Source of the DNA: a virus
Taxonomy: Duplodnaviria; Heunggongvirae; Uroviricota; Caudoviricetes
Virus record (IMG/VR): IMGVR_UViG_3300012956_000001
Coordinates: 89,730-153,729 of that record
Length of the DNA stretch: 64,000 bases
Reading direction: 5' to 3' (one strand)
Shown: piece by piece, positions 1-64,000 of the stretch
How the letters are laid out: each line of letters starts with the position of its first letter
Numbering within the stretch: the stretch's first letter is position 1
Program-made: the position numbers and the translations under genes
Notes under the pieces: model-generated
Seen by the model: the letters and a program-made list of their open reading frames with translations, nothing else
Told to the model about the DNA's origin: nothing
Database searches by the model: none

Positions 1-768
1 CCAGATCCATCGGCAGTTAGAACAGTTAACACACCGTATGGACAAGTCATAGAAGATATTAACAAAGACATGACCTCCGTGTGGATGGTTACCGATCAAA
101 TTGTACCGTTAAAGTATTCAACCGAAGGATCTGGCATCCATCGAGTCAGTGTCGTGGACTTTCCTACTCAGCTAGATGGAAATCAAATTGTAATAAACAC
201 GGATCGATTTGTTGTAAATACTAAGACAGACAAAATTATTGGCACGGCAAATGCAGGCATACATTGGACCACTCTAAAAGACTTTACTGTTGACGCAGAC
301 AGAAATCATATCACATGGACAAATCAAAATAGAGCGGATCGTGTAGTTCAAAATTGGCGAGAGACCATTGGCGGCACAAAAGACATTTCAGCCAAACAAA
401 ATATGATTCAAGTAGCTGGTACCAATCATTTCATTAGTGCTGGTACCATGCTCAGTTTACAAGGATCTAAAATATATGTGGGTAGTACTGGTAATGCTAG
501 AGAGCCGCTTGTTCTTGGTGCAACGCTTAGGGACTTTTTAAGTCAGTTGATTGATGCACTAACTATGTCACCATTGGTACTTATCACCGGCCGCCCGGGC
601 GGTCCATCACAACAAAACCCACAACGCGTTCAAAAGTTTAAGCAATTGAAATCTCAATTTTTGAGCGGTGGTAATAGTGCTCCAATATTAAGTCTTGACA
701 ACTTTGTCAATCGAACAAATGAAAAACCACGCGTACCCCGACCTATAGTTCCGTATAAAGAGGATTAA
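1..768 (+). CDS. Baseplate hub/central-spike-associated protein, C-terminal part (5'-truncated by the window)
   Basis: Frame is open from base 1 (PDPSAVRTVNTPYGQVIEDINKD-M...), so the track start at 70 is internal. The C-terminal 'REPLVLGATLRDFLSQLIDAL' resembles phage spike/gpV-type tails. Lies directly upstream of the gp25- and gp6-like genes. Confidence 0.5.
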   Translation, partial: PDPSAVRTVNTPYGQVIEDINKDMTSVWMVTDQIVPLKYSTEGSGIHRVSVVDFPTQLDGNQIVINTDRFVVNTKTDKIIGTANAGIHWTTLKDFTVDADRNHITWTNQNRADRVVQNWRETIGGTKDISAKQNMIQVAGTNHFISAGTMLSLQGSKIYVGSTGNAREPLVLGATLRDFLSQLIDALTMSPLVLITGRPGGPSQQNPQRVQKFKQLKSQFLSGGNSAPILSLDNFVNRTNEKPRVPRPIVPYKED

Positions 769-771
769 TGT

Positions 772-1293
772 ATGACCAAATCAGACTTACAAAAGCTCAT
801 TAGACAAGAAATCACCGCCGTCGTTAAGGCCGAACTCCCCAAGATGGTCAAGCCGATGGTACAGGAGGCTGTAGCCGGGGCGCTTGCCGGACTACTTGCC
901 GAGGGTATTGTCAAGGGTGCCCCCAAGTCACAGGTGTTGACCCCAAATATACCTCAGGCAAGAGGCCCGGCCTCGCCAGGCGGTCGCCAGGCCGCCCCGG
1001 CACGCGGTTTGGACCCTCGGGCCCGTCGTGACCTGGCAGAGAAGATGGGCTATGGGTCTGGTCCAGACCGAATCGGACCAGCCGGTGGCTTTGTTTCAAG
1101 TGGAAACGTCTTGGACGACATCCTTGCAGAGACAGCCGGGGATATGCGGGATGGTAATTTCCCGGTAGATTCCGTACTAGACAACATGGACGATCTATCC
1201 GGTGTAATTGCACCAGAAGCCGTAGACGCAATTACCCGCGACTATTCAGCTCTTATGTCAGCGATGGACCGCCGAGGACGCTTGAATGGCTAA
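772..1293 (+). CDS. Hypothetical protein with K-L-I-R-x-E-type N-terminus
   Basis: 173-aa ORF tightly packed between baseplate genes. N-terminus MTKSDLQKLIRQEI. The middle of the gene is unusually GC-rich. Confidence 0.75.
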   Translation: MTKSDLQKLIRQEITAVVKAELPKMVKPMVQEAVAGALAGLLAEGIVKGAPKSQVLTPNIPQARGPASPGGRQAAPARGLDPRARRDLAEKMGYGSGPDRIGPAGGFVSSGNVLDDILAETAGDMRDGNFPVDSVLDNMDDLSGVIAPEAVDAITRDYSALMSAMDRRGRLNG

Positions 1294-1657
1294 TATTCTT
1301 GGAATTTTGCTTCCGATTCGTCGCGGCAACGGTGGGTATTTTAATCAGGGTCGTGATATCATGACCCAAGCAAAGAGCAATTTGATTAACTTGATACTTA
1401 CAAAGAAGGGAGAACGAGTTATGCAGCCAGAGTTTGGCTGCGATGTACATCGTCTTCTTTTTGAAGCTATTACCGATGACAATTTGGCAAATATCCACGG
1501 ATCTATTCGCGCCGCTATCAAAATATGGCTGCCGTACATTCAAGTTGTAGATGTACAAGTAACAAAAGATGAAGACCGCAATTCTGTATTTGCTACGTTG
1601 ACGTTTAGTTTAACCATTAATCCGTCTATTACCGATACTGTTACATTGAAATTTTAA
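1286..1657 (+). CDS. gp25: Baseplate wedge subunit, gp25/GPW family
   Basis: 123 aa. 'KSNLINLILTKKGERVMQPEFGCDVHRLLFE' is the typical GPW/gp25 signature. Followed by a gp6-like gene. Confidence 0.9.
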   Translation: MANILGILLPIRRGNGGYFNQGRDIMTQAKSNLINLILTKKGERVMQPEFGCDVHRLLFEAITDDNLANIHGSIRAAIKIWLPYIQVVDVQVTKDEDRNSVFATLTFSLTINPSITDTVTLKF

Positions 1658-1667
1658 GGTGAACTAA

Positions 1668-3602
1668 ATGGCACTACGACGATTAGATAAATCTTTTGCT
1701 CCAACAAAAAAGGAAATCAAGTATCTAAATAAGACATTCGGTGAATTTCGCCAAAGTCTTATAGATTTTGCCAAGGTATATTTCCCAGATTCATATAATG
1801 ACTTCAATGAAGCATCGCCTGGAATGATGTTTATTGAAATGGCGTCGTATGTTGGTGACGTATTAGGTTACTATGTTGATACAAACTTTAGAGAAAATTT
1901 GCTACAGTATGCAAATGAAAAAGACAACATCATTTCAATGGCACAGGCATTTGGCTATCAGCCAAAGCCTACCACCGCAGCAACAACAGAAGCAGATTTC
2001 TTCCAAGTAGTTCCAGCAAAAGGATTGTCTGACAACTATGCACCAGACGAACGATTTTATCTACGACTAGCACCAAATATAGTAGTTGCTGCGGAAGATT
2101 TTGGTACTGTAAATTTTAGAACTATTGATGAACTTAACTTTGCAGATCCTACTGACAGAGAAATAACGGTCTATTCAACCGACAATTTTGATCGTCCGGT
2201 ATTTTACTTGGTGCGAAAGAAAGCTAAGGTTGTTGCCGGAACTATTAAGACATACGAATCTACGTTTACAACTGCTCAGAAATTCTCAAAGGTGGTAATC
2301 CCAGATACAAATGTTATTGACATTATTTCTGTGGTTGATTCTAGCGGCAATACATGGTATCAAGTAGATTATCTTGCACAAGATTTAGTATTCCGTAGCG
2401 AAATAAACACAGCCGCATCTACTCTTGATAGTGATTTTAGTGTTCCGCCTACATACCTGTTGAAAATCACACGAACCCCACGTCGATTTGTAGTACGATA
2501 TAACGAAAACTACGAGTGTGAACTGTCGTTTGGGTCCGGTATATTGGACGACAGTGATGAATCTATCAATCTAGAACCAAAGAAGATTGCCAACACAGAA
2601 TATCAAACAAACTTGGCATCCACCTCACTTGATCCATCGGACTTTTTATCGTCTCGGTCGTATGGTATGGCGCCTACTGGATTATTGACTATTACTTACG
2701 CTACTGGCGGTGGAATCAAGTCAAATGTTCCAATGGGAACTATAACAAAACTAGTAACCGTAGAACCGTTGAATGACATTGCATCATTTACGCCGACGGA
2801 ACTACAGCTATGGAATCAGGTCAAACAATCTATTGCAGTAAACAATTCCGATCCTGCCACGGGCGGCAAGGATGAAGATAGCATTGAAGAAATTCGTCAG
2901 AACGCTCTGGCCTTCTTCAACGCACAAAATCGATTGGTTACTGTAGAAGACTACATCGTTCGTACCTATGCTATGCCGCCGAAATACGGTGGTGCATCAA
3001 AGGTGTTTGTTACCAGAGATGAACAGATCAATAATATTCTACGAGCAACACAAGAACAACAGCCCGTGGGTGGCATCTTTGTTGAAGATACGCCAGGACC
3101 AGGCATCATAAACATGTATGTGTTAGGCTATAATCGTGACAAGAAATTAACGACGTTGAACTTGGATACCAAGGGCAATCTAAAGACGTACTTGGATCAA
3201 TACAGAATGTTAACAGATCAGGTTCGTATCTTGGATGGATTTGTTGTAAACATTGGTGTTAAGTTTAAGGTTGTTGTCTTCAAGGGATTCAACATGAATG
3301 AAGTGTTGACACGATGTATCGACAATGTAAAGCACTTCTTCTCGGTTGACCGTTGGCAGATTAATCAACCTATCTTGCTTAACGATTTGTACCTAGAAAT
3401 TGCCGCTGTTGAAGGCGTACAAAGTGTATTGTCCGTAGAAGTATTTAATCGATATAGATTCAGAGACGGTTCAGACTACAATGATTATTTGTATGATATT
3501 GGATCTGCAACAAACAATGGCATAATTTATCCGTCGCTTGATCCATGTATTTTTGAACTTAGATATCCAGATAGAGATATTATTGCGTCGGCGGTACAAT
3601 AA
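1668..3602 (+). CDS. gp6: Baseplate wedge subunit, gp6/baseplate-J-like
   Basis: 'FGEFRQSLIDFAKVYFPDSYNDFNEASPGMMFIEMASYVGDVLGYY', 'ATGGKDEDSIEEIRQNA' and 'NRLVTVEDY' match T4 gp6/J-like motifs. Confidence 0.9.
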   Translation: MALRRLDKSFAPTKKEIKYLNKTFGEFRQSLIDFAKVYFPDSYNDFNEASPGMMFIEMASYVGDVLGYYVDTNFRENLLQYANEKDNIISMAQAFGYQPKPTTAATTEADFFQVVPAKGLSDNYAPDERFYLRLAPNIVVAAEDFGTVNFRTIDELNFADPTDREITVYSTDNFDRPVFYLVRKKAKVVAGTIKTYESTFTTAQKFSKVVIPDTNVIDIISVVDSSGNTWYQVDYLAQDLVFRSEINTAASTLDSDFSVPPTYLLKITRTPRRFVVRYNENYECELSFGSGILDDSDESINLEPKKIANTEYQTNLASTSLDPSDFLSSRSYGMAPTGLLTITYATGGGIKSNVPMGTITKLVTVEPLNDIASFTPTELQLWNQVKQSIAVNNSDPATGGKDEDSIEEIRQNALAFFNAQNRLVTVEDYIVRTYAMPPKYGGASKVFVTRDEQINNILRATQEQQPVGGIFVEDTPGPGIINMYVLGYNRDKKLTTLNLDTKGNLKTYLDQYRMLTDQVRILDGFVVNIGVKFKVVVFKGFNMNEVLTRCIDNVKHFFSVDRWQINQPILLNDLYLEIAAVEGVQSVLSVEVFNRYRFRDGSDYNDYLYDIGSATNNGIIYPSLDPCIFELRYPDRDIIASAVQ

Positions 3603-4666
3603 TGAGATATACATACCTTCCAGTAAAAGATGCATCTATATACGAAGAGTTTTCAAGTAGAAACACTGGTTATGATGAAATCTTAGAGGTTGGCAAGAGC
3701 CAACATGGTACATACGCAGTACGATCAATGTTACAATTTGATGTAACTGCTATTTCTGCAAGTATTGCTGCTGGCACCATATCTTCTGGATCTGAATTTG
3801 ATTTGATGTTGTTTATTGCTCGAGCCGATGATCTTCGAATTGGTCAAACAGTAGAGCTATATGAAGTAAGCCGTAGCTGGGTCGAGGGATCGGGCTATTT
3901 CTATCAAAATGTTAATGTTCCGTATACATCATCACGTACATCCGTTGGTGGATATACAGAGAATGATGGTACAACATGGATCAATCGTCAGTCTGGATCA
4001 CTCTGGTCTATAACAGGTAGTGAGTATTATGGATCGCCGGTTGGATCTGGTACGGTTGCAAATCCTATAGTAGACATGACATTTGATGTAACTACATTTG
4101 TTAGAGATTGGATCTCTGGAAGTGTAACAAACAATGGATTGGTGTTAAAGTTTCCTACTGCTGATGAATTAGACGATACTAATGTAGGAAACATTAGATT
4201 CTTTTCTAGACAGACACACACGGTATATGCGCCGCTGTTGATATCCAAGTGGAATAGTCAGACATATGCAACTGGAACTATGTCGGCATCCGTCAATTCT
4301 AATGTTACAGTAGCACCAAAAAATCTGTCACGTAAATATAGAGCAACAGATGTGGTTAGAGTAGATTTGTCGGTACGTGAAAAGTATCCAGTAAAGACGT
4401 TTGACACGGTATTTTCAAATTGGGCCGGCACTCAGAGATTGCCTGCAACATCGTACTTTAGCATTGTAGACGTACAAAGTAATGCCGTCATTGTGCCATA
4501 TTCTGATTCGTCTAGAGTTGATTGCGATGGGTCAACCAGTTACATAAAGTTTTATGTTGGTGGTATGTATCCAGGCCGATTCTATAAGGTGTTAATCAAG
4601 GTGGTAGATACAGATTACACACAGGTCTTTGATTCCGGTCAATATTTTAGTATAGAGCAAGTATAA
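3602..4666 (+). CDS. DNRLRE-domain virion structural protein
   Basis: N-terminal 'KDASIYEE...NTGYDEILEVGK...RSMLQFDV' and 'NNGLVLK...FFSRQ' resemble the DNRLRE fold. TAATG overlap with gp6. Confidence 0.65.
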   Translation: MRYTYLPVKDASIYEEFSSRNTGYDEILEVGKSQHGTYAVRSMLQFDVTAISASIAAGTISSGSEFDLMLFIARADDLRIGQTVELYEVSRSWVEGSGYFYQNVNVPYTSSRTSVGGYTENDGTTWINRQSGSLWSITGSEYYGSPVGSGTVANPIVDMTFDVTTFVRDWISGSVTNNGLVLKFPTADELDDTNVGNIRFFSRQTHTVYAPLLISKWNSQTYATGTMSASVNSNVTVAPKNLSRKYRATDVVRVDLSVREKYPVKTFDTVFSNWAGTQRLPATSYFSIVDVQSNAVIVPYSDSSRVDCDGSTSYIKFYVGGMYPGRFYKVLIKVVDTDYTQVFDSGQYFSIEQV

Positions 4667-5007
4667 TGGATCTCCAAAATTTGAAACTAAACAATGTTAC
4701 CGTTGCTACGCCTAGCGAATTAGATAGAATTCGTCGGCCTACGCTTATTTTTACGGATAGTTATTTAGAAGATCCAATTACGTATCGACCAGATGATCGA
4801 TTTCAGCCAGATACAGTTGTACAACAATTTCAAGAATTGCCAGATCAACTTACCAGAGACTTTGCTGATTTCCTACGAGTCGATATCAATGGCGATGAAC
4901 CACAATTGTTGACGATACCAATGGTATCTGGTCTGACTAGCAGAACGTTATACAACAACATACTCGGACCAAGAAGCCAATTTAAACAACTGGGCGTCAC
5001 TAGATAA
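4666..5007 (+). CDS. Hypothetical (baseplate region)
   Basis: 113-aa ORF coupled by TAATG overlaps at both ends. Confidence 0.7.
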   Translation: MDLQNLKLNNVTVATPSELDRIRRPTLIFTDSYLEDPITYRPDDRFQPDTVVQQFQELPDQLTRDFADFLRVDINGDEPQLLTIPMVSGLTSRTLYNNILGPRSQFKQLGVTR

Positions 5008-5831
5008 TGCCAAATCAACTAAATTATCCAGATACAATTCCAAATCCATACATTGCTGTTCGTCCAGAACGGTTGTCTGCTGCTGATCGCCGACTTACAC
5101 AAGTTGGTACTAAGCAAGTTGTATTTGGTACCACCGAACGGGATCATGCTGAACTGTGGGTCTATGACTCAAACGGTTCGATTGCCGGTCACATTAATTT
5201 GTTTGCCACCGATCCATCACTGAGTTTAACAACAGTCATTGACAATACTGGTGCGTATGAATTATTGAACATTGATATGGGAAATGCAGCAAAACTAATG
5301 ACCATTGAATCTGGTCGTTATGGATTTGTTGCAAATTTCTTTAGAGATGAAGTTGGTTCGGAAATTGGTAACAAGTTGTACATTAAAGATATCAGTGACG
5401 ATAGAACTGAATTGCGATTGTATCCAAAGTCTGTATCCGCTGAAATACTTCAAGAATTGTATGAGTGGATTGTACCGTCTGTTCCAAAACCGGCCGCGCA
5501 AGCATTAATAAATCAAACGTTTGCACAAAGTGAAGACTTTACTAGTGAAGAGTCATTAAACCCAGCCAATATATCATTAGACTTGGCAAACATTTCACCA
5601 TCTACTATACCTCGTATACGATATGCGGATGCTGAACACACGTATAATTTGATGATTACTCAACTAGTTGATTCTGCCGGTAAATTAGCACTAGAAAACA
5701 TGGCCTTAGATGTTAACAACCTAAACGTTCAGGATGCAGATCTTGAACGATATATCAAGGCAGCAGTGATAGAAACTATTCGCCGGCTAAAAGATAGCGG
5801 TCAACTAGATCCACGATTTGAAGTATTCTGA
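5007..5831 (+). CDS. Putative baseplate-associated protein
   Basis: 274 aa, translationally coupled. Contains 'NFFRDEVGS...LYIKDISDDRTELRL', a motif recalled from large-myophage baseplate proteins. Confidence 0.65.
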   Translation: MPNQLNYPDTIPNPYIAVRPERLSAADRRLTQVGTKQVVFGTTERDHAELWVYDSNGSIAGHINLFATDPSLSLTTVIDNTGAYELLNIDMGNAAKLMTIESGRYGFVANFFRDEVGSEIGNKLYIKDISDDRTELRLYPKSVSAEILQELYEWIVPSVPKPAAQALINQTFAQSEDFTSEESLNPANISLDLANISPSTIPRIRYADAEHTYNLMITQLVDSAGKLALENMALDVNNLNVQDADLERYIKAAVIETIRRLKDSGQLDPRFEVF

Positions 5832-5839
5832 GGTAATAT

Positions 5840-7462
5840 ATGTCGTCATATACAAAGATAGTTAATGGTATTGTATGCACACTAGCACCGGCGGTCCCAC
5901 GGACAATCGGGCCATCAGGCGCACCAATTGAATTTGCCAGTGACAATGGTACTGGTGTCTCGCTGCCAATTACAATTACCTTCAATTACGATGTACAACA
6001 ATTTTCTATTACTGTGGTCGGACAGTCATTTCCCGGCCACACAATAAATGCATATAACAAGTTTGGTTCTTTAATTGATACTAGAATTAGCACACCGGAC
6101 ACATTTGACACTGGTTTACTTGGCGGCAATTCAACGGAAACCATAACGGTTAATCCAGGCAATCCAATTTCTAAGATAGAACTGATTCCATCAACATTAG
6201 ACTTTGTTGGCTATAAGGGCATGTCGTTAGTTCCTGCACCAGGCGCAGTGCTACAAAATGGACCAGTACAACAAAATCAGCCTATACAAAGCCCTGTACC
6301 CGCTCCCGTTCCTACGGTTCCGGTTGTAACTACGCCACCGGCTATTCCAACACAATTAAGTGCACAGAACATCAGATTAGCCGACATAATTGTGGTGGAT
6401 GCACAAGCAATAGATCGACAGTACGTAAAGGGAACGTTGCAGGCAATTCCACAGGCCAAGTTTAATATTAAGAACATTTCTTCACAAGTAGAAGTTCGAG
6501 TCAATTTGGCGGGCTTGGCAGGTGTATCATTTGACCCAGCCAATTTTACATTACAAAAGAATAGTTCACAAGAAGTTACTGTAAATTTTGATCTTGCAAC
6601 TATTGATACTTTGCCAGAAGGAATTAACACCGTAAATGCTGCTATTAACCTATCAAGTAATAGCATTGTAATGGATGATATGGTATCTATTGTTCCAGTA
6701 GTTCCACCGGCACCACCGGCGCCTATTGCGGCAACTACGCCACAAGTACTTCCGAGTGTATCGGATACAATACTTCCTATAGTCGCTGCTCCACAAACAA
6801 TTTCAAGTGGCTGGTTAGAAGAACGATTTAATGGCACTCCGCCAGCAGTTACACCACAGGCACTGTTCTTATCTCCATATTATTCACAGAGAGTATCTGA
6901 GATTAATTACGACGGTACTCTGCCTGCCAAATCTACATTTAGATGGACTAAGACACTTGATGTCCCAACTGAGGCAAATTACGAATTCTCTGCAAAGGTT
7001 CAGGATGGTGTTAGAATCTATGTTGATGACGTATTGATATTGGACAAGTGGGTTGCACAGCCAGTTAACACATTTACAGTTAATAAAACATTGTCTGTTG
7101 GATCGCATATTGTTCGTGTAGAACATTACAATGCAACACAACGTCCATTGGCAATTATTAGTGTACGACAGGTAACTATAAACAAGGTGGACTTTACAAA
7201 CACAGTTGTATTGCCTCCAACACCAGAAGTAGTTAAGACAACAGCACCAATACCAACTGCCCCGGCAAAAACAACAGTACTTCCATTACCACCAGTACCA
7301 GTAACAGATCCAGTTGGTGAACCATTACCATTCTTGGAACCTGTGATATTGCCACCGTTGCCACCAGAATCAATACAGCCGCCGGTATTTGTAGAAACAC
7401 AAGATCCGGTATTTATAAAGAGAACGTCTGAGTCTGCAAAAATTACTACCTTGATTGAATAA
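5840..7462 (+). CDS. Pro-rich virion protein with Ig-like and PA14 domains
   Basis: SD GAGG upstream. Pro/Val-rich linkers. 'FRWTKTLDVPTEANYEFSAKVQDGVRIYVDDVLILDKW...GSHIVRVEHY' (~6808-7165) is a PA14 signature. Confidence 0.75.
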   Translation: MSSYTKIVNGIVCTLAPAVPRTIGPSGAPIEFASDNGTGVSLPITITFNYDVQQFSITVVGQSFPGHTINAYNKFGSLIDTRISTPDTFDTGLLGGNSTETITVNPGNPISKIELIPSTLDFVGYKGMSLVPAPGAVLQNGPVQQNQPIQSPVPAPVPTVPVVTTPPAIPTQLSAQNIRLADIIVVDAQAIDRQYVKGTLQAIPQAKFNIKNISSQVEVRVNLAGLAGVSFDPANFTLQKNSSQEVTVNFDLATIDTLPEGINTVNAAINLSSNSIVMDDMVSIVPVVPPAPPAPIAATTPQVLPSVSDTILPIVAAPQTISSGWLEERFNGTPPAVTPQALFLSPYYSQRVSEINYDGTLPAKSTFRWTKTLDVPTEANYEFSAKVQDGVRIYVDDVLILDKWVAQPVNTFTVNKTLSVGSHIVRVEHYNATQRPLAIISVRQVTINKVDFTNTVVLPPTPEVVKTTAPIPTAPAKTTVLPLPPVPVTDPVGEPLPFLEPVILPPLPPESIQPPVFVETQDPVFIKRTSESAKITTLIE

Positions 7463-8655
7463 TGACACCACAATTTGTCTTAGATTACATTTCGTATCTT
7501 ACAAAATTAATTGCACAGTATCCTGTAGAGGCGTATTCTCGTTATGGTAGAAGCGATACGCCTCCCATGCGATTTGTGTCTAGATTTAATCAATCTGGTG
7601 GTTGGGAAGTGTTGCATGAACATGCAATAACTGGTGAATTATTATTGATAGAATCTGTTGAGCCACCACTAGCAACAGAACCGCCGTTGCCACCGTTAGA
7701 ATTTGATACAACGCTGCCGATTGTAATGCCACAGTATGCTCCGCCCGATGGATATTTTATTCTTGCCGTGGAAAACAAAGGATTGCCGCCTGGATACGCA
7801 GCTACTACATTGGTTAATATAACCACGTTAGTTAATTCTGTTGCGGTTGCTGATGGTGGTTCGGGTTTTAGAGTACCATTCCGGGGCAGGTATGAATTAC
7901 CAGTTCGTGGCCGTACATATTATGGCGACGAACTTCTCCAGCTGCGATATGATTTTATGCCATATGGTACAATTCGTACATTAGTTGGCGACTACGAAGC
8001 AATTGGTCCGTTTACTTCGGTGGTTCCAAATTCTGGTGAGTTTCACCGTGTCGTTATTAATTGGGGCCGTGTTGATGCACCAATTCAAGAATTGCCACCA
8101 CAAGTTCCACCAGTTGTATTACCGCCGGCGCCTCCGGTAGTCATACCACCGAGACAAATTGGAATTATCGGCACACAGGCACAACCTATATTTTATCCGT
8201 CTACTACACCACAAACTCCTGCGCCGCTGCCTCTAGATCCACCATATTACAGACTAACTGCGCCGCTAGTAGATCCAAATGATACATTTAGAGCAACCAA
8301 TGTAAATCAAATGTACAGTGTTTCTTCAACGGAACCACAGTTAACGGTATACGATATTGGTCTGGCACCAAATGTGCCAACAAAAACATATCGAATCAGA
8401 AACAATACAACAAATGCTGTTTTGAAATTTACCTTTACGGTTCCTTCATTTTTGAAAATAAATGCACCGGCAATATTGAATATAAATCCACAGGAACAAG
8501 TAGTTATTAGCGTAACATTTAATGAGGCCGATGCCAAAGAGAAGTCCATCACAAAAACATATGTCTTTGATGATGTGTTACGCTGGTCTGTATCACCAAC
8601 AAATCTATCTGGTCCAGTATACGTTGCACGAAATTTACCACCGGTTAATAATTGA
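7462..8655 (+). CDS. Pro-rich virion protein with C-terminal Ig-like beta domain
   Basis: 397 aa, coupled at both ends. Contains 'PPQVPPVVLPPAPPVVIPP'. The C-terminal 'TYRIRNNT...LKFTF...INPQEQVVISVTF' looks Ig-like. Confidence 0.65.
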   Translation: MTPQFVLDYISYLTKLIAQYPVEAYSRYGRSDTPPMRFVSRFNQSGGWEVLHEHAITGELLLIESVEPPLATEPPLPPLEFDTTLPIVMPQYAPPDGYFILAVENKGLPPGYAATTLVNITTLVNSVAVADGGSGFRVPFRGRYELPVRGRTYYGDELLQLRYDFMPYGTIRTLVGDYEAIGPFTSVVPNSGEFHRVVINWGRVDAPIQELPPQVPPVVLPPAPPVVIPPRQIGIIGTQAQPIFYPSTTPQTPAPLPLDPPYYRLTAPLVDPNDTFRATNVNQMYSVSSTEPQLTVYDIGLAPNVPTKTYRIRNNTTNAVLKFTFTVPSFLKINAPAILNINPQEQVVISVTFNEADAKEKSITKTYVFDDVLRWSVSPTNLSGPVYVARNLPPVNN

Positions 8656-11600
8656 TGACTAATCCATACGAAGGATATATTCCGCTCTCTGATGCTGAAA
8701 TACAATCCTCGCAACAAAATAATAACATTCGTGACGATGCCGTTGTAGTTAGAACGGCCATCGGCGGCGTAGTATGGATATTGCCAGAATTTACAGATCT
8801 TATAACTCAATATAAGACTGGTGTGTTGACTGGTGCAGAGTCGGCGCCGGCCGGCGTAATACTTCGTGCGTTACCTAAGCCGCCTGATGTTGTAGACACA
8901 ACACCAACATACCCAGACGGATTTATACCGCCCGATCCATTTGTTCCACAGACTCCGTCACCAACACATACGCCTGGTGCGTTTTATCTGCCCATTCGTA
9001 TTGGTGTATACAATAAGCCGCCACAAACACAAAAGCGATTAAATATCAACATCAATGTACTACCATCGGTGCCAACGTTTGCAGAATCAAATGTGAACAT
9101 TGACTGGAAGCTACAGTTGCGTCCAATTCCAATCAATTTAACACAAGCAACACTTGCTGCGGCCCGTAGATTATTGGACGGTAAGGTTGAATCATATTTT
9201 GACCAAGATAGAATCAATAAGACGTTGTTGAACTTTGGTGAAGATTATCAAGCAATGATACTAAATTGGGCATATGACCCATTTGATACAACCAACAAGA
9301 CCGTGTTGGTCAAGTTGTATCAGCCATTGCCGCCTGAGGTAGAACTATTAACAGAACTTTGGATTACTAGAGAACTATCGCCGTCGTACCTTGATCAAAT
9401 CTTCGTAGTATTTGTTCCGGGCGAAGGATTGAAGTTGTATCTTCGACCACCCAACCGAGAAATCACCGTTACGTCGGTTGATGGAAATGAAGTTAACAAC
9501 GTCACTCTACAAACTCTACTAACCACCGGATCGGTAAGTAAGACCAATCTACAAGATCCTATTCTTGAAGAGTGGTTTATTACGTCGTTGGAAGGTGCAG
9601 AACTCAACATAGATTACACAAACTTTAAAAACTTTGTGTTCTACAGTTCTGCAAAGAAGAGACTAGATGCATTTAGACAGAAGCTAATTGTTCTACAAGA
9701 TTACACATCCATTCTTAGTGAACAGTCTGCATCCATTGCTGCAGCAACAACCACCGCTGGATTGGCTGGGTTTACTAGCTCTCTTGCATATGGTGGATAT
9801 GAACGAATCTCCGAACAACGAATCGACTTACTTCGATCATTTGACGGATATGAACGATTCCTTTATTACGGCAGCGGCAGTGCATACTCATCATCATTCT
9901 CCGACGACGGTGGAGAAGTAGATCAAATTTATTACATCTCAGATGCCACATGGCCAAAGATTAACGGTTCGTTGATCTCGGTTGCATCTGCATCTAATGT
10001 TGATTTGTATTCTATTGGTGGATCACAATTTACACCGGATGGTGATTATGATGGTCTGGTAAGTTGGTGGGATGCCATTACGTATGTTGCTGAAGAATAT
10101 GATCGTCAGAATCAAAACCGACTAGCAAACAATCTACCGGAATATTTGGTCAACGACGATCAATCATCAGATTTCTTAACATTTTTGGACATGATCGGCC
10201 ATCACTTTGACGTAGTAAAGTCATACGCTGATGCCATGCCTCAGATTTACAATCGAAACAATGATCCAACAGAGGGCATATCCCCGGATATGGTTTGGAA
10301 CATTGCTTCCTCATTCGGCATTGATCTTCCAAATCAATATGCAGTAAAACAACTTGTGGATTACACCATTGGACAGATTGGTGAAGTTTCGCCAACAGTA
10401 TATCGTCAAGTTGCCGCAGAAACATGGAAGCGATTCCTACACAATCAAATTTACTTGCTCAAAGCAAAGGGTACAAAGTCTGCGCTGCGTGGCTTGTTGA
10501 ACACGTATGGTGTTCTACCAACAACCATTCAGATCAGAGAATCCTCGACGCCATCGTTCTATACAAGTCAATCATATGAGTTGATAGAAGAACAAACAAA
10601 CACGTTGGATCTAACTACCGGGTCGTATGTTGCCATTCCGTTTAGTGGGTCTGGGCTACCTGCAATTCAATCAGTACAGGTTCGATTTGCTGGAACGAAT
10701 GCTCAACAAACTGTATTGTGGAATGTAGATGATCAGTGGGGTGTAAGACTTGTTCCACTATCATCAAGTTACGGTCAGGTAGCAATTGTTAATGCGGCCG
10801 GAACTAACATTGCCACATCAGACCTGTTTAAGATATACGATGGCAACTATTACACAGTTACGGTACAACGTACTGGTTCTATTGCACACCTATATACACA
10901 ACGTGCGGATGATGACGGCGATATTATAGACTCATCACACACCAGCGGAACATTAAACACTTGGCTATCTGGATCTACGTTGTATCTTGGATCTAGTGGT
11001 TCTACGTGGGGCACATCGTTTGTTGGTAACATAGATGAATTTAGATTGTGGTCTGAATATCTAACCACACAAACCATAGATCGTCACGTACAATATGCCG
11101 GTTTGTATAACGGTAATGACACGGGTTCTGCAAAGGACAACCTTCCAGTTCGATTGAGCTTCAATAAGCCACGAAATCTTGGATCGGCAACCGCATCACT
11201 ACGATTTGTACCTAACGAATCGCCGTACATTAGAGTATCCGGCCGTCCTGCAGTATATAATGAATTCTCCGCATCCGGCTTTGCAAATGAGACAGAGTAT
11301 CCGTATAGCATGACTACGGTTACACGTACCGTTCTACGATATGCACCTAACACGGGTGGAAGCCAGTTTGTAAGTAATAAGATTGTTATTGCAGATCCAG
11401 CAACACATCGATATCTTGCGGATGATAGTGGATCGGGCATTCCAATCTTGTCTCACGAAAAGAGCATGGTAACGGTTCAACAGAAGTTTGATAATGTACA
11501 AAACAATAACATCGTTGGGTTCTACTTCTCGCCAACTGATGCAATTAACGATAGCATTATCCGTACAATTGGTAATATTGACATTCAAGATTACATTGGC

Positions 11601-12980
11601 GATCCATCTGATTTGTATGAGAGTGGATACTCAAGTCTAAATGCGCTCAATGAATTGTACTGGAACAACTACGCATATGCTTACAACTATAATGCGTTTG
11701 TTGAGTTTGTAGAGAACCTATTGCAACCATTGTTTGTACAGGCAAGAAAGCTTGTTCCTGCTCGTGCCAAGTTGCTAACCGGGTTGGTAATAGAGTCGCC
11801 AATACTAGAACGTAACAAGATAAAGTGGAATCGTATTGATACGTCTGGCGCAGGAACATTTGAAGAAGATGTTACACCTACATTGTATGCGGAACCAATT
11901 TCTACTGAACCAGTAGAATTTCAGTCAGAATTTAGCTTACATGAAACGGAAATTGATCATATTGATTCTACCGCAGTAGATGCGTCGATTGATTTGTTGG
12001 AGGGTACAGTAGTTACCACCGACGAGACTACGCCGCTTGCTGAGTCGTGTGGTTATGATGCTACATATGAGTTAGACGTAAACAATTCTGTTACAAGTAC
12101 GTTTGATACGTTTACATCTGACATTGACAATTCTGATCTAAATCAAATTGAGTTTGAGTCACTCTTCTACGATGATGAAACCTCTAGATTAGACTATCTA
12201 CAAACGTTGCTACGTCGATTTAATGCTTTGAGCATAATTCAAGTACGTGATGAAGATAGACCATACTTCAATGAATTGTTACAAACATTTAGACCCGGAT
12301 CAAACATATCCGTCTTCAGCGGCATGAACAATGTCATGGATGACAACATATGGATTGATACAATTCAACCATATGTTGATTTCTTGGATATTAAGAGTAC
12401 GACATATTTCACCCAGCAGGACGGATTGGTTGCCGTTCGTACCGAACGTCAGGTTCGGGTCAATGAAGCAACCATAACTGCTGCTGGTGATTGGACTTAT
12501 GGTACCACATATGTCAGAAACCAATATGTTACGCAATCATTGCAAACCGGCGCAGCAGCCGATGGCAATGGATATGAATATGTGTGTGTTACGCCGTTAG
12601 CGTCCGGTAGCTTTATTAGTTACAACCCACCGGCGCTAGATACAGAAAATTGGCGTAAGATGCGGTATACTACAGTACCAGCAATAAATCTACGGGTGGC
12701 TACAAATGTCAGTGGATCTATTCAGTTGGCAGCATCTGGAAGTGGATATGTTCCGTTTACGGGATACGATCCAAAGCATTATAGGTTCCATCGAGACACC
12801 AGATTGGGTACATTACGTAGAATTTGGTATGGTTGTAAGCAAACAGACGCCACCACCATTGATGGTGGCCCAGCAGTAGAAGTTATACCATCCGCAGGAG
12901 ATGTTTTGGTCGTTTCCACGGGTGCCGAACCAATTCAGCGACCAAATGACAATTCTGGACCCATACTTGGTGTTCGATAA
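8655..12980 (+). CDS. Large baseplate wedge protein (gp7-like) with LamG/ConA-like domain
   Basis: 1441 aa; ATG at 8655 overlaps the upstream TGA. 'LLKAKGTKSALRGLLNTYG' is a wedge/tail-P2-I-like motif. 'FVGNIDEFRLWSEYLT' is a LamG signature. Confidence 0.75.
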   Translation: MTNPYEGYIPLSDAEIQSSQQNNNIRDDAVVVRTAIGGVVWILPEFTDLITQYKTGVLTGAESAPAGVILRALPKPPDVVDTTPTYPDGFIPPDPFVPQTPSPTHTPGAFYLPIRIGVYNKPPQTQKRLNININVLPSVPTFAESNVNIDWKLQLRPIPINLTQATLAAARRLLDGKVESYFDQDRINKTLLNFGEDYQAMILNWAYDPFDTTNKTVLVKLYQPLPPEVELLTELWITRELSPSYLDQIFVVFVPGEGLKLYLRPPNREITVTSVDGNEVNNVTLQTLLTTGSVSKTNLQDPILEEWFITSLEGAELNIDYTNFKNFVFYSSAKKRLDAFRQKLIVLQDYTSILSEQSASIAAATTTAGLAGFTSSLAYGGYERISEQRIDLLRSFDGYERFLYYGSGSAYSSSFSDDGGEVDQIYYISDATWPKINGSLISVASASNVDLYSIGGSQFTPDGDYDGLVSWWDAITYVAEEYDRQNQNRLANNLPEYLVNDDQSSDFLTFLDMIGHHFDVVKSYADAMPQIYNRNNDPTEGISPDMVWNIASSFGIDLPNQYAVKQLVDYTIGQIGEVSPTVYRQVAAETWKRFLHNQIYLLKAKGTKSALRGLLNTYGVLPTTIQIRESSTPSFYTSQSYELIEEQTNTLDLTTGSYVAIPFSGSGLPAIQSVQVRFAGTNAQQTVLWNVDDQWGVRLVPLSSSYGQVAIVNAAGTNIATSDLFKIYDGNYYTVTVQRTGSIAHLYTQRADDDGDIIDSSHTSGTLNTWLSGSTLYLGSSGSTWGTSFVGNIDEFRLWSEYLTTQTIDRHVQYAGLYNGNDTGSAKDNLPVRLSFNKPRNLGSATASLRFVPNESPYIRVSGRPAVYNEFSASGFANETEYPYSMTTVTRTVLRYAPNTGGSQFVSNKIVIADPATHRYLADDSGSGIPILSHEKSMVTVQQKFDNVQNNNIVGFYFSPTDAINDSIIRTIGNIDIQDYIGDPSDLYESGYSSLNALNELYWNNYAYAYNYNAFVEFVENLLQPLFVQARKLVPARAKLLTGLVIESPILERNKIKWNRIDTSGAGTFEEDVTPTLYAEPISTEPVEFQSEFSLHETEIDHIDSTAVDASIDLLEGTVVTTDETTPLAESCGYDATYELDVNNSVTSTFDTFTSDIDNSDLNQIEFESLFYDDETSRLDYLQTLLRRFNALSIIQVRDEDRPYFNELLQTFRPGSNISVFSGMNNVMDDNIWIDTIQPYVDFLDIKSTTYFTQQDGLVAVRTERQVRVNEATITAAGDWTYGTTYVRNQYVTQSLQTGAAADGNGYEYVCVTPLASGSFISYNPPALDTENWRKMRYTTVPAINLRVATNVSGSIQLAASGSGYVPFTGYDPKHYRFHRDTRLGTLRRIWYGCKQTDATTIDGGPAVEVIPSAGDVLVVSTGAEPIQRPNDNSGPILGVR

Positions 12981-12989
12981 TAAAGTTTC

Positions 12990-13009
12990 CTACTATTTAT
13001 CCGTAGTAG
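12990..13009 (+). promoter_or_regulatory. Putative late promoter TATTTAT (12994-13000) inside a 6-bp hairpin
   Basis: ctacta-tttatccg-tagtag inverted repeat. The motif ends 30 nt before the ATG at 13031 and recurs upstream of other structural blocks. Confidence 0.55.
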
Positions 13010-13030
13010 TTAAATCGTGGAGAGTAACTA

Positions 13031-13666
13031 ATGGCATATTTGGACAATAGTACAACAACAATAGATGCAATTCTTACAAAAAAGGGACGCGAACTGCTTT
13101 CCAAGGGCGCAGGCTTTCAAATTACACAATTTGCATTGGCCGACGACGAAGTAGATTATGGCTTGTATACCACCAGCCACCCATTGGGTTCTAGCTTTTA
13201 CGGCAGCATAATTGAAAATATGCCACTGGTGGAGGCTTCCCCTGATGAAACACAGGTAATGCGATATAAGTTGGTAACGCTACCGCGTGGAACTAAGCAA
13301 ATTCCAATTATTTCACTTGGATTTGATAGTATCACCATCACAGCTGGTCAGGCAAATGCAATTCCAGTTCGACCAACCACCACAAACGGACTCAATGGTG
13401 CAGGATTTGGCTACACGGCCATTCTGTACAATGCAGACTCCGCTGTATTGGTTGGCACTGGTCTGCCAGCAAACGTCGCACCTACCGCACCGGCCTTCTT
13501 GGGTGACGCCGGTACGGCAAATGCTGTAGTATCACAAGGTCTTGAGTTTACACTTACGCCGAAGGATGTTGCCGCACAAGTAACAACTCAATTGACTATT
13601 ATTGGCAATCAGACTGGCGCAACAATTACCATCCCGGTCATCGTCAAGCCAAAGCCAACCACATAA
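13031..13666 (+). CDS. Conserved baseplate/tail structural protein
   Basis: SD GGAG. 'MAYLDNSTTTIDAILTKKGRELL...ITQFALADDEVDY' N-terminus recalled from large-myophage structural proteins. Confidence 0.7.
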   Translation: MAYLDNSTTTIDAILTKKGRELLSKGAGFQITQFALADDEVDYGLYTTSHPLGSSFYGSIIENMPLVEASPDETQVMRYKLVTLPRGTKQIPIISLGFDSITITAGQANAIPVRPTTTNGLNGAGFGYTAILYNADSAVLVGTGLPANVAPTAPAFLGDAGTANAVVSQGLEFTLTPKDVAAQVTTQLTIIGNQTGATITIPVIVKPKPTT

Positions 13667-13683
13667 TTTAGGAGTCTTGACTG

Positions 13684-14754
13684 ATGAGTACCTATAAGCG
13701 TTTTGATGAAGATGATTTTGTACCTGGCAATCCTACAGAAGTTACTGTAGGCTTGTGGAGTGGAGACACGGGCAGTTTAGCCAGCTTCTTTACTTCCTCG
13801 GCACAGGCATCTTCCTCGTTAAGCGGACAATATTACTGGGATGTGTACCAGGCTAATCCAAATACAGGCGGAACGTTGCCAGTACCAGAAGTACAGTTCT
13901 CTGTATCGTATGGTAATCGTAGTGGCGGCGGCGCACCAACACTTGCACAAAGTGACAACGCCACGCTGTCCACACAGGCAGTATATTCCCAGTATCGTAA
14001 TTTGCTGTTAGATCCAAGTGATACACAGTTCACATTTGATGGATCATACAATAGTGATGAGATTTACGTTATTAACATTGCTCGCGGTCGTTTGAAGGAA
14101 CGAATGGACCCGGGCAATTGGTTGCTAACGCTATCTGGATCAAATGGCACACGAACCTTTATTGATGATTCAGGCCAGACACTAGATCCAACCGTTGGTA
14201 AGGCAGGTTCAGTGTTCAACATCGTATCTGGTAACTTGACTGGCGCCTCTGGTTCGACTATTGCAGTATCGCAGTCGGCTGTTTGGGGTGGATATGGATT
14301 GTTCTATCCATCGCTGGGCATTATGGTATTGAATCCTAATGCCGTAAGTGAATCAGTTGGTTTTGTTGCTGGTGGATTCTATACATCTGGATCAACGGCC
14401 TTTGCAACATCCACGGGCTCGAGCGTACAGCATCAGTACAACCACGTTGGTTTGTATCACTCAATCCGACTTGGTGGAGACTTCCAGGCTCGTTCTGCAG
14501 AAACCATCTCCAGCACCAATTACTTTGTACGCGTTCGTAACAAGGACTTTAACTACTCTAATAACCCAACATTCTATGATGAAACCAATGGAACGTTGAT
14601 TTACAATTCGTTCATCAAAGATCCTCGTGTATATCTGACCACGGTTGGCATGTATAATGATCAAAATGAATGTTTGGCTGTTGCTAAGATGAGCCGTCCT
14701 ACGTTGAAGAGCTTCGATAGAGAACTATTGATTCGTGTACGACTCGATTGGTAA
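13684..14754 (+). CDS. Baseplate/tail-collar-like structural protein
   Basis: SD AGGAG. C-terminal 'TVGMYNDQNECLAVAKMSRP...IRVRLDW' resembles tail-collar/fibre-attachment domains. Confidence 0.65.
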   Translation: MSTYKRFDEDDFVPGNPTEVTVGLWSGDTGSLASFFTSSAQASSSLSGQYYWDVYQANPNTGGTLPVPEVQFSVSYGNRSGGGAPTLAQSDNATLSTQAVYSQYRNLLLDPSDTQFTFDGSYNSDEIYVINIARGRLKERMDPGNWLLTLSGSNGTRTFIDDSGQTLDPTVGKAGSVFNIVSGNLTGASGSTIAVSQSAVWGGYGLFYPSLGIMVLNPNAVSESVGFVAGGFYTSGSTAFATSTGSSVQHQYNHVGLYHSIRLGGDFQARSAETISSTNYFVRVRNKDFNYSNNPTFYDETNGTLIYNSFIKDPRVYLTTVGMYNDQNECLAVAKMSRPTLKSFDRELLIRVRLDW

Positions 14755-14775
14755 GAAACACATAGGAGATAGGTA

Positions 14776-15663
14776 ATGAAGGTCATAACGCCCGACAATT
14801 ACCTAATTCGACCGTTTCGAACAAATAAAACGTGGAATTTTACATACACGTATTTAGGGGGCAGTAATCCGAATCAAGTTCGTATAGACCTTGCGGCGGA
14901 GCCCCCAGCAGATTGGGATACATTTTTAACAAGTTCTGAAGGTCAAAATGATGATGGTATCTACACACGTACATTATATGCGTCTGTACAACATACCTTT
15001 TATACTGGCAGTAGAACTGACATAACTGGTTCCAGATATATCCCCATAGGTGTCCGTGAGAAGCAATTCTATCCAACCGGATCTCAGTTTTATGTAATCA
15101 ACATAGAACAGCAGACATTTGGTGAAGGAATTCGACCGGGCACCTTTGAGCTTTCTTCTGGTGTATCCACTGCAAGTATCGTAGACGATGGATTAGGACG
15201 ATTGGTATCAACAAGTAACCCAACTGCGGTTGTTGGTAATATATTTTATGGATCTGGTATTGCTGTCGTTAAGCAAGATACCGGGTCGTACAGCAGTTCC
15301 TTGGTTACGGATCGTGGATTGTATTTGGCCACAGGATCTGCAATAGAGGTTCAGTACGCGGGCATTCATACTATTTATGAGCATCAAGTCATTTGTACGA
15401 TTGAACCGGGTGAGTTGAATTTTTCTACAAATCCAACAATGCGTTCACGGACGTTAAGTGGTAGTCTGTCAGGAATGACATTTACAGGAAGTACGGGTTC
15501 TATTGCTACAGATTTAGTATTTAGTGGTACGCTAGAACCGTACTTTACGACAGTAGGATTGTTTAACGATGTAGGTCAAATGGTCGCCATCGCTAAATTC
15601 CCAAGAGCTATTAGACGGGTTACAAACACACAACAAACCGTCATTGTGCGATTTGACGCATAA
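14776..15663 (+). CDS. Paralogous baseplate/tail-collar-like structural protein
   Basis: SD AGGAG. C-terminal 'TVGLFNDVGQMVAIAKFPRA...VIVRFDA' aligns with the end of the preceding gene. Confidence 0.65.
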   Translation: MKVITPDNYLIRPFRTNKTWNFTYTYLGGSNPNQVRIDLAAEPPADWDTFLTSSEGQNDDGIYTRTLYASVQHTFYTGSRTDITGSRYIPIGVREKQFYPTGSQFYVINIEQQTFGEGIRPGTFELSSGVSTASIVDDGLGRLVSTSNPTAVVGNIFYGSGIAVVKQDTGSYSSSLVTDRGLYLATGSAIEVQYAGIHTIYEHQVICTIEPGELNFSTNPTMRSRTLSGSLSGMTFTGSTGSIATDLVFSGTLEPYFTTVGLFNDVGQMVAIAKFPRAIRRVTNTQQTVIVRFDA

Positions 15664-15675
15664 CGGAGATACAGC

Positions 15676-16002
15676 ATGAGTCAGTTAGTCGATATCTACA
15701 ATCGTTCACAAAAGCTACGAGCAGTTCAGGCAAAGCAAATTCCTGAATTGGCTGTAGACTATTTTGATCAACAACATCAATTCCAAGATGGTTGGACCAA
15801 CAAGCAGAAGCGCGGCGATCCAACTTCGTGGAAGGAAAACGCTCTAAAGTATTATGACACAGAGCTGACCGATATGGTCACACCAGAAAGCTTTATTCGC
15901 CACGAACAGGGCATTCCGCTAAATCAGTGGAACCCAACACAGAAGTACTTTGTTCCGGGTCGTTCACCTGGCGAAACAGACATCGGCAGCGGCAATCGAT
16001 AA
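15676..16002 (+). CDS. Hypothetical protein
   Basis: 108-aa ORF with SD GGAG, filling the gap between flanking genes. Confidence 0.7.
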   Translation: MSQLVDIYNRSQKLRAVQAKQIPELAVDYFDQQHQFQDGWTNKQKRGDPTSWKENALKYYDTELTDMVTPESFIRHEQGIPLNQWNPTQKYFVPGRSPGETDIGSGNR

Positions 16003-16011
16003 TATACATCA

Positions 16012-17592
16012 ATGATCCGACTATATAACCTATTATTTGAAAGCACTGAGGAGTCTGCTCTAGATTATCTAGGCAGACTCATTCAGCAAAGTCCATTTGC
16101 TGGGAAGGTATTCCTGGCCGGCGGAGCTGTGCGTGATGAAATTTTAGGTCAACCAGTCAAGGACATTGATATTGTTGTTGCTATGCCCGATGGCGGTATT
16201 CAATTTGCAAATTGGATTACAAAAAAGGTCGGTGCATACAAGGATGGTGCCAATCCAGTAGTATATCCACGATTTGGCACCGCAAAGTTTAACCTTCGTG
16301 GTGTAACCCATAACGGTATTGATCTTTCGGGCATCGACATCGAATCTGTTATGACTCGTGGTGAAAAATATGAAACAGGATCTAGAAAGCCTGAAGTTGT
16401 ATATGCTGACCTAAAGGCCGATGCATTCCGCCGAGACCTTACGGTTAACTCACTGTACAAGGATTTGGTTACTGGTGAGATCATTGACCTAACTGGTCGA
16501 GGTCGAGCTGATATAGAAAATGGAATTGTTCGGACTCCATTAGATCCATCTGAAACGTTTGCTGATGATCCACTTCGTATGTTGCGAGCCATTCGTTTTG
16601 CAGTAAAGTACAATTGGAAAATGCCTATGTCTTTGATAAAGGCATTAAAGCAAAATGCATCGTCGCTAACAAACATCTCGTCAGAACGTATTCAGGACGA
16701 ACTTAACAAAATATTGATGACCAACAATCCAGATAAGGGACTCAAACTCTTATCGTATACCGGATTGATGAAACACATTATTCCTGAGTTGGATGCAACT
16801 CGTGGTGTAACACAAAATGCACATCACAAGGATGACGTATTTAATCACATTCTTGAAGTCGTAAAGAACACTCCAAAGAATTTGCAGGCACGACTTGGTG
16901 CATTGTTCCATGATATTGCAAAGCCACAAACAAAGTCAATGGACGAAACGGGCAAGGTTCACTTCTACGGTCACGAAGATGCTGGCGCCGAGGTTGCTAT
17001 TGAGGCAATGAAGCGTCTTCGATATCCGAATGAAATGACAAATACGGTATCGACGCTGGTCAAACACCACATGCGATTGAAGGGCGGTGGTCCAGATGGA
17101 TCTAAGCTATCCGACAAGGCGCTTCGTAAGTTTATGGCAGAAATTGGACCGGATCTAGAGCCAGCGTTGATGTTAATGCACGCAGATAACATCTCACATG
17201 CGGCCGCATCGTCTATGCCAAATCAGATAGAACGGTTGTATGATCGAATGAAGAATCTAAAACAGCCAGTTGCTGGTCCACCTAAGTTACCTGTGAATGG
17301 TAACGACATCATCAAGATGCTTGGAATTAAGCCCGGTCCTATATTACGTGACTTGCTTCAGGCCGTACAAGATGCGTGGTATGAAAATCCAGATATTGAT
17401 GCAGCTACAGCAATGGGTGTCGTTAAGAAGCAGTATGAGAAATTATCTGGTAGTGATACATCAGATACCGACATCATGAATCAAACGGTTAAGAACCCAG
17501 AAACCGGCAATGACATTCTAATCCGCACGGCATTACAATACGATGATCGACACCCAGCAAAACAAGCAGCACTAAAACGAATCAAAAAATAA
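16012..17592 (+). CDS. cca: Class II tRNA nucleotidyltransferase (CCA-adding/poly(A) polymerase family) with HD domain and C-terminal NPET module
   Basis: Motif A 'AGGAVRDEILGQPVKDIDI', flexible loop 'RGEKYETGSRKP', 'RRDLTVNSL', motif D 'DDPLRMLRAIRF', 'ISSERIQDELNKIL', HD 'LFHDIAKP'. Confidence 0.92.
   Translation: MIRLYNLLFESTEESALDYLGRLIQQSPFAGKVFLAGGAVRDEILGQPVKDIDIVVAMPDGGIQFANWITKKVGAYKDGANPVVYPRFGTAKFNLRGVTHNGIDLSGIDIESVMTRGEKYETGSRKPEVVYADLKADAFRRDLTVNSLYKDLVTGEIIDLTGRGRADIENGIVRTPLDPSETFADDPLRMLRAIRFAVKYNWKMPMSLIKALKQNASSLTNISSERIQDELNKILMTNNPDKGLKLLSYTGLMKHIIPELDATRGVTQNAHHKDDVFNHILEVVKNTPKNLQARLGALFHDIAKPQTKSMDETGKVHFYGHEDAGAEVAIEAMKRLRYPNEMTNTVSTLVKHHMRLKGGGPDGSKLSDKALRKFMAEIGPDLEPALMLMHADNISHAAASSMPNQIERLYDRMKNLKQPVAGPPKLPVNGNDIIKMLGIKPGPILRDLLQAVQDAWYENPDIDAATAMGVVKKQYEKLSGSDTSDTDIMNQTVKNPETGNDILIRTALQYDDRHPAKQAALKRIKK
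17470..17589 (+). repeat. NPET protein module, copy 1 (C-terminus of CCA enzyme)
   Basis: DIMNQTVKNPETGNDILIRTALQYDDRHPAKQAALKRIKK; coordinates approximate. Confidence 0.85.
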
Positions 17593-17619
17593 ACCCGCCT
17601 TACGGCGGGTTTTTTATTT
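17591..17619. terminator. Bidirectional intrinsic terminator between convergent genes
   Basis: AAACCCGCC-TTAC-GGCGGGTTT stem with an A-tract upstream and a T-tract downstream. Both convergent stop codons (17590-92 and 17614-16) lie at its edges. Confidence 0.9.
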
Positions 17620-18348
17620 GTACTTGTCTACTATTTGTTGTGCTAGTTTGTGAGCTGGATGATCTTCGTCATATTTAAGAGCAGTACTTATCAATATTTT
17701 ATTGTCTGTATTTGGATTTACTATTGTTTGACTCAAAATCTTAGACATATCTTTTTGATTAGATTGGGTTGATTTCGGTTGGTGTCCAACCGATGCCAAA
17801 AACTTGTTAACTGCATCTTGTGGCATTTCACCAAGATCTTTATATGGTGCGGGAGTAACAAAATGCTCATCGGTAAGATTTGCTAGTGATTTGCCGGCAG
17901 CATCATTGTCAATCACAGCAATAGTATGCTTATTTAGAATAGCAAACCATGACTTCAAAACTTTTGGATTGTTTCCCAATACGGCGATTACCGGAAGACC
18001 AGCGTTGTGAATTTTCACCGCATCAAAAATGCCTTCGGTAACAAATAGATTTGGGTTGTCCGCATCAATAAATTCAGTACCCCAAACCGCTAACTTTGCG
18101 GTTTTTTCGCTTTCTTTCGTAACCCATGTAAAGTATTTAGCTGACAATGAGTTGGTATGATCTTTCTTGTCGCCCATTGGATTGTATCGCTGATATCCAA
18201 CCAATTGACCGGACAAGTTATATAGCAAGAATGTTGCAAGTCCGTTTTCTTTATCTAAGATAACATGTATGTTATCTGGATCAAGTCCACGTTCTCGTAA
18301 GTGAGCTTCTATGCTATTAATTTGTGATGGGGTTAGTGAATCAGACAT
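17614..18348 (-). CDS. Toprim-domain (primase-core-like) protein lacking a Zn finger, with C-terminal NPET module
   Basis: 'FVTEGIFDAVKI...VIAVLG...IAVIDNDAAG' are the Toprim E and DxD motifs. SD GGAG on the minus strand. The only substantial minus-strand gene in the window. Confidence 0.8.
   Translation of the reverse strand: MSDSLTPSQINSIEAHLRERGLDPDNIHVILDKENGLATFLLYNLSGQLVGYQRYNPMGDKKDHTNSLSAKYFTWVTKESEKTAKLAVWGTEFIDADNPNLFVTEGIFDAVKIHNAGLPVIAVLGNNPKVLKSWFAILNKHTIAVIDNDAAGKSLANLTDEHFVTPAPYKDLGEMPQDAVNKFLASVGHQPKSTQSNQKDMSKILSQTIVNPNTDNKILISTALKYDEDHPAHKLAQQIVDKYK
17617..17742 (-). repeat. NPET protein module, copy 2 (C-terminus of Toprim protein)
   Basis: KILSQTIVNPNTDNKILISTALKYDEDHPAHKLAQQIVDKYK. 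Confidence 0.85.
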
Positions 18349-18376
18349 GAGTTACTCCAAAATGTACAATGTATCC

Positions 18377-18383
18377 ATAAGTA
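18377..18383 (-). promoter_or_regulatory. Putative late promoter TACTTAT for the minus-strand Toprim gene
   Basis: ATAAGTA on + reads TACTTAT on -, 28 nt upstream of the ATG at 18348. It sits back-to-back with a + strand copy. Confidence 0.5.
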
Positions 18384-18385
18384 TA

Positions 18386-18406
18386 TCCTATTTATGATAT
18401 AGGAGG
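18386..18406 (+). promoter_or_regulatory. Putative late promoter TATTTAT (18389-18395) in a hairpin that overlaps the HNH ribosome-binding site
   Basis: tcctat-ttatgat-atagga stem. The 3' arm overlaps the SD AGGAGG (18401-18406). Confidence 0.55.
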
Positions 18407-18411
18407 ATGTT

Positions 18412-18882
18412 ATGAAGAAAGCAACAAAAAAGACACGGGCCTTATCAGAATGGGAGCTCAAATTCATAGAAGCCCTATCACGAATACACAAGAGAAACGT
18501 AAACGTCAAAGCAAAGAAGCTTATGAAAAAGACGTATTCTGCTATGGCGGCTATGAAAAAGAGATCTGATGCATGTGGGGTTGATTGTACCATAACCCTA
18601 GATGACATTCGTCAACTAACCTATGAGTTCTATGGTAAGAATTGTGTCTATACAGGTAGACAACTTACATTAGAAAACATTGTATACGACCACATCATAC
18701 CAATTTCTAAGGGCGGTCCTTCTACCAAGGACAACATTCAGATCATTTCACGATTTGCTAACAACATGAAGGGATCGCTCACAGAAGACGACTTTTTAAT
18801 CTTACTGAATTGGTTGAAAAAACTTCCCGACAATTTGAGCACCGAAGTTGCATTCCGTCTTGCTGGTGGCCGGCGCAGATAA
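18412..18882 (+). CDS. Free-standing HNH endonuclease
   Basis: 'CVYTG...YDHIIPISKGGPSTKDNIQIISRFANNMKG' is an HNH motif with degenerate Zn ligands. Basic N-terminus; SD AGGAGG. Confidence 0.85.
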   Translation: MKKATKKTRALSEWELKFIEALSRIHKRNVNVKAKKLMKKTYSAMAAMKKRSDACGVDCTITLDDIRQLTYEFYGKNCVYTGRQLTLENIVYDHIIPISKGGPSTKDNIQIISRFANNMKGSLTEDDFLILLNWLKKLPDNLSTEVAFRLAGGRRR

Positions 18883-18886
18883 TCAC

Positions 18887-18915
18887 TTGACAAATCGATC
18901 TCAAGTGGTTAATAT
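18887..18915 (+). promoter_or_regulatory. Sigma70-type early promoter
   Basis: TTGACA (18887-92), 17-nt spacer, TAATAT (18910-15); the primase ATG follows 6 nt later. Confidence 0.65.
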
Positions 18916-18921
18916 TCAGTC

Positions 18922-19836
18922 ATGTCATATGAACTAACTAGTCTATTAGATTCCATACTTGGAACCCACCACAAACATGCCCACGGTGAATTTTACTGGT
19001 CGTGTCCATTCTGCCATCATGCAAAACCAAAATTAGCAATTAATGTAACCAAGGGTGCATGGCACTGCTGGGTGTGTAATGCGTCTGGCCGTAGACTCGT
19101 ATCGCTGTTTAGAAAGTTGGATTGTTCCCGCGACCAACTCGCACAGCTGGCAAAGATTCTTGATGAAGACGTATATCAGCCCAATACAACCGATCATGAA
19201 GTGGTACATCTCAATCTGCCACAAGAATTCAAACCGTTCACCGTGCCAACTAAACTTATAGAATACAAGCGAGCCCTACAATATATTACACAACGGGGAA
19301 TCACCGCGTCCGACATCATGCGGTATCAGATTGGATATTGTTCCGATGGCAACTATGCCGGTCGGATCATCATTCCATCATTTGATGCTACGGGTAAATT
19401 GAATTACTTTGTGGGTCGGTCATTTTACGAACCTACTACAATGAAGTACAAGAATCCACCAGTTAGCAAAAATGTGATTGGGTTTGATATGCACATTAAC
19501 TGGAAGTATCCCATCGTATTGTGTGAGGGTGTATACGATGCTATTGCAATTAAACGAAATGCAATTCCATTGTTGGGTAAGACGATGCCTGGTAAATTGG
19601 CAGAGAAGATTGTAATTGAAAATGTACAACACATTTACCTTGCACTTGATGCGGATGCTTTACGACAGACCGCCAGAATGGCTTCTGAATTGATTCGTGA
19701 GGGTCGGGCGGTGTATGTTGTAGATTTAGATGGTAAAGATCCTAGTGAGATTGGATTCACTCGAATGTCCGAGTTGATTAAAAATGCAAAGCCACTTGGT
19801 TTTGCAGAACTTGTTAAATTACGAGCTACTGCATGA
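18922..19836 (+). CDS. DNA primase (Zn finger + Toprim; gp61/DnaG-like)
   Basis: 'CPFCHH...WHCWVC' Zn-binding domain, 'RIIIPSFD...YFVGRSF', 'LCEGVYDA', 'LALDADA'. Confidence 0.9.
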   Translation: MSYELTSLLDSILGTHHKHAHGEFYWSCPFCHHAKPKLAINVTKGAWHCWVCNASGRRLVSLFRKLDCSRDQLAQLAKILDEDVYQPNTTDHEVVHLNLPQEFKPFTVPTKLIEYKRALQYITQRGITASDIMRYQIGYCSDGNYAGRIIIPSFDATGKLNYFVGRSFYEPTTMKYKNPPVSKNVIGFDMHINWKYPIVLCEGVYDAIAIKRNAIPLLGKTMPGKLAEKIVIENVQHIYLALDADALRQTARMASELIREGRAVYVVDLDGKDPSEIGFTRMSELIKNAKPLGFAELVKLRATA

Positions 19837-22800
19837 CACTACGTAAAACCATTCCTACCAAACTAACCCAATTAGACAAAATCATACATTGTGCCGATAT
19901 TCACATTCGTCTATACAAGAGACATGCTGAGTACCGTGAAGTGTTTGCAACATTCTATGACAGCATTCGATCTCAAAACCTAACGAATACTGCAATTGTT
20001 GTGGCTGGTGACGTAGTGCATGCAAAGACGGACATGAGCCCAGAAATGGTCAACCTCACATCCGAATTTCTGAAGCAACTTGCTGATCTAGCGCCTACTA
20101 TTTTGATCGCTGGTAACCACGATCTTAACCTGGCCAATCCAAATCGATTGGATGCTCTTTCGCCCATCGTGGATAACTTACAGCACGAGAATCTATATTA
20201 TCTGAAAGACTCCGGTGTGTACGAATTTGCAAATGTTGAATTTGCATTGTTTGCCGTAGATGATGGGCCGGAAGATTGGCCATCTGCAACGGCTTTGACC
20301 GATGGTAAAGCCAAGATTGCATTGTTCCACGGACCAGTTAATTTGGCACAAACTGATGTAGGCTACACCGTCGCTGGTAAAATCACGGTGGATACATTCG
20401 GTGGGTATGACATGGTATTGTTGGGTGACATCCACCGAACACAGATACTTCAAGAATACGGCGGCCCGGGCACACCTGAGATATTCTATCCGGGTAGCTT
20501 GATCCAACAAAACCACGGCGAGTCATTGGTTGGGCACGGCTACGGCATCTGGGATGTGCCTACGAGATCCGTAGAGACGTATGTTGAAGTACCTAACAGC
20601 TACGGATATCACACAATTCGATTGCTAGACAATACGATGCCCGACATTTCCAATTTACCAGACAATCTACGACTTCGTATTTTGGCGGGTGATGTAGATG
20701 TATCGGTGGTCAAGAAGCTCCAGGCATCTATTCGACGAAAGTACAATGTCGTCGAGTGTACGGTAAACAAACTGCCACGACAGAAGAATCTTGTTACGGG
20801 TACATCTACGAATATTCTAGATAACATTCATGATATTACCACACAGAATACTCTGATCACCGAATTTATAGATGCACATCAACCGGGCGTTGATGATTCG
20901 GTTATAGACAAAATCCTAGAAATCAATACCAAACTAAATGCATTCATTGGGGAAGATGAATTACCTAAGAACATTAGTTGGAAGCCTATATATCTGACGT
21001 TTGACAATCTATTTTCATATGGTGAAGGTAACGTCATCAACTTCGAAGATATGACCGGATTGTACGGCGTATTCAGTCCGAATGCTACAGGTAAGACCAG
21101 TGCCTTTGATGCAATGTGTTTTGCACTATACGACAAGACACCCAGAGCATTTAAGGGCAGTCATATCATGAATACCAGAAAGGATACTTTCTCTTGTGAA
21201 TTAACCATTGACATTGAAAGTACTAGATACATGATTGAACGTACTGGCACACGAAAGAAGAACGGCGAAGTCAAGGTTGATGTTAACTTCTTCAAGATTG
21301 ATGGCGATCAAAAGATTTCCTTGAATGGTGAGGATCGGCGAGACACTAATGGTGCCATCCGTTCCTATGTAGGTACATATGAAGACTTTATTCTTACGGC
21401 TCTATCCGTACAGAATCAAAATAGCTTGTTCATTGATACCGGCCAGTCAGATCGTAAGGATTTATTGAGTCAGTTTATTGGTCTAACTGTATTTGATCGA
21501 CTGTTCAATCTGGCAGCTGATGAAATTAAGGAAGTGGCCGGGGCGTTGAAGAGTTTTAGAAAGGATGACTTCACACAAAACCTGGCAAACATTCAAACTG
21601 AACAAGATCAAGTACAGCGTGAATATGATATGTTAGAAGCCAACATTCTAAATCTAACAAACAAGTCTAATGATCTTGATGAAAATATTAAGCAACTCTT
21701 TTTGCAAAAGACACCAAATATAGTTGTGATTGATATAGAACCAATAAAAGAACGGCTGGAACAACATAAAATAGATCTTGATACGTTATCTGTCAGACTC
21801 AACGAGGAAAAAATCAAAGCCGATGAAAGTCAAACCGAAATAACTAAGTTTGCAACGTCGCATAAGCATAAAAGATCAGAAGACGAATTGGAAAAATTGG
21901 ACGCCGAATATATCGCTGCATCAACTGCGTACCAAAAAATGCAAGCAGAGATCAACATATTGCATGCAAAGGCACAGGGCAAAAAAGAACAACTAGATAA
22001 GCTAAAGGCACACAAGTACGATCCAGATTGTGAATATTGTGTTAATAGTGTATTTGTTAAGGAAGCCGCAACTGTATCTGCCGAGTATACTTCTCTTATG
22101 TGTCAAATTGATGATCGTGTTGTAAAAATGGGCGGGGCTACAGAATATCTATCTGTTAGAGAGTCGGCACACACTGAGCTGATAGAATTAAGAAAAGACG
22201 TTGAGATGTTGCGTAAGATGAAAGATGACAGAGAAATTATATTGCATGAGTATAAACGTTTATCCGAGAGTGAATTACAAAAAACCCAAGCAATAAATGA
22301 CCTGTATACTATTGTAGCTCAATATGAATCAAATCAAAATCTTATAGAACAAAATAAGATACTTGAATCAAAAATACTAGCAACTACAGATATAAAAGTT
22401 GCGGTCGATAAAGACATTCAACAAATGAACATATCGCTGCGTGACAAGGATCGACAACTTACTATTCTTCGTGCCAAAAAAGATGATCTATTAAACATGA
22501 TCAAAAATGCACAGGAATTAGAAACCACTTATGAGGCCTACGAGACATATTTGAGCGTCATTGGTCGAGATGGATTGCCATATCAACTCATCAGTCAGAT
22601 GATTCCAACGTTACAGACTGAGGTAAACAACATTCTATCACAAATGGTAGACTTCTCAGTATCGTTGGACGTAGATGGTAAGAACATCAATGGCCGAATT
22701 GTCTACGAAGACGATAGAACATGGCCTCTTGAACTGGCCTCGGGCATGGAAAAGTTCATTTCTGGTCTGGCCATTCGGGTCGCCCTTATGTCGGTGAGTA

Positions 22801-23012
22801 ATCTACCCAAGTCGAACTTCTTGGTAATTGACGAAGGTCTTGGTGTATTAGACGCTGACAACCTAGCAAGTATGTCCACGATGTTTGACATATTGAAGAC
22901 CCAGTTTGACTTCATTATCCTGATCAGTCACTTGGACGTGGTACGTGACATTGCCGATACTCTCTTGGAGATACGACGAGACGACGGATTTTCATACATT
23001 ACGGTAGAATAA
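19833..23012 (+). CDS. Fused SbcD-SbcC (Mre11-Rad50, gp47-gp46) recombination nuclease/ATPase
   Basis: Phosphoesterase motifs 'ADIH', 'AGDVVH', 'AGNHD', 'GDIH'. Then Walker A 'SPNATGKTS', coiled coil with Zn hook 'CEYC', signature 'ASGME', Walker B 'VIDEG' and H-loop 'ISHL', all in one 1059-aa frame. Confidence 0.92.
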   Translation: MTLRKTIPTKLTQLDKIIHCADIHIRLYKRHAEYREVFATFYDSIRSQNLTNTAIVVAGDVVHAKTDMSPEMVNLTSEFLKQLADLAPTILIAGNHDLNLANPNRLDALSPIVDNLQHENLYYLKDSGVYEFANVEFALFAVDDGPEDWPSATALTDGKAKIALFHGPVNLAQTDVGYTVAGKITVDTFGGYDMVLLGDIHRTQILQEYGGPGTPEIFYPGSLIQQNHGESLVGHGYGIWDVPTRSVETYVEVPNSYGYHTIRLLDNTMPDISNLPDNLRLRILAGDVDVSVVKKLQASIRRKYNVVECTVNKLPRQKNLVTGTSTNILDNIHDITTQNTLITEFIDAHQPGVDDSVIDKILEINTKLNAFIGEDELPKNISWKPIYLTFDNLFSYGEGNVINFEDMTGLYGVFSPNATGKTSAFDAMCFALYDKTPRAFKGSHIMNTRKDTFSCELTIDIESTRYMIERTGTRKKNGEVKVDVNFFKIDGDQKISLNGEDRRDTNGAIRSYVGTYEDFILTALSVQNQNSLFIDTGQSDRKDLLSQFIGLTVFDRLFNLAADEIKEVAGALKSFRKDDFTQNLANIQTEQDQVQREYDMLEANILNLTNKSNDLDENIKQLFLQKTPNIVVIDIEPIKERLEQHKIDLDTLSVRLNEEKIKADESQTEITKFATSHKHKRSEDELEKLDAEYIAASTAYQKMQAEINILHAKAQGKKEQLDKLKAHKYDPDCEYCVNSVFVKEAATVSAEYTSLMCQIDDRVVKMGGATEYLSVRESAHTELIELRKDVEMLRKMKDDREIILHEYKRLSESELQKTQAINDLYTIVAQYESNQNLIEQNKILESKILATTDIKVAVDKDIQQMNISLRDKDRQLTILRAKKDDLLNMIKNAQELETTYEAYETYLSVIGRDGLPYQLISQMIPTLQTEVNNILSQMVDFSVSLDVDGKNINGRIVYEDDRTWPLELASGMEKFISGLAIRVALMSVSNLPKSNFLVIDEGLGVLDADNLASMSTMFDILKTQFDFIILISHLDVVRDIADTLLEIRRDDGFSYITVE

Positions 23013-23018
23013 CCCTCC

Positions 23019-23062
23019 AATATCAATGCCCGACGCCGAAAGTGTTGGGCATTGATATTTAT
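23019..23062 (+). promoter_or_regulatory. Long hairpin (possible terminator) with overlapping TATTTAT motif (23056-23062)
   Basis: aatatcaatgccc...gggcattgatatt perfect 13-bp inverted repeat, extended by G-U pairs. It separates the replication block from the next structural block. Confidence 0.6.
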
Positions 23063-23093
23063 GGCATGATTGTTCCCATTATAGGGTTGCTGC

Positions 23094-25682
23094 ATGCCAA
23101 AATTGAAAAAAAGAGTACAACTTCAAAATTTGTCTAATATTCGTACTTGGATAGTAGATAACAACCCATTTTCAGAATATTTTCGACTAGCACAGATTCC
23201 AGAGATTATTCCTGGCGGCAAAAGTGGCTTTCTTATCAATGGATCGCCAAACCTAGTTCGTACAACAGAAGTACTAGTCGAACTAACCGATGTAAATGGC
23301 AATCCAGTTTTTACTCAACCCATCAAAAACTATCAAGAAGGCTTAGCTCGTGTAGTATCGTTTGAGGTATACGACGATACTCCACCGGGGCCTGCCGTGC
23401 TTACCATTCTCGGTGAACTCGCATTTGACTCTGATGGTAACCGCGTGCCCGATGAATGGATCGGAACATACAACGTTAAGTGGCAACGAACGGTTAACAT
23501 TGAACCAACAAAGCCAAATAGCAATGTCATTAGACTATACAATCGACCAGTACTAAGTGTATCAGAACAATTGATTCCGTTTAGACAAACGGTTACTGGA
23601 TCGATGATTGATATTAGCTCTGGAACTATTACTGGTCAGTATGTGCCAGCAAATGTACAATTGGTGGGCGATGACATTACTAATCTACAACGACAGGTTA
23701 GTACCGATGGCACCATCATCACGGCCACAGATCCAATTTTTGTCAGACGAGCAAGTGATGGTACATTTACGGCACTAGTCGATGGCGTACCATTTACATC
23801 TAGTATTCAACGACTGCAGTCAAGTACCACGGCACGGTTGCCACGATTTATTACGGGTAGTGATGCACAACCTGTCATTCGTTGGTCAACGAACAATTAC
23901 ACAATGTCGTATCAGCAGTCCCCGACATATATTACGTCATCATTAAATCGGTCATTTGCCAACATATCGTTGACAAACCTAACCACATTTACTGGTGACA
24001 TTCAACGTGCAAAATTCTATGTACGTGGCATTGACGAAGATCAAAAATATGAATTGCTGGAAGATGTGGTTCTTGAGTCTGTACAGCTTACCGTCAGTCA
24101 ATCCAGCACAGGTGAACAGGTACAACTTGGCCAGATTATCGATCAGCCCTTCCTTGATCAAAATTGGGAAGTTGGTCAGATTGAAAATGGTAATTCGTAT
24201 CAAACCGGCAGTGTCACCGCGTCATATAACAGTACCGTTCTTATAGACTCGGTAACTATTACAGGAGCGGGCACTGGTTCTATCGCATCCACATATAGTG
24301 ATGTACCGCTTATCTGGACGGGCATCAGTGAATCTATTGCTTTGGAAGCAGATACGGAATATACATTTGAATGTGATGTGGTATGCACCAAGGCGGACCC
24401 AGACTTTGACGCTAGGATGGACGTTCGATTGTACGGTACTAACTTCTTGGGCGGTCAATCATCACAGTTGGGCTATCTGATTACCAAGTTGGAGTCGCCG
24501 GCTGGACAGAGCCGCCGAACGTTCCAAAACTTTATATTTAACTTTACCACAACTGCCGCCGGCCTTGCAAAACTTCGATTTGCCATTTATGGCGGTAGTT
24601 GGTACCTGAGTAACGTCAAAATTACGTCTGCCAGGGAGTCTGGCTTCAATCCTGACCAAATAAGTGTCTTCTCCTCGGTGATCGGTCGTCGATTTGAACG
24701 ATTGCAGTTTAAAGCGGAACTGTACGATGCCAATTCGAATCTAGTTCCTCTGAATATTGAGACCGATCCAATATACTTTGATGGTGGCAATCTTGTATTC
24801 CGAGGGTCGGATACTCGTATTGACGGTATTCTAACTGTCGCACCATCGGGCTCTGGTCCAACCCTTACCACTCGTGGATTTAACAACATCGACGGGGTAT
24901 TCACGTTGGGACAGGCCATTTCCATTGGTCCGTCCATTCCACAGGTTAGAAGTGCAACAACGGCATTCTTTGCCGGGACATCATCGAATGGTCCAGAAAT
25001 TTCCGTAGGCGACAAACTGTATGGATACTATGATTTTAATCTAAATGAATTCATTCTACAAATTCAGGGTACATTGTTAATCGGCTCTGGATCTAACTTT
25101 GTTGACATTAGAACTTTGTTGCCAAGAAGTCCAAGAGATGCGCAATTTGCACGATTGACTGCACAGGTTGGCGATTTTTATGATTTACGTGGCCGATATT
25201 CAGTTACCGCTGGTGAGGTAAGAGATCAGATTGCTCGAATGGGCAATTATACCCGAGAACGACTACCAGTAGTATGGCAACCACCCGTCACATCACCAGA
25301 CATAGATTTTAGTTATGATGCTTACACTACGTCATCTATAATTTTAGCATCATCGTGCTCTATTAATTTATCTAATTCAAACATCGGTATATATAACAAT
25401 ACATTGTATTTGGATGGACTGTTACAAATGACGGCAAACACTGCATCACAACCATTTAGTGTAATTTACACATCAGAGGTGGTAAGCAGCTGGACGGGAT
25501 ACCCCAGTACTGGATCTGCTGGAACAGAATTTGCTGGCGACGGCGGCATAATTGTTGTTCAAACCGGATCTTTTTTGACGAATAATACAATAAACTTTCC
25601 TATTCCAGTTCCATCACCAAGAATAGGGGATACACTATATATCGTCACTAAAATTACAATAAATACGGAGGCGTCAGTATAA
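23094..25682 (+). CDS. Putative virion structural/fibre-associated protein
   Basis: 862 aa, beta-rich and Thr/Ser/Gly-rich. First gene of a coupled fibre-like cluster. Confidence 0.65.
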   Translation: MPKLKKRVQLQNLSNIRTWIVDNNPFSEYFRLAQIPEIIPGGKSGFLINGSPNLVRTTEVLVELTDVNGNPVFTQPIKNYQEGLARVVSFEVYDDTPPGPAVLTILGELAFDSDGNRVPDEWIGTYNVKWQRTVNIEPTKPNSNVIRLYNRPVLSVSEQLIPFRQTVTGSMIDISSGTITGQYVPANVQLVGDDITNLQRQVSTDGTIITATDPIFVRRASDGTFTALVDGVPFTSSIQRLQSSTTARLPRFITGSDAQPVIRWSTNNYTMSYQQSPTYITSSLNRSFANISLTNLTTFTGDIQRAKFYVRGIDEDQKYELLEDVVLESVQLTVSQSSTGEQVQLGQIIDQPFLDQNWEVGQIENGNSYQTGSVTASYNSTVLIDSVTITGAGTGSIASTYSDVPLIWTGISESIALEADTEYTFECDVVCTKADPDFDARMDVRLYGTNFLGGQSSQLGYLITKLESPAGQSRRTFQNFIFNFTTTAAGLAKLRFAIYGGSWYLSNVKITSARESGFNPDQISVFSSVIGRRFERLQFKAELYDANSNLVPLNIETDPIYFDGGNLVFRGSDTRIDGILTVAPSGSGPTLTTRGFNNIDGVFTLGQAISIGPSIPQVRSATTAFFAGTSSNGPEISVGDKLYGYYDFNLNEFILQIQGTLLIGSGSNFVDIRTLLPRSPRDAQFARLTAQVGDFYDLRGRYSVTAGEVRDQIARMGNYTRERLPVVWQPPVTSPDIDFSYDAYTTSSIILASSCSINLSNSNIGIYNNTLYLDGLLQMTANTASQPFSVIYTSEVVSSWTGYPSTGSAGTEFAGDGGIIVVQTGSFLTNNTINFPIPVPSPRIGDTLYIVTKITINTEASV

Positions 25683-26365
25683 TGTCTACTGTTATATTTG
25701 ATACACAACAATCATTTGAAGGATCTGGCTCATATTATGCACAAGGAATTACAACTACGTTGTTTCCCGGTACTCTTAGCATGCGAGATCCATTTACTGC
25801 CTATTGTCGTGGTCCTGACATAATACAAGATGAAATTTATACGCCAGCGAGCGGCAATTTTAGTTATGTATGGCGTGCACAATTTACAGCCAGTGGAGGA
25901 GAGTTCGGCGTACCAGGCGTAGAAATTCAACGTCAGAATGTAGCTGGTACTGGATGGGAGCCGTCATCATCATTTTTTGTAGATTTTTCTGAGGTACAAG
26001 CATTTCCATATGATTCGTCTAGAGATATTCGATCCTTAGATTTTTGTATAACAGAACACGGCATTATATTTGCGGTGTTTGAAATTGCAGATCTTATAGA
26101 TCCAACTAGATCTGTTGTATATTTAGCAACTAATGCACACGCATCATACACTGGAAGAAATGCAAATAGTACACCACAATTAATATCATCACCAATCACA
26201 AATGTACAAGAAATATTCAGACAGACTGCAATTGACAACGCAAATTATGATTATATTGACACCGTATTTACATTTTATTCAGGTACTCCTCCACAATCAT
26301 TTGGATTAATTCGTGTTGATTACGGCACCAATCCAGTAATAGTATATGATAAGGAGATTGCATAA
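25682..26365 (+). CDS. Hypothetical (fibre cluster)
   Basis: 227 aa with TAATG coupling; AT-rich. Confidence 0.65.
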   Translation: MSTVIFDTQQSFEGSGSYYAQGITTTLFPGTLSMRDPFTAYCRGPDIIQDEIYTPASGNFSYVWRAQFTASGGEFGVPGVEIQRQNVAGTGWEPSSSFFVDFSEVQAFPYDSSRDIRSLDFCITEHGIIFAVFEIADLIDPTRSVVYLATNAHASYTGRNANSTPQLISSPITNVQEIFRQTAIDNANYDYIDTVFTFYSGTPPQSFGLIRVDYGTNPVIVYDKEIA

Positions 26366-27477
26366 TGCCAGATCAGTATGTAACAGAAATTAAAACATTA
26401 TATTACGAAAGTTCAAGTATTTCTCCTTTTAGCGCATCTATTTTTCAAGCACCTAAAATTGTACGAGAAAATGAATCATTTTATTTTGCATATGGATTGG
26501 GAACGTTTGCCGCCGATGCTGCGCCGCCGATATCACCGGAAGATGAATATCCGCCAAATACGCCTATATTTGGGATGACGCCCGATGAATCGCCTAAGAA
26601 CGTATATTTACGCATGGAATCATTACAATTTGGAAAAAAAGATTGTAGTGCAGACGGGCCGCCAGCACAGTTAATTGGCGCCGCGACGACATCAATTGCA
26701 CGAGGCCAAGTTTATGTAGATACGTTATCCATTACTAGAACGGGCGTATATAGGTTAATATTAGAACAATCTGGTACATTAGCTACGAATACTGCAAAAT
26801 ATCCGATTGTTGTCTTGCCTGCAACAGGAACTAGAGAGGTACTGATCTCTTATACATCCGCATCTACAATCCAAACAAAAGAATATTTTAGAAATTTAAT
26901 GTATGGTAATGTAGAAGTAGATATATCTGGACATCCAACATCAATTACTGTACAAAATGTACAATCACCAATAACCGCGCCTATCACAGCTAACATAATA
27001 TCTGCGAGTTATGGCTGTACAACATCTGTAACTGGATCGCTTGCTGGTATGTTTAGTGGAAGTATAGTTGGACGTATCGTAGGAGATATCAGAGGCATAG
27101 TAAATAATCAATATTACACACAGTATTATGCAGATCCATTCTCTGGAAGTTTTGTTGGTATATTAACCGGAAGTATGTGCGGCACATTTAATGGATCTGG
27201 AACTATGACAGCCTCGGCATTTGATGCTGGGTCGCCGGTTGCGTCTGCATCAATAAATGGAAATATATATACGGCTTATTCGGGTACTATTATTGGTGGA
27301 ATTAGTGGATCTATTGTTGGATCATCTTGTTGTAATATTTCATTTGAATCGGAACGATTAATTACGCATAATTTTGCAAAGCTGGCAGATGGTAGGGTAC
27401 GCTTAAATTATTCTAGAAAAAATCCAATAACTCAGGCATATACTATGAGTATCATTGAAACTGTTCCGTTGATATAA
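26365..27477 (+). CDS. Hypothetical, Gly/Ser-rich (fibre cluster)
   Basis: 370 aa with repeated 'FSGSIVG/FVGILTGS' beta-strand-like segments. Confidence 0.65.
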   Translation: MPDQYVTEIKTLYYESSSISPFSASIFQAPKIVRENESFYFAYGLGTFAADAAPPISPEDEYPPNTPIFGMTPDESPKNVYLRMESLQFGKKDCSADGPPAQLIGAATTSIARGQVYVDTLSITRTGVYRLILEQSGTLATNTAKYPIVVLPATGTREVLISYTSASTIQTKEYFRNLMYGNVEVDISGHPTSITVQNVQSPITAPITANIISASYGCTTSVTGSLAGMFSGSIVGRIVGDIRGIVNNQYYTQYYADPFSGSFVGILTGSMCGTFNGSGTMTASAFDAGSPVASASINGNIYTAYSGTIIGGISGSIVGSSCCNISFESERLITHNFAKLADGRVRLNYSRKNPITQAYTMSIIETVPLI

Positions 27478-27478
27478 T

Positions 27479-28768
27479 ATGTCGTTAAGCGATATTACCG
27501 GATCTAGATGGGAATCAGCATCATTTAACGCGGCATTTTTAACTGGATCGCTGCCTGGTAGTGGCGTGCAAGGATATTGGTCTGCAAGTCTTGGATCATT
27601 TTCGTCGTCAGTATCATCGTCTGCACAATTATCAACACGATATTTAACTATCGGTGCACCATCTAGTTCAGTTACCTTAAATTTAGGCTCGTTGGTGGTA
27701 TCTTGGTCACAGTCATCAACTGAAGATCCGGGTCTTATTGATGCCATTTTATTTGGTGCTGCCCAAGCACAGTCATTTGGTTTGCAAGTTCAATTTTCGC
27801 CAATTACATTTACGTACGCAGAACTATCATCATCGTTAAATCGACGTGGTATATATGCAAATGCTCACAGTGGATCTCCACAACTATCACTAGAGCCTGT
27901 ATCAGGCAATATATATGAAACATGGCCAGGCGATATTTGGCTATTAGATAAAAATAGTTACATCGGCGAAAACGGCTATCGATTTGCTGATGAAAACAAA
28001 ACTGATAATTCTGTATATGTTGCGCGTCCTATATTATCTCGTGTAGATGAGACATCCGAATCTGTTGTTGCAAGATATTCAACTACCAATGGTCCAAAAA
28101 ATATAAACGTAGGTATATCATCATTAGTTACTAATGGCTGGCATATCACGATAAACAGCGGAACCATGTCAGGCAGTGGTTGGATGAATGCATCGTGGTC
28201 TGGTGGTATTTACATGCCAAATAGTGGAACCGTTGCAATATTTGGCAATAAAAACTTTGAAGTGCCTGGTGGATACATTAGTGCATCTACCTATCTTGGA
28301 ACAATTGAGTCATCATCATATGCATTAACTGCCTCATACGCTATGAACGGCGCCGGTCCAAGTGTATCTGCATCGTACGCACTCACTGCATCGTACTCAA
28401 CAACGGCAACAACATTAGTACCACTATATACATTTACAGCCTCCGTGGCTACAACCCCCACATATCAAGTAGTATCCAGTGGATCTCAACACTTGCCAAC
28501 TGGGGTGTATGTAATGTCGTTAATGGCAACCAATGACAATCATATCAATGAAGTATATACTGGTCAGTTGTCATGGTATGCAGGCAATACCAATAGTACA
28601 TCGTCGGATGAAATATCAATGCACCGCGCCGGCGTCTCGCCGGGAAGCATGTCATTGTATTTACAGACACGGCATCGTACTGGAAACGTTCCCATGTACT
28701 TAGAACTTGCTTCAAATTTGTCACATCCAACGGCGTCATATTACTTTAGCTTTGTGAAAATTTTATGA
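27479..28768 (+). CDS. Putative tail fibre/adhesin
   Basis: 429 aa carrying 'SSYALTASYA' repeats shared with other fibres; C-terminal globular beta domain. Confidence 0.6.
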   Translation: MSLSDITGSRWESASFNAAFLTGSLPGSGVQGYWSASLGSFSSSVSSSAQLSTRYLTIGAPSSSVTLNLGSLVVSWSQSSTEDPGLIDAILFGAAQAQSFGLQVQFSPITFTYAELSSSLNRRGIYANAHSGSPQLSLEPVSGNIYETWPGDIWLLDKNSYIGENGYRFADENKTDNSVYVARPILSRVDETSESVVARYSTTNGPKNINVGISSLVTNGWHITINSGTMSGSGWMNASWSGGIYMPNSGTVAIFGNKNFEVPGGYISASTYLGTIESSSYALTASYAMNGAGPSVSASYALTASYSTTATTLVPLYTFTASVATTPTYQVVSSGSQHLPTGVYVMSLMATNDNHINEVYTGQLSWYAGNTNSTSSDEISMHRAGVSPGSMSLYLQTRHRTGNVPMYLELASNLSHPTASYYFSFVKIL

Positions 28769-31512
28769 GAGTTAAGAATCTAATTGCAGAAACCGGAAGT
28801 ATTGATCAGATCATAGGAAGCATTGTATCTGCATCGTATGCAGTAACCGCATTGAGTGCCTCGTATGCGCCTGGGTCCCCTTCAATTTCAGCCTCATTTG
28901 CCACGACGGCATCTTATGCAACAATAGCACAAAACGTATTAGGTAGTATTACATCGGCATCATATGCACTAACTGCAAGTTACGCAACAAACACACCCAC
29001 AGTTAACTTTAGTACCGGATCATACACTGGCAGCTTTACTGGATCATTACAAGGCAACGCAACAACAGCAACTACTGCGAGTTACGCATCAACTGCACTT
29101 AGTGCATCCTATGCGCCTGGTTCTCCAAGTGTGTCTGCCTCATATGCCGCTACATCGTCGTATGCTACTGTTGCACAAAACGTATTAGGTTCTATTACGT
29201 CGGCGTCGTATGCATTAACTGCGTCATATGCACAAAATGGTACAGGATACCCAACACAGAATTCAACCACGGGTCAATTTGCATATTATAGCGGCAGTGC
29301 ATTGTCTGGTTCTAATTTAGTTGCTATATCTGGTGGCTTGTTAACATTAGATAGAGACATACAAATCAATTCAATACCATACAGATTTCCATCTGGATCG
29401 GTGTCACGCGGAGTTTTACAATTTGTAACTGGATCAGTTTATATTCCGGCTACAACAGCAAGTAGAACTGCATGGACCAACAACAGTTCAACAAACGGCG
29501 GCACATTTGGAAATTCTATCGACTCTGCCGCAGGAACTCGATGGGATACAAATGGAATACAGACTCTTGGACAAGTATACAGTGTAAATTTTGGGTCTGC
29601 TATAAACATTAAAAAGTATATTATGGACACTACCAATAGTGCCGGCGACTCGCCCTTAATATACAGCATTTCCTCATCGTTAGATAATGCTAGCTGGACC
29701 ATTATTGGCAACCGAAGTGGATCTACGGTGGATATTAACGAATTTACATCGTCTATTAATGCACAATATCTACGATTTGGCATGGTACAGGGTCGTGGTG
29801 GTGCATTTTGGTCTATCCACGAGTTTAATGTTATTTTGGATGCGGTTGCTGCCTCGACAGCCGATGTAATTTGGAATAATACAGTACCAACTGCATCTAT
29901 TGCTACTACGGCATCATTTGCTACAACCGCATCGTTTGCTACAAGTGCATCTTATGCGCCGGGGTCTCCTAGCGTATCCGCATCGTTTGCAACTACTGCT
30001 TCATATGCTACGGTAGCACAAAACGTTCTTGGATCTATTGAATCTGCGTCGTATGCTACGGTAGCACAAAACGTACTTGGGTCAATTGAATCGGCCTCGT
30101 ATGCATTAACAGCATCATATGCATTAAACGGCGGCGGGTCATCTACACTATCTGGATCATTGTCTGCTAGACAGAAAAGTTATATTGACGACTACTTTAC
30201 AGGCAGTACGTTAAATTCTAAGTGGAAAGACTATAACATTGGTACATCTACCAAGCAAGTATACAATGGTGCGTTGTGGGTTAAGATACCAGCCAACTCA
30301 GGAAACAACGTTCGTGGTATAATACAACCTATTGATGATCCGTCTGGATCGTGGGTGTATTCGACCAATGTCAATTTATACATTAATGATAACAATACTC
30401 GACTCTCTGGATTAATGTTGTATGAGAGCAGTTCTGGCAAATTTGCTGTATTGGCACCAGCCCGAGCAACTTCACCTGCATATGTACATGGTGCGTTGTA
30501 CTACACAAATGCGACTACGTTTCAAACGTGGTTTGCAAGCGAAAGTATAGAAGCACTACAACTGGTTACCAATACAACGTATCTAGAGGTCAGCAAGTCC
30601 GCCGGCATTATTCACTATAAGATTGGCAATTCACCCGATGGTGTGTATACTATAGCAACTCGATCTGTTACGGATTGGTTCACTGGTGGACCAACCTACG
30701 TTGGCTTAACATCAAATACTACAAACGTTACCTTTGGATGTACATCTTCGTTCTCGTATTTTATTAGTGGATCAACACCAGGCACAGTTAAAACAGATAA
30801 TGTGTTGTCTAGTATAACATCTGCATCATATGCGGCAACTGCCTCGTATGTTATTAACTCTGGCATGGGACCAGATATCGCACCGACTTCTCCAACATTA
30901 TATGACGACGAATTTATTACGTCAACGTTGAATCCAAAATGGGTATTGCGATCTGATGCGTCAAGTAGCGCACAATCTGTAAAATATAACAAATTTGGTA
31001 CGTGGTTTTCATACTTTCACTCAGGCACTATAGTTGGCCAGAGCGGCATTCATATAACCCAAGCTGCAACATTTTCTATAAATGATACCATCTATACAAA
31101 AATGAGTGTAGACGGAACACAAAACTACCACGGTGCATTTGTAATTGTATTAGATAATATATCAAAATTTGCATCTGGTTCTGGATTTAGATTTGGATAC
31201 GAGTATAGAAATACCGAAACTAGATTTTATGTAGATACAGTTACTAGTGGTTCTATTACATATGCAGCAATAGGATTTGATAGTACTAGCAAAACATCCG
31301 GCCCGCAGTATATCAGAGCAAAAAGAATAGCTGCATCAACTGTAGAATTTATGATATCTAGTGATGGTGTATCATATGAATACGCTGGTGTAGCGACCAT
31401 ACCAAATTTTATAGCAACAGACGTAGGTTTAAATTTAACTAACGGCGGCGCAACACAGGCTTCACAATGTGGAATAGATTGGATTAGATGGAACTGGTCG
31501 GAAGGCATGTAA
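28765..31512 (+). CDS. Tail fibre/adhesin with ASYA repeats, F5/8-type C (CBM32-like) domain and two ConA-like domains
   Basis: 'TRWDTNGIQ...NFGSAINIK...SSSLDNASW...AQYLRF...WSIHEFNV' (~29455-29835) is discoidin-like. Two 'DD(Y/E)F..STLN.KW' beta-sandwich domains (~30181-30770 and ~30898-31495). Confidence 0.7.
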   Translation: MRVKNLIAETGSIDQIIGSIVSASYAVTALSASYAPGSPSISASFATTASYATIAQNVLGSITSASYALTASYATNTPTVNFSTGSYTGSFTGSLQGNATTATTASYASTALSASYAPGSPSVSASYAATSSYATVAQNVLGSITSASYALTASYAQNGTGYPTQNSTTGQFAYYSGSALSGSNLVAISGGLLTLDRDIQINSIPYRFPSGSVSRGVLQFVTGSVYIPATTASRTAWTNNSSTNGGTFGNSIDSAAGTRWDTNGIQTLGQVYSVNFGSAINIKKYIMDTTNSAGDSPLIYSISSSLDNASWTIIGNRSGSTVDINEFTSSINAQYLRFGMVQGRGGAFWSIHEFNVILDAVAASTADVIWNNTVPTASIATTASFATTASFATSASYAPGSPSVSASFATTASYATVAQNVLGSIESASYATVAQNVLGSIESASYALTASYALNGGGSSTLSGSLSARQKSYIDDYFTGSTLNSKWKDYNIGTSTKQVYNGALWVKIPANSGNNVRGIIQPIDDPSGSWVYSTNVNLYINDNNTRLSGLMLYESSSGKFAVLAPARATSPAYVHGALYYTNATTFQTWFASESIEALQLVTNTTYLEVSKSAGIIHYKIGNSPDGVYTIATRSVTDWFTGGPTYVGLTSNTTNVTFGCTSSFSYFISGSTPGTVKTDNVLSSITSASYAATASYVINSGMGPDIAPTSPTLYDDEFITSTLNPKWVLRSDASSSAQSVKYNKFGTWFSYFHSGTIVGQSGIHITQAATFSINDTIYTKMSVDGTQNYHGAFVIVLDNISKFASGSGFRFGYEYRNTETRFYVDTVTSGSITYAAIGFDSTSKTSGPQYIRAKRIAASTVEFMISSDGVSYEYAGVATIPNFIATDVGLNLTNGGATQASQCGIDWIRWNWSEGM
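28822..30129 (+). repeat. Coding ASYA/'YATVAQNVLGSI(T/E)SAS' repeat blocks
   Basis: Two blocks (~28822-29238 and ~29892-30129), including a 48-bp-period tandem near 30001-30105. Confidence 0.85.
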
Positions 31513-31569
31513 ATTCAGCATCAATGCTGAATTAGGGACTACTTATTTGAGTAGTCCCCTTTCTTTTGG
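31512..31569 (+). terminator. Two tandem perfect 9-bp hairpins; the second is followed by a T-tract and contains TACTTAT (31540-31546)
   Basis: aattcagca-tcaa-tgctgaatt (31512-31533) and gggactact-tatttg-agtagtccc (31535-31558), then ctttctttt. Confidence 0.7.
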
Positions 31570-31580
31570 TGAATTGTACT

Positions 31581-34500
31581 ATGGATTTATTATTTGAAGC
31601 AAACCGCTTGGCGGGTGAATTGGCAAACGAACTTCGTAGATCGTTGATATCAGAGGCGGAAGTCAAGTCTGATAAACGAATCATTGTTGCGTACTCTGGC
31701 CACTTTCAGCCGTTTCACCAAGGACATTTCAAGATTTACAAGACATTGGTCAAGAAGTTTGGCCGTGATAATGTATACATCACAACAACGAATGAAACCG
31801 ATGAACTAGAAAATCCAATGACCTATGCTGATAAGAAGCAAGTCATTATGAAAATGTTTGATATTGAAGACGGTAAGTTTCAAGAAGTTCAAAATCCATA
31901 TGTTCCTGCCGAACTACTACAAAAGTTCAATCCAAAGGCCACATCATTCGTTACAGTTGTATCTGATGAAGATGCCGCGGTATTGTCAAAGAGCAAATAC
32001 TTCCATCCGTATGTTGAGTCACCATCACTACAAACATATGACAAGGCCGCATACTATCTGACGGTCCCAGAACTTCGTGCTACTATTGGTGGTCAGCACC
32101 TTACTGGTCCACAAATTATGCAAGTACTTGGGTCATCAAAGACATCTGACGCTATGAAAGAAAAGATCTTCCAGGCATTATACGGCAAGTCCGATGCTGG
32201 TATCTTGGATATTATTTCTAACAAGGCAAAGGATGGTGCCGAAAAAGTTGATGGAAAGTTTACCAAAACCCAAGCAACTGGACAGGCAAACAAGACATCA
32301 TACAAAAAGACAGATGCTGGTGGACAAGATACTGATGCAGATGAAGATGGTAAGTCCGACAAGACGCCGCCTATGCAACGAATGATTGTCAACCCCGACA
32401 CAGGTCGTGAGATCAAGGTACAATCTGCATTGAAGTATCCTCGTTGGAAGCCTGTATACAAGAAGGCAGAGAAGTTCTTAAAGGCCACAGGCATTGATCG
32501 TAAGGATCGTGTTAAGGAGCCCGAAGTTAACCAGCGATATCGTGCACGCGAAAAGAACATGAAGAAGGACGAGTTAGCAATATATCTTGGTGATATGTTG
32601 TCTGAACACCTACACAGCCAGTTTAGCCGAGATGGGGTGACATTAAATGTGCCCGGACTTGGCGAGGTGTTACTTAGGCTCGGACAAAACAGAACCGACG
32701 AAGTAACTCGATATCCCAAGTCAACATTACTAACCGAAGGTGCACCAAAGAGTCATATTCAACATCCATATGATGATGTTGAGATGTCGTTTAGTGACCT
32801 TAAGGGATTGGTATCACAGGCACTAACTGGTAATCTTGAGAGTGCAACAGAAAAAACTGACGGTCAGAACATTTTGTTTACCGTACGTGACGGTAAGGTA
32901 GTGTTTGCTCGCAATACACAACATACCAAAGGTAATGGTGCGGCAGCGATGGATGCCCAAGAATTCAAAGACTTTTTTGCCAAGCATGGCGATCAAGTAT
33001 CTGATTCATTTGGCCGGGCCGCCCAAGACGTACAATCAGCCGTCGATGCACTACCAGATGCAATGAAAAAGGCAGTATTCAATAACGGATCTCGGTTCGC
33101 ATCAGCCGAAATTCTAAACTCGCAGTTAGCAAATACCATTCCATATAACACAAATGTTATCATGTTGTTGAGTGTTCGGGACTATGATCCTGAAACCGGC
33201 AATCCTACCAGTATGGACATTAATGCTGCTGATGCATTAGCCGATGTTATGTCTCGTGCAGGTACAGACAAGCAGCCAACATACAAAATCACGGGCAAAA
33301 ACAAAATACAGTTTGGCACAAGTGATACAGATCGCCAAAATGCACAAAAATACACAGATGCGATCACAGAGTTACAAGCACGATATAATCTAACAGATGA
33401 CAACACCATCGGTGATTTCTTGGCAGGTCAATGGTCTGAACTTATCGATGCACAAAATGCTTGGACTCCTGAAGAGAAGGAATTGCTTCTACGTCGATTT
33501 GTTGCGGGCGATAAATCCTTTGGTGTTCGAAGCATCAAAGATCCAGCAAAGAAAGAACTGTTTTATGAGCTAGAAAAGCCTAGCAAAGAATTGCAAGCAA
33601 AGTTCATTCGATCTATCAAATCGATTGTTTTAAACGTTGGTGCTGATGCACTAAATCGTGCCACCAATCTACTTGGTCAATCTGATGGTACCCGAGAGAA
33701 GTTAAAGGCTAAGTTTAAAGATGCGGTAGAGGCCATCAAAAAGAGTGGCCAGCCTGAGTACATTGATAAGACTAAGAAGGAACTTGATCACCTAAAGGAC
33801 ATTGGAATTGACAAAATTTCTCCAGCCGAAGGCATTGTGTTCACTCACAATGGACAATTGTACAAGTTTACTGGTGCGTTTGCCCCGGTCAATCAAATTG
33901 TTAGCATTAACACGTACAAGTTAAATCCAGCCGCACGAAGTGCCGATGATGAAGTCGGAGGAGAATCGCCTACATCAGCTGCTGGTACACAACCTAAGCG
34001 TGCCCCAGTAGTCGTATATCCCGGCCGATTCCAGCCGTTCCATGCCGGTCACTACTCTGTCTACAAACACCTAGTAGACAAATATGGCAAAGAAAACGTA
34101 TATATTGGCACCAGTGATAAAACAGATGGCGCCAAGTCACCATTTAACTTTAACGAAAAGCAAAGTATTATGTCACGAATGTTCGGCATTCCTACAGATA
34201 AAATTGTTCAAGTTAAAAACCCATATGCACCAAAAGAAATTACAGATCCGTTCCCACAGGACACGCCGTTCATTACAGCGCTCAGTGAAAAAGAAGCAGA
34301 ACGATTGAGTGTAGGCAATTATTACAAGCCATTGCCGCAAGATGGCAATTCTCTTGGTAACTACAGAGATGTTGGATACTTTACTGTTGTGCCCGACTTT
34401 GAAGCGGATGTTGATGGACAAAACATCTCTGGCACCGCAATCCGATCTGTATTGAGTGATCCTCAACGATCAGTTGAAGACAAGAAGAAAATGTTTGCTA

Positions 34501-35810
34501 CAATGTACGGTAAATTTGATCAAGATGTATTTGACTTAATCACCAGCAAACTAGCCACGGCGACTGATCCGGTGAAGAAGACACGAAAGGCAGCAATGGC
34601 CGATCCAGCCACCCAGCGCCAGTCCGCACAGCCAGATGACCGTGCAAAAGGCAAGGGCGATATACTCAATAAGACCATCCGCAACCCAGAAACGGATAAC
34701 GATATTTTGGTTAAAACGGCTCTCAAGTATCCTAAAGATCACCCAGCATACAAGGCAGCCGCTAAATTAGTTCGCAACGAAGTAGTTATTTTAGAAGGCG
34801 GTAATGCTGTAGAAGCTAATAGCAAAATTCCAAATGAATTTGCACAGAGCACGGCACAGCATGCCGCTAACATGGTTGGATTTGGTAAAATTGCTGGTAC
34901 ATTGGTAGGCAGTACGTTCAAGCCTATTATGAACGATCTCGATTTTGCAACCGATATTGATGACGTAAAAAAGGTCATCGGATACACGGGTACAGACAAG
35001 AAAGAATTCTTTGTAGCATTGAAACAGTATCTTACCGATAAGGGCATCGAGGCCACGATTACACCGGGCTTTCAACAGTTTAGTTTAAGTGTCCCGTTGA
35101 CCGATTCAACTGGCAAACAACAACCTGCCGTGGGCGATGATGGTAAGTCTGGCTCGCAGCCAGGCAATGTACAGATTGATTTTATGATGGGCGACCTACA
35201 GTTCATGAAGCGATTCTTAACAAACGGCGACACAAGCAATACCAGTTCATCATATCGTAACAACTTGTTTATGGTCATTCTACCAAATTTGGCAATGGAC
35301 ACAGATACGCCCGGTGTCAAGAAACGATTCTTGATTAACATGCGAGATGGTATCTACGAGGAATACTTTACAGAGAAGCCAAACGGTAAGCGTGAAACGG
35401 TTAGTAAAAAGCTTGTATCTAATGATGTAGACTTTCTTGCCAAGGTAATGTTTGGTCCTAAGTCTACATTTGCCGAAATTGATACATATGAAAAGTTAGT
35501 AGATCGACTACAAAAGCCTGATGTTTCGTTCCGTGATAAGTTGCCAAAGATTGTGGCCGATTACGAAACTATGTTGACAAAGATGAAAATGGCACCTGCT
35601 AAGCAATTGCCATCGGCCGACAAGAAGGCACCGTCAGGCGAAAAGCAGGCCGAACCAGATGCAGTAAAGCAGGTGCCGTCTGATGTCGGATCGAAGAAAG
35701 TTCGCAATCCAGAAACGGACAATGACATCTTGGTTAAGACCGCATTAAAATATGATGCAGACCACCCCGCACACAAAGCAGCCGAAAAGGTTGTAAGGAA
35801 TACTAAATGA
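31581..35810 (+). CDS. Multidomain nucleotidyltransferase (putative polyprotein): HxGH cytidyl/adenylyltransferase, KxDG ligase-like, second HxGH domain, pol-beta-like NTase, and three NPET modules
   Basis: ATG at 31581 (MDLLFE) preferred over GTG 31566. Motifs 'YSGHFQPFHQGH', 'EKTDGQN...EGIVF...YKFTG', 'YPGRFQPFHAGH...ISGTAIR', 'GSTFKPIMNDLDF...VQIDF'. Confidence 0.8.
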   Translation: MDLLFEANRLAGELANELRRSLISEAEVKSDKRIIVAYSGHFQPFHQGHFKIYKTLVKKFGRDNVYITTTNETDELENPMTYADKKQVIMKMFDIEDGKFQEVQNPYVPAELLQKFNPKATSFVTVVSDEDAAVLSKSKYFHPYVESPSLQTYDKAAYYLTVPELRATIGGQHLTGPQIMQVLGSSKTSDAMKEKIFQALYGKSDAGILDIISNKAKDGAEKVDGKFTKTQATGQANKTSYKKTDAGGQDTDADEDGKSDKTPPMQRMIVNPDTGREIKVQSALKYPRWKPVYKKAEKFLKATGIDRKDRVKEPEVNQRYRAREKNMKKDELAIYLGDMLSEHLHSQFSRDGVTLNVPGLGEVLLRLGQNRTDEVTRYPKSTLLTEGAPKSHIQHPYDDVEMSFSDLKGLVSQALTGNLESATEKTDGQNILFTVRDGKVVFARNTQHTKGNGAAAMDAQEFKDFFAKHGDQVSDSFGRAAQDVQSAVDALPDAMKKAVFNNGSRFASAEILNSQLANTIPYNTNVIMLLSVRDYDPETGNPTSMDINAADALADVMSRAGTDKQPTYKITGKNKIQFGTSDTDRQNAQKYTDAITELQARYNLTDDNTIGDFLAGQWSELIDAQNAWTPEEKELLLRRFVAGDKSFGVRSIKDPAKKELFYELEKPSKELQAKFIRSIKSIVLNVGADALNRATNLLGQSDGTREKLKAKFKDAVEAIKKSGQPEYIDKTKKELDHLKDIGIDKISPAEGIVFTHNGQLYKFTGAFAPVNQIVSINTYKLNPAARSADDEVGGESPTSAAGTQPKRAPVVVYPGRFQPFHAGHYSVYKHLVDKYGKENVYIGTSDKTDGAKSPFNFNEKQSIMSRMFGIPTDKIVQVKNPYAPKEITDPFPQDTPFITALSEKEAERLSVGNYYKPLPQDGNSLGNYRDVGYFTVVPDFEADVDGQNISGTAIRSVLSDPQRSVEDKKKMFATMYGKFDQDVFDLITSKLATATDPVKKTRKAAMADPATQRQSAQPDDRAKGKGDILNKTIRNPETDNDILVKTALKYPKDHPAYKAAAKLVRNEVVILEGGNAVEANSKIPNEFAQSTAQHAANMVGFGKIAGTLVGSTFKPIMNDLDFATDIDDVKKVIGYTGTDKKEFFVALKQYLTDKGIEATITPGFQQFSLSVPLTDSTGKQQPAVGDDGKSGSQPGNVQIDFMMGDLQFMKRFLTNGDTSNTSSSYRNNLFMVILPNLAMDTDTPGVKKRFLINMRDGIYEEYFTEKPNGKRETVSKKLVSNDVDFLAKVMFGPKSTFAEIDTYEKLVDRLQKPDVSFRDKLPKIVADYETMLTKMKMAPAKQLPSADKKAPSGEKQAEPDAVKQVPSDVGSKKVRNPETDNDILVKTALKYDADHPAHKAAEKVVRNTK
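32373..32483 (+). repeat. NPET protein module, copy 3
   Basis: MQRMIVNPDTGREIKVQSALKYPRWKPVYKKAEKFLK (most diverged copy). Confidence 0.75.
34659..34778 (+). repeat. NPET protein module, copy 4
   Basis: DILNKTIRNPETDNDILVKTALKYPKDHPAYKAAAKLVRN, immediately followed by EVVILE|GGNAV. Confidence 0.85.
35688..35807 (+). repeat. NPET protein module, copy 5 (C-terminus of 1410-aa protein)
   Basis: GSKKVRNPETDNDILVKTALKYDADHPAHKAAEKVVRNTK. Confidence 0.85.
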
Positions 35811-36415
35811 GTGATCGTATAGAACAAAAAGTCGATGCTATGCGTAGTCAAGTAGCATCTAAGTTAAAGAAATGGGATCGTCCAATATGGGGTTACGTGC
35901 CCGAGGCCGAACCCACACGCGCTGAAGGTGAATTGTGGGAAGATTCTGATGGTAAGCAATGGACCGTAAAAGATGGCATCAAGCAGTCCATTACAAAATT
36001 GCAAGATGCAAAGACGCCGTGGTGGTGTCCAAAGTGTGAACATTCTATGGCACACAAATTTGACACTAAGTTTTATCGATTGTACGGTCAGTGCTATGAT
36101 TGTACCATCAAAGAGCACACCCAAATGATGATCGATGGTACATGGGAAGCGTTTGAGAAAAAGAAAGTCAGAGAGAATGAAAAGGCATTCTTAAAAGATA
36201 AAATTCAAGAACGCCAGGATTACATTCGCACATTTAAGGTACCACAGGTACACTTTGAAAATGGTGGATGGGAAGAACTCGCTAAGATTGAACACTTCAA
36301 GGACATGTTTGTTACACTCAGAGAAGACATAAAGTTCTGTGAAGATCGACTTCTTGCTATTGCAGAAGAAGAAGAAGCATTAGAAACCAAGGAGATTACA
36401 AATGACAACGCCTAA
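35807..36415 (+). CDS. Hypothetical protein with Zn-ribbon-like CxxC pairs
   Basis: 'WWCPKCEH...CYDC'; ATGA coupling to the previous gene. Confidence 0.7.
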   Translation: MSDRIEQKVDAMRSQVASKLKKWDRPIWGYVPEAEPTRAEGELWEDSDGKQWTVKDGIKQSITKLQDAKTPWWCPKCEHSMAHKFDTKFYRLYGQCYDCTIKEHTQMMIDGTWEAFEKKKVRENEKAFLKDKIQERQDYIRTFKVPQVHFENGGWEELAKIEHFKDMFVTLREDIKFCEDRLLAIAEEEEALETKEITNDNA

Positions 36416-37112
36416 TATAGAACCGACTCCGGTAGAGCCACCGCCAGCAAGTCCAGAACTTCCATCCAGAATTTCCCTTGGTGTTGGTCAATTGCTTGGT
36501 ATCATTGTTGGCGTCATGTTTATTGGCATGGTTGCGTTTTGGATTGGTGGCCGACAAAAGACTGATGACTATGATGCATACCGTAAAGACTTCAAAGCCT
36601 ATGTGGACAGCACCGTGGCACCCGTATTGGCTAAATCGGACAGCATTCGTAATCAGAACATAGTATTGCTAAAGAGTGTAGACTCTGCTGAAGCTGTGGC
36701 TGAATCCATAAAGCAAAAAAATGCAGTATTACAATCTAATATTGCCAAGTTAAACGTACAAAACAAAGCCTTGCGAGATTCTGTATTGTCTGACTCCACA
36801 TTGCCACCAGCATGCGATCAGTGTAAGAGAACTGTATTGTCACAGGCAAAAGAAATAGACAGCCTAAACAAATCTACAAAAGAATTGCTCAGATTGGATA
36901 CTACGCGTGTATTTAGCATCGACTCGCTTCGTCTCGGTAACGCACGACTGTTTGAAGATAACACAGCACTGCGAATTACTATTGACAACTTTCCAAAGCC
37001 TAAAGAGCCAAAGAAGTTCCTTGGTATCAAGCTTCCAAAGATTCCTAGCGAAGTTGTAATTATTGGATCTGCGTATGTTGGATATCAGTTTGGCAAAAAA
37101 GTATCCAACTAA
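36402..37112 (+). CDS. Membrane-anchored coiled-coil protein (spanin-like)
   Basis: One N-terminal TM helix (LLGIIVGVMFIGMVAFWIG), long coiled coil, CxxC, hydrophobic C-terminal segment. Confidence 0.5.
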   Translation: MTTPNIEPTPVEPPPASPELPSRISLGVGQLLGIIVGVMFIGMVAFWIGGRQKTDDYDAYRKDFKAYVDSTVAPVLAKSDSIRNQNIVLLKSVDSAEAVAESIKQKNAVLQSNIAKLNVQNKALRDSVLSDSTLPPACDQCKRTVLSQAKEIDSLNKSTKELLRLDTTRVFSIDSLRLGNARLFEDNTALRITIDNFPKPKEPKKFLGIKLPKIPSEVVIIGSAYVGYQFGKKVSN

Positions 37113-37123
37113 CCGGATAATAT

Positions 37124-38743
37124 ATGACTGCTCCAGCAACACAGAAGGTAGATTTAAAATCACTCATTCGGTCTGAGTACATTCGATGTGCAACAGATAA
37201 AGCATACTTCATGCGAAAGTATTGCTTTATCCAGCACCCGACCAAGGGACGAATGTTATTTGATTTGTATGGATATCAAGAAGAGGCATTGTCTACATTT
37301 GACCAAGAAGATTATACTATTATTCTGAAGGGTCGTCAGATTGGTCTATCAACCGTCGTGGCCTGTTTGGCATTACAAATGATGTTGTTTTCAAAGGACA
37401 AAAACGTTCTTGTTATTGCTACCAAACAAGAAACTGCAAAGAACCTAATTACTAAAGTTAGATTTGCATTTGACAATTTACCTGTGTGGTTACAGGTGCC
37501 GGTTGTTGAAAACAATAAGCTAAGTCTACGATTTGCTAACGGGTCACAAATCAAGGCATCGTCGTCATCGGGAGATGCAGGTCGATCAGAAGCCGTATCA
37601 TTGCTAGTACTTGACGAAGCGGCATTCATTAAGAACGCAGCGGAAATTTGGACGGCTGCACAGGCTACGTTGGCTACGGGTGGTAAGGCTATTTTGATTT
37701 CTACGCCAAACGGTATTGGTAACTTCTTCCATAAGAAGTATGTGGAAGCCGAAGAATTTAAGGGTCGTAATAAGGACGGTGCGTTTTATCCGATCAAGTT
37801 AGATTGGCGTGTACACCCAGATCGTGATGATAAGTGGGAACAGACGCAACGAACAGTTCTTGGTGATCGAGACTTTAGACAGGAATATGAAGCCGAGTTC
37901 TTGGGATCTGGTAACACTGTTATTGACTCTGATCTTATTGAGTTTTATCGACAGACTCACAAAAAAGATCCAATTGCTAAGAAAGGACCAGGCGGCGATC
38001 TATGGGTGTGGGAATATCCAGATTATACCAAGTCGTATATTGTTGTTGCAGACGTTGCACGTGGAGAAAATAGTGAAATGGGCGACTTCTCGGCCATGCA
38101 CGTTATTGATGCCGTAACGTGTACACAGGTCGCTGAGTTTAAAGGTCGATTGCCTACCACCGAGTTTGGACATTTGCTAGTTGCGACATCAACTGAATAT
38201 AACGACGCGTTATTAGTTGTTGAAAATGGTGGTATTGGATGGGCAACCATCCAAACGATCATTGATCGTCAATACAAGAATTTGTTCTATATGACGGACG
38301 ATCTAAAGTATCTTGATCCAGAGGATGTGCGTAGTAACAAGTTGTATCGTGCAGATAAACGAGCCATCGCTGGATTTACTACGTCATCACGAACTCGACC
38401 ATTGATTATATCAAAACTAGATCAATATATGCGAGACAAGTCGGTAATTATCCGTTCCCAACGTACGTTAGACGAATTGCTTACATTTGTGTGGGAAAAT
38501 GGAAAGCCCATTGCTACGGATGGTTTTCACGACGACTTAGTAATGTCAATGTCAATTGGATTGTGGATTCGAGATACGGCACTTCAGCTACACCAGAAGG
38601 GACTAGAGTATACAAAACTTTCGTTGGATAAGATGAATCGAGTCAATCAATACGATGGTGTTTATATGCCTGGTGGATTGACCCAAGATCCATACAAGAC
38701 CATAATTAACGGCGCTGAAGAGGATTTTAGATGGCTCCTATAA
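37124..38743 (+). CDS. gp17: Terminase large subunit (T4 gp17-like)
   Basis: Walker A 'LKGRQIGLST', Walker B 'VLDEAAF', 'ISTPNG', nuclease 'VADVARG' and 'HDDLVMS'. Confidence 0.95.
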   Translation: MTAPATQKVDLKSLIRSEYIRCATDKAYFMRKYCFIQHPTKGRMLFDLYGYQEEALSTFDQEDYTIILKGRQIGLSTVVACLALQMMLFSKDKNVLVIATKQETAKNLITKVRFAFDNLPVWLQVPVVENNKLSLRFANGSQIKASSSSGDAGRSEAVSLLVLDEAAFIKNAAEIWTAAQATLATGGKAILISTPNGIGNFFHKKYVEAEEFKGRNKDGAFYPIKLDWRVHPDRDDKWEQTQRTVLGDRDFRQEYEAEFLGSGNTVIDSDLIEFYRQTHKKDPIAKKGPGGDLWVWEYPDYTKSYIVVADVARGENSEMGDFSAMHVIDAVTCTQVAEFKGRLPTTEFGHLLVATSTEYNDALLVVENGGIGWATIQTIIDRQYKNLFYMTDDLKYLDPEDVRSNKLYRADKRAIAGFTTSSRTRPLIISKLDQYMRDKSVIIRSQRTLDELLTFVWENGKPIATDGFHDDLVMSMSIGLWIRDTALQLHQKGLEYTKLSLDKMNRVNQYDGVYMPGGLTQDPYKTIINGAEEDFRWLL

Positions 38744-39240
38744 CCACGGCACAAATACCCAGACATCTGATGCCACAGATTCCAAAGAACAAACTTTCTG
38801 AGTTTTGTTCCTATTTAGAAACCAAGAATATTACTAGCAAAACTAGTAAACGACCCGTCAAATGGTTGGTTCCGGTACAAAAGCACGTTAACCAAGATAA
38901 GGTAGACAATATTATGTCAGACCCATCGGTTATTGATGCTTCTCCGATTATTGTAACTGCCGAGGGCTATATTGTAGATGGTCACCACAGATGGATTGCT
39001 GCTAAAAAATTGGGTATTACTGAGATAAACTGTATAGTTTGTGACTGTCCCCTAAAGGAATTTCTAAAACTGGCGCATGATTTTGATCATAGTTTTGTAA
39101 AGTCTGTTAGTGAACTTACTACTTATGGTAGATTAGGTGTACTGTTAGAATCTCGTAGGGACATTGACCGCCGCATAAATTCTAAGTTACGTGAATACAT
39201 CAGTCGTGAAATCAAAAATATACTAGAGATAAACTCATGA
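38731..39240 (+). CDS. ParB/Sulfiredoxin-domain protein
   Basis: 'LVPVQ...PIIVTAEGYIVDGHHRWIAA' is the ParB/Srx catalytic motif. Confidence 0.8.
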   Translation: MAPITTAQIPRHLMPQIPKNKLSEFCSYLETKNITSKTSKRPVKWLVPVQKHVNQDKVDNIMSDPSVIDASPIIVTAEGYIVDGHHRWIAAKKLGITEINCIVCDCPLKEFLKLAHDFDHSFVKSVSELTTYGRLGVLLESRRDIDRRINSKLREYISREIKNILEINS

Positions 39241-39545
39241 TTAAGCTTTCCACGCTTCTTACAGAAGCTATGAACAAAATTACCACAGTTCAGGCGGCCA
39301 AGCTGTTTAAGTCCTTGAAACTTGATAAAACCGACGTAAAGATTAAAGAGTTTTACTTAGGTATGAATGTTGAGCTAGAACATCAGAATGTAACTCAGGG
39401 TGATGTTAAGAAGACCGCGTTATTGGTATTGGCGCATCTTAAAGAATCACCAGATTACTACACCAACCTTCAAAAAGTTGAAGAACCGGCCGCAGAGATG
39501 GGTGTAAGTCAGTCGCCTGCACCACAAGCGCCTGGTCAGTATTAA
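39237..39545 (+). CDS. DUF5661-like small protein with capsid-targeting-like N-terminus
   Basis: 'GMNVELEH...AHLKESPDYYTNL'; N-terminus MIKLSTLLTE. Confidence 0.7.
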   Translation: MIKLSTLLTEAMNKITTVQAAKLFKSLKLDKTDVKIKEFYLGMNVELEHQNVTQGDVKKTALLVLAHLKESPDYYTNLQKVEEPAAEMGVSQSPAPQAPGQY

Positions 39546-39590
39546 TACATTGCTTGATAAAAGTCTACAAATAACTAACAGGGGTAATTG

Positions 39591-41453
39591 ATGGCCGAAG
39601 AAAATTTGTTTGGTAGATTAAAGAAACTATTTTCGACAGGTGTAATTGTTCGACACGTTGGCGGCAAAAAACTAAAAGTTGCCGACACCGATTTTGTGCA
39701 ATCATACCTATCTAATGCATATAAAGACAGATATAGTCGAATCTTTAGTACAGCTGGCCTTGGTAATTCATACGGTAATCAGTATGGACTTAACATGGCA
39801 TATCAGACCCAGCGTATCATGTTGTTCCGTGAATATGACATCATGGACCAAGATCCAATCATTAATGCTGCTCTTGACATCTATTCCCACGAAAGTACCG
39901 TAAACAATGAGTATGGTGATGTATTAACCATTGAATGCGACGATGAACACATCAAAGAAATTCTTCAAAATCTATTCTATGATATCCTAAACATCGACTT
40001 TAATTTGGCACCGTGGATTCGCAACATGTGCAAATACGGCGACCAGTTTTTGTTCATTGAAATTAGTGATAAACACGGTATTATTAACATTCAACCACTA
40101 TCTGTATACGATACAATACGTGTAGATGGTGAAGATCCAAACAATCCACGATATACCTACTTCCAGACGATGGGTATGAATGGACAAAAGACTAAACTTG
40201 AAAAGTATGAAGTCATTCATCTTCGATTGATGACAGACTCCAACTTTTTGCCGTATGGTCGTTCCATGATCGAAGGTGCTCGTCGTGTATGGAAGCAATT
40301 GACATTGATGGAAGATGCAATGTTGATTCACCGAATCATGCGTGCCCCAGAAAAGAGAGTAATCAAGTTAGATATTGGTAACATTCCGCCAGCTGAAATT
40401 GAAGCTTACATGGAAAAGATTTCTAACAAGATGAAGAAGGTGCCGTTTGTTGACCAGCAGACAGGTGACTACAATCTTCGATACAATATGATGAATATTC
40501 TTGAAGATTTCTACATCCCCGTCCGTGGCAGTGATTCTGGTACCGAAATTACGAACCTCGGTGGTCTTGAATTTAACAGCATTGAGGACATTGAATATCT
40601 TAGAAACCGAATGATGGCCGCACTTAAGATTCCAAAGGCATTCTTGGGATATGACGAATCCATCAACGGTAAATTAACATTGGCAGCTGAAGACGTTCGA
40701 TTCTCACGTACTATCGAACAACTTCAGAAGATTGTAGTATCCGAACTTACACAATTGGCTATTGTTCACTTGTTTGCACAAGGTTTCCAAGATGAAGAGT
40801 TGGTAGATTTTAAGCTCAAGCTTACTCTGCCTTCTACCATCTATGAACAAGAAAAGCTGAATTTGATGAAGGAAAAGGTACAGGTTGCCTCTGACATGAA
40901 GGCCTTAAAGATGCATTCTGAGGACTACATCTACAAGAATATCTTCAATATCAGTCATGCCGAGATGCAGGAACAGCGTGAATTGGTTGCCGAGGACATT
41001 AAGAGAGCCTTTAGATACACCAAGATTGAAGGTGGAGAACCAGATCCGGCCAAGTATGGTTACCCACAAGACCAGTCACCAGAAGACCTAATGGCCGCAC
41101 AGGGTGGCGATCCACAAATGGAAGATTTGGGTCCGCCCGCACAGGTTGGTGAGTCAAATCCAGTAGGCCGCCCTAAGACTGGCGCAAAATATGGGCAAGA
41201 CAGTCATCCAATGGGAAGAGATCCACTGGGCTTTGATGGACAATACGATGTTATTAAGCATTCCAAGGAACGAACCAGAACGCCAGCTAGAAAACATCCC
41301 CTATCATTAGAGATGTTACATGCTTTGGGCAATAAACTACGCCCCGTACGTCCAAGTTCGTTAATTGCGGAGTCGGCCGATCCCGATACAGGTACTTTTC
41401 TTGACGCCTCCATTCTTGAAGGTGGCATCGAACAACACATTGATGACGAATAG
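39591..41453 (+). CDS. gp20: Portal protein (T4 gp20-like)
   Basis: 'LMEDAMLIHRIMRAPEKRV', 'EDFYIPVRG', 'AALKIPKAFLG', 'DVRFSRTI'. ATG at 39591. Confidence 0.95.
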   Translation: MAEENLFGRLKKLFSTGVIVRHVGGKKLKVADTDFVQSYLSNAYKDRYSRIFSTAGLGNSYGNQYGLNMAYQTQRIMLFREYDIMDQDPIINAALDIYSHESTVNNEYGDVLTIECDDEHIKEILQNLFYDILNIDFNLAPWIRNMCKYGDQFLFIEISDKHGIINIQPLSVYDTIRVDGEDPNNPRYTYFQTMGMNGQKTKLEKYEVIHLRLMTDSNFLPYGRSMIEGARRVWKQLTLMEDAMLIHRIMRAPEKRVIKLDIGNIPPAEIEAYMEKISNKMKKVPFVDQQTGDYNLRYNMMNILEDFYIPVRGSDSGTEITNLGGLEFNSIEDIEYLRNRMMAALKIPKAFLGYDESINGKLTLAAEDVRFSRTIEQLQKIVVSELTQLAIVHLFAQGFQDEELVDFKLKLTLPSTIYEQEKLNLMKEKVQVASDMKALKMHSEDYIYKNIFNISHAEMQEQRELVAEDIKRAFRYTKIEGGEPDPAKYGYPQDQSPEDLMAAQGGDPQMEDLGPPAQVGESNPVGRPKTGAKYGQDSHPMGRDPLGFDGQYDVIKHSKERTRTPARKHPLSLEMLHALGNKLRPVRPSSLIAESADPDTGTFLDASILEGGIEQHIDDE

Positions 41454-41464
41454 GTTTAAGTTAT

Positions 41465-41490
41465 ATACTTATTAGTTGTGAGAAAAGTAT
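41465..41490 (+). promoter_or_regulatory. Putative late promoter TACTTAT (41466-41472) with weak 6-bp inverted repeat
   Basis: Intergenic between portal and 41534; atactt...aagtat. Confidence 0.5.
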
Positions 41491-41533
41491 CGGGTCGCAT
41501 CAACCATAATACCTGACGCTCACGGAGCAATAC

Positions 41534-42403
41534 ATGAGAGGAATTACCGTTAGTCATAGTAAAATCAAAAATACAGGTGTGCTATTTGAGGTGTTGGTCC
41601 GTCAAATAACATCAGATACACTAGAAGGACGATCTGAGTCACCTGCATTACAGCTATTAAAGAAGTATTTTCATGCCGGCCGTGAATTAGGTAAAGAATT
41701 GCAGTTGTATCAGGCATTTATGAATGCTGATCGACTCACCGAAAGCCGAGCCGTTCAATTTTTCAATATGGTCATTACACAACGTCAAAAGCTTGACGAA
41801 ATGCAATTGACCCGTGAAAAATATGAACTTATCAAAGAACTCAAGAAGAATTATGATTTAGAGACGTTTCTTTCATGTAAGATTCCGTCGTATAAATTGC
41901 ATGCGTCCATCTACAAGACATTTCTAGCAGAAGCCCGTCATAGTGGTGATACCATTATGAACATTCAAGACGTGGCATCTGCTAGATTTACGTTGTTAGA
42001 ACACCTATTGGGCCACGGTCGCAAGGCAGAACACAAGGATACGGCACTTCTCGAAGAATTTAAGAGCCAGACAGAAGATTTACGATTACTTACTTACAAG
42101 ATTTTAATTGATCGATTTAATGAAAAGTATGATGAACTAAATGATAAGCAGAAAGATTTACTTCGTGAATATATTAACGACATTTCAAGCAAAAATACTT
42201 TGTTAGAGTATGTTCATCGAGAAGTGCCTGCTCTACAAAAGCAACTACGTGAAAAGAGTCGGTCAATCAAAGATCGAGTAGTTCAAATTAAGTTGAACGA
42301 AGTAATTACACAGCTTAATAACATTGGAAGTAAGAACGGCGTTCGTGATAATGAAGTTACCGCAATGATGATCGGCTATCAAATTGAAAAGGAGCTCAAC
42401 TAA
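41534..42403 (+). CDS. Conserved head-module protein, alpha-helical
   Basis: 'HSKIKNTGVLFEVLVRQITSD' N-terminus; lies between portal and prohead protease. Confidence 0.7.
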   Translation: MRGITVSHSKIKNTGVLFEVLVRQITSDTLEGRSESPALQLLKKYFHAGRELGKELQLYQAFMNADRLTESRAVQFFNMVITQRQKLDEMQLTREKYELIKELKKNYDLETFLSCKIPSYKLHASIYKTFLAEARHSGDTIMNIQDVASARFTLLEHLLGHGRKAEHKDTALLEEFKSQTEDLRLLTYKILIDRFNEKYDELNDKQKDLLREYINDISSKNTLLEYVHREVPALQKQLREKSRSIKDRVVQIKLNEVITQLNNIGSKNGVRDNEVTAMMIGYQIEKELN

Positions 42404-43146
42404 TGAGTACTGCACTACGAAAGCTCATTCGTGAGCTGGTGGAAGAAGAATTGGAACTGGATGAAACCAGTTCGTCTGGAGCTGCTGGTCCATACAATAC
42501 ACCATTTGCGTTTCGAGGCGACTCCGCAGCTGGTAAGGCCAAGTCAAAGAAAATTGCTAGCCAGGCAGGATATGAACCAGTAGACAAGAAGGCAGAAAAG
42601 GCCGATCCAATGGGCAATCAAGAAGTAGAAACCGTACCATTTGGCAAAAAGGGAGCCGGTGCGCTTAAGAAGCCTGCTAAGGAGAAGGTTGTACAAGAAG
42701 AGACACATTCTCCAGCTTCGTCACACCAAGATCCAGTTAAATGTCCAAACTGTGGTGCGAAGTATAAAGATACACACGTTTGTCCTAAGACAAAGCAGGT
42801 GATGACTCGTGCCAAGGGACGACCACTGGCATCAAAGAAGAATATGGGCGTCGATTATAGCACACGCACACCAAAGAAAGAAGTTGCCGATGGTGTAGTT
42901 TCCGAAAATCGATATACAGAATACAAGATGTCTGAGGGATCGCCGTCCAAGAAGATTGGTACTGCCATCCGTGAAATCAATCGTCAAATTAATGAAGTAG
43001 ATCGTATGCTTCGTATGAATGAACGACTCAAGAAAGAGTCTGGCGTACAAGGCGATCAGCTTTGGAAGTCTACTGCTCGTGGATTGACCAAGCTAGAGGG
43101 TCGATTGAACACATTGTCTACTCGTATCCGCAACCTGAAGTCATAA
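42403..43146 (+). CDS. Putative prohead core/internal head protein
   Basis: MSTALRKLIRELVEEELELDE|TSSSGAAGPYNTPFAF; several x-x-E sites (VVQE|E, VVSE|N); C-terminal coiled coil. Confidence 0.65.
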   Translation: MSTALRKLIRELVEEELELDETSSSGAAGPYNTPFAFRGDSAAGKAKSKKIASQAGYEPVDKKAEKADPMGNQEVETVPFGKKGAGALKKPAKEKVVQEETHSPASSHQDPVKCPNCGAKYKDTHVCPKTKQVMTRAKGRPLASKKNMGVDYSTRTPKKEVADGVVSENRYTEYKMSEGSPSKKIGTAIREINRQINEVDRMLRMNERLKKESGVQGDQLWKSTARGLTKLEGRLNTLSTRIRNLKS

Positions 43147-43147
43147 T

Positions 43148-43735
43148 ATGCCACAACTATTAGTAGAATACTTTCCATTAGAATATGACGCACGTGCTGT
43201 CTTGACTGAGGCCACGGCCAATCCCAATGCGCCCATTAAGGTCAAGGCCATTTTGCAACGTGCTGATGCTAAGAATCAAAACGGTAGAGTATATCCAAAA
43301 GAAATTTTGATGCGAGAAGCCTCAAAGTATGAACAAGAATTTGTTGGTCAGCGCCGCGCACTTGGCGAGCTGGACCATCCAGATTCGACCGTTGTCAATT
43401 TGAGAAACGTATCACATAACATCAATGAAGTACATTGGGAAGGTGCAGACTTAATGGGCACCATTGAAGTGTTGTCCACCCCGTCAGGCAATATTGTTAA
43501 GGAATTGATGAAAAATGGTATTCGATTGGGTGTTTCTTCTCGTGGTGTTGGGTCTATTAAAAATCTTGGCGAGGGTGCCGTTGAAGTAGATGATGACTTT
43601 AGTTTAATCTGTTTTGATATCGTTTCGAATCCTTCCACGCATGGCGCCTTCTTGAATGAAGGTGTTGGTGCACAGGCCAATCCATATGCTAATATAGAAA
43701 AGTTAGTGTATGACTTTTTTGCTGAGCTAAAATAA
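43148..43735 (+). CDS. gp21: Prohead core protease (T4 gp21-like)
   Basis: 'KNQNGRVYP', 'ALGELDHP', 'GVSSRGVGS', 'FDIVSNPSTHGA'. Confidence 0.95.
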   Translation: MPQLLVEYFPLEYDARAVLTEATANPNAPIKVKAILQRADAKNQNGRVYPKEILMREASKYEQEFVGQRRALGELDHPDSTVVNLRNVSHNINEVHWEGADLMGTIEVLSTPSGNIVKELMKNGIRLGVSSRGVGSIKNLGEGAVEVDDDFSLICFDIVSNPSTHGAFLNEGVGAQANPYANIEKLVYDFFAELK

Positions 43736-43736
43736 T

Positions 43737-43979
43737 ATGTCTAAGATAAAGCTATCCGAACTTCGCAATATCATCCGTGAAGAATTAATCAATACCCTAG
43801 TTGAATTTGAAACTAAGGATATGCCAAACGGAGCAACATGGCGTACTGCTGGTAAGGGCTGGGCCGCAAAAAATTCAAGTGGTGAGACTAACTATTGGTA
43901 TGGTAAGGACGAAGCAAAAAACAAAAAAAGTGCCGATGATTGGGCGCGTGGTTCTTCTAAAACCGCAACTACGAAGTAA
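43737..43979 (+). CDS. Small putative internal head protein
   Basis: MSKIKLSELRNIIREELINTLVE| followed by a short Trp/Gly-rich beta module. Confidence 0.7.
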   Translation: MSKIKLSELRNIIREELINTLVEFETKDMPNGATWRTAGKGWAAKNSSGETNYWYGKDEAKNKKSADDWARGSSKTATTK

Positions 43980-43990
43980 GGAGCATAGTT

Positions 43991-44638
43991 ATGCCTTTTG
44001 GGCCACCAGAACAAACACAACGACCAGTAATACGTCGTGAACAAACACTAGGGCAGATCATTAGTCAATACAATGAATATGGATCTAAACTACGTGGTGG
44101 TATTTCCATGCGTGAGTTGGCAGAAGAACTTATGCAACTTGCTGAGTTTGCTGAACAGGCTGTTATGTCTGAAGCAGATGATTGGTTTGATGGTCATACA
44201 ATCAAGCGTAATATGAAGGAACTAAAGACCTACGTAACCCAATTCCACAAAATTGCCACAGAACAAGATATGCTACGTCAACGATCCACAGCATTGTATG
44301 ATGACATGGGTCGTGTACTAGAACGATATTTTGAATTGCAAGGCGACGAAGATTTCAAGTATGACACCGACGGCGATGGTCTTCCTGACATGCAGCCAGG
44401 TAATGCACCAAAGAATCCAGTTGATGGTGCACACGCATCACCAATGGTTCACGAAGATGACGAAGAACCGGTTGGTCAGAATGACGATCTCGTAGATACT
44501 CAACAAGAAAAGAACAAAGAGCTAATCTCTCGATTGCTTCGTATTGCACGCCACAAGCTAACCGGCGAACAACTGGTTCGGTTTGACACGTTGCCAGAAG
44601 AAACTCAAGTAAAGGCCGCTTGGCGCATCGTGAGATAA
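43991..44638 (+). CDS. Hypothetical head-module protein
   Basis: SD AAGGAG; helical N-terminal half; contains a 'DTDGDGLPD' DxDxDG-like motif. Confidence 0.7.
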   Translation: MPFGPPEQTQRPVIRREQTLGQIISQYNEYGSKLRGGISMRELAEELMQLAEFAEQAVMSEADDWFDGHTIKRNMKELKTYVTQFHKIATEQDMLRQRSTALYDDMGRVLERYFELQGDEDFKYDTDGDGLPDMQPGNAPKNPVDGAHASPMVHEDDEEPVGQNDDLVDTQQEKNKELISRLLRIARHKLTGEQLVRFDTLPEETQVKAAWRIVR

Positions 44639-44641
44639 CAC

Positions 44642-45382
44642 ATGAAGAAACTTGAACTTCGTCAAATTATTCGTGAAGAAATACTAGAAACCCTCCTTCA
44701 ACAAGAGGGTTCTACTGCTGCAAAAGAAGCTGAACGTCTCGGGTTGGATTACATGAGCTTCGGTCGTTGGGGCAAGAATGGACAAGTTACCCACAAGTCA
44801 GAGAAGGGTAAGCTTATTCCAGTGTCCCGAGATCAGGTTCAAAAGACCACAGGCATGAACTTTGAAAAGCCTACGTCAAATATATTACATGCAAAGCGTA
44901 AGGATGGAACCTCACGACCAGCAGCGGATTATAATCCACAATCTGGTAAAGTGACTTCTTGGAATTACAATTCCCCCGACGATCAGCGCCGCAAACAAAA
45001 TACCAAAAATATTTTTGCAGATCCTCTGCAAAAAAGAGCCACGCATATAGATTATGCAAAAGATGATCGTCCCGAGTCGCCGCCTCATGAACGTACACCA
45101 TCACAACTTACTCGTGAAAAGGCACATAGATATGAAGTTATTGCAGACCCTTATCAAACAAAAATTGATGATGCAATTTATAGTAACACATTAAAACCAT
45201 ACAAAACATATAGCATGGAAGAATTTACTCAACTAGCTGGAATTTCTCCCACTGTTGCAAAGTTCATTTCATTAAAAGACACTTTGTTTTTAAAGTTCTA
45301 TGATGATTATGTTCCATCATTTGAATTAAACAAAGATGGGTCGGTTCTTATCAATGATATTGCACGATATAGAGACGATTAA
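44642..45382 (+). CDS. Putative internal head protein
   Basis: MKKLELRQIIREEILETLLQQE| then 'AERLGLDYMSFGRWGKNGQVTHKSEKGKL'. Confidence 0.65.
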   Translation: MKKLELRQIIREEILETLLQQEGSTAAKEAERLGLDYMSFGRWGKNGQVTHKSEKGKLIPVSRDQVQKTTGMNFEKPTSNILHAKRKDGTSRPAADYNPQSGKVTSWNYNSPDDQRRKQNTKNIFADPLQKRATHIDYAKDDRPESPPHERTPSQLTREKAHRYEVIADPYQTKIDDAIYSNTLKPYKTYSMEEFTQLAGISPTVAKFISLKDTLFLKFYDDYVPSFELNKDGSVLINDIARYRDD

Positions 45383-45738
45383 TGACATCACTACGAAAAA
45401 TTGCAACTGCTATTGATTTAATTCCAACTACAAGAATTCGTTTGTTGGTTACCATTGGTCTTATTGCAGCAACTGGAATTACATATCTTATGCATGCTTG
45501 CGATTATCGTAGTGCTGCTACACAAGCATGTGTCGGGTGGGAACCGTCCGTTAATTGGTTCATTTTCCTATCAGCGTTAGCTGGTGTAGATGTTACTCAA
45601 TATTTTGCAAAGAGTCTAACTGCCGTAAAGCAAGCACAGGTCGCCGCACAAGCTGTACAGCCAACTGCCGAAGTAAGTGGTGATGTAACGGCTACATCAG
45701 ATGTATCAGAAATTAATACTCAACAAGAAAAGGGCTGA
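45382..45738 (+). CDS. Small two-TM membrane protein (holin-like)
   Basis: Two hydrophobic helices (LLVTIGLIAATGITYL; WFIFLSALAGV) and a hydrophilic tail. Confidence 0.45.
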   Translation: MTSLRKIATAIDLIPTTRIRLLVTIGLIAATGITYLMHACDYRSAATQACVGWEPSVNWFIFLSALAGVDVTQYFAKSLTAVKQAQVAAQAVQPTAEVSGDVTATSDVSEINTQQEKG

Positions 45739-45751
45739 TGCCTGAGGATAT

Positions 45752-46027
45752 ATGAACCGAAAAAAGCAAGAACAAAGTAAGCCGAGTGGATTAGAAGTGG
45801 TAGTAAACCACACGGGCGATTACAAAAAAGACAAGTTAAATTTCGATCATGCACTCCGGGATTTTAAAAAGAAAATCAAGAAGAGTGGATTAATGAATGA
45901 CCTTCGTAATCGTGAAGCATATATGTCGCCATCAGCGTATAAGCGTTGGCGTAAGAACGAAGCGGTGAAACGAAAAAAGCGTGACGAGAAGAAACAAGAT
46001 TGGTCACGCGGACAAAGTGATGGATAA
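45752..46027 (+). CDS. rpsU: Ribosomal protein bS21 homologue
   Basis: 'NFDHALRDFKKKIKKSGLMNDLRNREAYMSPSAYKRWRKNEAVKR' matches the bS21 pattern (ALRxFK...R-x2-Y-xxP S-xx-R-R). Located among head genes. Confidence 0.85.
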   Translation: MNRKKQEQSKPSGLEVVVNHTGDYKKDKLNFDHALRDFKKKIKKSGLMNDLRNREAYMSPSAYKRWRKNEAVKRKKRDEKKQDWSRGQSDG

Positions 46028-46063
46028 TTGTTTATAATTTGTGCGTTATAATTCTTTACTCTC

Positions 46064-46165
46064 TACTTATCTACAGATCACAGAATACGTTTTTCCTAAA
46101 ACGTCCGGGTGACTGAACTTAATCATATAAGGGCTTCAAGTAGCCTTTTTTCGCGTCACTGACGC
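46064..46165 (+). promoter_or_regulatory. TACTTAT motif (46064-46070) followed by a structured leader of the scaffold-capsid operon
   Basis: Hairpins acgtttt-tcct-aaaacgt (46087-46104), aagggct-tcaagt-agccttt (46129-46148) and gcgtc-act-gacgc (46153-46165); gtgac/gtcac pairing is also possible. Confidence 0.45.
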
Positions 46166-46180
46166 ATGGAATTACTAACT

Positions 46181-47353
46181 ATGGCTAAGGATAATCTCCT
46201 AAAAGAAGCAATCGCCGATGCTAAGGCTGTTAAGGAAGCCGCAATTGCCAACGCAATGTTGACATTGAAGGAATCCTTCAAGCCACAGCTTACTTCGATG
46301 TTGGCCGCACGTCTTCGTAACGAAGCAGACTCATATGATGGAATGGAAGAGCAAAAGACTCTTGACTCCTCGGATATTGGTACTGGCGTTACTGTTGATG
46401 AACCAGCCCCAAAGAAGCCATCAGCTGTTGCTAGCTCGTCCTCCGATATCGAAAACAAGGGATTGGAAGTAGATACATTTGGAGAAGGTATTGAAGATTT
46501 CGCTCAGGATGCTCCTGAAGGCGAAGAACAATTTGGTGACGCCGGCGCAGGCGACCCTGCCGCACAGGGCGGTGATGAGTTTGGGGACGATGAATTCGGT
46601 CAGGGCGACGACCTTGATCTTGAAGCAATCATCCGCGAACTTGAAGCCGATCTAATGGGTCAGGGCGAAGAGGGTGGTATGGACGCTGGCGAAGGTAATC
46701 CTTTTGCTGGTGAGCGTCAGGAAGGCTTTAACAAGATTGATGCCGGTAACGATATCAATGCTGGCCTAACTGCTGAAACGCTTGAAGGCGATGGCGATGA
46801 AGGCGTTCATAAGGATGGTAAGGACCAGAAGGACACCTATGGTGTTCCAGCTGGCGAAAAGGTTACAGAAGGTGAAGATGAGGAAGTAGACCTCGAAGAA
46901 ATTCTTCGTGAAGTAGGTGTAGACGAACAGAATGATATGTCTGGTCACATTACATCTGAAAACGTAGAGCTCAAGCGTTCAATTCGCGAGCACCGTGAGG
47001 TAATCAAGCTACTTCGTAATCGTATCAATGAGGTCACACTGCTCAACTCTAAGTTGATGTACACGACCAAGATTTTCCGCACATTCAACCTGTCGGAAGG
47101 TCAAAAGAAGAAGGTTGTGGAGCAGTTTGATCGCGCTACGACGCTTCGTGAAACCAAGTTGGTTTACTCTACTCTTGCCGAGTCTTTGACAGGTAAGGTA
47201 GGAACAGCAACGCCAAGAAACGTTGCCGCTAAGATCACCGAGGGTGCATCTAAGTCGGTTGGTTCTACAAAGCCGAAGTCACAAACAGTTCTAACTGAAG
47301 GCGATACACAAGTCGCCCGTATGCAGAAGCTAGCCGGCATCATTGCCCGCTAA
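46181..47353 (+). CDS. gp22: Prohead scaffold protein (T4 gp22-like)
   Basis: 'MAKDNLLKEAIADAKAVKEAAIANA...', highly acidic middle, C-terminal coiled coil 'LLNSKLMY', directly upstream of the MCP. The in-frame ATG at 46166 is also possible. Confidence 0.8.
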   Translation: MAKDNLLKEAIADAKAVKEAAIANAMLTLKESFKPQLTSMLAARLRNEADSYDGMEEQKTLDSSDIGTGVTVDEPAPKKPSAVASSSSDIENKGLEVDTFGEGIEDFAQDAPEGEEQFGDAGAGDPAAQGGDEFGDDEFGQGDDLDLEAIIRELEADLMGQGEEGGMDAGEGNPFAGERQEGFNKIDAGNDINAGLTAETLEGDGDEGVHKDGKDQKDTYGVPAGEKVTEGEDEEVDLEEILREVGVDEQNDMSGHITSENVELKRSIREHREVIKLLRNRINEVTLLNSKLMYTTKIFRTFNLSEGQKKKVVEQFDRATTLRETKLVYSTLAESLTGKVGTATPRNVAAKITEGASKSVGSTKPKSQTVLTEGDTQVARMQKLAGIIAR

Positions 47354-47379
47354 TCAACTTAAACCATAAGGAATAACCT

Positions 47380-48984
47380 ATGAGTTCGTTTGATCTAAAT
47401 TCGCTTCTGACCGAAAGTAAGACACCGCTTGACGCTCTATTGACACAATCCCGTGGATTGGCCAAGAAGTGGGAAAAGACAGGTCTTCTTGAAGGTCTAA
47501 AGCATGAAGTTGACCGTGGTAACATGGCCGTTCTCCTTGAGAACCAGGCTCGTCAACTTGTTTCAGAAAACACCAAGACTGGCGCAGCTTCTGCTGAACA
47601 GTGGAATGGTGTTGCTCTTCCTCTAGTTCGTAAGGTCTTTGCTGAAATCGCTGCGAAGGAATTCGTATCAGTTCAGCCAATGAACTTGCCTTCTGGACTA
47701 ATTTTCTACATGGACTTCAAGTACGGCACAGCTGTTGCACCTCGTTCCATCGGTGATTCAGTCTACGGCGTTACTTCTGGTTCCGCAACAGTTCCAACAG
47801 GTGGTCTATATGGCGCTGGTCGTTTTGGATATTCCATTAACGATCTAACCGGCTCCATCACGATCTCCGGTACAGTTGGTCAGCCTGGCGTTGCAGCAGC
47901 AAATTCCGCATCTGTTAACTACGATGCTACGTTGATTGCTTCCTTGTCCGGTTTGTCAGTTTACTCGTTCTCAGCATCCTTGTTGACGAACCCTGACCTA
48001 TTGGCAGTTCGTTCGTATGTACCTCTAACGGGTGCATCATCTGGTACAGTTGCAACTGGTTGGTTGCCTGCTTTGACCACATTGAACGCAAACCAGACGG
48101 TTATCTCGTTTGTTGCTTCCAATGCTCAGGTCATCAACGCAGTTTCCTACACCAAGCAGCCTACAGATTCTACTCGTGGCGACTTTGAAGATACTGTTGG
48201 CTCTTCAATCCCACCAACGGGTGTTGATCTAAACATTCCAGAAATCGACCTATCCCTACGTTCTGAGCCGATTGTTGCTAAGACCCGTAAGTTGAAGGCC
48301 GTCTGGACACCTGAATTGGCTCAAGACTTGAATGCTTACCACAGCATTGACGCAGAAGCTGAATTGACAGCCATGTTGTCTGAGTACATTTCTCTTGAAA
48401 TTGACCTTGAAATCCTAGAGATGCTCTTGGTTAATGCTCAGACCACAGGTTACTGGTCTGCTCGTGTCGGTCGTATTTGGGACGGATCTGCGTTCATCAA
48501 TGATCCTAACATCTCCGGTATGGCTTATACGCAGATGACTTGGAACCAGACTCTTGGTATCAAGATTCAGGAAGTAAGCAACAAGATCCACCAGCTAACG
48601 CTACGTGGCGGTGCTAACTGGATGGTAGTTTCTCCATCCGTCGCATCGGTTCTAGAAACCATCCCTGGCTTCTCAGTCAAGACCGATGGTAACCAGAGCA
48701 ACTTTGCAATGGGTGTATCCTCTGTTGGTTCATTCCAGAACCGCTTCACAGTCTACAAGAACCCGTACATCACGGGCAACGTAGTCTTGATGGGCTTCCG
48801 TGGATCGAACTTCCTAGAGACGGGCGCAGTTTACGCTCCGTACATCCCACTTATCATGACTCCATTGGTATACGATCCACAGAACTTTACGCCTCGTCGT
48901 GGTGTTCTAACTCGTTACGCCAAGAAGATGGTACGTCCTGAATTCTTCGGTAAGATCTTGATCGATGGTTTGAACACGGTCTGA
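47380..48984 (+). CDS. gp23: Major capsid protein (T4 gp23-like)
   Basis: 'VLLENQ', 'FVSVQPMNLPSGLIFY', 'AKTRKLKAVWTPELAQDLNAYH', 'YAPYIPL', 'NFTPRRGVLTRY'. Confidence 0.96.
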   Translation: MSSFDLNSLLTESKTPLDALLTQSRGLAKKWEKTGLLEGLKHEVDRGNMAVLLENQARQLVSENTKTGAASAEQWNGVALPLVRKVFAEIAAKEFVSVQPMNLPSGLIFYMDFKYGTAVAPRSIGDSVYGVTSGSATVPTGGLYGAGRFGYSINDLTGSITISGTVGQPGVAAANSASVNYDATLIASLSGLSVYSFSASLLTNPDLLAVRSYVPLTGASSGTVATGWLPALTTLNANQTVISFVASNAQVINAVSYTKQPTDSTRGDFEDTVGSSIPPTGVDLNIPEIDLSLRSEPIVAKTRKLKAVWTPELAQDLNAYHSIDAEAELTAMLSEYISLEIDLEILEMLLVNAQTTGYWSARVGRIWDGSAFINDPNISGMAYTQMTWNQTLGIKIQEVSNKIHQLTLRGGANWMVVSPSVASVLETIPGFSVKTDGNQSNFAMGVSSVGSFQNRFTVYKNPYITGNVVLMGFRGSNFLETGAVYAPYIPLIMTPLVYDPQNFTPRRGVLTRYAKKMVRPEFFGKILIDGLNTV

Positions 48985-49015
48985 TCCTAAGATTCACGTA
49001 ACGTGATGAGGGTAC

Positions 49016-49055
49016 AGAGGGGGTAGCTTAGAAATAGGCTACCCCCTTTCTGTTT
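49016..49055 (+). terminator. Intrinsic terminator after the capsid gene
   Basis: AGGGGGTAGCTTA-GAAA-TAGGCTACCCCCT stem with GNRA loop, followed by TTCTGTTT. Confidence 0.85.
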
Positions 49056-49058
49056 GAC

Positions 49059-49065
49059 TATTTAT
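49059..49065 (+). promoter_or_regulatory. Putative late promoter TATTTAT
   Basis: Just downstream of the capsid terminator, 25 nt before ATG 49091; short acta-ttta-tagt palindrome. Confidence 0.55.
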
Positions 49066-49090
49066 AGTTGTTACCTTTGTGGAGTTTTGT

Positions 49091-49477
49091 ATGAAATTAT
49101 CGGAAATATTGAACCGAATTGACGAGGATGCACAACGAGATGCTATGTTGGCACAAACAGTAAAGAATCCAGAAACGGATCAAGATATTACTGTAAAAAC
49201 TGCTTTGTCGTATCCAAAAGAACATCCTGCTCGAAAGGCGGCGGCAAAGATTTATGCACAGTTTATGCAAAAGGCAAATCCAGCATCTGCTCAATTTAAA
49301 CCTCGACCACGACCAATGCGACCAGAAGATGATCCTTGGTATGCTCAATATGGCGATGATGCATATGATGCAAAGCGAGACTATGAACTATCTGGTGATG
49401 ACAGTTTGTTACCTCCTAGCCTCCAACAAACTACGCGATCATATAGACCCGGCCGACTCACACGCCGTAGATTTTAA
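49091..49477 (+). CDS. Small protein: capsid-targeting-like leader plus NPET module (copy 6, ~49145-49260)
   Basis: SD GGAG then ATG 49091. MKLSEILNRIDE|DAQRDAMLAQTVKNPETDQDITVKTALSYPKEHPARKAAAKIY. Confidence 0.8.
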   Translation: MKLSEILNRIDEDAQRDAMLAQTVKNPETDQDITVKTALSYPKEHPARKAAAKIYAQFMQKANPASAQFKPRPRPMRPEDDPWYAQYGDDAYDAKRDYELSGDDSLLPPSLQQTTRSYRPGRLTRRRF

Positions 49478-49489
49478 AGAGAACTATAC

Positions 49490-50695
49490 ATGCCACTAGA
49501 TCCAGTAGGCGGTGGTCCTGTTGTTGCGGTTCGATTTTGGCCCGGCTCCGGCAGTACCCCAATAAACAAAACACCATTCGCATTGTTTGACGATGATGAT
49601 GAATTTGTAGAAACTGCCCCGCAGGTAGCTAAATGGGTGTGTGGTACATTGGGATATCCAATTGTATCTATTGAACTTGAAGATAGAAACATTTATGCAA
49701 ATTTTGAACGAGCAACCATGAAATTTGCATCAATTGTCAATGAGTTTAATATGCGAGAAAACATGATGGCTTACCAAGGTATGTCTACGGGGTCATCATT
49801 TAGTCAGACTTTAATACGATCTACGCCAGTACCCTATGTGGTTAAGATGGCAGCTGATTATGGAACTGAGGCTGGGTCCGGTGGTACTGTCGATGTAAAG
49901 CGTGGCTTTGTAACCATGACTGCACATCAACAAGAATACGATTTACAGGCTCTTTGGGCTTCTGTATCCGAGTCTGGTAATAGACTAGAAATTCGTAGAG
50001 TATTCCATGAACGTGTACCTGCTATGCAACGATTCTTTGATCCGTTTGCTGGTACTGGTACCGATATGAGTAACATGTTGGGATCGTTTGGTTGGTCTGG
50101 ATTTGCTGTATCGTCTAATTTCCTAGTCATGCCGATGTATGAGACCATTCTTCGAGCACAAGCTATTGAATTAAACGATCAAATTCGTAGATCATCATTT
50201 AGCTTTGAAATAAGAAACAATAAAGTTAGACTGTATCCCCTACCTGGCAGCGATGATGCTGGTGATCGTGTTTGGTTCGAGTACATGGTAGAGAATCAAA
50301 AATTTGCTATGACAGGTTCCGATGACGGTTCGGGTCGCAGTCAAACAGGTGTCGTAAGTGATTATAGCAATGTACCATTTACATTTGTTCCGTTTGGTGA
50401 CATCAATGACGTTGGCAAAGAGTGGATTTATGGGTATACTCTTGCTTTGTGCAAAATCACTCTTGGTAACATTCGTAGTAAGTATGATTCGTTACCTATT
50501 CCGAACGCGGAAGTTCGTTTGGATGGATTGACACTAAGACAAGAAGGACAAACCGAAATAGAACGTATGGAAGATTTTTTGCGAGAGACCTTAGAACAAA
50601 CTGGCAAGGCTGCGCAAATGCAAAAGCAGATGGAAAATGAACAAAACATGGGCGATATTTTGAAACACGTACCACTTCCAATTTACATTTTCTAA
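49490..50695 (+). CDS. Neck protein (T4 gp13-like)
   Basis: 'LGYPIVSIELED', 'YTLALCKITLGNIRSKY...NAEVRLDG...EG..E' resemble gp13; position after the MCP fits. Confidence 0.8.
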   Translation: MPLDPVGGGPVVAVRFWPGSGSTPINKTPFALFDDDDEFVETAPQVAKWVCGTLGYPIVSIELEDRNIYANFERATMKFASIVNEFNMRENMMAYQGMSTGSSFSQTLIRSTPVPYVVKMAADYGTEAGSGGTVDVKRGFVTMTAHQQEYDLQALWASVSESGNRLEIRRVFHERVPAMQRFFDPFAGTGTDMSNMLGSFGWSGFAVSSNFLVMPMYETILRAQAIELNDQIRRSSFSFEIRNNKVRLYPLPGSDDAGDRVWFEYMVENQKFAMTGSDDGSGRSQTGVVSDYSNVPFTFVPFGDINDVGKEWIYGYTLALCKITLGNIRSKYDSLPIPNAEVRLDGLTLRQEGQTEIERMEDFLRETLEQTGKAAQMQKQMENEQNMGDILKHVPLPIYIF

Positions 50696-50704
50696 AGGAT
50701 TACC

Positions 50705-51157
50705 ATGCGATTTACATCTCAACAAGATTACAATCTATTTTTACATTTCAACAAAGAATTAGTCAATACATTTATTGACGTACCTGTTGTATTGTACAAA
50801 TTGAACATTGTTGAGTCTAAGAAGAACGTATACGGTGAATCTAGTAGCAAGAAGTGGTATCGAGGCGTACAGGTACCGTGTTTGGTAGATCGTCAATTAA
50901 ATACTGCAGTAAAGGATAGTCAGACTATCAATATTGAACAAGTTGCTGAATTTAACTTCTTGCGAGAAGAGTGTAAGCTCCGCAACATCTATCCAGAAAT
51001 TGGTGACATTATTGATTACAACAATTTGTATTTTGAAATCAACGCAATAAACGAAATTCAACTTGTTGCAGGACAGACGTTGTACAACCATTCTATTGTT
51101 GTATCAACGCACCTTACACGGCAGACGGGTCTTCAACTTGAGGCACCAATTACATGA
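50705..51157 (+). CDS. Head completion/neck protein (gp14-like)
   Basis: 'NVYGES', 'IYPEIGDIIDYNNLYFEINAI'; synteny gp13-gp14-gp15. Confidence 0.7.
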   Translation: MRFTSQQDYNLFLHFNKELVNTFIDVPVVLYKLNIVESKKNVYGESSSKKWYRGVQVPCLVDRQLNTAVKDSQTINIEQVAEFNFLREECKLRNIYPEIGDIIDYNNLYFEINAINEIQLVAGQTLYNHSIVVSTHLTRQTGLQLEAPIT

Positions 51158-51981
51158 ACGATCCACGCGCATATTCAGCAGATAGTCAGGCTATAAATGA
51201 CGTAGGCAATAGAGGATTAGATAACAAATTAGACGAGGCAGATCAGTCGCCGCTTCGCGTTACATTAATGAGCATAGATGAAACCATTGTAAGTTATCTC
51301 AGTGATACAATCAAGCCATTAATTGTTGACAATGATACGTCTAGATTGGTCCCAGTACTCTACGGTACACCAGAACGATGGTCTACTTTTAGAAAAGATG
51401 GCATTATACGAGAGCCTGGCAGTGACAAAGCACAAACGCCGGTCATTATGATTCGTCGTACTGGTATTGAACGTGATAAAATGACCAATCCATCCAACAA
51501 ATATGTTGAGATGGCATGGGATTCTGGATGGAATCGTAGAAATGTATATGACAAGTTTGCTGTACTTAACGGCATTCGACCGTCTCGACAGTTTCATGCA
51601 ACCATCATACCTGATTACGTAACAATTTCGTACGATGTTGTACTTTGGACAGAGTATGAGGAACAAATGTCCGACCTAATCGGTCAAATTCAGGTTGAAG
51701 GTGACGAATATTGGGGCACTCGTAATGGATTCAAGTTTAGGGTCCGAATTGACGGGTTTGATAACCAAACTGAACTCGAAGCCACCCAAGATCGTATCGT
51801 CCGAAGTACGTTTCAGATGAAAGTAAGCGCCTATCTTGTACCAGACCGTATTGTTCGAAACTTCAAGATAAGCCCGGCCACCAAAAAGACCTATACAGCG
51901 AAAAAATTGGTCGTAATGACTGAAATTGACCGTACTGGCACTAAAATTGATGGAAATCGAGATACGTACACCGGAAGTTAA
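51154..51981 (+). CDS. Tail terminator/sheath stabiliser (gp15-like)
   Basis: 'VPVLYGTPERW', 'IPDYVTISYDVVLWT...QM..LI..I', 'RIVRSTFQMKVSAYL'. Confidence 0.75.
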   Translation: MNDPRAYSADSQAINDVGNRGLDNKLDEADQSPLRVTLMSIDETIVSYLSDTIKPLIVDNDTSRLVPVLYGTPERWSTFRKDGIIREPGSDKAQTPVIMIRRTGIERDKMTNPSNKYVEMAWDSGWNRRNVYDKFAVLNGIRPSRQFHATIIPDYVTISYDVVLWTEYEEQMSDLIGQIQVEGDEYWGTRNGFKFRVRIDGFDNQTELEATQDRIVRSTFQMKVSAYLVPDRIVRNFKISPATKKTYTAKKLVVMTEIDRTGTKIDGNRDTYTGS

Positions 51982-52028
51982 AACTTGAGCATACCTGATA
52001 TGTATAGCATTTTGAATTAACAAAATGA

Positions 52029-52035
52029 TACTTAT
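52029..52035 (+). promoter_or_regulatory. Putative late promoter TACTTAT
   Basis: Intergenic, directly after a 7-bp hairpin (cattttg-aattaa-caaaatg, 52008-52027), upstream of the sheath operon. Confidence 0.5.
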
Positions 52036-52067
52036 GAATTGAACACAATTAATCCTATGAGGTGGTT

Positions 52068-52334
52068 ATGGCGGACGTAGTAAAGTTACCAGAAGAAGAA
52101 TATTCACTTCTGATTAGTCTACAAACCCGATGGAACGAGCTCACCAAACGATATGGTGAATTGCACTATCAAAAGAAGACAGTTGATGCAGAATTACAAA
52201 TGACCGATACATCGTTAGATGAACTAGATAGTGAACGATTTGAATTGGTAAAGAGACTGCAAGACAAGTATGGCGTTGGTCAGGTAAATCTAGCCACTGG
52301 TGAGTTTATTCCCGACGCACCACTATCTGAATAA
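52068..52334 (+). CDS. Small coiled-coil protein preceding the sheath
   Basis: SD GAGGTGG before ATG 52068; heptad pattern; ends 'KYGVGQVNLATGEF'. Confidence 0.7.
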   Translation: MADVVKLPEEEYSLLISLQTRWNELTKRYGELHYQKKTVDAELQMTDTSLDELDSERFELVKRLQDKYGVGQVNLATGEFIPDAPLSE

Positions 52335-52388
52335 GGTTGTCTAACGGTCATATAGTACAAACATAACAAATTTTTGGAGAACTAATTT

Positions 52389-54767
52389 ATGGCCGAACGA
52401 TTAATCAGCCCAGGCGTATTTACGGTTGAGCGAGATCTATCATTTTTGCCGCAGGGCATTGCTGAAATTGGAGCAGCCTTCATTGGGCCGACGCTAAAGG
52501 GTCCGGCATTTCGTCCGGTCATCGTAGAGTCTCAAGAAGAGTTTAATGCACTGTTTGGCGACACAACTCCCGACTATTACACACCGTATGCTGTGCAAAA
52601 CTACTTGCGTGAAGCAAGTCGCGCAACAGTATGTCGTGTACTTGGGCTTGATGGGTATGACAACACCACAGTAGAATCATTGATCATTAGCATTAACTCT
52701 GCATCGGTCTCTGTTCCGTTTGGTGTTATTTTCCCGTCTCGTAACGGTGTTACGTTGAACACAGGTAGCGTTGGTGCTGCCAGCGGATCAACCGCATTTA
52801 CTATTAACATCAGTGGTTCAAACGGACTAGAAGCATTCAATAGCATGAGCTTTGATCCTTCCAGCCGAAATTACTTTGCTAAGGTTTTGGGAACCTCTCC
52901 ACTATCTCGTGAAGATGGTTACGTACTACTTCAGTTCCCATCTGCTACAACGTTTATTAGTGGCGCACTTGCAGGATCTGGCTCAGTATCACTTAGTATT
53001 GAATCCAATGAGCTTAAGTTGTCTGGTTCTATCTATGGTACGTATCGTGAGGCTGTAACGCCTTGGATTCGTTCACAGACCATCGGATCTTCTAAGTACA
53101 ATCTATTCAAGTTCCACACATTGTCCGATGGTAACGCTGCCAACACAGACGTTAAGATCTCTATCGCTTCCATCCGTCCAAATTCGGCCGGCACTGGTTA
53201 CGGTACATTCTCTGTATTGGTTCGTAAGTTTGATGACACAGATGCTAAGTTGAATGTTCTTGAACAGTATGACGGATTGACACTTGATCCATCGTCTCCA
53301 AATTACATTGCTCGCCGCATTGGTACTGCACGTACGATCATCGATGCAAACAACGACATCTACCTAGAAGGCGATTATCCAAACAACTCTAAGTACGTCT
53401 ATGTTGAATTGGATGAAGCTATTGATAACGTACCAGAAGAATCACTTCCGTACGGCTTTGCAGCACTAGCTGCTCCGTTGAATATGGCAACTGTTCCAGC
53501 TCCAGCATACGTCGTTACTCGTTACGCAACACCAACGGGTGCTACAACTGCTGTTGCAAACAACAAGACCTATTATGGATTTGACTTTGGTGATGATACT
53601 GGTTTGGCATATTTGAATCCAATCCCATCTGGTTCAATCAATGCTGCCGGATCTACGCTACGAGTTGGTGTCTTTGCAACCGGATCTACCTCGTACGCTG
53701 CGGGTGGTGCTGATCCTGGCTTCGATCTATTGACAATGCTAGGTGCAACTGATACAACTGACATTACGCCACAGAATGCAACATCTATCCGTAAGTTCTC
53801 AGTTCCATTCCAGAACGGATTTGATGGATATAGCCCATCACGCCAGGTTGCACTTGGTTCGTCAATTAGCGCAACCAACACGCAAGGCTTTGACCTAAGC
53901 GACTCAACGGTTGCTGGCGCTCGTGCCTACAAGCGTTGTATTGATGGATTGGCAAACCCAGATGCATTTGACATCAACATGTTGGTAATGCCAGGCGTTA
54001 TTTACAGCCAACACTCATACATTGTAACAGAAGGTGTTAACATGTGTGAAAATCGTGGTGACTGTTTCTACATCCTAGACAGTTCTATCTTGGGTGCCAC
54101 AGTATCTACGGCCGTCAATGACGTTCAAGATCTTGATACTAACTACGCTGGAACGTATTATCCTTGGATTAAGATCCGTGATACGAATAGCAACAAGACC
54201 ATCTGGGCACCGCCGTCTGTTGTTATGCCAAACGTATTTGCATTCAACGACCGTGTTGCTGCTGAGTGGTTTGCTCCGGCTGGTCTAAACCGTGGTAACA
54301 TTGACGTAGCTCTACAGGTTCGTACACGTACCGACCAGGCAAATCGAGATGACTTGTATGAAGGTCGTGTCAACCCAATTGCTACATTCCCAGGCCAAGG
54401 TATCGTCACTTGGGGTCAGAAGACACTACAACAAGAGGCTTCTGCTCTTGATCGTATTAACGTCCGACGCTTGTTGATCGCAGTTAAGAAGTTCATTGCA
54501 TCAACATCTCGTTACCTAGTATTCGAACAGAACGTAGAATCTACACGTAATCGATTCTTGTCGATTGTCAATCCGTACCTACAGTCTGTTCAGGAACGAT
54601 CTGGTTTGTATGCCTTCCGTGTTGTCATGGACGAGTCCAACAACACACCAGATTTAATTGACCGTAACATTTTGGTTGGTCAGTTGTATCTACAACCAGC
54701 ACGTACTGCTGAATTCATCAGTCTTGAGTTCAACATCCTACCGACTGGCGCTACATTCCCAGAGTAA
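52389..54767 (+). CDS. gp18: Tail sheath protein (gp18-like)
   Basis: 'ISPGVFTVERD', 'EWFAPAGLNRG', 'WGQKTLQ', 'RINVRRL', 'VFEQN', 'TAEFISLEF'. Confidence 0.95.
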   Translation: MAERLISPGVFTVERDLSFLPQGIAEIGAAFIGPTLKGPAFRPVIVESQEEFNALFGDTTPDYYTPYAVQNYLREASRATVCRVLGLDGYDNTTVESLIISINSASVSVPFGVIFPSRNGVTLNTGSVGAASGSTAFTINISGSNGLEAFNSMSFDPSSRNYFAKVLGTSPLSREDGYVLLQFPSATTFISGALAGSGSVSLSIESNELKLSGSIYGTYREAVTPWIRSQTIGSSKYNLFKFHTLSDGNAANTDVKISIASIRPNSAGTGYGTFSVLVRKFDDTDAKLNVLEQYDGLTLDPSSPNYIARRIGTARTIIDANNDIYLEGDYPNNSKYVYVELDEAIDNVPEESLPYGFAALAAPLNMATVPAPAYVVTRYATPTGATTAVANNKTYYGFDFGDDTGLAYLNPIPSGSINAAGSTLRVGVFATGSTSYAAGGADPGFDLLTMLGATDTTDITPQNATSIRKFSVPFQNGFDGYSPSRQVALGSSISATNTQGFDLSDSTVAGARAYKRCIDGLANPDAFDINMLVMPGVIYSQHSYIVTEGVNMCENRGDCFYILDSSILGATVSTAVNDVQDLDTNYAGTYYPWIKIRDTNSNKTIWAPPSVVMPNVFAFNDRVAAEWFAPAGLNRGNIDVALQVRTRTDQANRDDLYEGRVNPIATFPGQGIVTWGQKTLQQEASALDRINVRRLLIAVKKFIASTSRYLVFEQNVESTRNRFLSIVNPYLQSVQERSGLYAFRVVMDESNNTPDLIDRNILVGQLYLQPARTAEFISLEFNILPTGATFPE

Positions 54768-54779
54768 GTAACTTAGATG

Positions 54780-54804
54780 GCCGGGGGTCAATTTGGTCCC
54801 CGGC
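54780..54804 (+). other. GC-rich hairpin between sheath and tube (no U-tract)
   Basis: gccgggg-gtcaatttggt-ccccggc. Confidence 0.5.
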
Positions 54805-54827
54805 ACTCTAAATTTTGACTAGTACGA

Positions 54828-54834
54828 TATTTAT
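54828..54834 (+). promoter_or_regulatory. Putative late promoter TATTTAT upstream of tail tube
   Basis: Intergenic, 46 nt before ATG 54881. Confidence 0.5.
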
Positions 54835-54880
54835 GGTTGTCCCCGTTGGGCGCGGCAGTATAAATTTTTGGAGATAAAAG

Positions 54881-55369
54881 ATGGCTAATTTAGTAGCAGA
54901 GAACGAGATGTTCTTTACGAGTTTCGAACCAAAGATGAAGAATCGTTTCATCATGTATATCGATGGAGTTCCATCGTATCTGGTTCGAAAGATTGAACGT
55001 CCTAAGTATTCAGCAGAAGCCAAGGTACTTCCCCACATTAACGTTGAACGTTATGTTAAGGGTAAGTCAAAGTGGGGCCCAATTAGTTGCACGCTTTATG
55101 ATCCAATTGTACCGTCAGGCGCACAATCGGTCATGGAATGGGTCCGACTCCACCACGAGTCCATTACGGGTCGTGACGGATATGCTGACTTCTATAAGAA
55201 GGACATTACTTTCAACTTGTTGGGACCAGTTGGAGACAAGGTAGAAGAGTGGATTGGCAAGGGCTGTTTGATCACCGAAGCAAACTTTGGTGACGCTGAC
55301 TGGGGTACCGATGAACCAGCCGAAATCAATCTTACTATTCAAGCAGATTATTGGATCTTGAACTTCTAA
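54881..55369 (+). CDS. gp19: Tail tube protein (gp19-like)
   Basis: 'FEPKMKNRF', 'YVKGKSKWGPISCTLYD', 'VMEWVR', 'YKKDI', 'EINLTIQADY'; follows the sheath. Confidence 0.92.
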   Translation: MANLVAENEMFFTSFEPKMKNRFIMYIDGVPSYLVRKIERPKYSAEAKVLPHINVERYVKGKSKWGPISCTLYDPIVPSGAQSVMEWVRLHHESITGRDGYADFYKKDITFNLLGPVGDKVEEWIGKGCLITEANFGDADWGTDEPAEINLTIQADYWILNF

Positions 55370-55390
55370 TTTTGTGGTATATTCAGTTGG

Positions 55391-55447
55391 GTTCTCCCCC
55401 GTTAAGGATACTTATAGGTGTCTATTGATGGGGGAGAATCTTTTTAT
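55391..55447 (+). terminator. Long terminator hairpin with TACTTAT (55409-55415) at its apex
   Basis: gttctccccc/gggggagaat outer stem, continuing inward with G-U pairs and one bulge; followed by tttttat. Confidence 0.75.
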
Positions 55448-55458
55448 CAGGTAAAACT

Positions 55459-55827
55459 ATGTCATGTACAGTAACCAACAACTATGATATTTGCGTAACA
55501 CAGAACGCATCATTTGAGATGAATTTCAGCTTATATGATGATTCTGGTACTGGTTCTCTGGACGTAACTGGTTGGTCATTTACTGGCAGTATCAAACAAG
55601 CGTTTGATGATCCCTCCCAAGTGATGGCGTTTACCATGAGCGTCGTAAGTTTTACAACGGCAAGTGTAGACACCTATCTCGGTGCAGAAAATACATGGCA
55701 GCTCGGAGTTACAGGCAGTAAATTTGTATATGACATCATTGCAAATAATCCAACTGTTTCTCCGCCAGAAACATATCGATTGATGCAGGGTAAGATTAGC
55801 GTCAACCGAGGAGTCACCGAGCCATGA
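55459..55827 (+). CDS. BppU/LtfC-like small beta-sandwich fibre-attachment protein
   Basis: 'YDICVTQNASFEMNFSL...LDVTGWSFTGSIK...FVYDII...RLMQGKISV'. Confidence 0.6.
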   Translation: MSCTVTNNYDICVTQNASFEMNFSLYDDSGTGSLDVTGWSFTGSIKQAFDDPSQVMAFTMSVVSFTTASVDTYLGAENTWQLGVTGSKFVYDIIANNPTVSPPETYRLMQGKISVNRGVTEP

Positions 55828-56546
55828 TTGTTACCATATCGGGATCACAACAACCGATAAATGTAGCCGTCACCGGATCTAGTCAAAGTTCCATTCGAGT
55901 AGGTAGTCAGACAATAGAGACGGTTACATTAGTCGTCAGTACGAGCGTATCGCCAGTAAATTTGACGATGCCAAACTATGTAACATATGCCAAATCTGCC
56001 GGATCGGCATCATTTGCAGAAACGGCAAGCTACGCTCTGGCATCAGCAGGCGTTATAACAAATGCTATATCGTCGTCTTATGCAGAAACAGCAAGTTACT
56101 CACCAGTACAAGATCCATTTCCGTACACTGGCACCGCAGTTATTACAGGAACATTAGAAGTAACTGATAATGTTCAAACTAATAAACTAGTTCTTGATTC
56201 GCAAAATGGATTGTTTGTAATTACTGGATCAGTAACCAGTGGAATCTTTGGCGTTACAGAAAACATCAGACCAACTATTTCTACCGCAAGCTTTTCTGGC
56301 GCAACCATTGATTATCTTGCTCAACGTGAGGGTGGCGTTCGTATTGGTACTGTAATGGGCATTTGGAGTGGTAGTACGTATAGATTTACTGATGTATCCT
56401 CTACAGATATAGGCGATACTTCAGATTTAATAACGGGTTTCTTGTTGGTAAACGATAGTATAATATTTCAAGTTCATAGTGCCGGAAGTGGATCGAGTAC
56501 ATGGACAGTGCAATCGCTGTTTAAACTGTTTCCTCGTCTGATATAA
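55824..56546 (+). CDS. Fibre-cluster protein with ASYA repeats
   Basis: C-terminal domain ('GTVMGIWSGS...FTDVSSTDIGDTSD') is paralogous to that of 56576-58045. Confidence 0.65.
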   Translation: MIVTISGSQQPINVAVTGSSQSSIRVGSQTIETVTLVVSTSVSPVNLTMPNYVTYAKSAGSASFAETASYALASAGVITNAISSSYAETASYSPVQDPFPYTGTAVITGTLEVTDNVQTNKLVLDSQNGLFVITGSVTSGIFGVTENIRPTISTASFSGATIDYLAQREGGVRIGTVMGIWSGSTYRFTDVSSTDIGDTSDLITGFLLVNDSIIFQVHSAGSGSSTWTVQSLFKLFPRLI

Positions 56547-56575
56547 CTTGAACCCCGTACACTTGGGTATTTTAC

Positions 56576-58045
56576 ATGGCTAACGAATTTATTGCTCGCA
56601 AAGGTTTAATTGTTCTGGCTGGTGGCGCATTTGTTACCGGCAACTTGAATGTATCAACTACCATATCATCATCATTTATTAGTGGTGGATTCTTTCATGG
56701 TAATGGTGCGGGCATCTTTGGAGTTATATCTTCGTCGTATGCCATCACATCATCGTATGCCGATCTAGCACGATCTGCGTCGTTTGCAACAACAGCATCA
56801 GCCGCCACAAGTATTACCTTTACACCAGCTACAGCCTCATACGCATTAACGGCTGGTGCAACAGGCGGCGGCGTTACTGGTCAAGGTGTCGCTAATAGGC
56901 TGGTTGTCTGGACGGGCACCAGTGTTATTGCTACGTCAAGTCTTGATGATGATGGATCTCGAATCACTACTTCATTGCCATTTACAGCATCAGCGTTCCA
57001 AGGTAACGGTGCTGGCATTACTGGTGTTATCTCCGCTTCGTACGCAGGTACTGATTGGAGTGCCATCAATAACAAGCCTGTTGGTATTGCAAGCCAGTCA
57101 TCGGTAAACACATTTGGTAATACTACGATTAGCGGTACACTGTTGGTATCTGGTAACGTTAGCGCTGCTGGTTATCAACTTACCGCATCAGCGTTCCAAG
57201 GTAACGGTGCTGGCATTACAGGCGTTGTATCTTCGTCATATGCAGTAACGGCAAGTTACGCAGCTAATGCAGGCGCAGTTAACTTTAGCACCGGATCGTA
57301 TACTGGCAGCTTTACTGGTTCATTGCTTGGATCATTGGTTGGATCGGCTTCGTACGCCACCAATGCACTGACCGCATCCTACGCAACTACCGCTGGTAGT
57401 TCGTCTTATGCGATAACCACCGATTGGTCAGCAATTAACAACAAGCCAGTTGGTATCGTTAGTTCATCAGCACAGACTGTAGCAAATATCGCCGGCCAAA
57501 CCATTACACCATTGATTGTATCGGCTACAACAATTGAAGCCGATACCATTACTGCTCGTGTATTCAATACACAAATGGTATCGTCATCAATTATCTATCA
57601 ATCGGGTAGTACTAAGTTTGGTGATACTGCTGATGACGTAATGAGTGTTACTGGTTCGTTGAACGTAAGTGGATCGGCAACCTTCCTTGGTCCTGTCACG
57701 TTTAACTCTGGGCTTGGACCATCGATTATTGCAGGTGCCTTGTATACGACGGCATCTACAACCGCCAACATTGGTACAACAGTAGTTGGATTGGTTAGTA
57801 CCGGATCATATGACATGGCTCAGTTTGCCTATGTAGTTAAGAATGGACCCCGTGCTCGAAGCGGCGTAGTTATGTCCGTGTGGAGTGCATCAGTTGTAGA
57901 ATTTACAGATACAAGTACAGCCGACGTTGGCGATACCACCGACATATCGTTTACAGTTGATGTGGTCACTGGTAATGCACGATTGAAGGCAGTTGTAGCA
58001 TCAATCAACAGTTGGACCGTCAAGGCAATCGTACAAGCAATCTAA
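56576..58045 (+). CDS. Tail fibre protein with internal repeats
   Basis: N-terminus MANEFIARKGLIV shared with 58093; repeated 'ASAFQGNGAGITGV' and 'TDWSAINNKPVGI'. Confidence 0.7.
   Translation: MANEFIARKGLIVLAGGAFVTGNLNVSTTISSSFISGGFFHGNGAGIFGVISSSYAITSSYADLARSASFATTASAATSITFTPATASYALTAGATGGGVTGQGVANRLVVWTGTSVIATSSLDDDGSRITTSLPFTASAFQGNGAGITGVISASYAGTDWSAINNKPVGIASQSSVNTFGNTTISGTLLVSGNVSAAGYQLTASAFQGNGAGITGVVSSSYAVTASYAANAGAVNFSTGSYTGSFTGSLLGSLVGSASYATNALTASYATTAGSSSYAITTDWSAINNKPVGIVSSSAQTVANIAGQTITPLIVSATTIEADTITARVFNTQMVSSSIIYQSGSTKFGDTADDVMSVTGSLNVSGSATFLGPVTFNSGLGPSIIAGALYTTASTTANIGTTVVGLVSTGSYDMAQFAYVVKNGPRARSGVVMSVWSASVVEFTDTSTADVGDTTDISFTVDVVTGNARLKAVVASINSWTVKAIVQAI
56987..57219 (+). 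repeat. 35-bp perfect direct repeat within the fibre gene
   Basis: gcatcagcgttccaaggtaacggtgctggcattac at 56987-57021 and 57185-57219. Confidence 0.85.
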
Positions 58046-58092
58046 TTTAGATACAATACGGGTGTCCTTTGGATAATGAAAAGGGATAACAC

Positions 58093-59817
58093 ATGGCAAA
58101 TGAATTTGTAGTAAGAAAGGGCTTAATTGTCTCTGGTAGTACAAACATAACGGGCTCAGTAACAGCTTCCGAGGGGTTTACCGGAAGCTTTACTGGCCCG
58201 TTATTTGGTTCTGCGTCATTTGCTACTACTGCGTCCTATGCAACAGTTGCACAGACGCTGTTGGGGTCAGTTGTCTCTGCATCGTATGCTGCTACGGCCC
58301 TTAGTGCATCCTATGCGCCGGGTTCTCCAAGTGTGTCTGCTTCATATGCAGAAACTGCTTCCTATGCTACGGTAGCACAAAATGTTCTTGGGAGTATTAC
58401 TTCCGCATCATATGCAGCTACAGCAAGCTATGTTGAAGGCAGTGAAACTGGTGGTATTACCGGATCATTTAAGGGTGATGGTGCCCAAATTACCGGAATT
58501 GTATCTGCCAGCTATGCAATAAGCGCATCTGCGGCCACCAGTATAACGTTTGTACCATCATCAGCTGCCAGTGCCTCATATGGTATTGGGTCTGGTGCAG
58601 TTGGATTTACTATTTCTAGCTCATTAAATAAGATCACCGGCAGTGTATCTCTTGCAAATGGTGCAACTGGATCATTGCAAGGATCTGCATCCTATGCGTT
58701 AACATCAAGTTACGCAACAGTTGCACAAAATGTTCTTGGATCAATTACATCGGCATCATATGCATTAACGGCTCTTAGTGCTAGCTATGCCCCGGGCAAT
58801 CCGTCTATATCTGCATCATACGCAGAAACTGCAAGTTACGCAACAGTTGCACAAAATGTTCTTGGATCAATTACATCGGCATCATATGCATTAACGGCTT
58901 CATATGCAGAAATTGCACAGAATGTCCTTGGTTCTATTTCGTCCGCAGATACTGCGTCATATGGTAGAAGTCAGACTGGTACTGGATTTACTATCTCTGG
59001 ATCATTGAACAAAGTTACTGGTAGTTTGGTCGTTTCTAATTCTATATCATCATCGTTTATATATTTGCCTAATGTATCTGCTAATACATCTCGTGGTACA
59101 TTGCACTCGTCACCATTAAATGCACAATTTCAACATGCTATAACATTGGCTGCATCCGGTGGTGGGGTTGGCGCAACAGAACGTCCAGGCGGCATACACT
59201 TTAATATTGTGTCTAGTTCGGTCAGTGGAAATTTCCTTGGACTGGCATTTCAATATAGTAGATGGGATGATGCATACAGCGGAACATTGTTTCCATATGC
59301 CAAAATTGGTCAATTTGTAGCAGGTACATCACATGCAATAGATCTCGGTAAAGAAAAAAGTACCGATGATCTTTTTTGGACTGATGATAACAAATTTAAA
59401 AATATCTATGCATATGGTATAGTATCATCATCTACATTTATAGGCGAAACATCAACCATTACCAGCGGAACCATTGGCTTTGTGTCTGCATCAATGGTTC
59501 GAACACAAAATTTGGTCGAACTATCATCTCGTCGATACAAGAACGATATTACACCATTGCTTTCACAGTTGTCGAATATTCAATTGCTAGAACCCGTATC
59601 CTTTAATTGGAAGGGTACAAATGTACCTGATATTGGATTAATCGCTGAAGATGTTGAAAAGATATATCCATCATTGGTCGAATATGATGAGTCTCATGAA
59701 ATAGCTGGTATCAAGTATTCTAAGATGGTACCCTTGCTCATTAATGTTATAAAAGAACTATCAGATCGTGTTGATACACTAGAAGCTAGATTGAATTTAC
59801 ATAAGGACGAGAATTAA
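58093..59817 (+). CDS. Tail fibre with C-terminal S74 intramolecular chaperone
   Basis: 'SSRRYKNDI...LEPVSFNWK...IGLIAEDVEKIYPSLV...IKYSKMVPLLINVIKEL' chaperone; ASYA repeats in the N-terminal half. Confidence 0.85.
   Translation: MANEFVVRKGLIVSGSTNITGSVTASEGFTGSFTGPLFGSASFATTASYATVAQTLLGSVVSASYAATALSASYAPGSPSVSASYAETASYATVAQNVLGSITSASYAATASYVEGSETGGITGSFKGDGAQITGIVSASYAISASAATSITFVPSSAASASYGIGSGAVGFTISSSLNKITGSVSLANGATGSLQGSASYALTSSYATVAQNVLGSITSASYALTALSASYAPGNPSISASYAETASYATVAQNVLGSITSASYALTASYAEIAQNVLGSISSADTASYGRSQTGTGFTISGSLNKVTGSLVVSNSISSSFIYLPNVSANTSRGTLHSSPLNAQFQHAITLAASGGGVGATERPGGIHFNIVSSSVSGNFLGLAFQYSRWDDAYSGTLFPYAKIGQFVAGTSHAIDLGKEKSTDDLFWTDDNKFKNIYAYGIVSSSTFIGETSTITSGTIGFVSASMVRTQNLVELSSRRYKNDITPLLSQLSNIQLLEPVSFNWKGTNVPDIGLIAEDVEKIYPSLVEYDESHEIAGIKYSKMVPLLINVIKELSDRVDTLEARLNLHKDEN
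58706..58899 (+). repeat. 68-bp perfect direct repeat within the fibre gene
   Basis: Identical copies at 58706-58773 and 58832-58899 (encoding SYATVAQNVLGSITSASYALTA). Confidence 0.9.
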
Positions 59818-59820
59818 CAT

Positions 59821-60969
59821 ATGGCACAATTACAAACCACAGCCATCACCGGCAGTTTATCAGCTTCACTGGGTTTTACTGGCAGCTTTGTTGGTGAATT
59901 AGTTGGTAGTGCATCTTATGCAACAACTGCACAAAGTGTACTCGGATCTATTACATCAGCATCATATGCAGAAACTGCATCATATGCGCCCAGTACGCCG
60001 AGTGTAAGTGCATCGTATGCATCAACTTCATCATATGCAACTGATTTTATTGCAAATACTGCAATTATTGGATCTATTACTGGTTCATCGATGGAATTAA
60101 CCGGATCGAATACGTTCTTAGAAATGGGCGTTCGTGATGCAAAGCCAGATAATCCATCTGTTGGGTCTGCAAGAATGTACATGCGTACAGTTGCAGGTAG
60201 ATCCTTACTGTCCAGTATTGGTGCATCAGGCTTAGCGGTACAATATCAACCTTCATTTTTTAATAATAATGTTCAAGTTATGTCGCCGGGAACAGGTGCT
60301 GCGCCAACTGTTACTGGTATGTCGTTAACCAATATTGGCACATATTCACACCCAACTCCGACCATTCGATACGGATGGACTTCTAACCTAGCAACTGGTG
60401 CTGGATTGAATGGTACTATTGTTACGGCGTCTTCGGGCCATGCACTAACTACGCTGTTTAGAGGATCATCTGAAACTGGGTCTGGTGGGTTTTTCTTCTT
60501 TGCACGCGTTGCGTTTCCCGATGGTTCATACACCGGCTCGGCTGGTGTTGGTAACGTATCAGGTTCACGTATTTTTGTTGGATTAACCGATCAAACAATG
60601 GTTAACGCATCCGGTAACGATTCATCTTCACTTGGTCGTGGTATTGGATTTCAATTGAGCTATCCTAGAGGAGATACGCAGTGGCAAATAGTATCTCGTA
60701 ATAACGCAAATCCAATTGCACAAATTAATACTGGTGTTACGTTTAATGCACGGAGCATTTATGACTATTATTTATTCGCACCACCATCTGGTTCGTATGT
60801 AGGATGGCGAATTGATGATATTGGATTGGGCATATCAGTTAGTGGTACTTTTACAGGCAGTGATTTGCCGGCCGCAGATACATTAATGCGATTTGGCGTA
60901 ACATATCGAGCAGCATTAGGTACTAAAAACTTACGAATTCAAAAAATGTACGCTGAATCGGATCAATAA
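59821..60969 (+). CDS. Fibre/adhesin with ASYA repeats and C-terminal lectin-like beta domain
   Basis: 382 aa; 'SASYATTAQSVLGSITSASYA'; beta-rich C-terminal domain. Confidence 0.65.
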   Translation: MAQLQTTAITGSLSASLGFTGSFVGELVGSASYATTAQSVLGSITSASYAETASYAPSTPSVSASYASTSSYATDFIANTAIIGSITGSSMELTGSNTFLEMGVRDAKPDNPSVGSARMYMRTVAGRSLLSSIGASGLAVQYQPSFFNNNVQVMSPGTGAAPTVTGMSLTNIGTYSHPTPTIRYGWTSNLATGAGLNGTIVTASSGHALTTLFRGSSETGSGGFFFFARVAFPDGSYTGSAGVGNVSGSRIFVGLTDQTMVNASGNDSSSLGRGIGFQLSYPRGDTQWQIVSRNNANPIAQINTGVTFNARSIYDYYLFAPPSGSYVGWRIDDIGLGISVSGTFTGSDLPAADTLMRFGVTYRAALGTKNLRIQKMYAESDQ

Positions 60970-60978
60970 GAGAGTCAT

Positions 60979-61380
60979 ATGGCAAATGATGAATTAACCT
61001 GTCTAACCAATGAATTTGGTGAAAAGGAAAGTCAAACGGGCATTGTTCGTAGATTGTTTACAATTACCGAACTTGGTGCCATTATTCAAGGTCATACACA
61101 CACCTATGGACACGATATGGTAATATATCAAGGAGAGTGTGATGTTGAATTATGGACGCGTGATAGCGAAAAAGTGTCAACCGTTCATTTAAAACAGTTT
61201 GATGTATTTTATGTAGACAAGGATATCTTTCATAAGATTATACCAACGGTAGTTCCGTATGCACATAGTTGTGATTTTGTGAGTAGACATGTAGATGGTA
61301 CTGTTGCTGGACATGCTACAGGCAATAGAGATGCTGCAGACGCAACGCGTGATCCACTACCAGAGGTTCTATGGGAATAA
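60979..61380 (+). CDS. Cupin-like protein
   Basis: 'GHTHTYGHDMVIYQGECDVE...FYVDKDIFHKI' resembles cupin motifs 1 and 2. Confidence 0.55.
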   Translation: MANDELTCLTNEFGEKESQTGIVRRLFTITELGAIIQGHTHTYGHDMVIYQGECDVELWTRDSEKVSTVHLKQFDVFYVDKDIFHKIIPTVVPYAHSCDFVSRHVDGTVAGHATGNRDAADATRDPLPEVLWE

Positions 61381-62051
61381 ACATAGTTCAACAAGAAGAA
61401 AAAACTGGTATTAGTATAAGTTCATTGGTTACCGATGCGCCAGGCGTTGCATGGACCTCTGGTAATATACTCATTGCATTAGTACGTGGCTCTGTAGTTA
61501 GCAGCATCACCGGCGGCGGCGCGACTGGTGGATGGACCCGTATACAATCTAATAGTAACATCAATGCATTTACCTCAGAAATCTGGTATGCATATAACGA
61601 CAGCGGCGGCTCACAGGCCGTTACGGTTAATTGTGCGTTTACATCTGCTTTGCAAGTATTAATAGTAGAATTATCTGGGTGCGTTACCAGCGGCGATCCA
61701 TCGGATGGGAAAACCGGAGCAGCTGGAAATAACGGAACGTCTATTAATTCTGGCAACGTAACGCCAACAGCAGGTACCGAAGTTATATTATTCAACTGTG
61801 GTAGATTCCAGGCAAATACTGCATCTACTGCCGGCCCTAGTGGTTGGACAGACTTATTGGGCGGTGCACCACCAACTGGTACGCCCGCATCCTATAAGAT
61901 TATATCAAGCGCATCTGGTGGATACAACGCAACCTATGCTATTGGTTATAACAGATACGCAGTTTCTATTGTAGCCATCAAAGCAGCGCCACCTGCACCG
62001 GCAGGAAATAGAACTGTAATACGTGGTATCTGTCGTGGCATTGCACGATAA
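61371..62051 (+). CDS. Gly/Ser/Thr-rich beta protein (fibre cluster)
   Basis: 226 aa, 10-nt overlap with the cupin gene; last gene before an early promoter. Confidence 0.6.
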   Translation: MGINIVQQEEKTGISISSLVTDAPGVAWTSGNILIALVRGSVVSSITGGGATGGWTRIQSNSNINAFTSEIWYAYNDSGGSQAVTVNCAFTSALQVLIVELSGCVTSGDPSDGKTGAAGNNGTSINSGNVTPTAGTEVILFNCGRFQANTASTAGPSGWTDLLGGAPPTGTPASYKIISSASGGYNATYAIGYNRYAVSIVAIKAAPPAPAGNRTVIRGICRGIAR

Positions 62052-62077
62052 ACATTATGTGTATTTTAACTTAACGC

Positions 62078-62106
62078 TTGACAAAACACACTTTCATCAT
62101 TATTTT
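62078..62106 (+). promoter_or_regulatory. Sigma70-type early promoter
   Basis: TTGACA (62078-83), 17-nt spacer, TATTTT (62101-06); SD AGGA before ATG 62133. Confidence 0.55.
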
Positions 62107-62132
62107 TACTGCAGCTCAACAGGAATGATATA

Positions 62133-64000
62133 ATGGCACCCAAAGAGAGTTACGACATAATCATATCATTTGGAAAGCACAAAGGAAAAAGTCTCGGTCT
62201 AATCTATGACATGGACCCCAGTTACATTCATTGGTTATCAACCAATCCGATGCCCGGTGATTGGACCGAGGCGGCCAAGAGACTACTTGCAGGAACGTCC
62301 ATAGCCGATCTAGCGCTTCCAAAAAGTACCTACAATCAAAAGAAGTTAGATGTACAGATGTGGATGGGCAAGAAAAATGCTATCCACATCTCGTTTGCGT
62401 ATGATAAAGAGTTGCTTGAACGCTTCAAATTTGAGATTGATGGTCGTAAGTGGATGGCCGATGATCGGTGTTGGTCATTTCCAGCGCCACAGGTCATCAA
62501 GGTCGTTGAATTGTTCGGTGGTACATCACAAGTAAATGCAGATGCTGAAGTGAAAAAGTGTTATCGTGAAGAATTGGCTCGTAAAACTCAACTCGATGAG
62601 ATTCGTGTAAAGGAAGATACGCACATTGAAGTTGGGACGAAGTTAGACTTGTATCCGTATCAGCGTGTTGCAGTAGAATTCATTGAACGTGCTGGTGGCC
62701 GAGGCATGGTGGCTGACCAGATGGGGTTGGGTAAGACCGCCACGGCAATTGGTTATGCACATTACAAGAAATTGAAGACGCTTATTGTCTGTCCAAAGTC
62801 GGTTGTCATTAACTGGTCACGAGAAATAGATCGTTTTACTGGCAAAAAGTCAACAATTTGGTCTGGAACTGATAAGATTGGTCGTATTGACGCACAATAC
62901 CACATCATTAACTACGATGTTGTCGAACGACGATCTGAGGAGCTGCGAGCAGCTGGTTTTGATCTATTGGTATGCGATGAAGCGACCTTCCTAAAGAATC
63001 GGCAAACCAAACGAGCTAAGTCGATCCTCGGTGATTACAAACAACGTAAGTTATACCCAGGCATCAAAACCAAACATGTCATTTTTCTCACGGGCACGCC
63101 CGTACTGAATAGACCCATCGAAGCATTTGTGCTCTTAAACTTCTTGGACAAGGAACGATTCAATAATTTCTATCAGTTCACACAAAAGTATGGTGGTTGG
63201 AAGGGTGAAGATCCTCGAAACTTGGACGATCTACACGAACGTACCAAGGAACTGATCATTCGTCGGTTGAAGAAGGATATTCTGACCGAATTGCCGCCCA
63301 AGCAACGTAATGATCTATACGTCGAGTTGTCACCAACTGAAACGAAGGAATATAACGAATTACTGGATAAGCTCTTTCGTAAGTGGCGTAGTTTGGGTAA
63401 GCCGACGATTGCAGAAATGCCAGCAATTCAGAACTATTTAATTGAAAAGAAAATGCCACGGGTTATCGAGATGGTGGATGAGCTTTTGGAACAGGATCGG
63501 GGGGTATTGATCTACTCCTGTTATGTAGAACCCCTTAAGAAGCTCGCCAAGCACTATGGCACGCAATGTGCATTGATTCATGGACAGCTCTCGACTACGG
63601 AACGTCAACGTTCTATCGATTCGTTAAAATCGGGTATGGCGAAGGTAGGCGCCTTTAGTATTGGGGCTGGTGCTATGGGAATTGACGGACTTCAGCATTC
63701 CATTGATACGGTCATTTTCCTTGATCGATGGTGGGTTCCTGCCATCCACGAACAGGCAGAGGACCGACTGTTCCGTATTGGTCAAACAAAGCAGGTTTCT
63801 GCTTATTACATGACCTGTGAGAACACGATTGATGAGTATATGGGTAACATTTTGAAAGAAAAGCAAGAAATGATCGATAAGTTGGTTGATGGCAAGATAT
63901 TGAACTTTACCCCCAGTAAGAGCTTCTTTGGCGAGTTCGTACGGACCATCAAGCGGGAATATGCGAAGAGTTTAAAGGATGTAGATGTGGTCAATGTAGA
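62133..64000 (+). CDS. SNF2-family (SMARCAL1/HARP-like) helicase, 3'-truncated; absent from the ORF track
   Basis: My translation: MAPKESYDIIISFGKHKG...; HARP-like 'HISFAYDKELLERFK..IDGRKW...WSF'; 'LYPYQ...ADQMGLGKT'; 'CDEA'; 'LTGTPVLNRP'; 'EQAEDRLFRIGQ'. The frame is open to the window end. Confidence 0.9.
   Translation, partial: MAPKESYDIIISFGKHKGKSLGLIYDMDPSYIHWLSTNPMPGDWTEAAKRLLAGTSIADLALPKSTYNQKKLDVQMWMGKKNAIHISFAYDKELLERFKFEIDGRKWMADDRCWSFPAPQVIKVVELFGGTSQVNADAEVKKCYREELARKTQLDEIRVKEDTHIEVGTKLDLYPYQRVAVEFIERAGGRGMVADQMGLGKTATAIGYAHYKKLKTLIVCPKSVVINWSREIDRFTGKKSTIWSGTDKIGRIDAQYHIINYDVVERRSEELRAAGFDLLVCDEATFLKNRQTKRAKSILGDYKQRKLYPGIKTKHVIFLTGTPVLNRPIEAFVLLNFLDKERFNNFYQFTQKYGGWKGEDPRNLDDLHERTKELIIRRLKKDILTELPPKQRNDLYVELSPTETKEYNELLDKLFRKWRSLGKPTIAEMPAIQNYLIEKKMPRVIEMVDELLEQDRGVLIYSCYVEPLKKLAKHYGTQCALIHGQLSTTERQRSIDSLKSGMAKVGAFSIGAGAMGIDGLQHSIDTVIFLDRWWVPAIHEQAEDRLFRIGQTKQVSAYYMTCENTIDEYMGNILKEKQEMIDKLVDGKILNFTPSKSFFGEFVRTIKREYAKSLKDVDVVNV

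What the first reader, a model, noticed from the sequence alone, without database searches (positions are those of the whole stretch)
16012..49477. Candidate new system: a ~40-aa 'NPET' tag shared by unrelated enzymes, probably marking virion cargo
The module (T/M/K)-V/I-x-NP(E/D/N)T-x-x-x-I-x-(I/V)-x-(T/S)AL-x-Y-x3-(H/K)P-(A/V)-x-K/Q-x-A occurs 6 times in 4 proteins spread over 33 kb and both strands. It is the C-terminus of the CCA-HD enzyme (~17470-17589) and of the Toprim protein (~17617-17742, minus strand). It occurs three times in the 1410-aa nucleotidyltransferase (~32373, ~34659, ~35688) and once in a small protein right after the capsid gene (~49145). It always lies C-terminal to a catalytic domain and is never part of one. 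Three of the four carriers also have capsid-targeting-like N-termini. Three carriers have their own TAYTTAT motif, and the CCA gene is downstream of one in an operon. Inference: a portable tag that docks enzymes to the prohead core or DNA, routes them through the portal/tail at ejection, or assembles them into one complex in the newly infected cell. I do not recognise it as a named domain.
Basis: partly seen in the sequence, partly recalled or inferred. Interest (0 to 1): 0.92.

Follow-up and report, generated by a model that had tools for sequence, protein, structure and literature searches.

The report
Unnamed mini-domain on phage head-cargo enzymes
A real, previously unnamed 40-residue protein module is attached to many unrelated enzymes in a group of uncultured T4-like phages, and their gene positions, promoters and leader peptides suggest these enzymes are packed into the phage head and delivered with the DNA, though this is untested.

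Summary
Six copies of a ~40-aa module (L-x3-I-x-NP-x-TG-x2-I-x-V-x-T/S-A-L-x-Y-x3-HPA-x-K-x-A) lie in four proteins, and there are no others in the 217.7-kb genome.

The copies are old. Third-codon identity is 26-39%, so they are kept by selection on the protein.

A profile of the module finds 485 protein clusters, all metagenomic and viral. It has no Pfam, NCBIfam or PHROG family, and no PDB or AlphaFold DB match. The model is a basic mini-domain: an NPxTG beta-hairpin plus a helix.

Its fusion partners include CCA-adding enzyme, Toprim, NMNAT-like and ligase-like transferases, HAD phosphatases, P-loop kinases, topoisomerase IB, Mom, an ADP-ribosyltransferase, SAM lyase and GNAT.

The virion-cargo idea gains indirect support:
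- carriers have the clade's late promoter (TAYTTAT) and never a sigma70-like one;
- 48 of 84 carriers elsewhere lie within 3 kb of head or packaging genes;
- many start with T4 capsid-targeting-like leaders ending hydrophobic-x-E;
- a gp21-like protease is encoded.

The module is probably not the targeting signal itself. Mel-JY01 has a leader-bearing homologue without it, and two carrier families lie away from head genes.

My best reading is a basic "internal-protein handle". Packaging, cleavage and binding are all untested.

The parts
16012..17592 (+). Carrier 1: class II CCA-adding enzyme with HD domain, 526 aa. The module is at the C-terminus.
   Evidence: Pfam PolyA_pol 4e-20, PolyA_pol_RNAbd, HD and tRNA_NucTran2_2. 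PHROG tRNA nucleotidyltransferase 9e-65. NCBIfam CCA models, below cut-off.
16012..16041 (+). Leader MIRLYNLLFE, a CTS-like N-terminal extension ending hydrophobic-x-E.
   Evidence: Seen in the translation. The homologue in L009 has MIRFRLLLE, while those in L007/L008 lack the extension.
17476..17589 (+). Module copy 1
17614..18348 (-). Carrier 2: Toprim protein without a zinc finger, 244 aa. The module is at the C-terminus and there is no leader.
   Evidence: Pfam Toprim_2 2.7e-5. PHROG 849, named DNA primase, 1.7e-41. A separate full primase lies at 18922-19836.
17623..17736 (-). Module copy 2
18377..18383 (-). Late-type promoter motif TACTTAT, 35 nt upstream of the Toprim gene.
31540..31546 (+). 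Late-type promoter motif TACTTAT, 41 nt upstream of the 1409-aa gene. It overlaps a hairpin.
31581..35810 (+). Carrier 3: 1409-aa multi-enzyme protein. Order: leader MDLLFE, HxGH (NMNAT-like) transferase 1, module, KxDG ligase-like domain, HxGH transferase 2, module, uncharacterised C-terminal domain, module.
   Evidence: Pfam CTP_transf_like in two stretches. NCBIfam NMNAT models, below cut-off. Alignment with homologues. Mel-JY01 has the transferase plus ligase without the module.
32373..32486 (+). Module copy 3, the most diverged (RWKP in place of xxHP).
32724..32738 (+). TLLTE, followed by GAPKSH. A conserved hydrophobic-x-E | G/A junction in front of the ligase-like domain and a candidate prohead-protease site.
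   Evidence: Conserved in homologues, including one protein (P0021) that starts 19 aa before it. Enrichment test. Cleavage is inferred only.
34665..34778 (+). Module copy 4
34782..34796 (+). VVILE, followed by GGNAV. A conserved junction directly after module copy 4 and a candidate protease site.
   Evidence: Cleavage is inferred only.
35688..35801 (+). Module copy 5
43148..43735 (+). T4 gp21-like prohead protease, the enzyme that would remove the leaders.
   Evidence: PHROG 207, head maturation protease, 1.3e-51.
49059..49065 (+). Late-type promoter motif TATTTAT, 32 nt upstream of the 128-aa gene and just after the capsid-gene terminator hairpin.
49091..49477 (+). Carrier 4: 128-aa protein between the capsid and neck-adaptor genes. 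Order: leader MKLSEILNRIDE, module, then a Pro/Arg/acid-rich tail.
   Evidence: Translation. No Pfam, PHROG or NCBIfam family. Homologues sit in the same slot in L015, L020 and L021. The Atlas model is mostly low-confidence outside the module.
49148..49261 (+). Module copy 6

Best explanation
WHAT IT IS. The six copies belong to an autonomous, basic mini-domain of about 40 residues. The model is a short helix, a beta-hairpin closed by an NPxTG turn, and a longer helix. It has no name in current libraries.

It is a mobile module of one clade of uncultured T4-like phages. Their major capsid proteins are 55-74% identical to this one where compared. Polar linkers join the module to one end of many unrelated enzymes that act on nucleic acids, nucleotides or cofactors.

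HOW I THINK IT WORKS. I read the carriers as head-internal cargo in the style of T4 Alt and the T4 internal proteins:
1. They are made late.
2. Many are drawn into the prohead core by an N-terminal leader ending hydrophobic-x-E.
3. The gp21-like protease trims them. The 1409-aa protein would be cut into single enzymes, each keeping one module.
4. They stay in the head and enter the next cell with the DNA.

There they could act before any phage gene is expressed, for example in tRNA end repair and CCA rebuilding, NAD-related chemistry or SAM destruction.

The module would be the shared 'handle' of this cargo. It is a small basic unit that holds the enzyme on a polyanion: first the very acidic scaffold core, then the packaged DNA. 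It is probably not the primary targeting signal.

SHOWN: existence, conservation, predicted fold, distribution, fusion partners, gene context, promoter class, leaders, and the presence of the protease.

INFERRED: packaging, cleavage, ejection, and what the module binds.

MY ODDS: carriers are head cargo, about 0.6. Given that, the module binds the scaffold core 0.35, binds DNA for co-ejection 0.35, or acts only after ejection 0.3.
For: The module is a real domain.
- Six copies at E 1e-22 to 6e-25, with no others in the genome.
- Selection acts on the protein.
- 485 cluster representatives at E<=1e-3 and 118 at E<=1e-10 among 1.84 billion proteins.
- AlphaFold2 with a 140-row alignment gives pLDDT 82 overall, with blocks of 91-93 over residues 11-40.
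- Mean net charge is +3.8, with basic columns on the outer face of the hairpin and along one face of the helix.

The fusion partners are diverse. They include CTP_transf_like, topoisomerase IB, AAA_33/Zeta kinases, Toprim, Mom, GNAT, HAD, an ADP-ribosyltransferase, SAM lyase and ParB_N.

Late promoter class.
- TAYTTAT occurs 44 times on the + strand and 8 on the - strand.
- It precedes 24 genes, while a sigma70-like promoter precedes 16, and only one gene has both.
- It lies upstream of the tail tube, scaffold, a head-core gene and endonuclease VII, and of three carriers.
- In seven related genomes it lies 24-50 nt upstream of portal, core, neck and scaffold genes.
- Of 73 carriers elsewhere, 32 have it within 130 nt upstream and none has a sigma70-like promoter. 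Random windows give 6% and 0.5%.

Gene context. 48 of 84 carriers in other viral contigs lie within 3 kb of head or packaging genes:
- the multi-enzyme protein is about 1.26 kb upstream of the terminase in nearly every locus that holds it;
- a CCA enzyme follows the neck adaptor (L007/L008);
- a Toprim protein and homologues of the 128-aa protein lie between the capsid and adaptor genes (L017, L020, L021);
- HAD and HAD-Mom proteins lie in front of the scaffold gene, the HAD-Mom one between protease and scaffold (L010, L080);
- a GNAT-module-DUF5661 fusion lies in front of the portal gene (L014).

Leaders.
- 49 of 125 carriers have [LIMF][LIMFV]xE in residues 3-26, against 18 of 220 genes in this genome.
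- Eight of those 18 are head-cluster genes or carriers.
- Leaders of the MK(L/I)xKSQL(K/R)E(L/I)I(R/K) type on carriers resemble the N-termini of small genes in the head clusters of this and seven related genomes.

Protease and precedent.
- A gp21-like protease is encoded.
- The capsid protein has LLTE and LVSE in its N-terminal region, the second at residue 64.
- In T4, a 10-residue capsid targeting sequence suffices for packaging and delivery of foreign proteins. Alt loses a 7-residue propeptide. gp21 cuts after Glu (PMC9026906).
- Injected multi-enzyme 'polyvalent' proteins are known (PMC5512222).

Charge. The scaffold is very acidic, with net charge -37 and pI 4.4.
Against: - There is no direct evidence of packaging, cleavage or binding. 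No deposited phage carries the module, so no virion proteome applies.
- Two of the larger carrier families in the viral-contig loci (HAD about 280 aa, SAM lyase about 240 aa) are not near head genes. The HAD one sits among sugar-metabolism-like genes.
- Several carriers have no leader: the Toprim protein here, the CCA enzyme in L007/L008 and the HAD in L010.
- The hairpin tip is acidic (E 67% at column 15), unlike DNA-inserting arms.
- Most conserved residues look structural, so no binding surface stands out.
- The conserved 'LxE|GG' junctions could simply be the first strand of the following domains. The carriers are related to each other, so the statistics overstate independence.
- The 17-residue leader profile alone is not significant on this genome (E about 0.5).
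- That TAYTTAT is a late promoter rests on which genes it precedes, not on transcript data.
Confidence: 0.45

Rival explanations
1. Substrate tether only. The module is a small non-specific RNA/DNA-binding domain that keeps cytoplasmic repair and modification enzymes on their nucleic-acid substrates. The carriers are not packaged, and their late expression and head-cluster positions are incidental.
For: The module is basic (+3.8) with recurrent Lys/Arg columns. Most partners act on nucleic acids or their ends: CCA enzyme, ligase-like domain, PNK-like kinase, HAD phosphatase, Toprim, topoisomerase IB, Mom and ParB_N. A topoisomerase IB carrier lies next to an RNA ligase and a kinase/HD gene. 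There is a local NPxTGxxIxV likeness to the HU arm, though it is not significant (E 0.27).
Against: SAM lyase, GNAT and sugar-island HAD carriers do not need a nucleic-acid tether. This reading does not explain the late promoter class, the repeated placement inside head clusters or the CTS-like leaders. The hairpin tip is acidic.
Confidence: 0.2
2. The module itself is the capsid-targeting or ejection tag. It would dock enzymes to the scaffold core or portal, and the N-terminal leaders would be secondary.
For: Some leaderless carriers lie inside or next to head clusters. Examples are the CCA enzyme after the neck adaptor in L007/L008 and the HAD in front of the scaffold gene in L010. The Toprim protein here has only a late promoter. 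After the predicted cuts, every enzyme unit would end or begin with one module. A basic module could pair with the acidic scaffold.
Against: Mel-JY01, in which no module was found, has a leader-bearing NTase-ligase homologue without it. Its head cluster, and that of phage immuto, hold leader-bearing genes too. No head-cluster gene is specific to module-bearing phages, so there is no candidate receptor. The T4 precedent is an N-terminal leader alone (PMC9026906). Two of the larger carrier families lie away from head genes.
Confidence: 0.15
3. Protein-protein adaptor. The modules bind each other, or a common phage or host hub, so that the enzymes work as one complex such as an RNA-repair or anti-defence assembly in the infected cell.
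For: The same module sits on healing, sealing and CCA-adding activities that would act in sequence. CCA and Toprim carriers are neighbours here and in L009. Small proteins that are little more than the module exist.
Against: The conserved positions are almost all core or turn residues, so no conserved interaction surface stands out. The partners are too varied for one pathway. Some of the tiny 'stand-alone' copies look like fragments next to larger carriers (L035).
Confidence: 0.1
4. Passive structural cap. The module is a stable terminal mini-fold that only protects linker ends from the prohead protease or aids folding, and it has no binding function.
For: Conservation is mainly in structural residues. 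The module always sits at domain boundaries or termini.
Against: This does not explain why the module persists at protein level on so many different enzymes across 485 protein clusters. It also does not explain its consistently basic surface.
Confidence: 0.05

Closest known systems
T4 capsid-targeted internal proteins and Alt (CTS plus gp21 processing)
   Same: Both have a T4-like head gene set with a gp21-like protease. Both have short N-terminal leaders ending hydrophobic-x-E on otherwise unrelated proteins. The carriers are small basic proteins or enzymes, including ADP-ribosyltransferases, and are expressed late. The repertoire differs between related phages (PMC9026906).
   Different: T4 cargo has no shared folded module, and the 10-residue leader alone suffices. 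Here a 40-residue domain is also shared. It occurs at either end or between units, and sometimes without a leader. The cargo would include CCA-adding, ligase-like, NMNAT-like, Toprim, topoisomerase IB and SAM-lyase enzymes, none of which is known as T4 head cargo. Packaging is not shown here.
Polyvalent proteins of phages and conjugative elements (Iyer, Burroughs, Anand, de Souza, Aravind 2017, PMC5512222)
   Same: Both are large proteins that string together enzymes of unrelated chemistry, encoded beside virion genes. They are predicted to be packaged, processed and injected to act in the first minutes of infection. They share domains such as ADP-ribosyltransferase, Toprim, ParB and RNA-end enzymes.
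   Different: Phage examples described in that paper include fusions to MuF or portal domains and built-in peptidases. Here the units are separated by a repeated mini-domain, and the candidate sites fit a gp21-type protease. The same units also occur as single genes that each carry the module.
HU/IHF beta-arm
   Same: There is a local sequence likeness, NPxTGxxIxV, at a beta-hairpin turn.
   Different: The likeness covers only 14 residues, with E 0.27. There is no HU body, the hairpin tip is acidic, and no fold match was found. It is not a member.

Membership tests
T4-type capsid-targeted (CTS) head cargo | Short N-terminal propeptide ending (L/I)-x-E that is removed by the prohead protease | tested here: inconclusive
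   At sequence level it is present in three of the four carriers here (MIRLYNLLFE, MDLLFE, MKLSEILNRIDE) and in 49 of 125 relatives, against 18 of 220 genome genes. The Toprim carrier lacks it. Cleavage itself cannot be tested.
T4-type capsid-targeted (CTS) head cargo | gp21-family prohead protease and T4-like head gene set in the same genome | tested here: met
   PHROG 207, head maturation protease, 1.3e-51, plus portal and terminase. The gp23-like capsid protein is 54% identical to those of Mel-JY01 and immuto.
T4-type capsid-targeted (CTS) head cargo | Late expression together with head genes | tested here: inconclusive
   Carriers share the TAYTTAT motif with structural genes and lack sigma70-like promoters. 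There are no transcript data.
T4-type capsid-targeted (CTS) head cargo | Physical presence in the mature head and delivery into the cell | not testable with these tools
   No cultured or deposited phage holds the module, so no virion proteome is available.
Polyvalent proteins (PMC5512222) | Two or more domains of disparate biochemical activity in one polypeptide, encoded beside virion or transfer genes | tested here: met
   The 1409-aa protein has two HxGH transferases, a KxDG ligase-like domain and a further domain. It lies about 1.26 kb upstream of the terminase in nearly every locus that holds it.
Polyvalent proteins (PMC5512222) | Packaging anchor (MuF or portal fusion) or own peptidase domain | tested here: not met
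   No MuF, portal or peptidase domain was found in the carriers here by Pfam or PHROGs.
HU/IHF DNA-binding proteins | About 90-aa dimeric helical body with two beta-arms, and a significant family match | tested here: not met
   Only a 14-residue local match at E 0.27. There is no Pfam hit at E<=1.
Any named domain family (Pfam-A, NCBIfam, PHROGs; 2-Cys adaptor or H-NS/Lsr2-type domains recalled from memory as leads) | Profile match over the module | tested here: not met
   No family covers the module in Pfam at E<=1, NCBIfam at E<=0.1 or PHROGs at E<=0.01. Fold searches gave no match, but that is inconclusive for so small a domain.

The most novel reading that the evidence does not exclude
A clade of T4-like phages loads its heads with a changeable kit of ready-made enzymes: tRNA end-repair and CCA rebuilding, NMNAT-like transferases, Toprim, topoisomerase IB, SAM lyase, ADP-ribosyltransferase and Mom. 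Each enzyme is addressed or retained by the same 40-residue module, and large precursors are cut into single tagged enzymes by the prohead protease. The module would then be a new, transferable protein-delivery address, distinct from the T4 leader peptide.
Probability: 0.25. Interest if true: 0.85.

Novelty: new variant of a known kind. Interest (0 to 1): 0.66.

Why it matters
If the carriers are head cargo, phages can deliver repair and anti-defence enzymes with the DNA. These could include tRNA repair, NAD-related chemistry and SAM removal. Such enzymes would act before any phage gene is expressed, which is when abortive-infection and restriction systems strike. Known virion cargo would then extend well beyond T4 Alt and the internal proteins.

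The module is a compact new domain family, seen in 485 protein clusters, and gives a simple marker for finding such cargo in metagenomes. If it proves to be a retention or delivery handle, it could be used to load foreign proteins into phage heads.

Even if the cargo idea fails, this is a widespread, unnamed viral domain with a confident predicted fold and a clear set of fusion partners.

Tried and rejected
- Homodimer prediction of the module: no verdict (score 0.00, controls not run). I do not use it either way.
- Fold searches with the AlphaFold2 model gave nothing above noise. Foldseek against the PDB had a best E of 3. VIA-align against 48,161 chains had a best Z of 3.3. AlphaFold DB clusters had a best E of 0.8. 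For a 40-residue domain this shows neither novelty of fold nor absence of relatives.
- PDB sequence profiles gave only the HU-arm and isocitrate-dehydrogenase 'NPxTGxxI' turn (E 0.06-0.3). I rejected this as homology.
- tblastn of a module copy, a 65-aa module protein and the 128-aa protein against 50,697 deposited phage records found no match.
- A profile search found no match in Mel-JY01, immuto, RM378 or LR756508. The positive control on the window's own genome worked.
It worked with the six-row alignment.
- A 17-residue leader profile searched on this genome was not significant (best E about 0.5), although one head-cluster gene was among the top hits. I rely on motif counts and inspection instead.
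- I looked for a head-cluster gene present only in module-bearing phages, as a possible receptor. None was found.
- Toprim and CCA homologues were sought in relatives where no module was found. There were none, apart from a weak CCA-like hit in LR756508.
- The Atlas feature search for the 128-aa protein gave no usable hit. Its structure search only recovered other module carriers, namely the SAM-lyase and DUF2608 clusters.
- Sequencing runs: no RNA holder is listed. The DNA is held by activated-sludge runs, one of which may be the source.
- Literature: no paper on Mel-JY01 and no virion proteome of immuto-like phages was found in the library.

Full report
**1. The observation**

Translating the four ORFs shows the module by eye. 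A regular-expression and MAFFT pass lines up six copies without gaps. Nine positions are invariant.

An HMM of the six, run on every open frame of 30 aa or more in all six frames of the 217,729-bp genome, returns only these six. Their domain E-values are 1e-22 to 6e-25, and the next hit has E about 0.9. An independent search with a deeper profile gives the same six.

The copies are not recent DNA repeats. Amino-acid identity is 34-76%, while third-codon-position identity is 26-39%, close to random. They are therefore old copies kept by selection on the protein.

Two gene starts should move to ATG 31581 and ATG 49091, as in the homologues.

**2. What the module is**

No Pfam-A family covers it at E<=1, no PHROG at E<=0.01 and no NCBIfam model at E<=0.1. 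PDB sequence profiles give only a 14-residue likeness to the HU arm tip and to an isocitrate dehydrogenase turn (E 0.06-0.3).

A profile search of 1.84 billion cluster representatives finds 485 proteins at E<=1e-3 and 118 at E<=1e-10. The ten I looked up are metagenomic. Where a source gives a name it is 'hypothetical protein' or a generic enzyme name. In the best 150 hits the module is N-terminal 50 times, C-terminal 63 times and internal 85 times, the internal ones mostly in large multi-unit proteins.

With a 140-copy alignment, AlphaFold2 gives a confident model. Mean pLDDT is 82, with blocks of 91-93 over residues 11-40. The order is a short helix, a beta-hairpin closed by the NPxTG turn, a helical turn and a 17-residue helix.

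Neither Foldseek (PDB, AlphaFold DB clusters) nor an exhaustive VIA-align pass finds a match above noise. For so small a fold this is inconclusive.

Nearly all conserved positions are core or turn residues. The surface is basic (mean net charge +3.8). Recurrent Lys/Arg columns lie on the outer face of the hairpin and along one face of the helix, while the hairpin tip is acidic. The linkers to neighbouring domains are polar and low in complexity.

**3. What it is attached to**

Pfam scans of 95+10+10+10 carriers give the following partners:
- cytidylyltransferase-like HxGH transferases;
- eukaryotic-type topoisomerase IB;
- AAA_33/Zeta-type P-loop kinases;
- Toprim;
- Mom;
- GNAT;
- HAD phosphatases;
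- an ADP-ribosyltransferase;
- SAM lyase;
- ParB_N;
- DUF5661.

In the window the carriers are:
- a CCA-adding enzyme with an HD domain;
- a zinc-finger-less Toprim protein, with a complete primase 570 nt away;
- a 1409-aa protein with two NMNAT-like domains, a KxDG ligase-like domain and a further domain;
- a 128-aa protein that is little more than leader, module and tail.

Single-linkage clustering of the module-masked carriers joins the large proteins with the single-enzyme genes. The same enzyme units therefore occur either strung together or as separate genes that each carry the module.

**4. Which phages**

The capsid protein is gp23-like. It is 54% identical to those of Microcystis phage Mel-JY01 and Flavobacterium phage immuto, and 39% to that of Rhodothermus phage RM378. 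No module was found in any of these.

IMG/VR holds 124 stretches that encode the module. Five complete 180-274-kb genomes carry 2-4 copies each, and their capsid proteins are 59-61% identical to this one. Three of five further large fragments have the same capsid type.

The module thus marks one uncultured clade of T4-like phages. This genome comes from activated sludge.

**5. Link to the head and the late programme**

*(a) Promoters.* TAYTTAT is strongly strand-biased, with 44 on the + strand against 8 on the - strand. It precedes 24 genes. A sigma70-like TTGAC(A/T)-N16-18-TAnnnT precedes 16 others, and only one gene has both.

TAYTTAT genes with a PHROG match include the tail tube, a tail-associated protein and endonuclease VII. 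The motif also precedes the scaffold-position gene at 46166 and the head-core gene at 41534. The true primase has a textbook sigma70-like promoter.

In seven related genomes, including the two cultured ones, the motif sits 24-50 nt upstream of portal, core, neck and scaffold genes. Three carriers here have it at -32 to -41.

Of 73 carriers elsewhere, 32 have it and none has a sigma70-like promoter. Random windows give 6% and 0.5%. Most of the rest directly abut an upstream gene.

*(b) Synteny.* 48 of 84 carriers in other contigs lie within 3 kb of a head or packaging gene:
- the multi-enzyme protein is about 1.26 kb upstream of the terminase in nearly every locus that holds it;
- a CCA carrier follows the neck adaptor;
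- a Toprim carrier and the homologues of the 128-aa protein lie between the capsid and adaptor genes;
- HAD and HAD-Mom carriers lie in front of the scaffold gene, the HAD-Mom one between protease and scaffold;
- a GNAT-module-DUF5661 fusion replaces the DUF5661 gene in front of the portal gene.

*(c) Leaders.* Many carriers begin with M-x(2-8)-hydrophobic-hydrophobic-x-E, or with MK(L/I)xKSQL(K/R)E(L/I)I(R/K)..I.E. The short motif is found in 39% of carriers against 8% of this genome's genes. Eight of the 18 background hits are the capsid, scaffold, protease and other head-cluster genes plus two carriers.

A stricter pattern for the long leader matches only three ORFs in the whole genome, all flanking the protease gene. 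That pattern was partly derived from them. The same kind of N-terminus recurs on small genes in the head clusters of seven related genomes.

*(d) Protease.* The genome encodes a gp21-like protease. The capsid protein has LVSE at residue 64, close to where T4 gp23 is cut.

*(e) Unit junctions.* In the multi-enzyme proteins, hydrophobic-x-E followed by G/A recurs at unit starts just after a module. It also occurs after a 19-residue leader in a protein that starts at that unit.

*(f) Precedent.* In T4, a 10-residue capsid targeting sequence is enough to package and deliver foreign proteins. Alt loses a 7-residue propeptide, gp21 cuts after Glu, and internal proteins vary between relatives (PMC9026906). 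Injected multi-enzyme 'polyvalent' proteins are an established concept (PMC5512222).

**6. What speaks against a simple 'packaging tag'**

- Mel-JY01, in which no module was found, has a leader-bearing NTase-ligase homologue whose two enzymes are joined directly (IIAE|GG).
- The head clusters of Mel-JY01 and immuto also hold leader-bearing genes.
- No head-cluster gene is specific to module-bearing phages.
- Two of the larger carrier families seen (HAD about 280 aa, and SAM lyase about 240 aa, whose Atlas cluster has 1300 members) lie away from head genes. The HAD family sits among sugar-metabolism-like genes.
- Some carriers lack a leader.
- The junction motif may simply belong to the following domains.
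- The carriers are related, so the counts overstate independence.

**7. Reading**

The carriers are most likely (about 0.6) late-made, head-internal cargo of the T4 Alt / internal-protein kind. Within that, I take the module to be a shared basic handle rather than the address itself. It could hold the enzyme on the acidic scaffold core (net charge -37) and later on the packaged DNA, or it could act after ejection.

The rivals are a plain nucleic-acid tether on cytoplasmic enzymes, the module as the true tag, a complex-forming adaptor, and a passive cap. They are listed with their tests. Nothing here measures packaging, cleavage or binding.

**8. Novelty**

The domain is unnamed and widespread in viral metagenomes. 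The general principle of T4-type head cargo and polyvalent injected proteins is known. A shared folded module on the cargo, and this set of enzymes as cargo, would be new. I rate it a new variant of a known kind.

The by-sequence look-up of earlier notes found the module in no other genome.

Noticed in passing
window 45752-46027 (+): A phage-encoded ribosomal protein bS21 homologue (Pfam Ribosomal_S21, 5e-10) sits inside the head gene cluster between the protease and scaffold genes. Mel-JY01 annotates an RpsU in the same region.
   Followed up: partly
whole genome; window examples 18922 (early type), 54881 and 46166 (late type): There are two nearly exclusive promoter classes. A sigma70-like TTGAC(A/T)-N16-18-TAnnnT precedes 16 genes. 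C-T-A-Y-T-T-A-T-R precedes 24 genes, 23-117 nt upstream. Only one gene has both. The second motif is conserved in front of head genes in seven related genomes.
   Followed up: yes
window 42403-43146, 43737-43979, 44642-45382 (+): Three genes flank the prohead protease and share an N-terminal L(R/K)xxI(R/K)E(E/L) leader. The last two have no homologue in the head clusters of relatives. This looks like a variable 'internal protein' slot like the variable internal-protein genes of T4-type phages.
   Followed up: partly
window 39237-39545 (+); L014:803-1888: A DUF5661 gene with the leader MIKLSTLLTE lies just upstream of the portal gene. In another phage the same slot holds a GNAT-module-DUF5661 fusion.
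   Followed up: partly
L085:5586-10418: In a 326-kb metagenomic contig, a topoisomerase IB that carries the module follows an RNA ligase gene and a kinase/HD (PNK-like) gene. This hints at an RNA-end role for this topoisomerase.
   Followed up: no
L093:244-2163 (Microcystis phage Mel-JY01): A 639-aa homologue of the multi-enzyme protein has a leader MGKLINILLSE, one HxGH transferase and the ligase-like domain, but no module. It is the nearest cultured-phage protein on which packaging could be tested.
   Followed up: partly
window 17470-17742; L009:4531-6880: The CCA and Toprim genes converge here, so the two module-coding ends lie about 30 nt apart on opposite strands. In another phage the same two genes are in tandem and overlap. 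The pairing is conserved but the orientation is not.
   Followed up: partly
L081, L065, L046 (around 5260-6120): The most common single-enzyme carrier among the fetched viral-contig loci (HAD/DUF2608, about 280 aa) lies in a block with a P-loop kinase, a GHMP-type kinase, SGNH-like genes and a nucleotidyltransferase-like gene. This is a sugar-metabolism-like island, not a head cluster.
   Followed up: partly
window 772-1293 (+): An ORF starts MTKSDLQKLIRQEI, a leader-like N-terminus outside the head cluster. It was one of the top hits of the (non-significant) leader profile.
   Followed up: no
window 37124-38743 vs L011 and L035/L036: In some relatives the large terminase matches in two separated pieces. 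This suggests an insertion, possibly an intron or homing element, in the terminase gene.
   Followed up: no

Follow-up and report, generated by a model that had tools for sequence, protein, structure and literature searches.

Phage proteins that travel inside the capsid act ahead of any phage gene expression, and to our knowledge the known examples are few: the internal proteins and Alt of T4, the Dar proteins of P1, and virion RNA polymerases. The T4 cargo that is loaded by a capsid-targeting (CTS) leader and processed by gp21 comprises IPI, IPII, IPIII and Alt. Its leader is ten residues long, hydrophobic at positions 4, 7 and 8, with Glu at position 10 and a small residue at position 11. 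The T4 record gives the cleavage sites (marked here by a slash) as MKTYQEFIAE/A in IPII and IPIII, MAKINELLRE/S in gp24, MNEPQLLIE/T in gp21, MLKEQLIAE/A in gp22 and ...SFLTE/A in gp23. For targeting, a stretch of 10 residues at the start of IPIII is enough, positions 4 and 7 serving targeting and positions 8 and 10 processing, and the variable internal proteins of T-even phages have CTS-like leaders in common (PMC9026906). Processing removes 10 N-terminal residues from gp24 and 9 from gp21 (PMC9958956). Genes of the T4 Alt family are associated with baseplate genes, an arrangement that has been read as reflecting late synthesis and packaging into the head (PMC5512222).

Two other groups of proteins are close to the subject of this study. 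The polyvalent proteins of phages and conjugative elements form a class for which packaging and injection have been predicted (Iyer et al., 2017; PMC5512222); the word CCA is absent from that paper. CCA-adding enzymes of phages have been described from nucleotide-metabolism or replication regions of the genome, where they are treated as cytoplasmic RNA repair (PMC8092837; PMC7824862). Here we describe a gene that brings these lines together in a T4-like phage with a genome of 217.7 kb (~218 kb). All coordinates refer to the window, the whole stretch of 64,000 nucleotides that was analysed. The gene product joins a leader of the T4 type to an enzyme of RNA-end repair or maturation. Such a candidate cargo sets it apart from the T4 system, as none was found reported for any virion; nor did we find a published report of a packaged CCA enzyme.

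A predicted CCA-adding enzyme with an HD domain

The open reading frame spans positions 16012-17592 on the plus strand and encodes 526 amino acids, coordinates that an ORF check returned exactly. It closes a rightward string of genes, with 9 nt between its start and the preceding stop and no obvious ribosome-binding site upstream of the start. A bidirectional intrinsic terminator follows (17591-17612, both strands; a stem of 9 bp, 6 of them G-C, with a T-run on each strand), separating the CCA gene from a convergent gene for a primase-like Toprim protein without Zn finger (17614-18348, minus strand; phrog_849, E 2e-41, and Pfam Toprim_2). The original prediction placed the gene at the end of a baseplate operon. 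Its place as the last gene of a structural-side string, closed by a terminator, is confirmed, but the four genes directly upstream (13031-16002) had no family match in PHROGs, Pfam or NCBIfam, and one of these (13684-14754) retrieved only unnamed viral clusters from the ESM Atlas. The baseplate label is putative, because the evidence for it consists of a gp6-like wedge gene (1668-3602) and a Laminin_G_3 protein (8652-12980) farther upstream. The T4 late-promoter motif, TATAAATA, has 2 copies in the window against 4.6 expected by chance, and neither is near the CCA gene. A megablast search of the region against deposited phages gave no match.

The protein belongs to phrog_2244, tRNA nucleotidyltransferase (E 9e-65), and matches four Pfam domains, all above their gathering scores. 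The class II nucleotidyltransferase head (16111-16533, plus strand; PolyA_pol, residues 34-174, E 4e-20) holds GGAVRD, DIDIV, the flexible loop, RRD and DLTGRG. It is followed by the neck or RNA-binding region (16636-16797, plus strand; PolyA_pol_RNAbd, residues 209-262, E 3e-18), which contains motif E, ERIQDELNK, and has motif D, DDPLR, just upstream. The HD/HDIG metal-dependent phosphohydrolase domain (16825-17199, plus strand) reaches 38.1 bits with Pfam HD (residues 291-394; cut-off 22) and 36.1 bits with the HDIG model TIGR00277 (cut-off 27.6); the fourth match, tRNA_NucTran2_2, covers residues 331-455.

These motifs were read directly and compared across 83 homologues. In motif A (GGAVRD, residues 37-42, and DIDIV, 51-55), G37, G38, R41, D42, D51 and D53 are invariant. 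Invariant or nearly so are RRD (140-142), DLTGRG (159-164), DDPLR (185-189) and ERIQDELNK (225-233), as well as the HD residues H279, H300-D301, H321, H353 and D392. The flexible loop, RGEKYETGSRKP (residues 116-127), aligns with its counterparts in the cca1 and cca2 structures (9ns2, 9ns4), and its residues R116, E118, Y120, R125, K126 and P127 do not vary. In class II enzymes the flexible loop between motifs A and B is tied to the addition of A76, and the HD domain of E. coli Cca has 2',3'-cyclic phosphodiesterase, 2'-nucleotidase and phosphatase activities. The original prediction that all nucleotidyltransferase motifs and the HD domain are intact is thus borne out.

An AlphaFold2 model of the enzyme reached a pLDDT of 92.9, and a Foldseek search with it returned the solved CCA/CC-adding enzymes 3wfr, 9kma, 1miv, 5hc9 and 4x4w, with E values between 1e-14 and 1e-16 and probability 1.00. 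By sequence, the closest solved structures are the cca1/cca2 tRNA nucleotidyltransferases 9ns2 (E 6e-34) and 9ns4 (1.5e-33). Among NCBIfam models, the best match is the CCA equivalog TIGR02692, over the full length at 255.4 bits, under its cut-off of 438.8; NF009814 (138 versus 290) and NF008137 (133 versus 451) likewise score below theirs. The PcnB models are also below their cut-offs and far under the CCA model (TIGR01942, 114 bits versus 305.65; NF008634, 87 versus 702). Since no equivalog cut-off is reached, we file the protein at family level, as a divergent viral branch. It resembles the bacterial HD CCA enzymes (E. coli Cca, NF008137; the actinobacterial type, TIGR02692) in its motifs A-E and in the HD/HDIG domain behind the neck, but differs from them in the sub-threshold scores of 133 and 255 bits, and it is ~60-110 residues longer because of its leader, linker and NPET module (see below). 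With the phage tRNA nucleotidyltransferases of phrog_2244 it has in common the domain order of head, neck, HD and tail and a tRNA-rich genome, whereas the more distant homologues have neither the leader nor NPET. Taken together, sequence and model identify the product as a class II tRNA nucleotidyltransferase of the CCA-adding kind that includes an HD phosphohydrolase domain, and whose enzyme activities are predicted.

A leader with the layout of a capsid-targeting sequence

The first ten codons of the gene (16012-16041, plus strand) specify MIRLYNLLFE, a predicted propeptide that would be cut after Glu10 to leave Ser11 as the mature start. Positions 4, 7 and 8 (hydrophobic), 10 (Glu) and 11 (small) follow the layout of the T4 leaders, although the sequence itself differs. 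The match to the CCA profile begins at residue 18, leaving the leader outside, and residues 1-10 have a mean pLDDT of 51 compared with more than 90 for the enzyme body. The most distant CCA homologues are without the leader, and their GGxVRD motif lies ~8-10 residues nearer the start. The possibility that the leader belongs to the enzyme fold was considered and rejected, since its pLDDT is low, distant homologues lack it and unrelated proteins carry it.

The consensus in the homologues is M-I-[KR]-L-x-x-L-L-x-E, the conserved positions within the CCA clade being 2, 4, 7, 8 and 10. In a training set of 47 sequences, chosen for a hydrophobic pair at positions 7-8 and Glu at position 10, 40 have I at position 2 and 39 have L at position 4. 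Like T4, the phage encodes both a protease and a capsid protein of the matching families. A prohead protease that shares a family with T4 gp21 and is predicted to remove the leader lies at 43148-43735 (plus strand; Pfam Peptidase_S77, E 1e-27; phrog_207, E 1e-51) and itself starts MPQLLVE; the major capsid protein of the Gp23 family lies at 47380-48984 (plus strand; Pfam Gp23, E 7e-73; phrog_138). A likeness between the start of the CCA protein and those of the capsid, scaffold and DUF5661 proteins had been claimed, and it is found as described: the capsid protein has ...NSLLTE/S near its N-terminus, the putative scaffold has ...DNLLKE, and a DUF5661 protein whose gene adjoins the portal gene (39237-39545, plus strand; Pfam DUF5661, E 6e-14) starts MIKLSTLLTE, compared with MIRLYNLLFE/S in the CCA protein. 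In this genome, 5 genes have LL.E ending at residues 9-14, against ~0.74 expected from the proteome-wide frequency. The full leader is present in two, the CCA gene (position-weight score 28.9) and the DUF5661 gene (19.2), and within-genome statistics are consequently thin. Further inside the CCA enzyme, sites of the form [L/I]-x-E number 3 versus ~4.7 expected, an uninformative difference.

The relatives of the CCA protein used here, all of them uncultured contigs, give a broader view. In seven of them (L044, L047, L054, L065, P0080, P0097 and P0100) the leader stays at the extreme N-terminus despite 100-330 residues inserted behind it. In related contigs it also heads arrays of unrelated genes, up to eight of them adjacent (L022). 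A total of 89 open reading frames in relatives reach the leader score threshold, and 61 examples other than CCA enzymes span 17 Pfam families; the leader-bearing neighbours include GNATs, lysozymes, a 2H phosphoesterase/Acb1-like protein, NUDIX proteins, a kinase, ART-PolyVal and an M78 peptidase. In being common to unrelated, fast-changing genes, the leader again resembles that of the T4 cargo. Conservation as a mobile DNA cassette, comprising a promoter and the first codons, was also considered and ruled out: in the arrays the upstream DNA is unconserved and the Leu codons vary freely. One sub-clade of CCA enzymes (25 rows) has lost the leader and kept the enzyme. The nearest cultured phages by capsid protein are Mel-JY01 and immuto (54% identity), in which a first look yielded no candidate and no match for the CCA enzyme or the NPET profile, weak evidence of absence; these searches and tblastn against deposited phages turned up no cultured relative with the gene.

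The NPET module

Behind the enzyme tail, a flexible linker rich in Ser, Asp and Thr (17449-17481, plus strand; pLDDT falling to 59 in residue block 481-490) leads to NPET, a C-terminal mini-domain of 40 aa (17470-17589, plus strand; profile match E 1.6e-25). It is modelled as a beta-hairpin and two helices, with a pLDDT of 93.3 when folded alone. NPET is without a T4 counterpart. It corresponds to no Pfam family, the ESM Atlas gave no usable match, and a tblastn search of the deposited phages with one module, run as far as E 1, gave none. Comparison with solved structures reached a best E of 1.4 in Foldseek and a best Z of 3.6 in VIA-align, to parts of penicillin-binding-protein folds, and no fold was assigned. 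It is an uncatalogued domain, present in at least 473 protein clusters.

A profile search of the whole 217.7-kb genome found exactly 6 copies of NPET in 4 proteins. Besides the CCA enzyme, these are the convergent Toprim protein, which has the module at its C-terminus (17626-17745, E 1e-16) and no leader at its N-terminus; a small protein (49079-49477, plus strand; module at 49142-49261, E 1.5e-25) whose gene directly follows the capsid gene; and a large multi-enzyme protein (31566-35810, plus strand) with three modules, a CTP_transf_like domain and the sequence MDLLFE from an internal ATG at 31581.

The original prediction called NPET a tag and listed it among the features that make the enzyme look packaged. 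The module at the C-terminus of the CCA enzyme is real, but a role as a packaging tag is putative; leaderless proteins, the Toprim protein among them, have it too. It is possible, although we do not favour it, that the enzyme is targeted and cut as proposed and that NPET is a small domain that binds nucleic acid or a partner and, during infection, anchors diverse enzymes to one shared target, for instance DNA, tRNA or a protein of either phage or host. Such a role fits the independence of the two elements in the 120 nearest CCA clusters (both in 41, NPET only in 30, leader only in 42), the placement of the module at the N-terminus, at the C-terminus or internally across the protein set, and the net positive charge of 5 of the 6 copies in this genome. 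Nucleic acids are the target of many domains found together with NPET (Topo IB, Mom, Toprim, ParB_N, NTases), but other partners, such as SAM lyase, ADP-ribosyltransferase, GNAT and HAD, need no nucleic-acid binding. Other observations speak against such a role as well. Around one third of NPET proteins have [hydrophobic][hydrophobic]-x-E in their first 16 residues (within the first 14 residues, 24 of 308 genes of this genome do), one NPET gene sits immediately 3' of the capsid gene, and stable loss of the leader is confined to the NPET clade of CCA enzymes, as if NPET could substitute for it. The fold offers no clue.

A bolder scheme would make leader and NPET two interchangeable tags for loading and ejection. 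The capsid would then carry the CCA/HD enzyme, the 31566-35810 protein and the Toprim protein as an RNA-repair kit, which would mend tRNA 3' ends and other RNA damage before phage gene expression, blunt tRNA-targeting defences and prime the 59 CCA-less tRNAs of the phage. We regard this extended version as rather improbable.

Candidate packaging and its alternatives

ARAGORN found 59 tRNA genes, and in the listed 3' tails an encoded CCA follows none of them. This provides an ordinary job for the CCA enzyme, packaged or not, and the maturation of these tRNAs would be a simpler one than counter-defence. It would also be a sufficient job for an enzyme that is cytoplasmic and never packaged, with the decapeptide serving translation initiation, a partner or membrane helix, or turnover. 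Jumbo phages and phages with many tRNA genes often encode CCA enzymes (tblastn with the present one matched 455 phage records), which have been described as RNA repair with packaging unmentioned (PMC7824862). The start region is rich in A and T (ATG ATT AAA CTT AAA), as is often favoured at gene starts. Gene order bears on this question as well. Where neighbours are recognisable, the CCA homologues usually lie between capsid and neck genes, and also beside baseplate or terminase genes; in many relatives, transcription of the CCA gene and of the leader-bearing genes around it runs opposite to that of the flanking neck and capsid genes, so that co-transcription with structural genes is not general. 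A purely cytoplasmic enzyme nevertheless seems to us rather improbable. Translation efficiency leaves unexplained the invariant Glu10, the Leu or Ile at positions 4, 7 and 8, written in many codons, and the small residue at 11, as well as the likeness to the cleavage sites of the phage's own capsid, scaffold-position and protease proteins.

Nor would it explain the fusions of CCA enzymes with a cell-wall hydrolase and ART-PolyVal. In one relative (L058), NUDIX, cell-wall hydrolase, ART-PolyVal and CCA-HD domains are combined in a single protein of 1351 aa; another (LR756501) has a multidomain protein of 1233 aa with CCA-HD at its end, and the CCA homologues P0074 and P0093 include a phage-lysozyme domain. 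The first two are polyvalent proteins as defined by Iyer et al. (2017; PMC5512222), whereas the protein of the window, one enzyme with two short add-ons, falls outside that definition.

It is very improbable that the enzyme is a poly(A) polymerase, or adds only CC or only A, rather than a full CCA: homologues are labelled 'poly(A) polymerase' in the sources, the top fold matches 3wfo-3wfs (titled 'tRNA processing enzyme', with the depositor name 'Poly A polymerase') are, in our reading, the CC-adding enzyme of Aquifex, no NCBIfam CCA equivalog is matched at its curated cut-off and class II specificity is not safely readable from sequence, but TIGR02692 matches at 255 bits over the full length against 114 for PcnB, cca1 and cca2 are the best solved matches by sequence, the A76-linked loop R-x-E-x-Y-x-x-x-S-R-x-P is present and invariant, and the window ORFs scanned include no second tRNA nucleotidyltransferase.

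We prefer the reading in which the CCA/HD enzyme is targeted by its leader, cut, packaged and delivered, and assign this whole sequence of events a probability of about one half. Encoded at the end of a structural-side transcription unit, the enzyme would be made with a ten-residue propeptide of the T4 capsid-targeting type that would bring it into the core of the assembling prohead. The gp21-type (S77) prohead protease would then cut the propeptide off after Glu10. The mature protein, from Ser11 to Lys526 and with NPET still attached, would stay in the capsid until the next infection, when it would exit together with the DNA. Once inside the new host, it would add or rebuild the 3' CCA on the phage's own tRNAs, and it could also restore host or phage tRNAs with trimmed 3' ends or leftover phosphate. 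The predicted mature protein is ~58 kDa. The internal proteins of T4 are much smaller, and Alt is of similar size.

Packaging in the virion, taken by itself, is somewhat probable. It was the central claim of the original prediction, and what has been established is the setting: a propeptide-like leader, conserved in the clade, found on unrelated genes and matching T4, together with the polyvalent fusions. The step into the capsid is drawn by analogy. That analogy is a good one, as it combines the conservation of the leader and its retention at the N-terminus, the arrays, the head, neck and baseplate context, and the fusions. T4 also provides a precedent for an enzyme as cargo, namely Alt, and the CCA gene is near baseplate-side genes as are those of the Alt family; unlike the T4 system, the present one is known from sequence alone. 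The further suggestion that a packaged CCA enzyme pre-empts defences that clip tRNA ends is speculation.

If the proposal is correct, the packaged CCA/HD enzyme would be the first case of RNA-end repair among virion-delivered activities, and it would join two active topics, the tRNA arsenals of phages and bacterial immunity that targets tRNA. In a widespread group of uncultured T4-like phages, one short leader marks a large and fast-changing set of enzymes, among them GNATs, ADP-ribosyltransferases, a 2H phosphoesterase, NUDIX proteins, lysozymes and CCA enzymes. It may thus provide a sequence rule for spotting candidate injected effectors in metagenomes.

A CCA-type enzyme with additions at both ends

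The open reading frame at 16012–17592 (+) encodes 526 residues, and its product is very probably an HD-domain tRNA nucleotidyltransferase of the CCA type. Pfam recognizes a poly(A)-polymerase/CCA head, an RNA-binding neck, an HD domain and a tRNA-nucleotidyltransferase tail, each above its gathering score, and PHROGs assigns the protein to phrog_2244 (tRNA nucleotidyltransferase, E 9e-65). Direct reading gives the complete set of class II motifs (GGAVRD with DIDIV, RRD, DLTGRG, DDPLR and ERIQDELNK), the flexible loop RGEKYETGSRKP and the HD residues H279, H300-D301, H321, H353 and D392; all three groups of positions are invariant or near-invariant in an alignment of 83 homologues. Among NCBIfam models the CCA equivalog TIGR02692 scores best, with 255 bits along its entire length, short of the curated cut-off of 438.8. 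The PcnB poly(A) polymerase model scores far lower (114 bits), and the HDIG cut-off is passed. An alignment-based AlphaFold2 model (mean pLDDT 92.9) matches solved CCA- and CC-adding enzymes in Foldseek at E 1e-14 to 1e-16. The original prediction of intact class II nucleotidyltransferase motifs and HD domain is borne out by these data.

The CCA profile covers residues 18–462, and two elements fall outside it: the ten-residue N-terminal leader MIRLYNLLFE (mean pLDDT 51) and a C-terminal extension. The latter comprises a Ser/Asp/Thr-rich linker, where the block at residues 481–490 dips to pLDDT 59, and a confident hairpin plus two-helix unit (residues 491–526).

The leader resembles T4 head propeptides

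The phage is a distant T4-like jumbo phage. Its single contig of 217,729 bp carries a Gp23-family capsid protein, a Peptidase_S77 prohead protease (T4 gp21 family), portal, large terminase, sheath and a gp6-like baseplate wedge. By capsid protein, the cultured phages closest to this one are Microcystis phage Mel-JY01 and Flavobacterium phage immuto (54% identity), followed by Rhodothermus phage RM378.

T4 N-termini, taken directly from the T4 record, read MKTYQEFIAE|A (IPII and IPIII), MAKINELLRE|S (gp24), MNEPQLLIE|T (gp21) and MLKEQLIAE|A (gp22), a bar marking the known or predicted cut; in gp23, ...SFLTE|A lies at residue 65. The first 10 residues are removed from gp24 and the first nine from gp21 (PMC9958956), and Alt is cleaved at ITE-6 and LTE-619 (PMC5694885). 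In IPIII, capsid targeting needs no more than the first 10 residues; positions 4 and 7 matter for this step, positions 8 and 10 for processing (PMC9026906). The CCA leader and the T4 capsid-targeting leaders are alike in length, in hydrophobic residues at 4, 7 and 8, in Glu 10 and in a small residue 11. Related motifs lie near the N-termini of the phage's own prohead protease (MPQLLVE|Y), capsid protein (...NSLLTE|S) and scaffold-position protein (...DNLLKE|A); across the whole genome, LL.E ends at residues 9–14 in five genes against about 0.74 expected from its overall frequency. Three unannotated head-module proteins, at 43737–43979, 44642–45382 and 42403–43146, begin MSKIKLSELRNIIRE, MKKLELRQIIRE and MSTALRKLIRE, with ...IIRE or ...LIRE at residues 11–15, and probably belong to the prohead core, with sites for the protease.

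The relatives compared are all uncultured. M-I-[KR]-L-x-x-L-L-x-E begins most of the 120 nearest protein clusters (52–77% identity), and in 80 further IMG/VR loci it is retained down to about 44% identity; the most distant homologues there lack it, and their GGxVRD lies 8–10 residues nearer the start. Where extra domains are fused ahead of the enzyme, the leader still occupies the extreme N-terminus (loci L044, L047, L054 and L065; clusters P0080, P0097 and P0100). Since the leucine codons differ freely from gene to gene and the DNA upstream shows no conservation, the constraint acts on the peptide.

A position-weight matrix of the leader found 89 open reading frames in the relatives' loci, many of which adjoin the CCA gene yet are unrelated to it, as are eight consecutive ones in L022. 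Pfam identified GNATs, lysozymes, a 2H phosphoesterase/Acb1-like protein, a phosphoribosyltransferase, NUDIX, a kinase, ART-PolyVal and an M78 peptidase among 61 leader-bearing neighbours, a range of functions that one would expect of effectors acting on arrival. This matches the picture in T-even phages, whose internal proteins are poorly conserved and whose relatives have other basic proteins with similar leaders (PMC9026906).

Gene setting, fusions and the NPET module

The CCA gene had been placed at the end of a baseplate operon. It does close a co-directional run, 9 nt from its upstream neighbour and followed by a bidirectional terminator; the four genes directly upstream had no match in the family search, and the baseplate label derives from genes further upstream. 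The genes at 13684–14754 and 14776–15663 are weakly paralogous over their C-terminal halves (25–29% cross-matches, L006) and have no family match. Among the relatives the CCA gene's arrangement described above recurs in L006 only. In most of those with recognizable neighbours the CCA gene lies between capsid and neck genes, either co-directionally (L003, L005, L013, L014, L017, L019, L024, L039 and L042) or, in many loci, within an oppositely transcribed island; it adjoins a baseplate wedge gene in L029 and the large terminase in L062 and L063. An association with baseplate genes is also seen for genes of the T4 Alt family, and has been taken to reflect late synthesis and head packaging (PMC5512222). 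Friunavirus CCA genes, in contrast to this structural setting, lie within a nucleotide-metabolism/replication block (PMC8092837).

Some homologues are parts of larger chains. L058:5867–9919 encodes one 1351-residue protein with NUDIX, cell-wall hydrolase (Hydrolase_2), ART-PolyVal and CCA-HD domains, and the 735-kb uncultured phage LR756501 (L086:694–4395) has a chain of 1233 residues, with MITKFKLFE at its start and, at its end, a CCA-HD part 50% identical to the enzyme described here. The latter chain also has several linker repeats of sequence DPYGEE(D/R)W and a segment resembling a deaminase. A phage-lysozyme domain is present in two CCA clusters, and further clusters have a GNAT at the N-terminus. 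For polyvalent proteins of this kind, packaging and injection have been predicted, in a paper that makes no mention of CCA (PMC5512222).

The 40-residue C-terminal module, predicted as an "NPET tag", proved real. The whole genome holds exactly six copies across four proteins: the C-termini of the CCA enzyme and of a convergent Toprim gene (17614–18348, minus strand), three in a large protein (31566–35810), and one in a small protein directly 3´ of the capsid gene (49079–49477). The Toprim-only, primase-like protein lacks a Zn finger and the leader, and a complete primase is encoded at 18922–19836. In the small protein NPET lies near the N-terminus; its small homologues P0151, P0154 and P0155 start MKLSELLxRLEED, and in L003 and L005 the CCA enzyme's C-terminus aligns with the first 60 residues of the post-capsid small NPET protein. 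In L007 (5967–7226) and L009 (9041–10300) a second NPET gene, a 420-aa open frame, directly precedes the CCA gene, echoing the paired NPET genes seen here.

Folded in isolation, NPET is predicted with pLDDT 93.3; it had no match in Pfam and no convincing one among solved folds. A six-copy profile retrieved 473 cluster representatives among 1.84 billion proteins, with the module N-terminal, C-terminal or internal. Its partners in 98 scanned proteins are cytidylyltransferase-like nucleotidyltransferases, type IB topoisomerase, Mom, AAA_33/Zeta-like kinases and Toprim, together with HAD phosphatases, ADP-ribosyltransferase, SAM lyase, GNAT and ParB_N. Packaging tag is a candidate role for NPET. 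By a simple N-terminal motif test, the 120 nearest clusters divide into 41 with leader and NPET, 42 with the leader only, 30 with NPET only and 7 with neither. In a tree built from core columns, excluding leader and NPET, the leader is general in a 167-row clade (support 98) with the leaderless distant homologues outside, and the enzymes with NPET group in a single clade of 74 rows (support 99). Only one loss of the leader is both stable and clade-wide (25 rows, support 99), and it is nested within the NPET clade. This fits an ability of NPET to substitute for the leader, as a single event that is no proof.

Packaging and possible roles

By analogy with T4 and from these comparative patterns, packaging is the best-supported reading of the enzyme: with a probability we put at about 0.55, the N-terminus would be a propeptide of the T4 capsid-targeting type, and the enzyme would enter the prohead, lose its first ten residues by a cut after Glu10 and reach the host along with the DNA. 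CCA enzymes of phages have been described and treated as RNA-repair genes of jumbo phages (PMC7824862); full-text literature searches turned up no description of such an enzyme in a virion. The main or sole job of the enzyme may be maturation of the phage's own tRNAs. ARAGORN finds 59 tRNA genes, with no encoded CCA in any of the 3´ tails listed, so that the enzyme has an obvious substrate whatever else holds. One of them, outside the window (G000:C1:77592–77667), has a CTA anticodon and would read amber codons.

Given that there are defences directed at tRNA and that phosphate ends could be healed by the HD domain, the putative counter-defence role of a packaged CCA enzyme is plausible. Unrelated genes with MIKLKxLLxE starts, up to eight in succession, form arrays (L022:7434–14470; also L023, L048, L016, L010, L025/L026, L027, L031, L044 and L047) that sit mostly between the capsid and neck genes of the related uncultured phages. 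They make up a large and variable set of candidate head cargo, including GNAT, lysozyme, 2H phosphoesterase/Acb1-like, NUDIX, ART-PolyVal and M78 proteins.

What the first reader, a model, noticed from the sequence alone, without database searches (positions are those of the whole stretch)
31581..35810. 1410-aa protein looks like a protease-processed polyprotein of tagged nucleotidyltransferases
Order: MDLLFE|...SLISE| leader; HxGH domain 1; NPET; ...TLLTE|GAP (32724-32741); KxDG ligase-like domain; HxGH domain 2; NPET; VVILE|GGNAV (~34782-34797); pol-beta-like NTase; NPET. The L/I-x-E sites match those of the capsid (SLLTE, QLVSE), scaffold and protease (AVLTE, AFLNE), and T4 gp21 cleaves at (I/L)-x-E. 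Cleavage would release three products, each with exactly one NPET module near its C-terminus, just like the separate CCA and Toprim proteins. Three unrelated nucleotidyl-transfer folds in one head-processed precursor is, to my knowledge, undescribed.
Basis: partly seen in the sequence, partly recalled or inferred. Interest (0 to 1): 0.88.

Follow-up and report, generated by a model that had tools for sequence, protein, structure and literature searches.

The report
Phage head-cargo polyprotein of RNA-repair enzymes
An uncultured T4-like phage encodes one 1409-residue protein that strings an RNA ligase, two HxGH nucleotidyltransferases and a Pol-X-like nucleotidyltransferase together at sequence motifs that match its head protease's cutting site, so it is probably loaded into the capsid, cut into three tagged enzymes and delivered with the DNA, though no protein-level data exist.

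Summary
Window 31581-35810 is one 1409-aa ORF with this order: leader (LFE6, ISE25); HxGH domain 1; NPET1; an 80-aa linker with three L-x-E sites ending LTE386|G; an RNA-ligase-fold KxDG domain; a Pro/Glu-rich tether; HxGH domain 2; NPET2; ILE1072|GG; a Pol-X-like palm+thumb domain; NPET3.

Comparative data favour the polyprotein reading but do not prove it:
- Relatives shuffle the same cassettes.
- A hydrophobic-hydrophobic-x-Glu motif directly precedes the ligase domain in 114/118 relatives and the Pol-beta domain in 21/21. P3 is Leu/Ile, P2 varies, P1 is Glu.
- AlphaFold gives both junctions low confidence.
- The ligase-to-HxGH tether almost never has the motif (1/84).
- The phage encodes a T4 gp21-family protease (Peptidase_S77).
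- The gene sits just upstream of the head-gene block (terminase, portal, protease) in most of the 80 related viral contigs kept.

NPET is an unannotated 44-residue module found in 572 protein clusters, mostly at protein termini. It is attached to effector-type enzymes (ADP-ribosyltransferase, GNAT, Mom, topoisomerase IB, Toprim, HAD, kinases, CCA enzyme).

No cleavage or packaging has been measured. The idea is not wholly new: T4 capsid-targeting sequences, Alt, and 'polyvalent proteins' are precedents. This scan has also noted similar cargo polyproteins in at least 68 other genomes. The NPET tag and a packaged RNA-repair kit look new.

The parts
31581..35810 (+). Whole 1409-aa precursor ORF (P0001), including the stop codon
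   Evidence: the start is supported by the conserved MDLLFE N-termini of homologues
31581..31655 (+). N-terminal leader, aa 1-25, with L-F-E6|A and I-S-E25|A. Candidate capsid-targeting propeptide.
   Evidence: The leader is conserved in P0002-P0029. An N-terminal [LI]-x-E occurs in 72% of the family and 47% of NPET proteins, against 12% of genome ORFs.
31668..32360 (+). HxGH nucleotidyltransferase domain 1 (about aa 30-260; H46-Q-G-H49). Its second motif is degenerate (LTGPQIM).
   Evidence: Pfam CTP_transf_like and phrog_3041. NCBIfam NMNAT models score far below their cut-offs. Motif check.
32367..32498 (+). NPET module 1 (aa 263-306)
   Evidence: profile hit of 97 bits; alignment A4
32499..32738 (+). 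Conserved linker, aa 307-386, with L-S-E342, L-G-E362 and L-T-E386|G
   Evidence: residues 379-389 have pLDDT below 50
32739..33923 (+). RNA-ligase-fold covalent nucleotidyltransferase domain (aa 387-781; motif I K425-T-D-G) with a helical insert
   Evidence: AF2 pLDDT 88.6. VIA Z 9.3-7.5 to RNA ligases, with DNA ligases lower. E46, K47, D49, G50 and the EG/K-x-T-G motifs are invariant in A1.
33924..33998 (+). Low-complexity tether between the ligase and HxGH2 (about aa 782-806), with no L/I-x-E
   Evidence: In homologues this tether is Pro/Glu/Thr/Lys-rich, and only 1 of 84 has [LI]-x-E.
33999..34652 (+). HxGH nucleotidyltransferase domain 2 (about aa 807-1024; H821-A-G-H824; ISGTAIR)
   Evidence: Pfam and phrog_395; NCBIfam; motifs
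34659..34790 (+). NPET module 2 (aa 1027-1070)
34782..34802 (+). Junction V-V-I-L-E1072|G-G
   Evidence: All 21 homologues have hydrophobic-x-E directly before GG(N/K/H). Residues 1060-1073 have pLDDT below 50.
34797..35612 (+). Pol-X-like (Pol-beta superfamily) palm+thumb nucleotidyltransferase domain (aa 1073-1344; G1110-S, D1119, D1121, D1200)
   Evidence: AF2 pLDDT 83.7. Foldseek E 6e-7 to Pol beta/lambda. VIA Z 9.6. A stand-alone 290-aa look-alike exists in AFDB.
35676..35807 (+). NPET module 3 (aa 1366-1409), at the very C-terminus
   Evidence: Predicted as a beta-hairpin plus helices at pLDDT about 80.
43148..43735 (+). Prohead protease of the T4 gp21 family, the presumed processing enzyme
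   Evidence: Pfam Peptidase_S77, E 1.3e-27; phrog_207
16012..17592 (+). CCA-adding/HD enzyme with the leader MIRLYNLLFE and a C-terminal NPET module
   Evidence: Homologues P0142-P0144 keep both the leader and the tag.
17614..18348 (-). Toprim protein with a C-terminal NPET module
49079..49477 (+). Small stand-alone NPET protein just after the capsid gene. The likely start is the internal MKLSE at 49091.
   Evidence: Homologues P0215, P0230, P0233 and P0235 start with MKLSE.

Best explanation
P0001 is a late-expressed cargo polyprotein of the phage head.

Proposed steps (all inferred):
1. The N-terminal leader acts like a T4 capsid-targeting sequence and brings the precursor into the prohead core.
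2. The gp21-family protease (43148-43735) cuts after L/I-x-E at residues 6 and 25, at 386 (probably also 342 and 362), and at 1072.
3. This releases three enzymes: HxGH1-NPET1; RNA ligase-HxGH2-NPET2, which stay joined by a Pro/Glu tether that lacks the motif; and Pol-X-like NTase-NPET3.
4. Each product ends in one NPET module, as the separately encoded CCA enzyme and Toprim protein do.
5. The products stay in the capsid and enter the host with the DNA. There they act as a ready-made RNA (tRNA) end-healing and sealing kit against host ribonuclease defences.

NPET is a portable terminal module whose molecular job is unknown. The candidates are retention or co-ejection with DNA, or docking to a common partner.

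Shown: the domain map, the folds, motif conservation, cassette shuffling, the protease family and the gene neighbourhood. Inferred: targeting, cleavage, packaging, ejection and RNA repair.
For: 1. The phage has a T4-type head: Peptidase_S77, Gp23 and Portal_T4. T4 gp21 cuts after L/I-x-E and removes capsid-targeting propeptides from Alt and the internal proteins (PMC9026906).

2. Junction motif. P3 is L/I in 112/114 ligase junctions and 19/21 Pol-beta junctions. P2 is variable and P1 is Glu, directly before the conserved Gly-Gly. The per-position background is 1.6%.

3. Both junctions have pLDDT below 50 next to well-predicted domains. A huge-phage homologue has the ligase domain without the motif, so the motif is not part of the ligase fold.

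4. There are two classes of linker. The ligase-HxGH tether is 20% Glu, yet only 1 of 84 has [LI]-x-E.

5. Relatives permute the cassettes, for example HxGH-NPET-HxGH-NPET-LIG-NPET-POLB-NPET and LIG-NPET-POLB-HxGH-NPET.

6. Of 373 NPET modules, 187 are at the C-terminus. Of the 160 internal ones, 112 are followed by hydrophobic-x-E within 14 residues, against 20% in random windows.

7. NPET partners are classic delivered-effector families: ADP-ribosyltransferase, GNAT, Mom, SAM lyase, Zeta/AAA_33 kinases, HAD, Toprim, ParB_N and topoisomerase IB.

8. N-terminal [LI]-x-E leaders are enriched in NPET proteins: 47% against 12%, Fisher p = 1e-11.

9. The gene order (this gene, p202, TerL, portal, p289, p247, protease) recurs: TerL follows it in 57 and portal in 44 of the 80 IMG/VR loci kept, and the same order holds in Microcystis phage Mel-JY01.

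10. RNA-repair reading. The ligase fold is closest to RNA ligases. The nearest homologue adds a cREC cyclic-phosphate domain. CCA, HAD and kinase proteins carry the same tag.
Against: - No protein-level evidence of any kind. The phage is uncultured, and no virion proteome of a relative was found.
- L/I-x-E is short, and a conserved i/i+2 pattern could also be a strand or a docking element.
- The sequences counted are related, so the ratios overstate the number of independent events.
- The AlphaFold constructs start only 8-13 residues before each site, so low confidence there is partly an end effect.
- Some relatives start directly with the HxGH domain and have no leader (20 of 109).
- A strong terminator-like hairpin lies 12 nt upstream of the start, and no T4-type late promoter is present.
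- In T4 the RNA-repair enzymes (Rnl1, Pnkp) are cytoplasmic, not virion, proteins (established knowledge).
- The specificity of this protease is assumed from T4.
Confidence: 0.55

Rival explanations
1. An uncleaved, cytoplasmic multi-enzyme RNA-repair protein. The domains work as one polypeptide in the infected cell. The hydrophobic-x-Glu-Gly-Gly element is a structural or docking linker. NPET is a nucleic-acid-binding or complex-forming module.
For: RNA ligase with Pol-beta NTase, CCA enzyme, cREC, kinase and HAD is a known cytoplasmic phage repair theme (PMC7824862; PMC9503650). Fusion of cooperating enzymes is common. Twenty family members lack an N-terminal leader. NPET sits at the N-terminus of topoisomerase IB proteins, where a DNA-binding role would fit.
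Against: This reading does not explain several observations:
- P3 = L/I and P1 = E are kept with a free P2 in low-confidence linkers, while the other linker class avoids the motif.
- Internal NPET modules are so often followed at once by the motif.
- NPET partners include enzymes that do not act on nucleic acids, such as ART, GNAT and SAM lyase.
- The gene keeps a fixed place just upstream of the head-gene block.
Confidence: 0.27
2. Packaged, but only trimmed at the N-terminus. The leader is removed and the roughly 155-kDa multi-enzyme protein stays whole in the capsid, as Alt does in T4. The internal motifs are not cut.
For: The leader evidence is the same as for the main reading. T4 head proteins contain uncut L/I-x-E sites inside folded regions (established knowledge). 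P0001 has three such in-domain sites, at 597, 903 and 1260.
Against: The junction motifs lie in segments of low predicted order and are far better conserved than the in-domain sites. Cassette permutation with one NPET per cassette suggests independent units.
Confidence: 0.12
3. A morphogenetic helper like T4 gp63 (RNA ligase 1), which also promotes tail-fibre attachment. On this reading the late-gene position next to fibre-like genes reflects an assembly role, not cargo.
For: The gene follows two fibre-like genes: 27479-28768 (phrog tail fibre) and 28765-31512 (discoidin domain). That T4 gp63 has this second activity is established knowledge.
Against: In relatives the conserved linkage is to the terminase, portal and protease genes downstream, not to fibre genes. 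This reading explains neither the leader, nor NPET, nor the junction motifs.
Confidence: 0.03

Closest known systems
T4 internal head proteins IPI-III and Alt: a capsid-targeting propeptide removed by the gp21 prohead protease at L/I-x-E
   Same: - The same protease family (Peptidase_S77), with gp23-type capsid and gp20-type portal proteins.
- A short N-terminal leader ending in L-x-E.
- The predicted cargo is enzymes that act on the host at entry. Some NPET proteins carry an Alt-like ADP-ribosyltransferase domain.
   Different: - T4 cargo proteins are single units trimmed at their ends. Here several enzymes sit in one precursor with internal junction sites.
- There is an extra conserved terminal module (NPET) that T4 lacks.
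- The enzymes are RNA-repair types, which in T4 are not virion proteins.
Polyvalent proteins of phages and conjugative elements (Iyer, Burroughs, Anand, de Souza, Aravind 2017; PMC5512222)
   Same: - Many unrelated effector-type enzymatic domains in one phage polypeptide, encoded next to virion genes.
- Proposed to be delivered with the DNA and processed into units.
- Shared domain repertoire: Pol-beta NTases, ARTs, GNATs, Toprim, ParB, Zeta-type kinases.
   Different: - None of the signature domains (MuF, metallopeptidase, LPDs) is detected by Pfam.
- Processing would be by the head-maturation serine protease at short linear motifs, not by a built-in metallopeptidase.
- That paper says the 2H domains of polyvalent proteins never associate with RNA ligases. 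Here an RNA ligase is the conserved core.
Phage RNA-repair systems: T4 Rnl1/Pnkp, and RNA ligase with RlaP Pol-beta NTase, CCA enzyme and cREC (PMC7824862; PMC9503650)
   Same: An RNA-ligase-fold KxDG enzyme combined with a Pol-beta-superfamily NTase. A CCA-adding enzyme is in the same genome, a cREC domain is in the closest homologue, and HAD and kinase partners carry the same tag.
   Different: - Neither the ligase nor the NTase reaches any Pfam or NCBIfam model, including RlaP.
- The ligase is always paired with an HxGH nucleotidyltransferase, a pairing not mentioned in the passages I read.
- The genes lie in the head module with leaders and tags, rather than in early or middle operons.
Extensively processed head and ejection proteins of phiKZ, 201phi2-1 and SPN3US
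   Same: A gp21-related protease cuts many head proteins after Glu at short motifs. Propeptides carry several redundant sites (PMC9026906), like the three-site linker 307-386 here.
   Different: Those phages use S/A-x-E motifs and mostly non-enzymatic inner-body or ejection proteins. No NPET-type tag is known there.

Membership tests
T4-type capsid-targeted, gp21-processed head cargo | The genome encodes a gp21-family (Peptidase_S77) prohead protease with gp23/gp20-type head genes | tested here: met
   Pfam Peptidase_S77 E 1.3e-27, Gp23 E 6.6e-73, Portal_T4 E 2.3e-71
T4-type capsid-targeted, gp21-processed head cargo | A short N-terminal propeptide ending in L/I-x-E | tested here: met
   MDLLFE6|A and SLISE25|A. 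Conserved in homologues and enriched against genome ORFs.
T4-type capsid-targeted, gp21-processed head cargo | The protein is present in virions and is cleaved at the predicted sites | not testable with these tools
   The phage is uncultured, and no virion proteome of a relative was found.
Polyvalent proteins (PMC5512222) | Two or more unrelated effector-type catalytic domains in one phage polypeptide, linked to virion genes | tested here: met
   HxGH twice, an RNA-ligase fold and a Pol-X-like fold; head-gene synteny
Polyvalent proteins (PMC5512222) | Signature domains such as MuF, Zn-metallopeptidase or LPD families | tested here: not met
   Pfam at E <= 1 finds only CTP_transf_like.
ATP-dependent RNA ligases (covalent nucleotidyltransferases) | Motif I lysine (KxDG) and the adenylyltransferase fold | tested here: met
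   K425-T-D-G is invariant in 30 homologues. VIA Z 9.3, rmsd 4.0 A over 186 residues to NgrRnl. The top 32 entries are nearly all RNA ligases.
ATP-dependent RNA ligases (covalent nucleotidyltransferases) | Sequence-profile membership of a named Rnl family | tested here: not met
   No Pfam, NCBIfam or PDB-profile hit for the domain.
NMN adenylyltransferase (NadM/NadR type) | The HxGH and ISxTxxR motifs | tested here: met
   Domain 2 has HAGH and ISGTAIR. Domain 1 has HQGH but a degenerate second motif, LTGPQIM.
NMN adenylyltransferase (NadM/NadR type) | A score over the curated equivalog cut-off | tested here: not met
   The best scores are 29.6 and 36.2 bits against cut-offs of 127-449, and only the first 60-70 residues align.
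Family X polymerases / Pol-beta superfamily NTases | G[GS], DxD and a third Asp, with a palm fold | tested here: met
   G1110-S, D1119, D1121 and D1200 are conserved in 20 homologues. Foldseek E 6e-7. VIA Z 9.6 over about 180 residues to Pol lambda 376-575.
Family X polymerases / Pol-beta superfamily NTases | The 8-kDa and fingers domains of true Pol X enzymes | tested here: inconclusive
   Only the palm and thumb ranges align. The domain is about 270 residues with nothing upstream except the junction.
RlaP (RNA-ligase-associated Pol-beta NTase) | A match to the family profile | tested here: not met
   No Pfam hit at E <= 1 for aa 1075-1409 other than a chance DUF. The functional analogy remains possible.

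The most novel reading that the evidence does not exclude
NPET is a portable terminal tag that marks a large, previously unrecognised set of capsid-delivered enzymes in uncultured T4-like phages. It occurs in at least 572 protein clusters. On this reading, this phage injects a complete, pre-made tRNA/RNA repair kit, cut from a polyprotein by the head protease: ligase-HxGH, a Pol-X-like NTase, a CCA-adding enzyme and a Toprim protein. Repair of host-inflicted RNA damage would then start before any phage gene is expressed.
Probability: 0.35. Interest if true: 0.8.

Novelty: new variant of a known kind. Interest (0 to 1): 0.64.

Why it matters
If correct, three things follow.
- Virion-delivered cargo would extend from host-modifying enzymes such as T4 Alt to RNA repair. 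Phages could then answer anticodon nucleases and other RNase defences at the moment of entry.
- There would be two sequence signatures for predicting head cargo in metagenomic phages: an L/I-x-E leader or junction, and the 44-residue NPET module.
- It would show how cassettes bounded by protease sites let phages shuffle enzymes within one gene.

The invariable pairing of an RNA-ligase-fold domain with an HxGH nucleotidyltransferase also points to an uncharacterised biochemical step.

Tried and rejected
- No cultured close relative to lean on. A megablast of the gene against 50,697 phage records found nothing. tblastn found only Microcystis phage Mel-JY01 and two huge uncultured phages.
- A literature search for Mel-JY01 found nothing. 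Searches for 'capsid targeting sequence' with 'polyprotein', and for virion-packaged RNA ligases, found no description of such a system.
- Profile searches of the ligase and Pol-beta alignments against PDB sequences gave nothing meaningful. The folds had to be found by structure.
- A word-indexed search for stand-alone Pol-beta-NPET proteins returned only NPET-tagged CCA enzymes. The idea that relatives encode each cassette as a separate gene with its own leader is therefore not supported for this domain. A 290-aa structural look-alike does exist in AFDB.
- Protein-atlas feature search of NPET3: no usable hit. The NPET1 segment (aa 255-320) had no Pfam hit at E <= 1; weak PheRS-core hits over the NPET3 region and the stand-alone protein (E 0.02-0.17) were treated as chance.
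- Complex prediction of the stand-alone NPET protein with NPET3, a test of homotypic docking, returned 'no answer'. That is neither for nor against.
- The T4 late promoter TATAAATA is not enriched in the window and is absent upstream of the gene.
- NMNAT as a firm function was rejected because scores are far below the curated cut-offs.
- I considered that the hydrophobic-x-E-G-G element is the first strand of the downstream domains. This is disfavoured by the low pLDDT there and by a homologue whose ligase domain lacks it, but it is not excluded.

Full report
**Context.** The window is bases 89730-153729 of a single 217,729-bp virus contig at 44% G+C. It carries a T4-type head module: large terminase (37124-38743), gp20-type portal (39588-41453), a Peptidase_S77 (gp21-family) prohead protease (43148-43735) and a gp23-type major capsid protein (47380-48984). 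A contractile-tail sheath gene lies further on. The target ORF (31581-35810, P0001, 1409 aa) follows two fibre-like genes and precedes a conserved 202-aa gene and the terminase.

**Observation.**
- Pfam and PHROGs recognise only the two HxGH (cytidylyltransferase-like) domains.
- NCBIfam places both nearest to archaeal/NadM-type NMN adenylyltransferases. The scores are only 30-36 bits against cut-offs of 127-449, and only the first 60-70 residues align. They are HxGH-superfamily enzymes of undetermined substrate.
- Domain 2 keeps both HAGH and ISGTAIR. Domain 1 keeps HQGH but has a degenerate second motif.
- The middle domain has no sequence match to any library or to PDB sequences.
- An AlphaFold model built on 30 homologues (pLDDT 88.6, pTM 0.84) aligns best with ATP-dependent RNA ligases: VIA Z 9.3 to Naegleria Rnl, 8.8 to Trl1, 8.2 to T4 Rnl1 and 7.7 to T4 Rnl2. 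DNA ligases come lower, at Z 5-6.7.
- Motif I (E-K425-T-D-G-Q) and the C-terminal EG.../K-x-T-G motifs are invariant.
- The last domain (pLDDT 83.7) matches the palm and thumb of Pol beta and Pol lambda, with Foldseek E 6e-7 and VIA Z 9.6 over about 180 residues. It has conserved G-S, D-x-D and a third Asp.

So three different nucleotidyl-transfer folds in one ORF is correct.

**The NPET module.** A profile of the three copies finds three more in this genome: the C-termini of a CCA-adding/HD enzyme and of a Toprim protein, and a 132-aa ORF just after the capsid gene.
- In the AlphaFold model NPET3 is a small unit, a beta-hairpin plus helices at pLDDT about 80. An approximately 20-residue low-confidence stretch separates it from the Pol-beta domain.
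- Neither Pfam nor the atlas names it; NCBIfam finds nothing in the stand-alone NPET protein.
- An exhaustive profile search of 1.84 billion representatives gives 572 clusters at E <= 1e-3 and 221 at E <= 1e-10.
- Among 61 non-ligase carriers, the partner domains are topoisomerase IB, Mom, Zeta/AAA_33 kinases, HAD phosphatases, Toprim, GNAT acetyltransferases, ADP-ribosyltransferase, SAM lyase, ParB_N and CCA enzyme.
- This is largely the repertoire described for proteins delivered with phage DNA (PMC5512222; PMC9503650). It includes enzymes that do not act on nucleic acids, which argues against NPET being simply an RNA-substrate-binding domain.
- Of 373 modules in the sequences held, 187 lie within 15 residues of the C-terminus, 26 are near the N-terminus and 160 are internal.

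**Evidence bearing on processing.**
The same units occur in different orders, for example HxGH-NPET-HxGH-NPET-LIG-NPET-POLB-NPET (P0008, P0009, P0013), HxGH-NPET-POLB-...-HxGH-NPET-LIG-NPET (P0010) and LIG-NPET-POLB-HxGH-NPET (P0022-24).
2. *Junction motif.* Directly before the conserved Gly-Gly that opens the ligase domain, 114 of 118 homologues have hydrophobic-x-Glu, with P3 = L or I in 112, a variable P2 and P1 = Glu. Before the Pol-beta domain the figure is 21 of 21, with L/I in 19. The per-position background is 1.6%. Tandem sites are common, for example ...FMTE GLLME GG.
3. *Predicted order.* Residues 379-389 and 1060-1073 are predicted with pLDDT below 50 next to confidently folded domains. 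The constructs begin close to these residues, so this is weak evidence. However, a 915-aa homologue in huge phage LR756508 has the ligase domain without the motif, so the motif is not needed for the fold.
4. *Two linker classes.* The other class, between the ligase and HxGH2, is Pro/Glu/Thr/Lys-rich with 20% Glu, yet carries [LI]-x-E in only 1 of 84 cases. A motif-bearing border and a motif-free tether are what a cleavage code predicts.
5. *Internal NPET modules.* They are followed by hydrophobic-x-Glu within 14 residues in 112 of 160 cases, against 20% of random windows. The median distance is 8 residues. Cleavage would therefore leave NPET at a C-terminus, its usual position in single-domain carriers.
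6. *Leaders.* The N-terminus MDLLFE|A...SLISE|A is conserved. Other subfamilies begin MNINKLFE, MDNINLLQE, MNIDRLFE and so on. [LI]-x-E within the first 16 residues occurs in 72% of the family and 47% of other NPET proteins, against 12% of this genome's ORFs (Fisher p = 1e-11). The CCA enzyme and its homologues begin MIRLYNLLFE. The capsid protein, the putative scaffold, the protease and a DUF5661 protein have similar leaders, and L-x-E is three to five times denser in the scaffold-region proteins.
7. *Synteny.* Among the 80 viral contigs kept, p202 follows this gene in 65, TerL in 57 and portal in 44; p289 (35), p247 (21) and the protease (21) are seen less often, as many loci are short. The order also holds in Mel-JY01. 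All three phage records with a homologue encode Peptidase_S77.

T4 gp21 cleaves after L/I-x-E, and T4 uses cleavable N-terminal capsid-targeting sequences to load internal proteins and Alt (PMC9026906).

**Function.** Several findings fit the described phage RNA-repair theme (PMC7824862; PMC9503650):
- the ligase fold is of the RNA-ligase type;
- it sits with a Pol-beta-superfamily NTase;
- the closest homologue (P0002, 69% identity) has a cREC cyclic-phosphate-processing domain inserted between the Pol-beta domain and NPET3;
- the CCA enzyme, HAD phosphatases and P-loop kinases carry the same tag.

The invariable ligase-HxGH pairing is unexplained.

**Limits.**
- Nothing here measures cleavage, packaging, ejection or activity.
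- The counted sequences are related, so the proportions are not independent trials.
- Twenty of 109 complete family members have NPET but no leader, 20 have a leader but no NPET, and 2 have neither. It is therefore unclear which feature, if either, does the targeting.
- A terminator-like hairpin (31537-31568) ends 12 nt before the start codon, and no T4-type late promoter is present.
- The homotypic NPET docking test gave no answer.

**Comparison and novelty.** The closest known systems are the T4 CTS/gp21-processed internal proteins and Alt, the polyvalent proteins of Iyer et al. 2017, and the heavily processed head proteins of phiKZ-like phages. This case differs in four ways:
- enzymes are joined at head-protease-type motifs inside one precursor;
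- a new terminal module is present;
- the content is RNA repair;
- the polyvalent-protein signature domains are absent.

This scan has already recorded comparable 'capsid-addressed, protease-cuttable cargo polyproteins' in at least 68 other genomes. These are AI notes that I did not test. The general phenomenon is therefore recurrent in uncultured T4-like phages, and this window adds the NPET tag and the repair-kit content.

I rate it a new variant of a known kind. The confidences are 0.55 for the processed-cargo reading, 0.27 for an uncleaved cytoplasmic enzyme, 0.12 for packaged but only N-terminally trimmed, and 0.03 for a gp63-like assembly role.

Noticed in passing
window 31537-31568: A G+C-rich inverted repeat (GGGACTACT...AGTAGTCCC) followed by TTTCTTTT, preceded by a second hairpin at about 31517-31536. 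It ends only 12 nt before the start codon of the polyprotein gene. The gene therefore depends on read-through or on a promoter overlapping the terminator.
   Followed up: no
window 38731-39240: A 169-aa ParB-like nuclease between the terminase and portal genes, with six L/I-x-E sites. It also matches the C-terminal part of phrog_3041, the same 678-position 'cytidyltransferase' profile whose N-terminal part matches HxGH1 of the polyprotein. In other phages, therefore, HxGH and ParB-like domains are fused. The huge-phage homologue in L083 (2623-5370) is ParB_N-HxGH-ligase.
   Followed up: partly
window 39237-39545: A DUF5661 protein of 102 aa with the leader MIKLSTLLTE|A, just upstream of the portal gene. 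DUF5661 also occurs as an N-terminal cassette in ligase-family relatives (P0087, P0166).
   Followed up: partly
window 45752-46027: A ribosomal protein bS21 homologue (Pfam Ribosomal_S21, E 5e-10) is encoded inside the head operon, between the protease and scaffold genes.
   Followed up: no
window 44642-45382 and genome 6961-7725 (outside the window): Two paralogous proteins of about 250 aa share an L-x-E-type leader and a GLDY(M/L)SFGR(W/Y)GK motif. Their function is unknown; they may be further head cargo.
   Followed up: no
window 35807-36415: The 202-aa gene directly downstream of the polyprotein gene follows its homologue in 65 of the 80 related viral contigs kept, always before the large terminase. 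No family match. It may be the small terminase or a partner of the polyprotein.
   Followed up: partly
homologues P0053, P0060, P0089, P0120: In these four relatives the ligase domain is preceded by L-L-V-Cys|GG instead of hydrophobic-x-Glu|GG. This recurrent Cys at P1 is unexplained.
   Followed up: no
window 41418-41453 (portal aa 607-618): The portal protein has S-I-L-E611|G-G-I near its C-terminus, the same kind of site as the VVILE|GG junction. T4 gp20 is not known to be cleaved.
   Followed up: no
window 8652-12980 and 19833-23012: Two other very large ORFs (1442 and 1059 aa) have above-average L/I-x-E density (12.5 and 14.2 per 1000 residues). They were not examined for cassette structure.
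   Followed up: no
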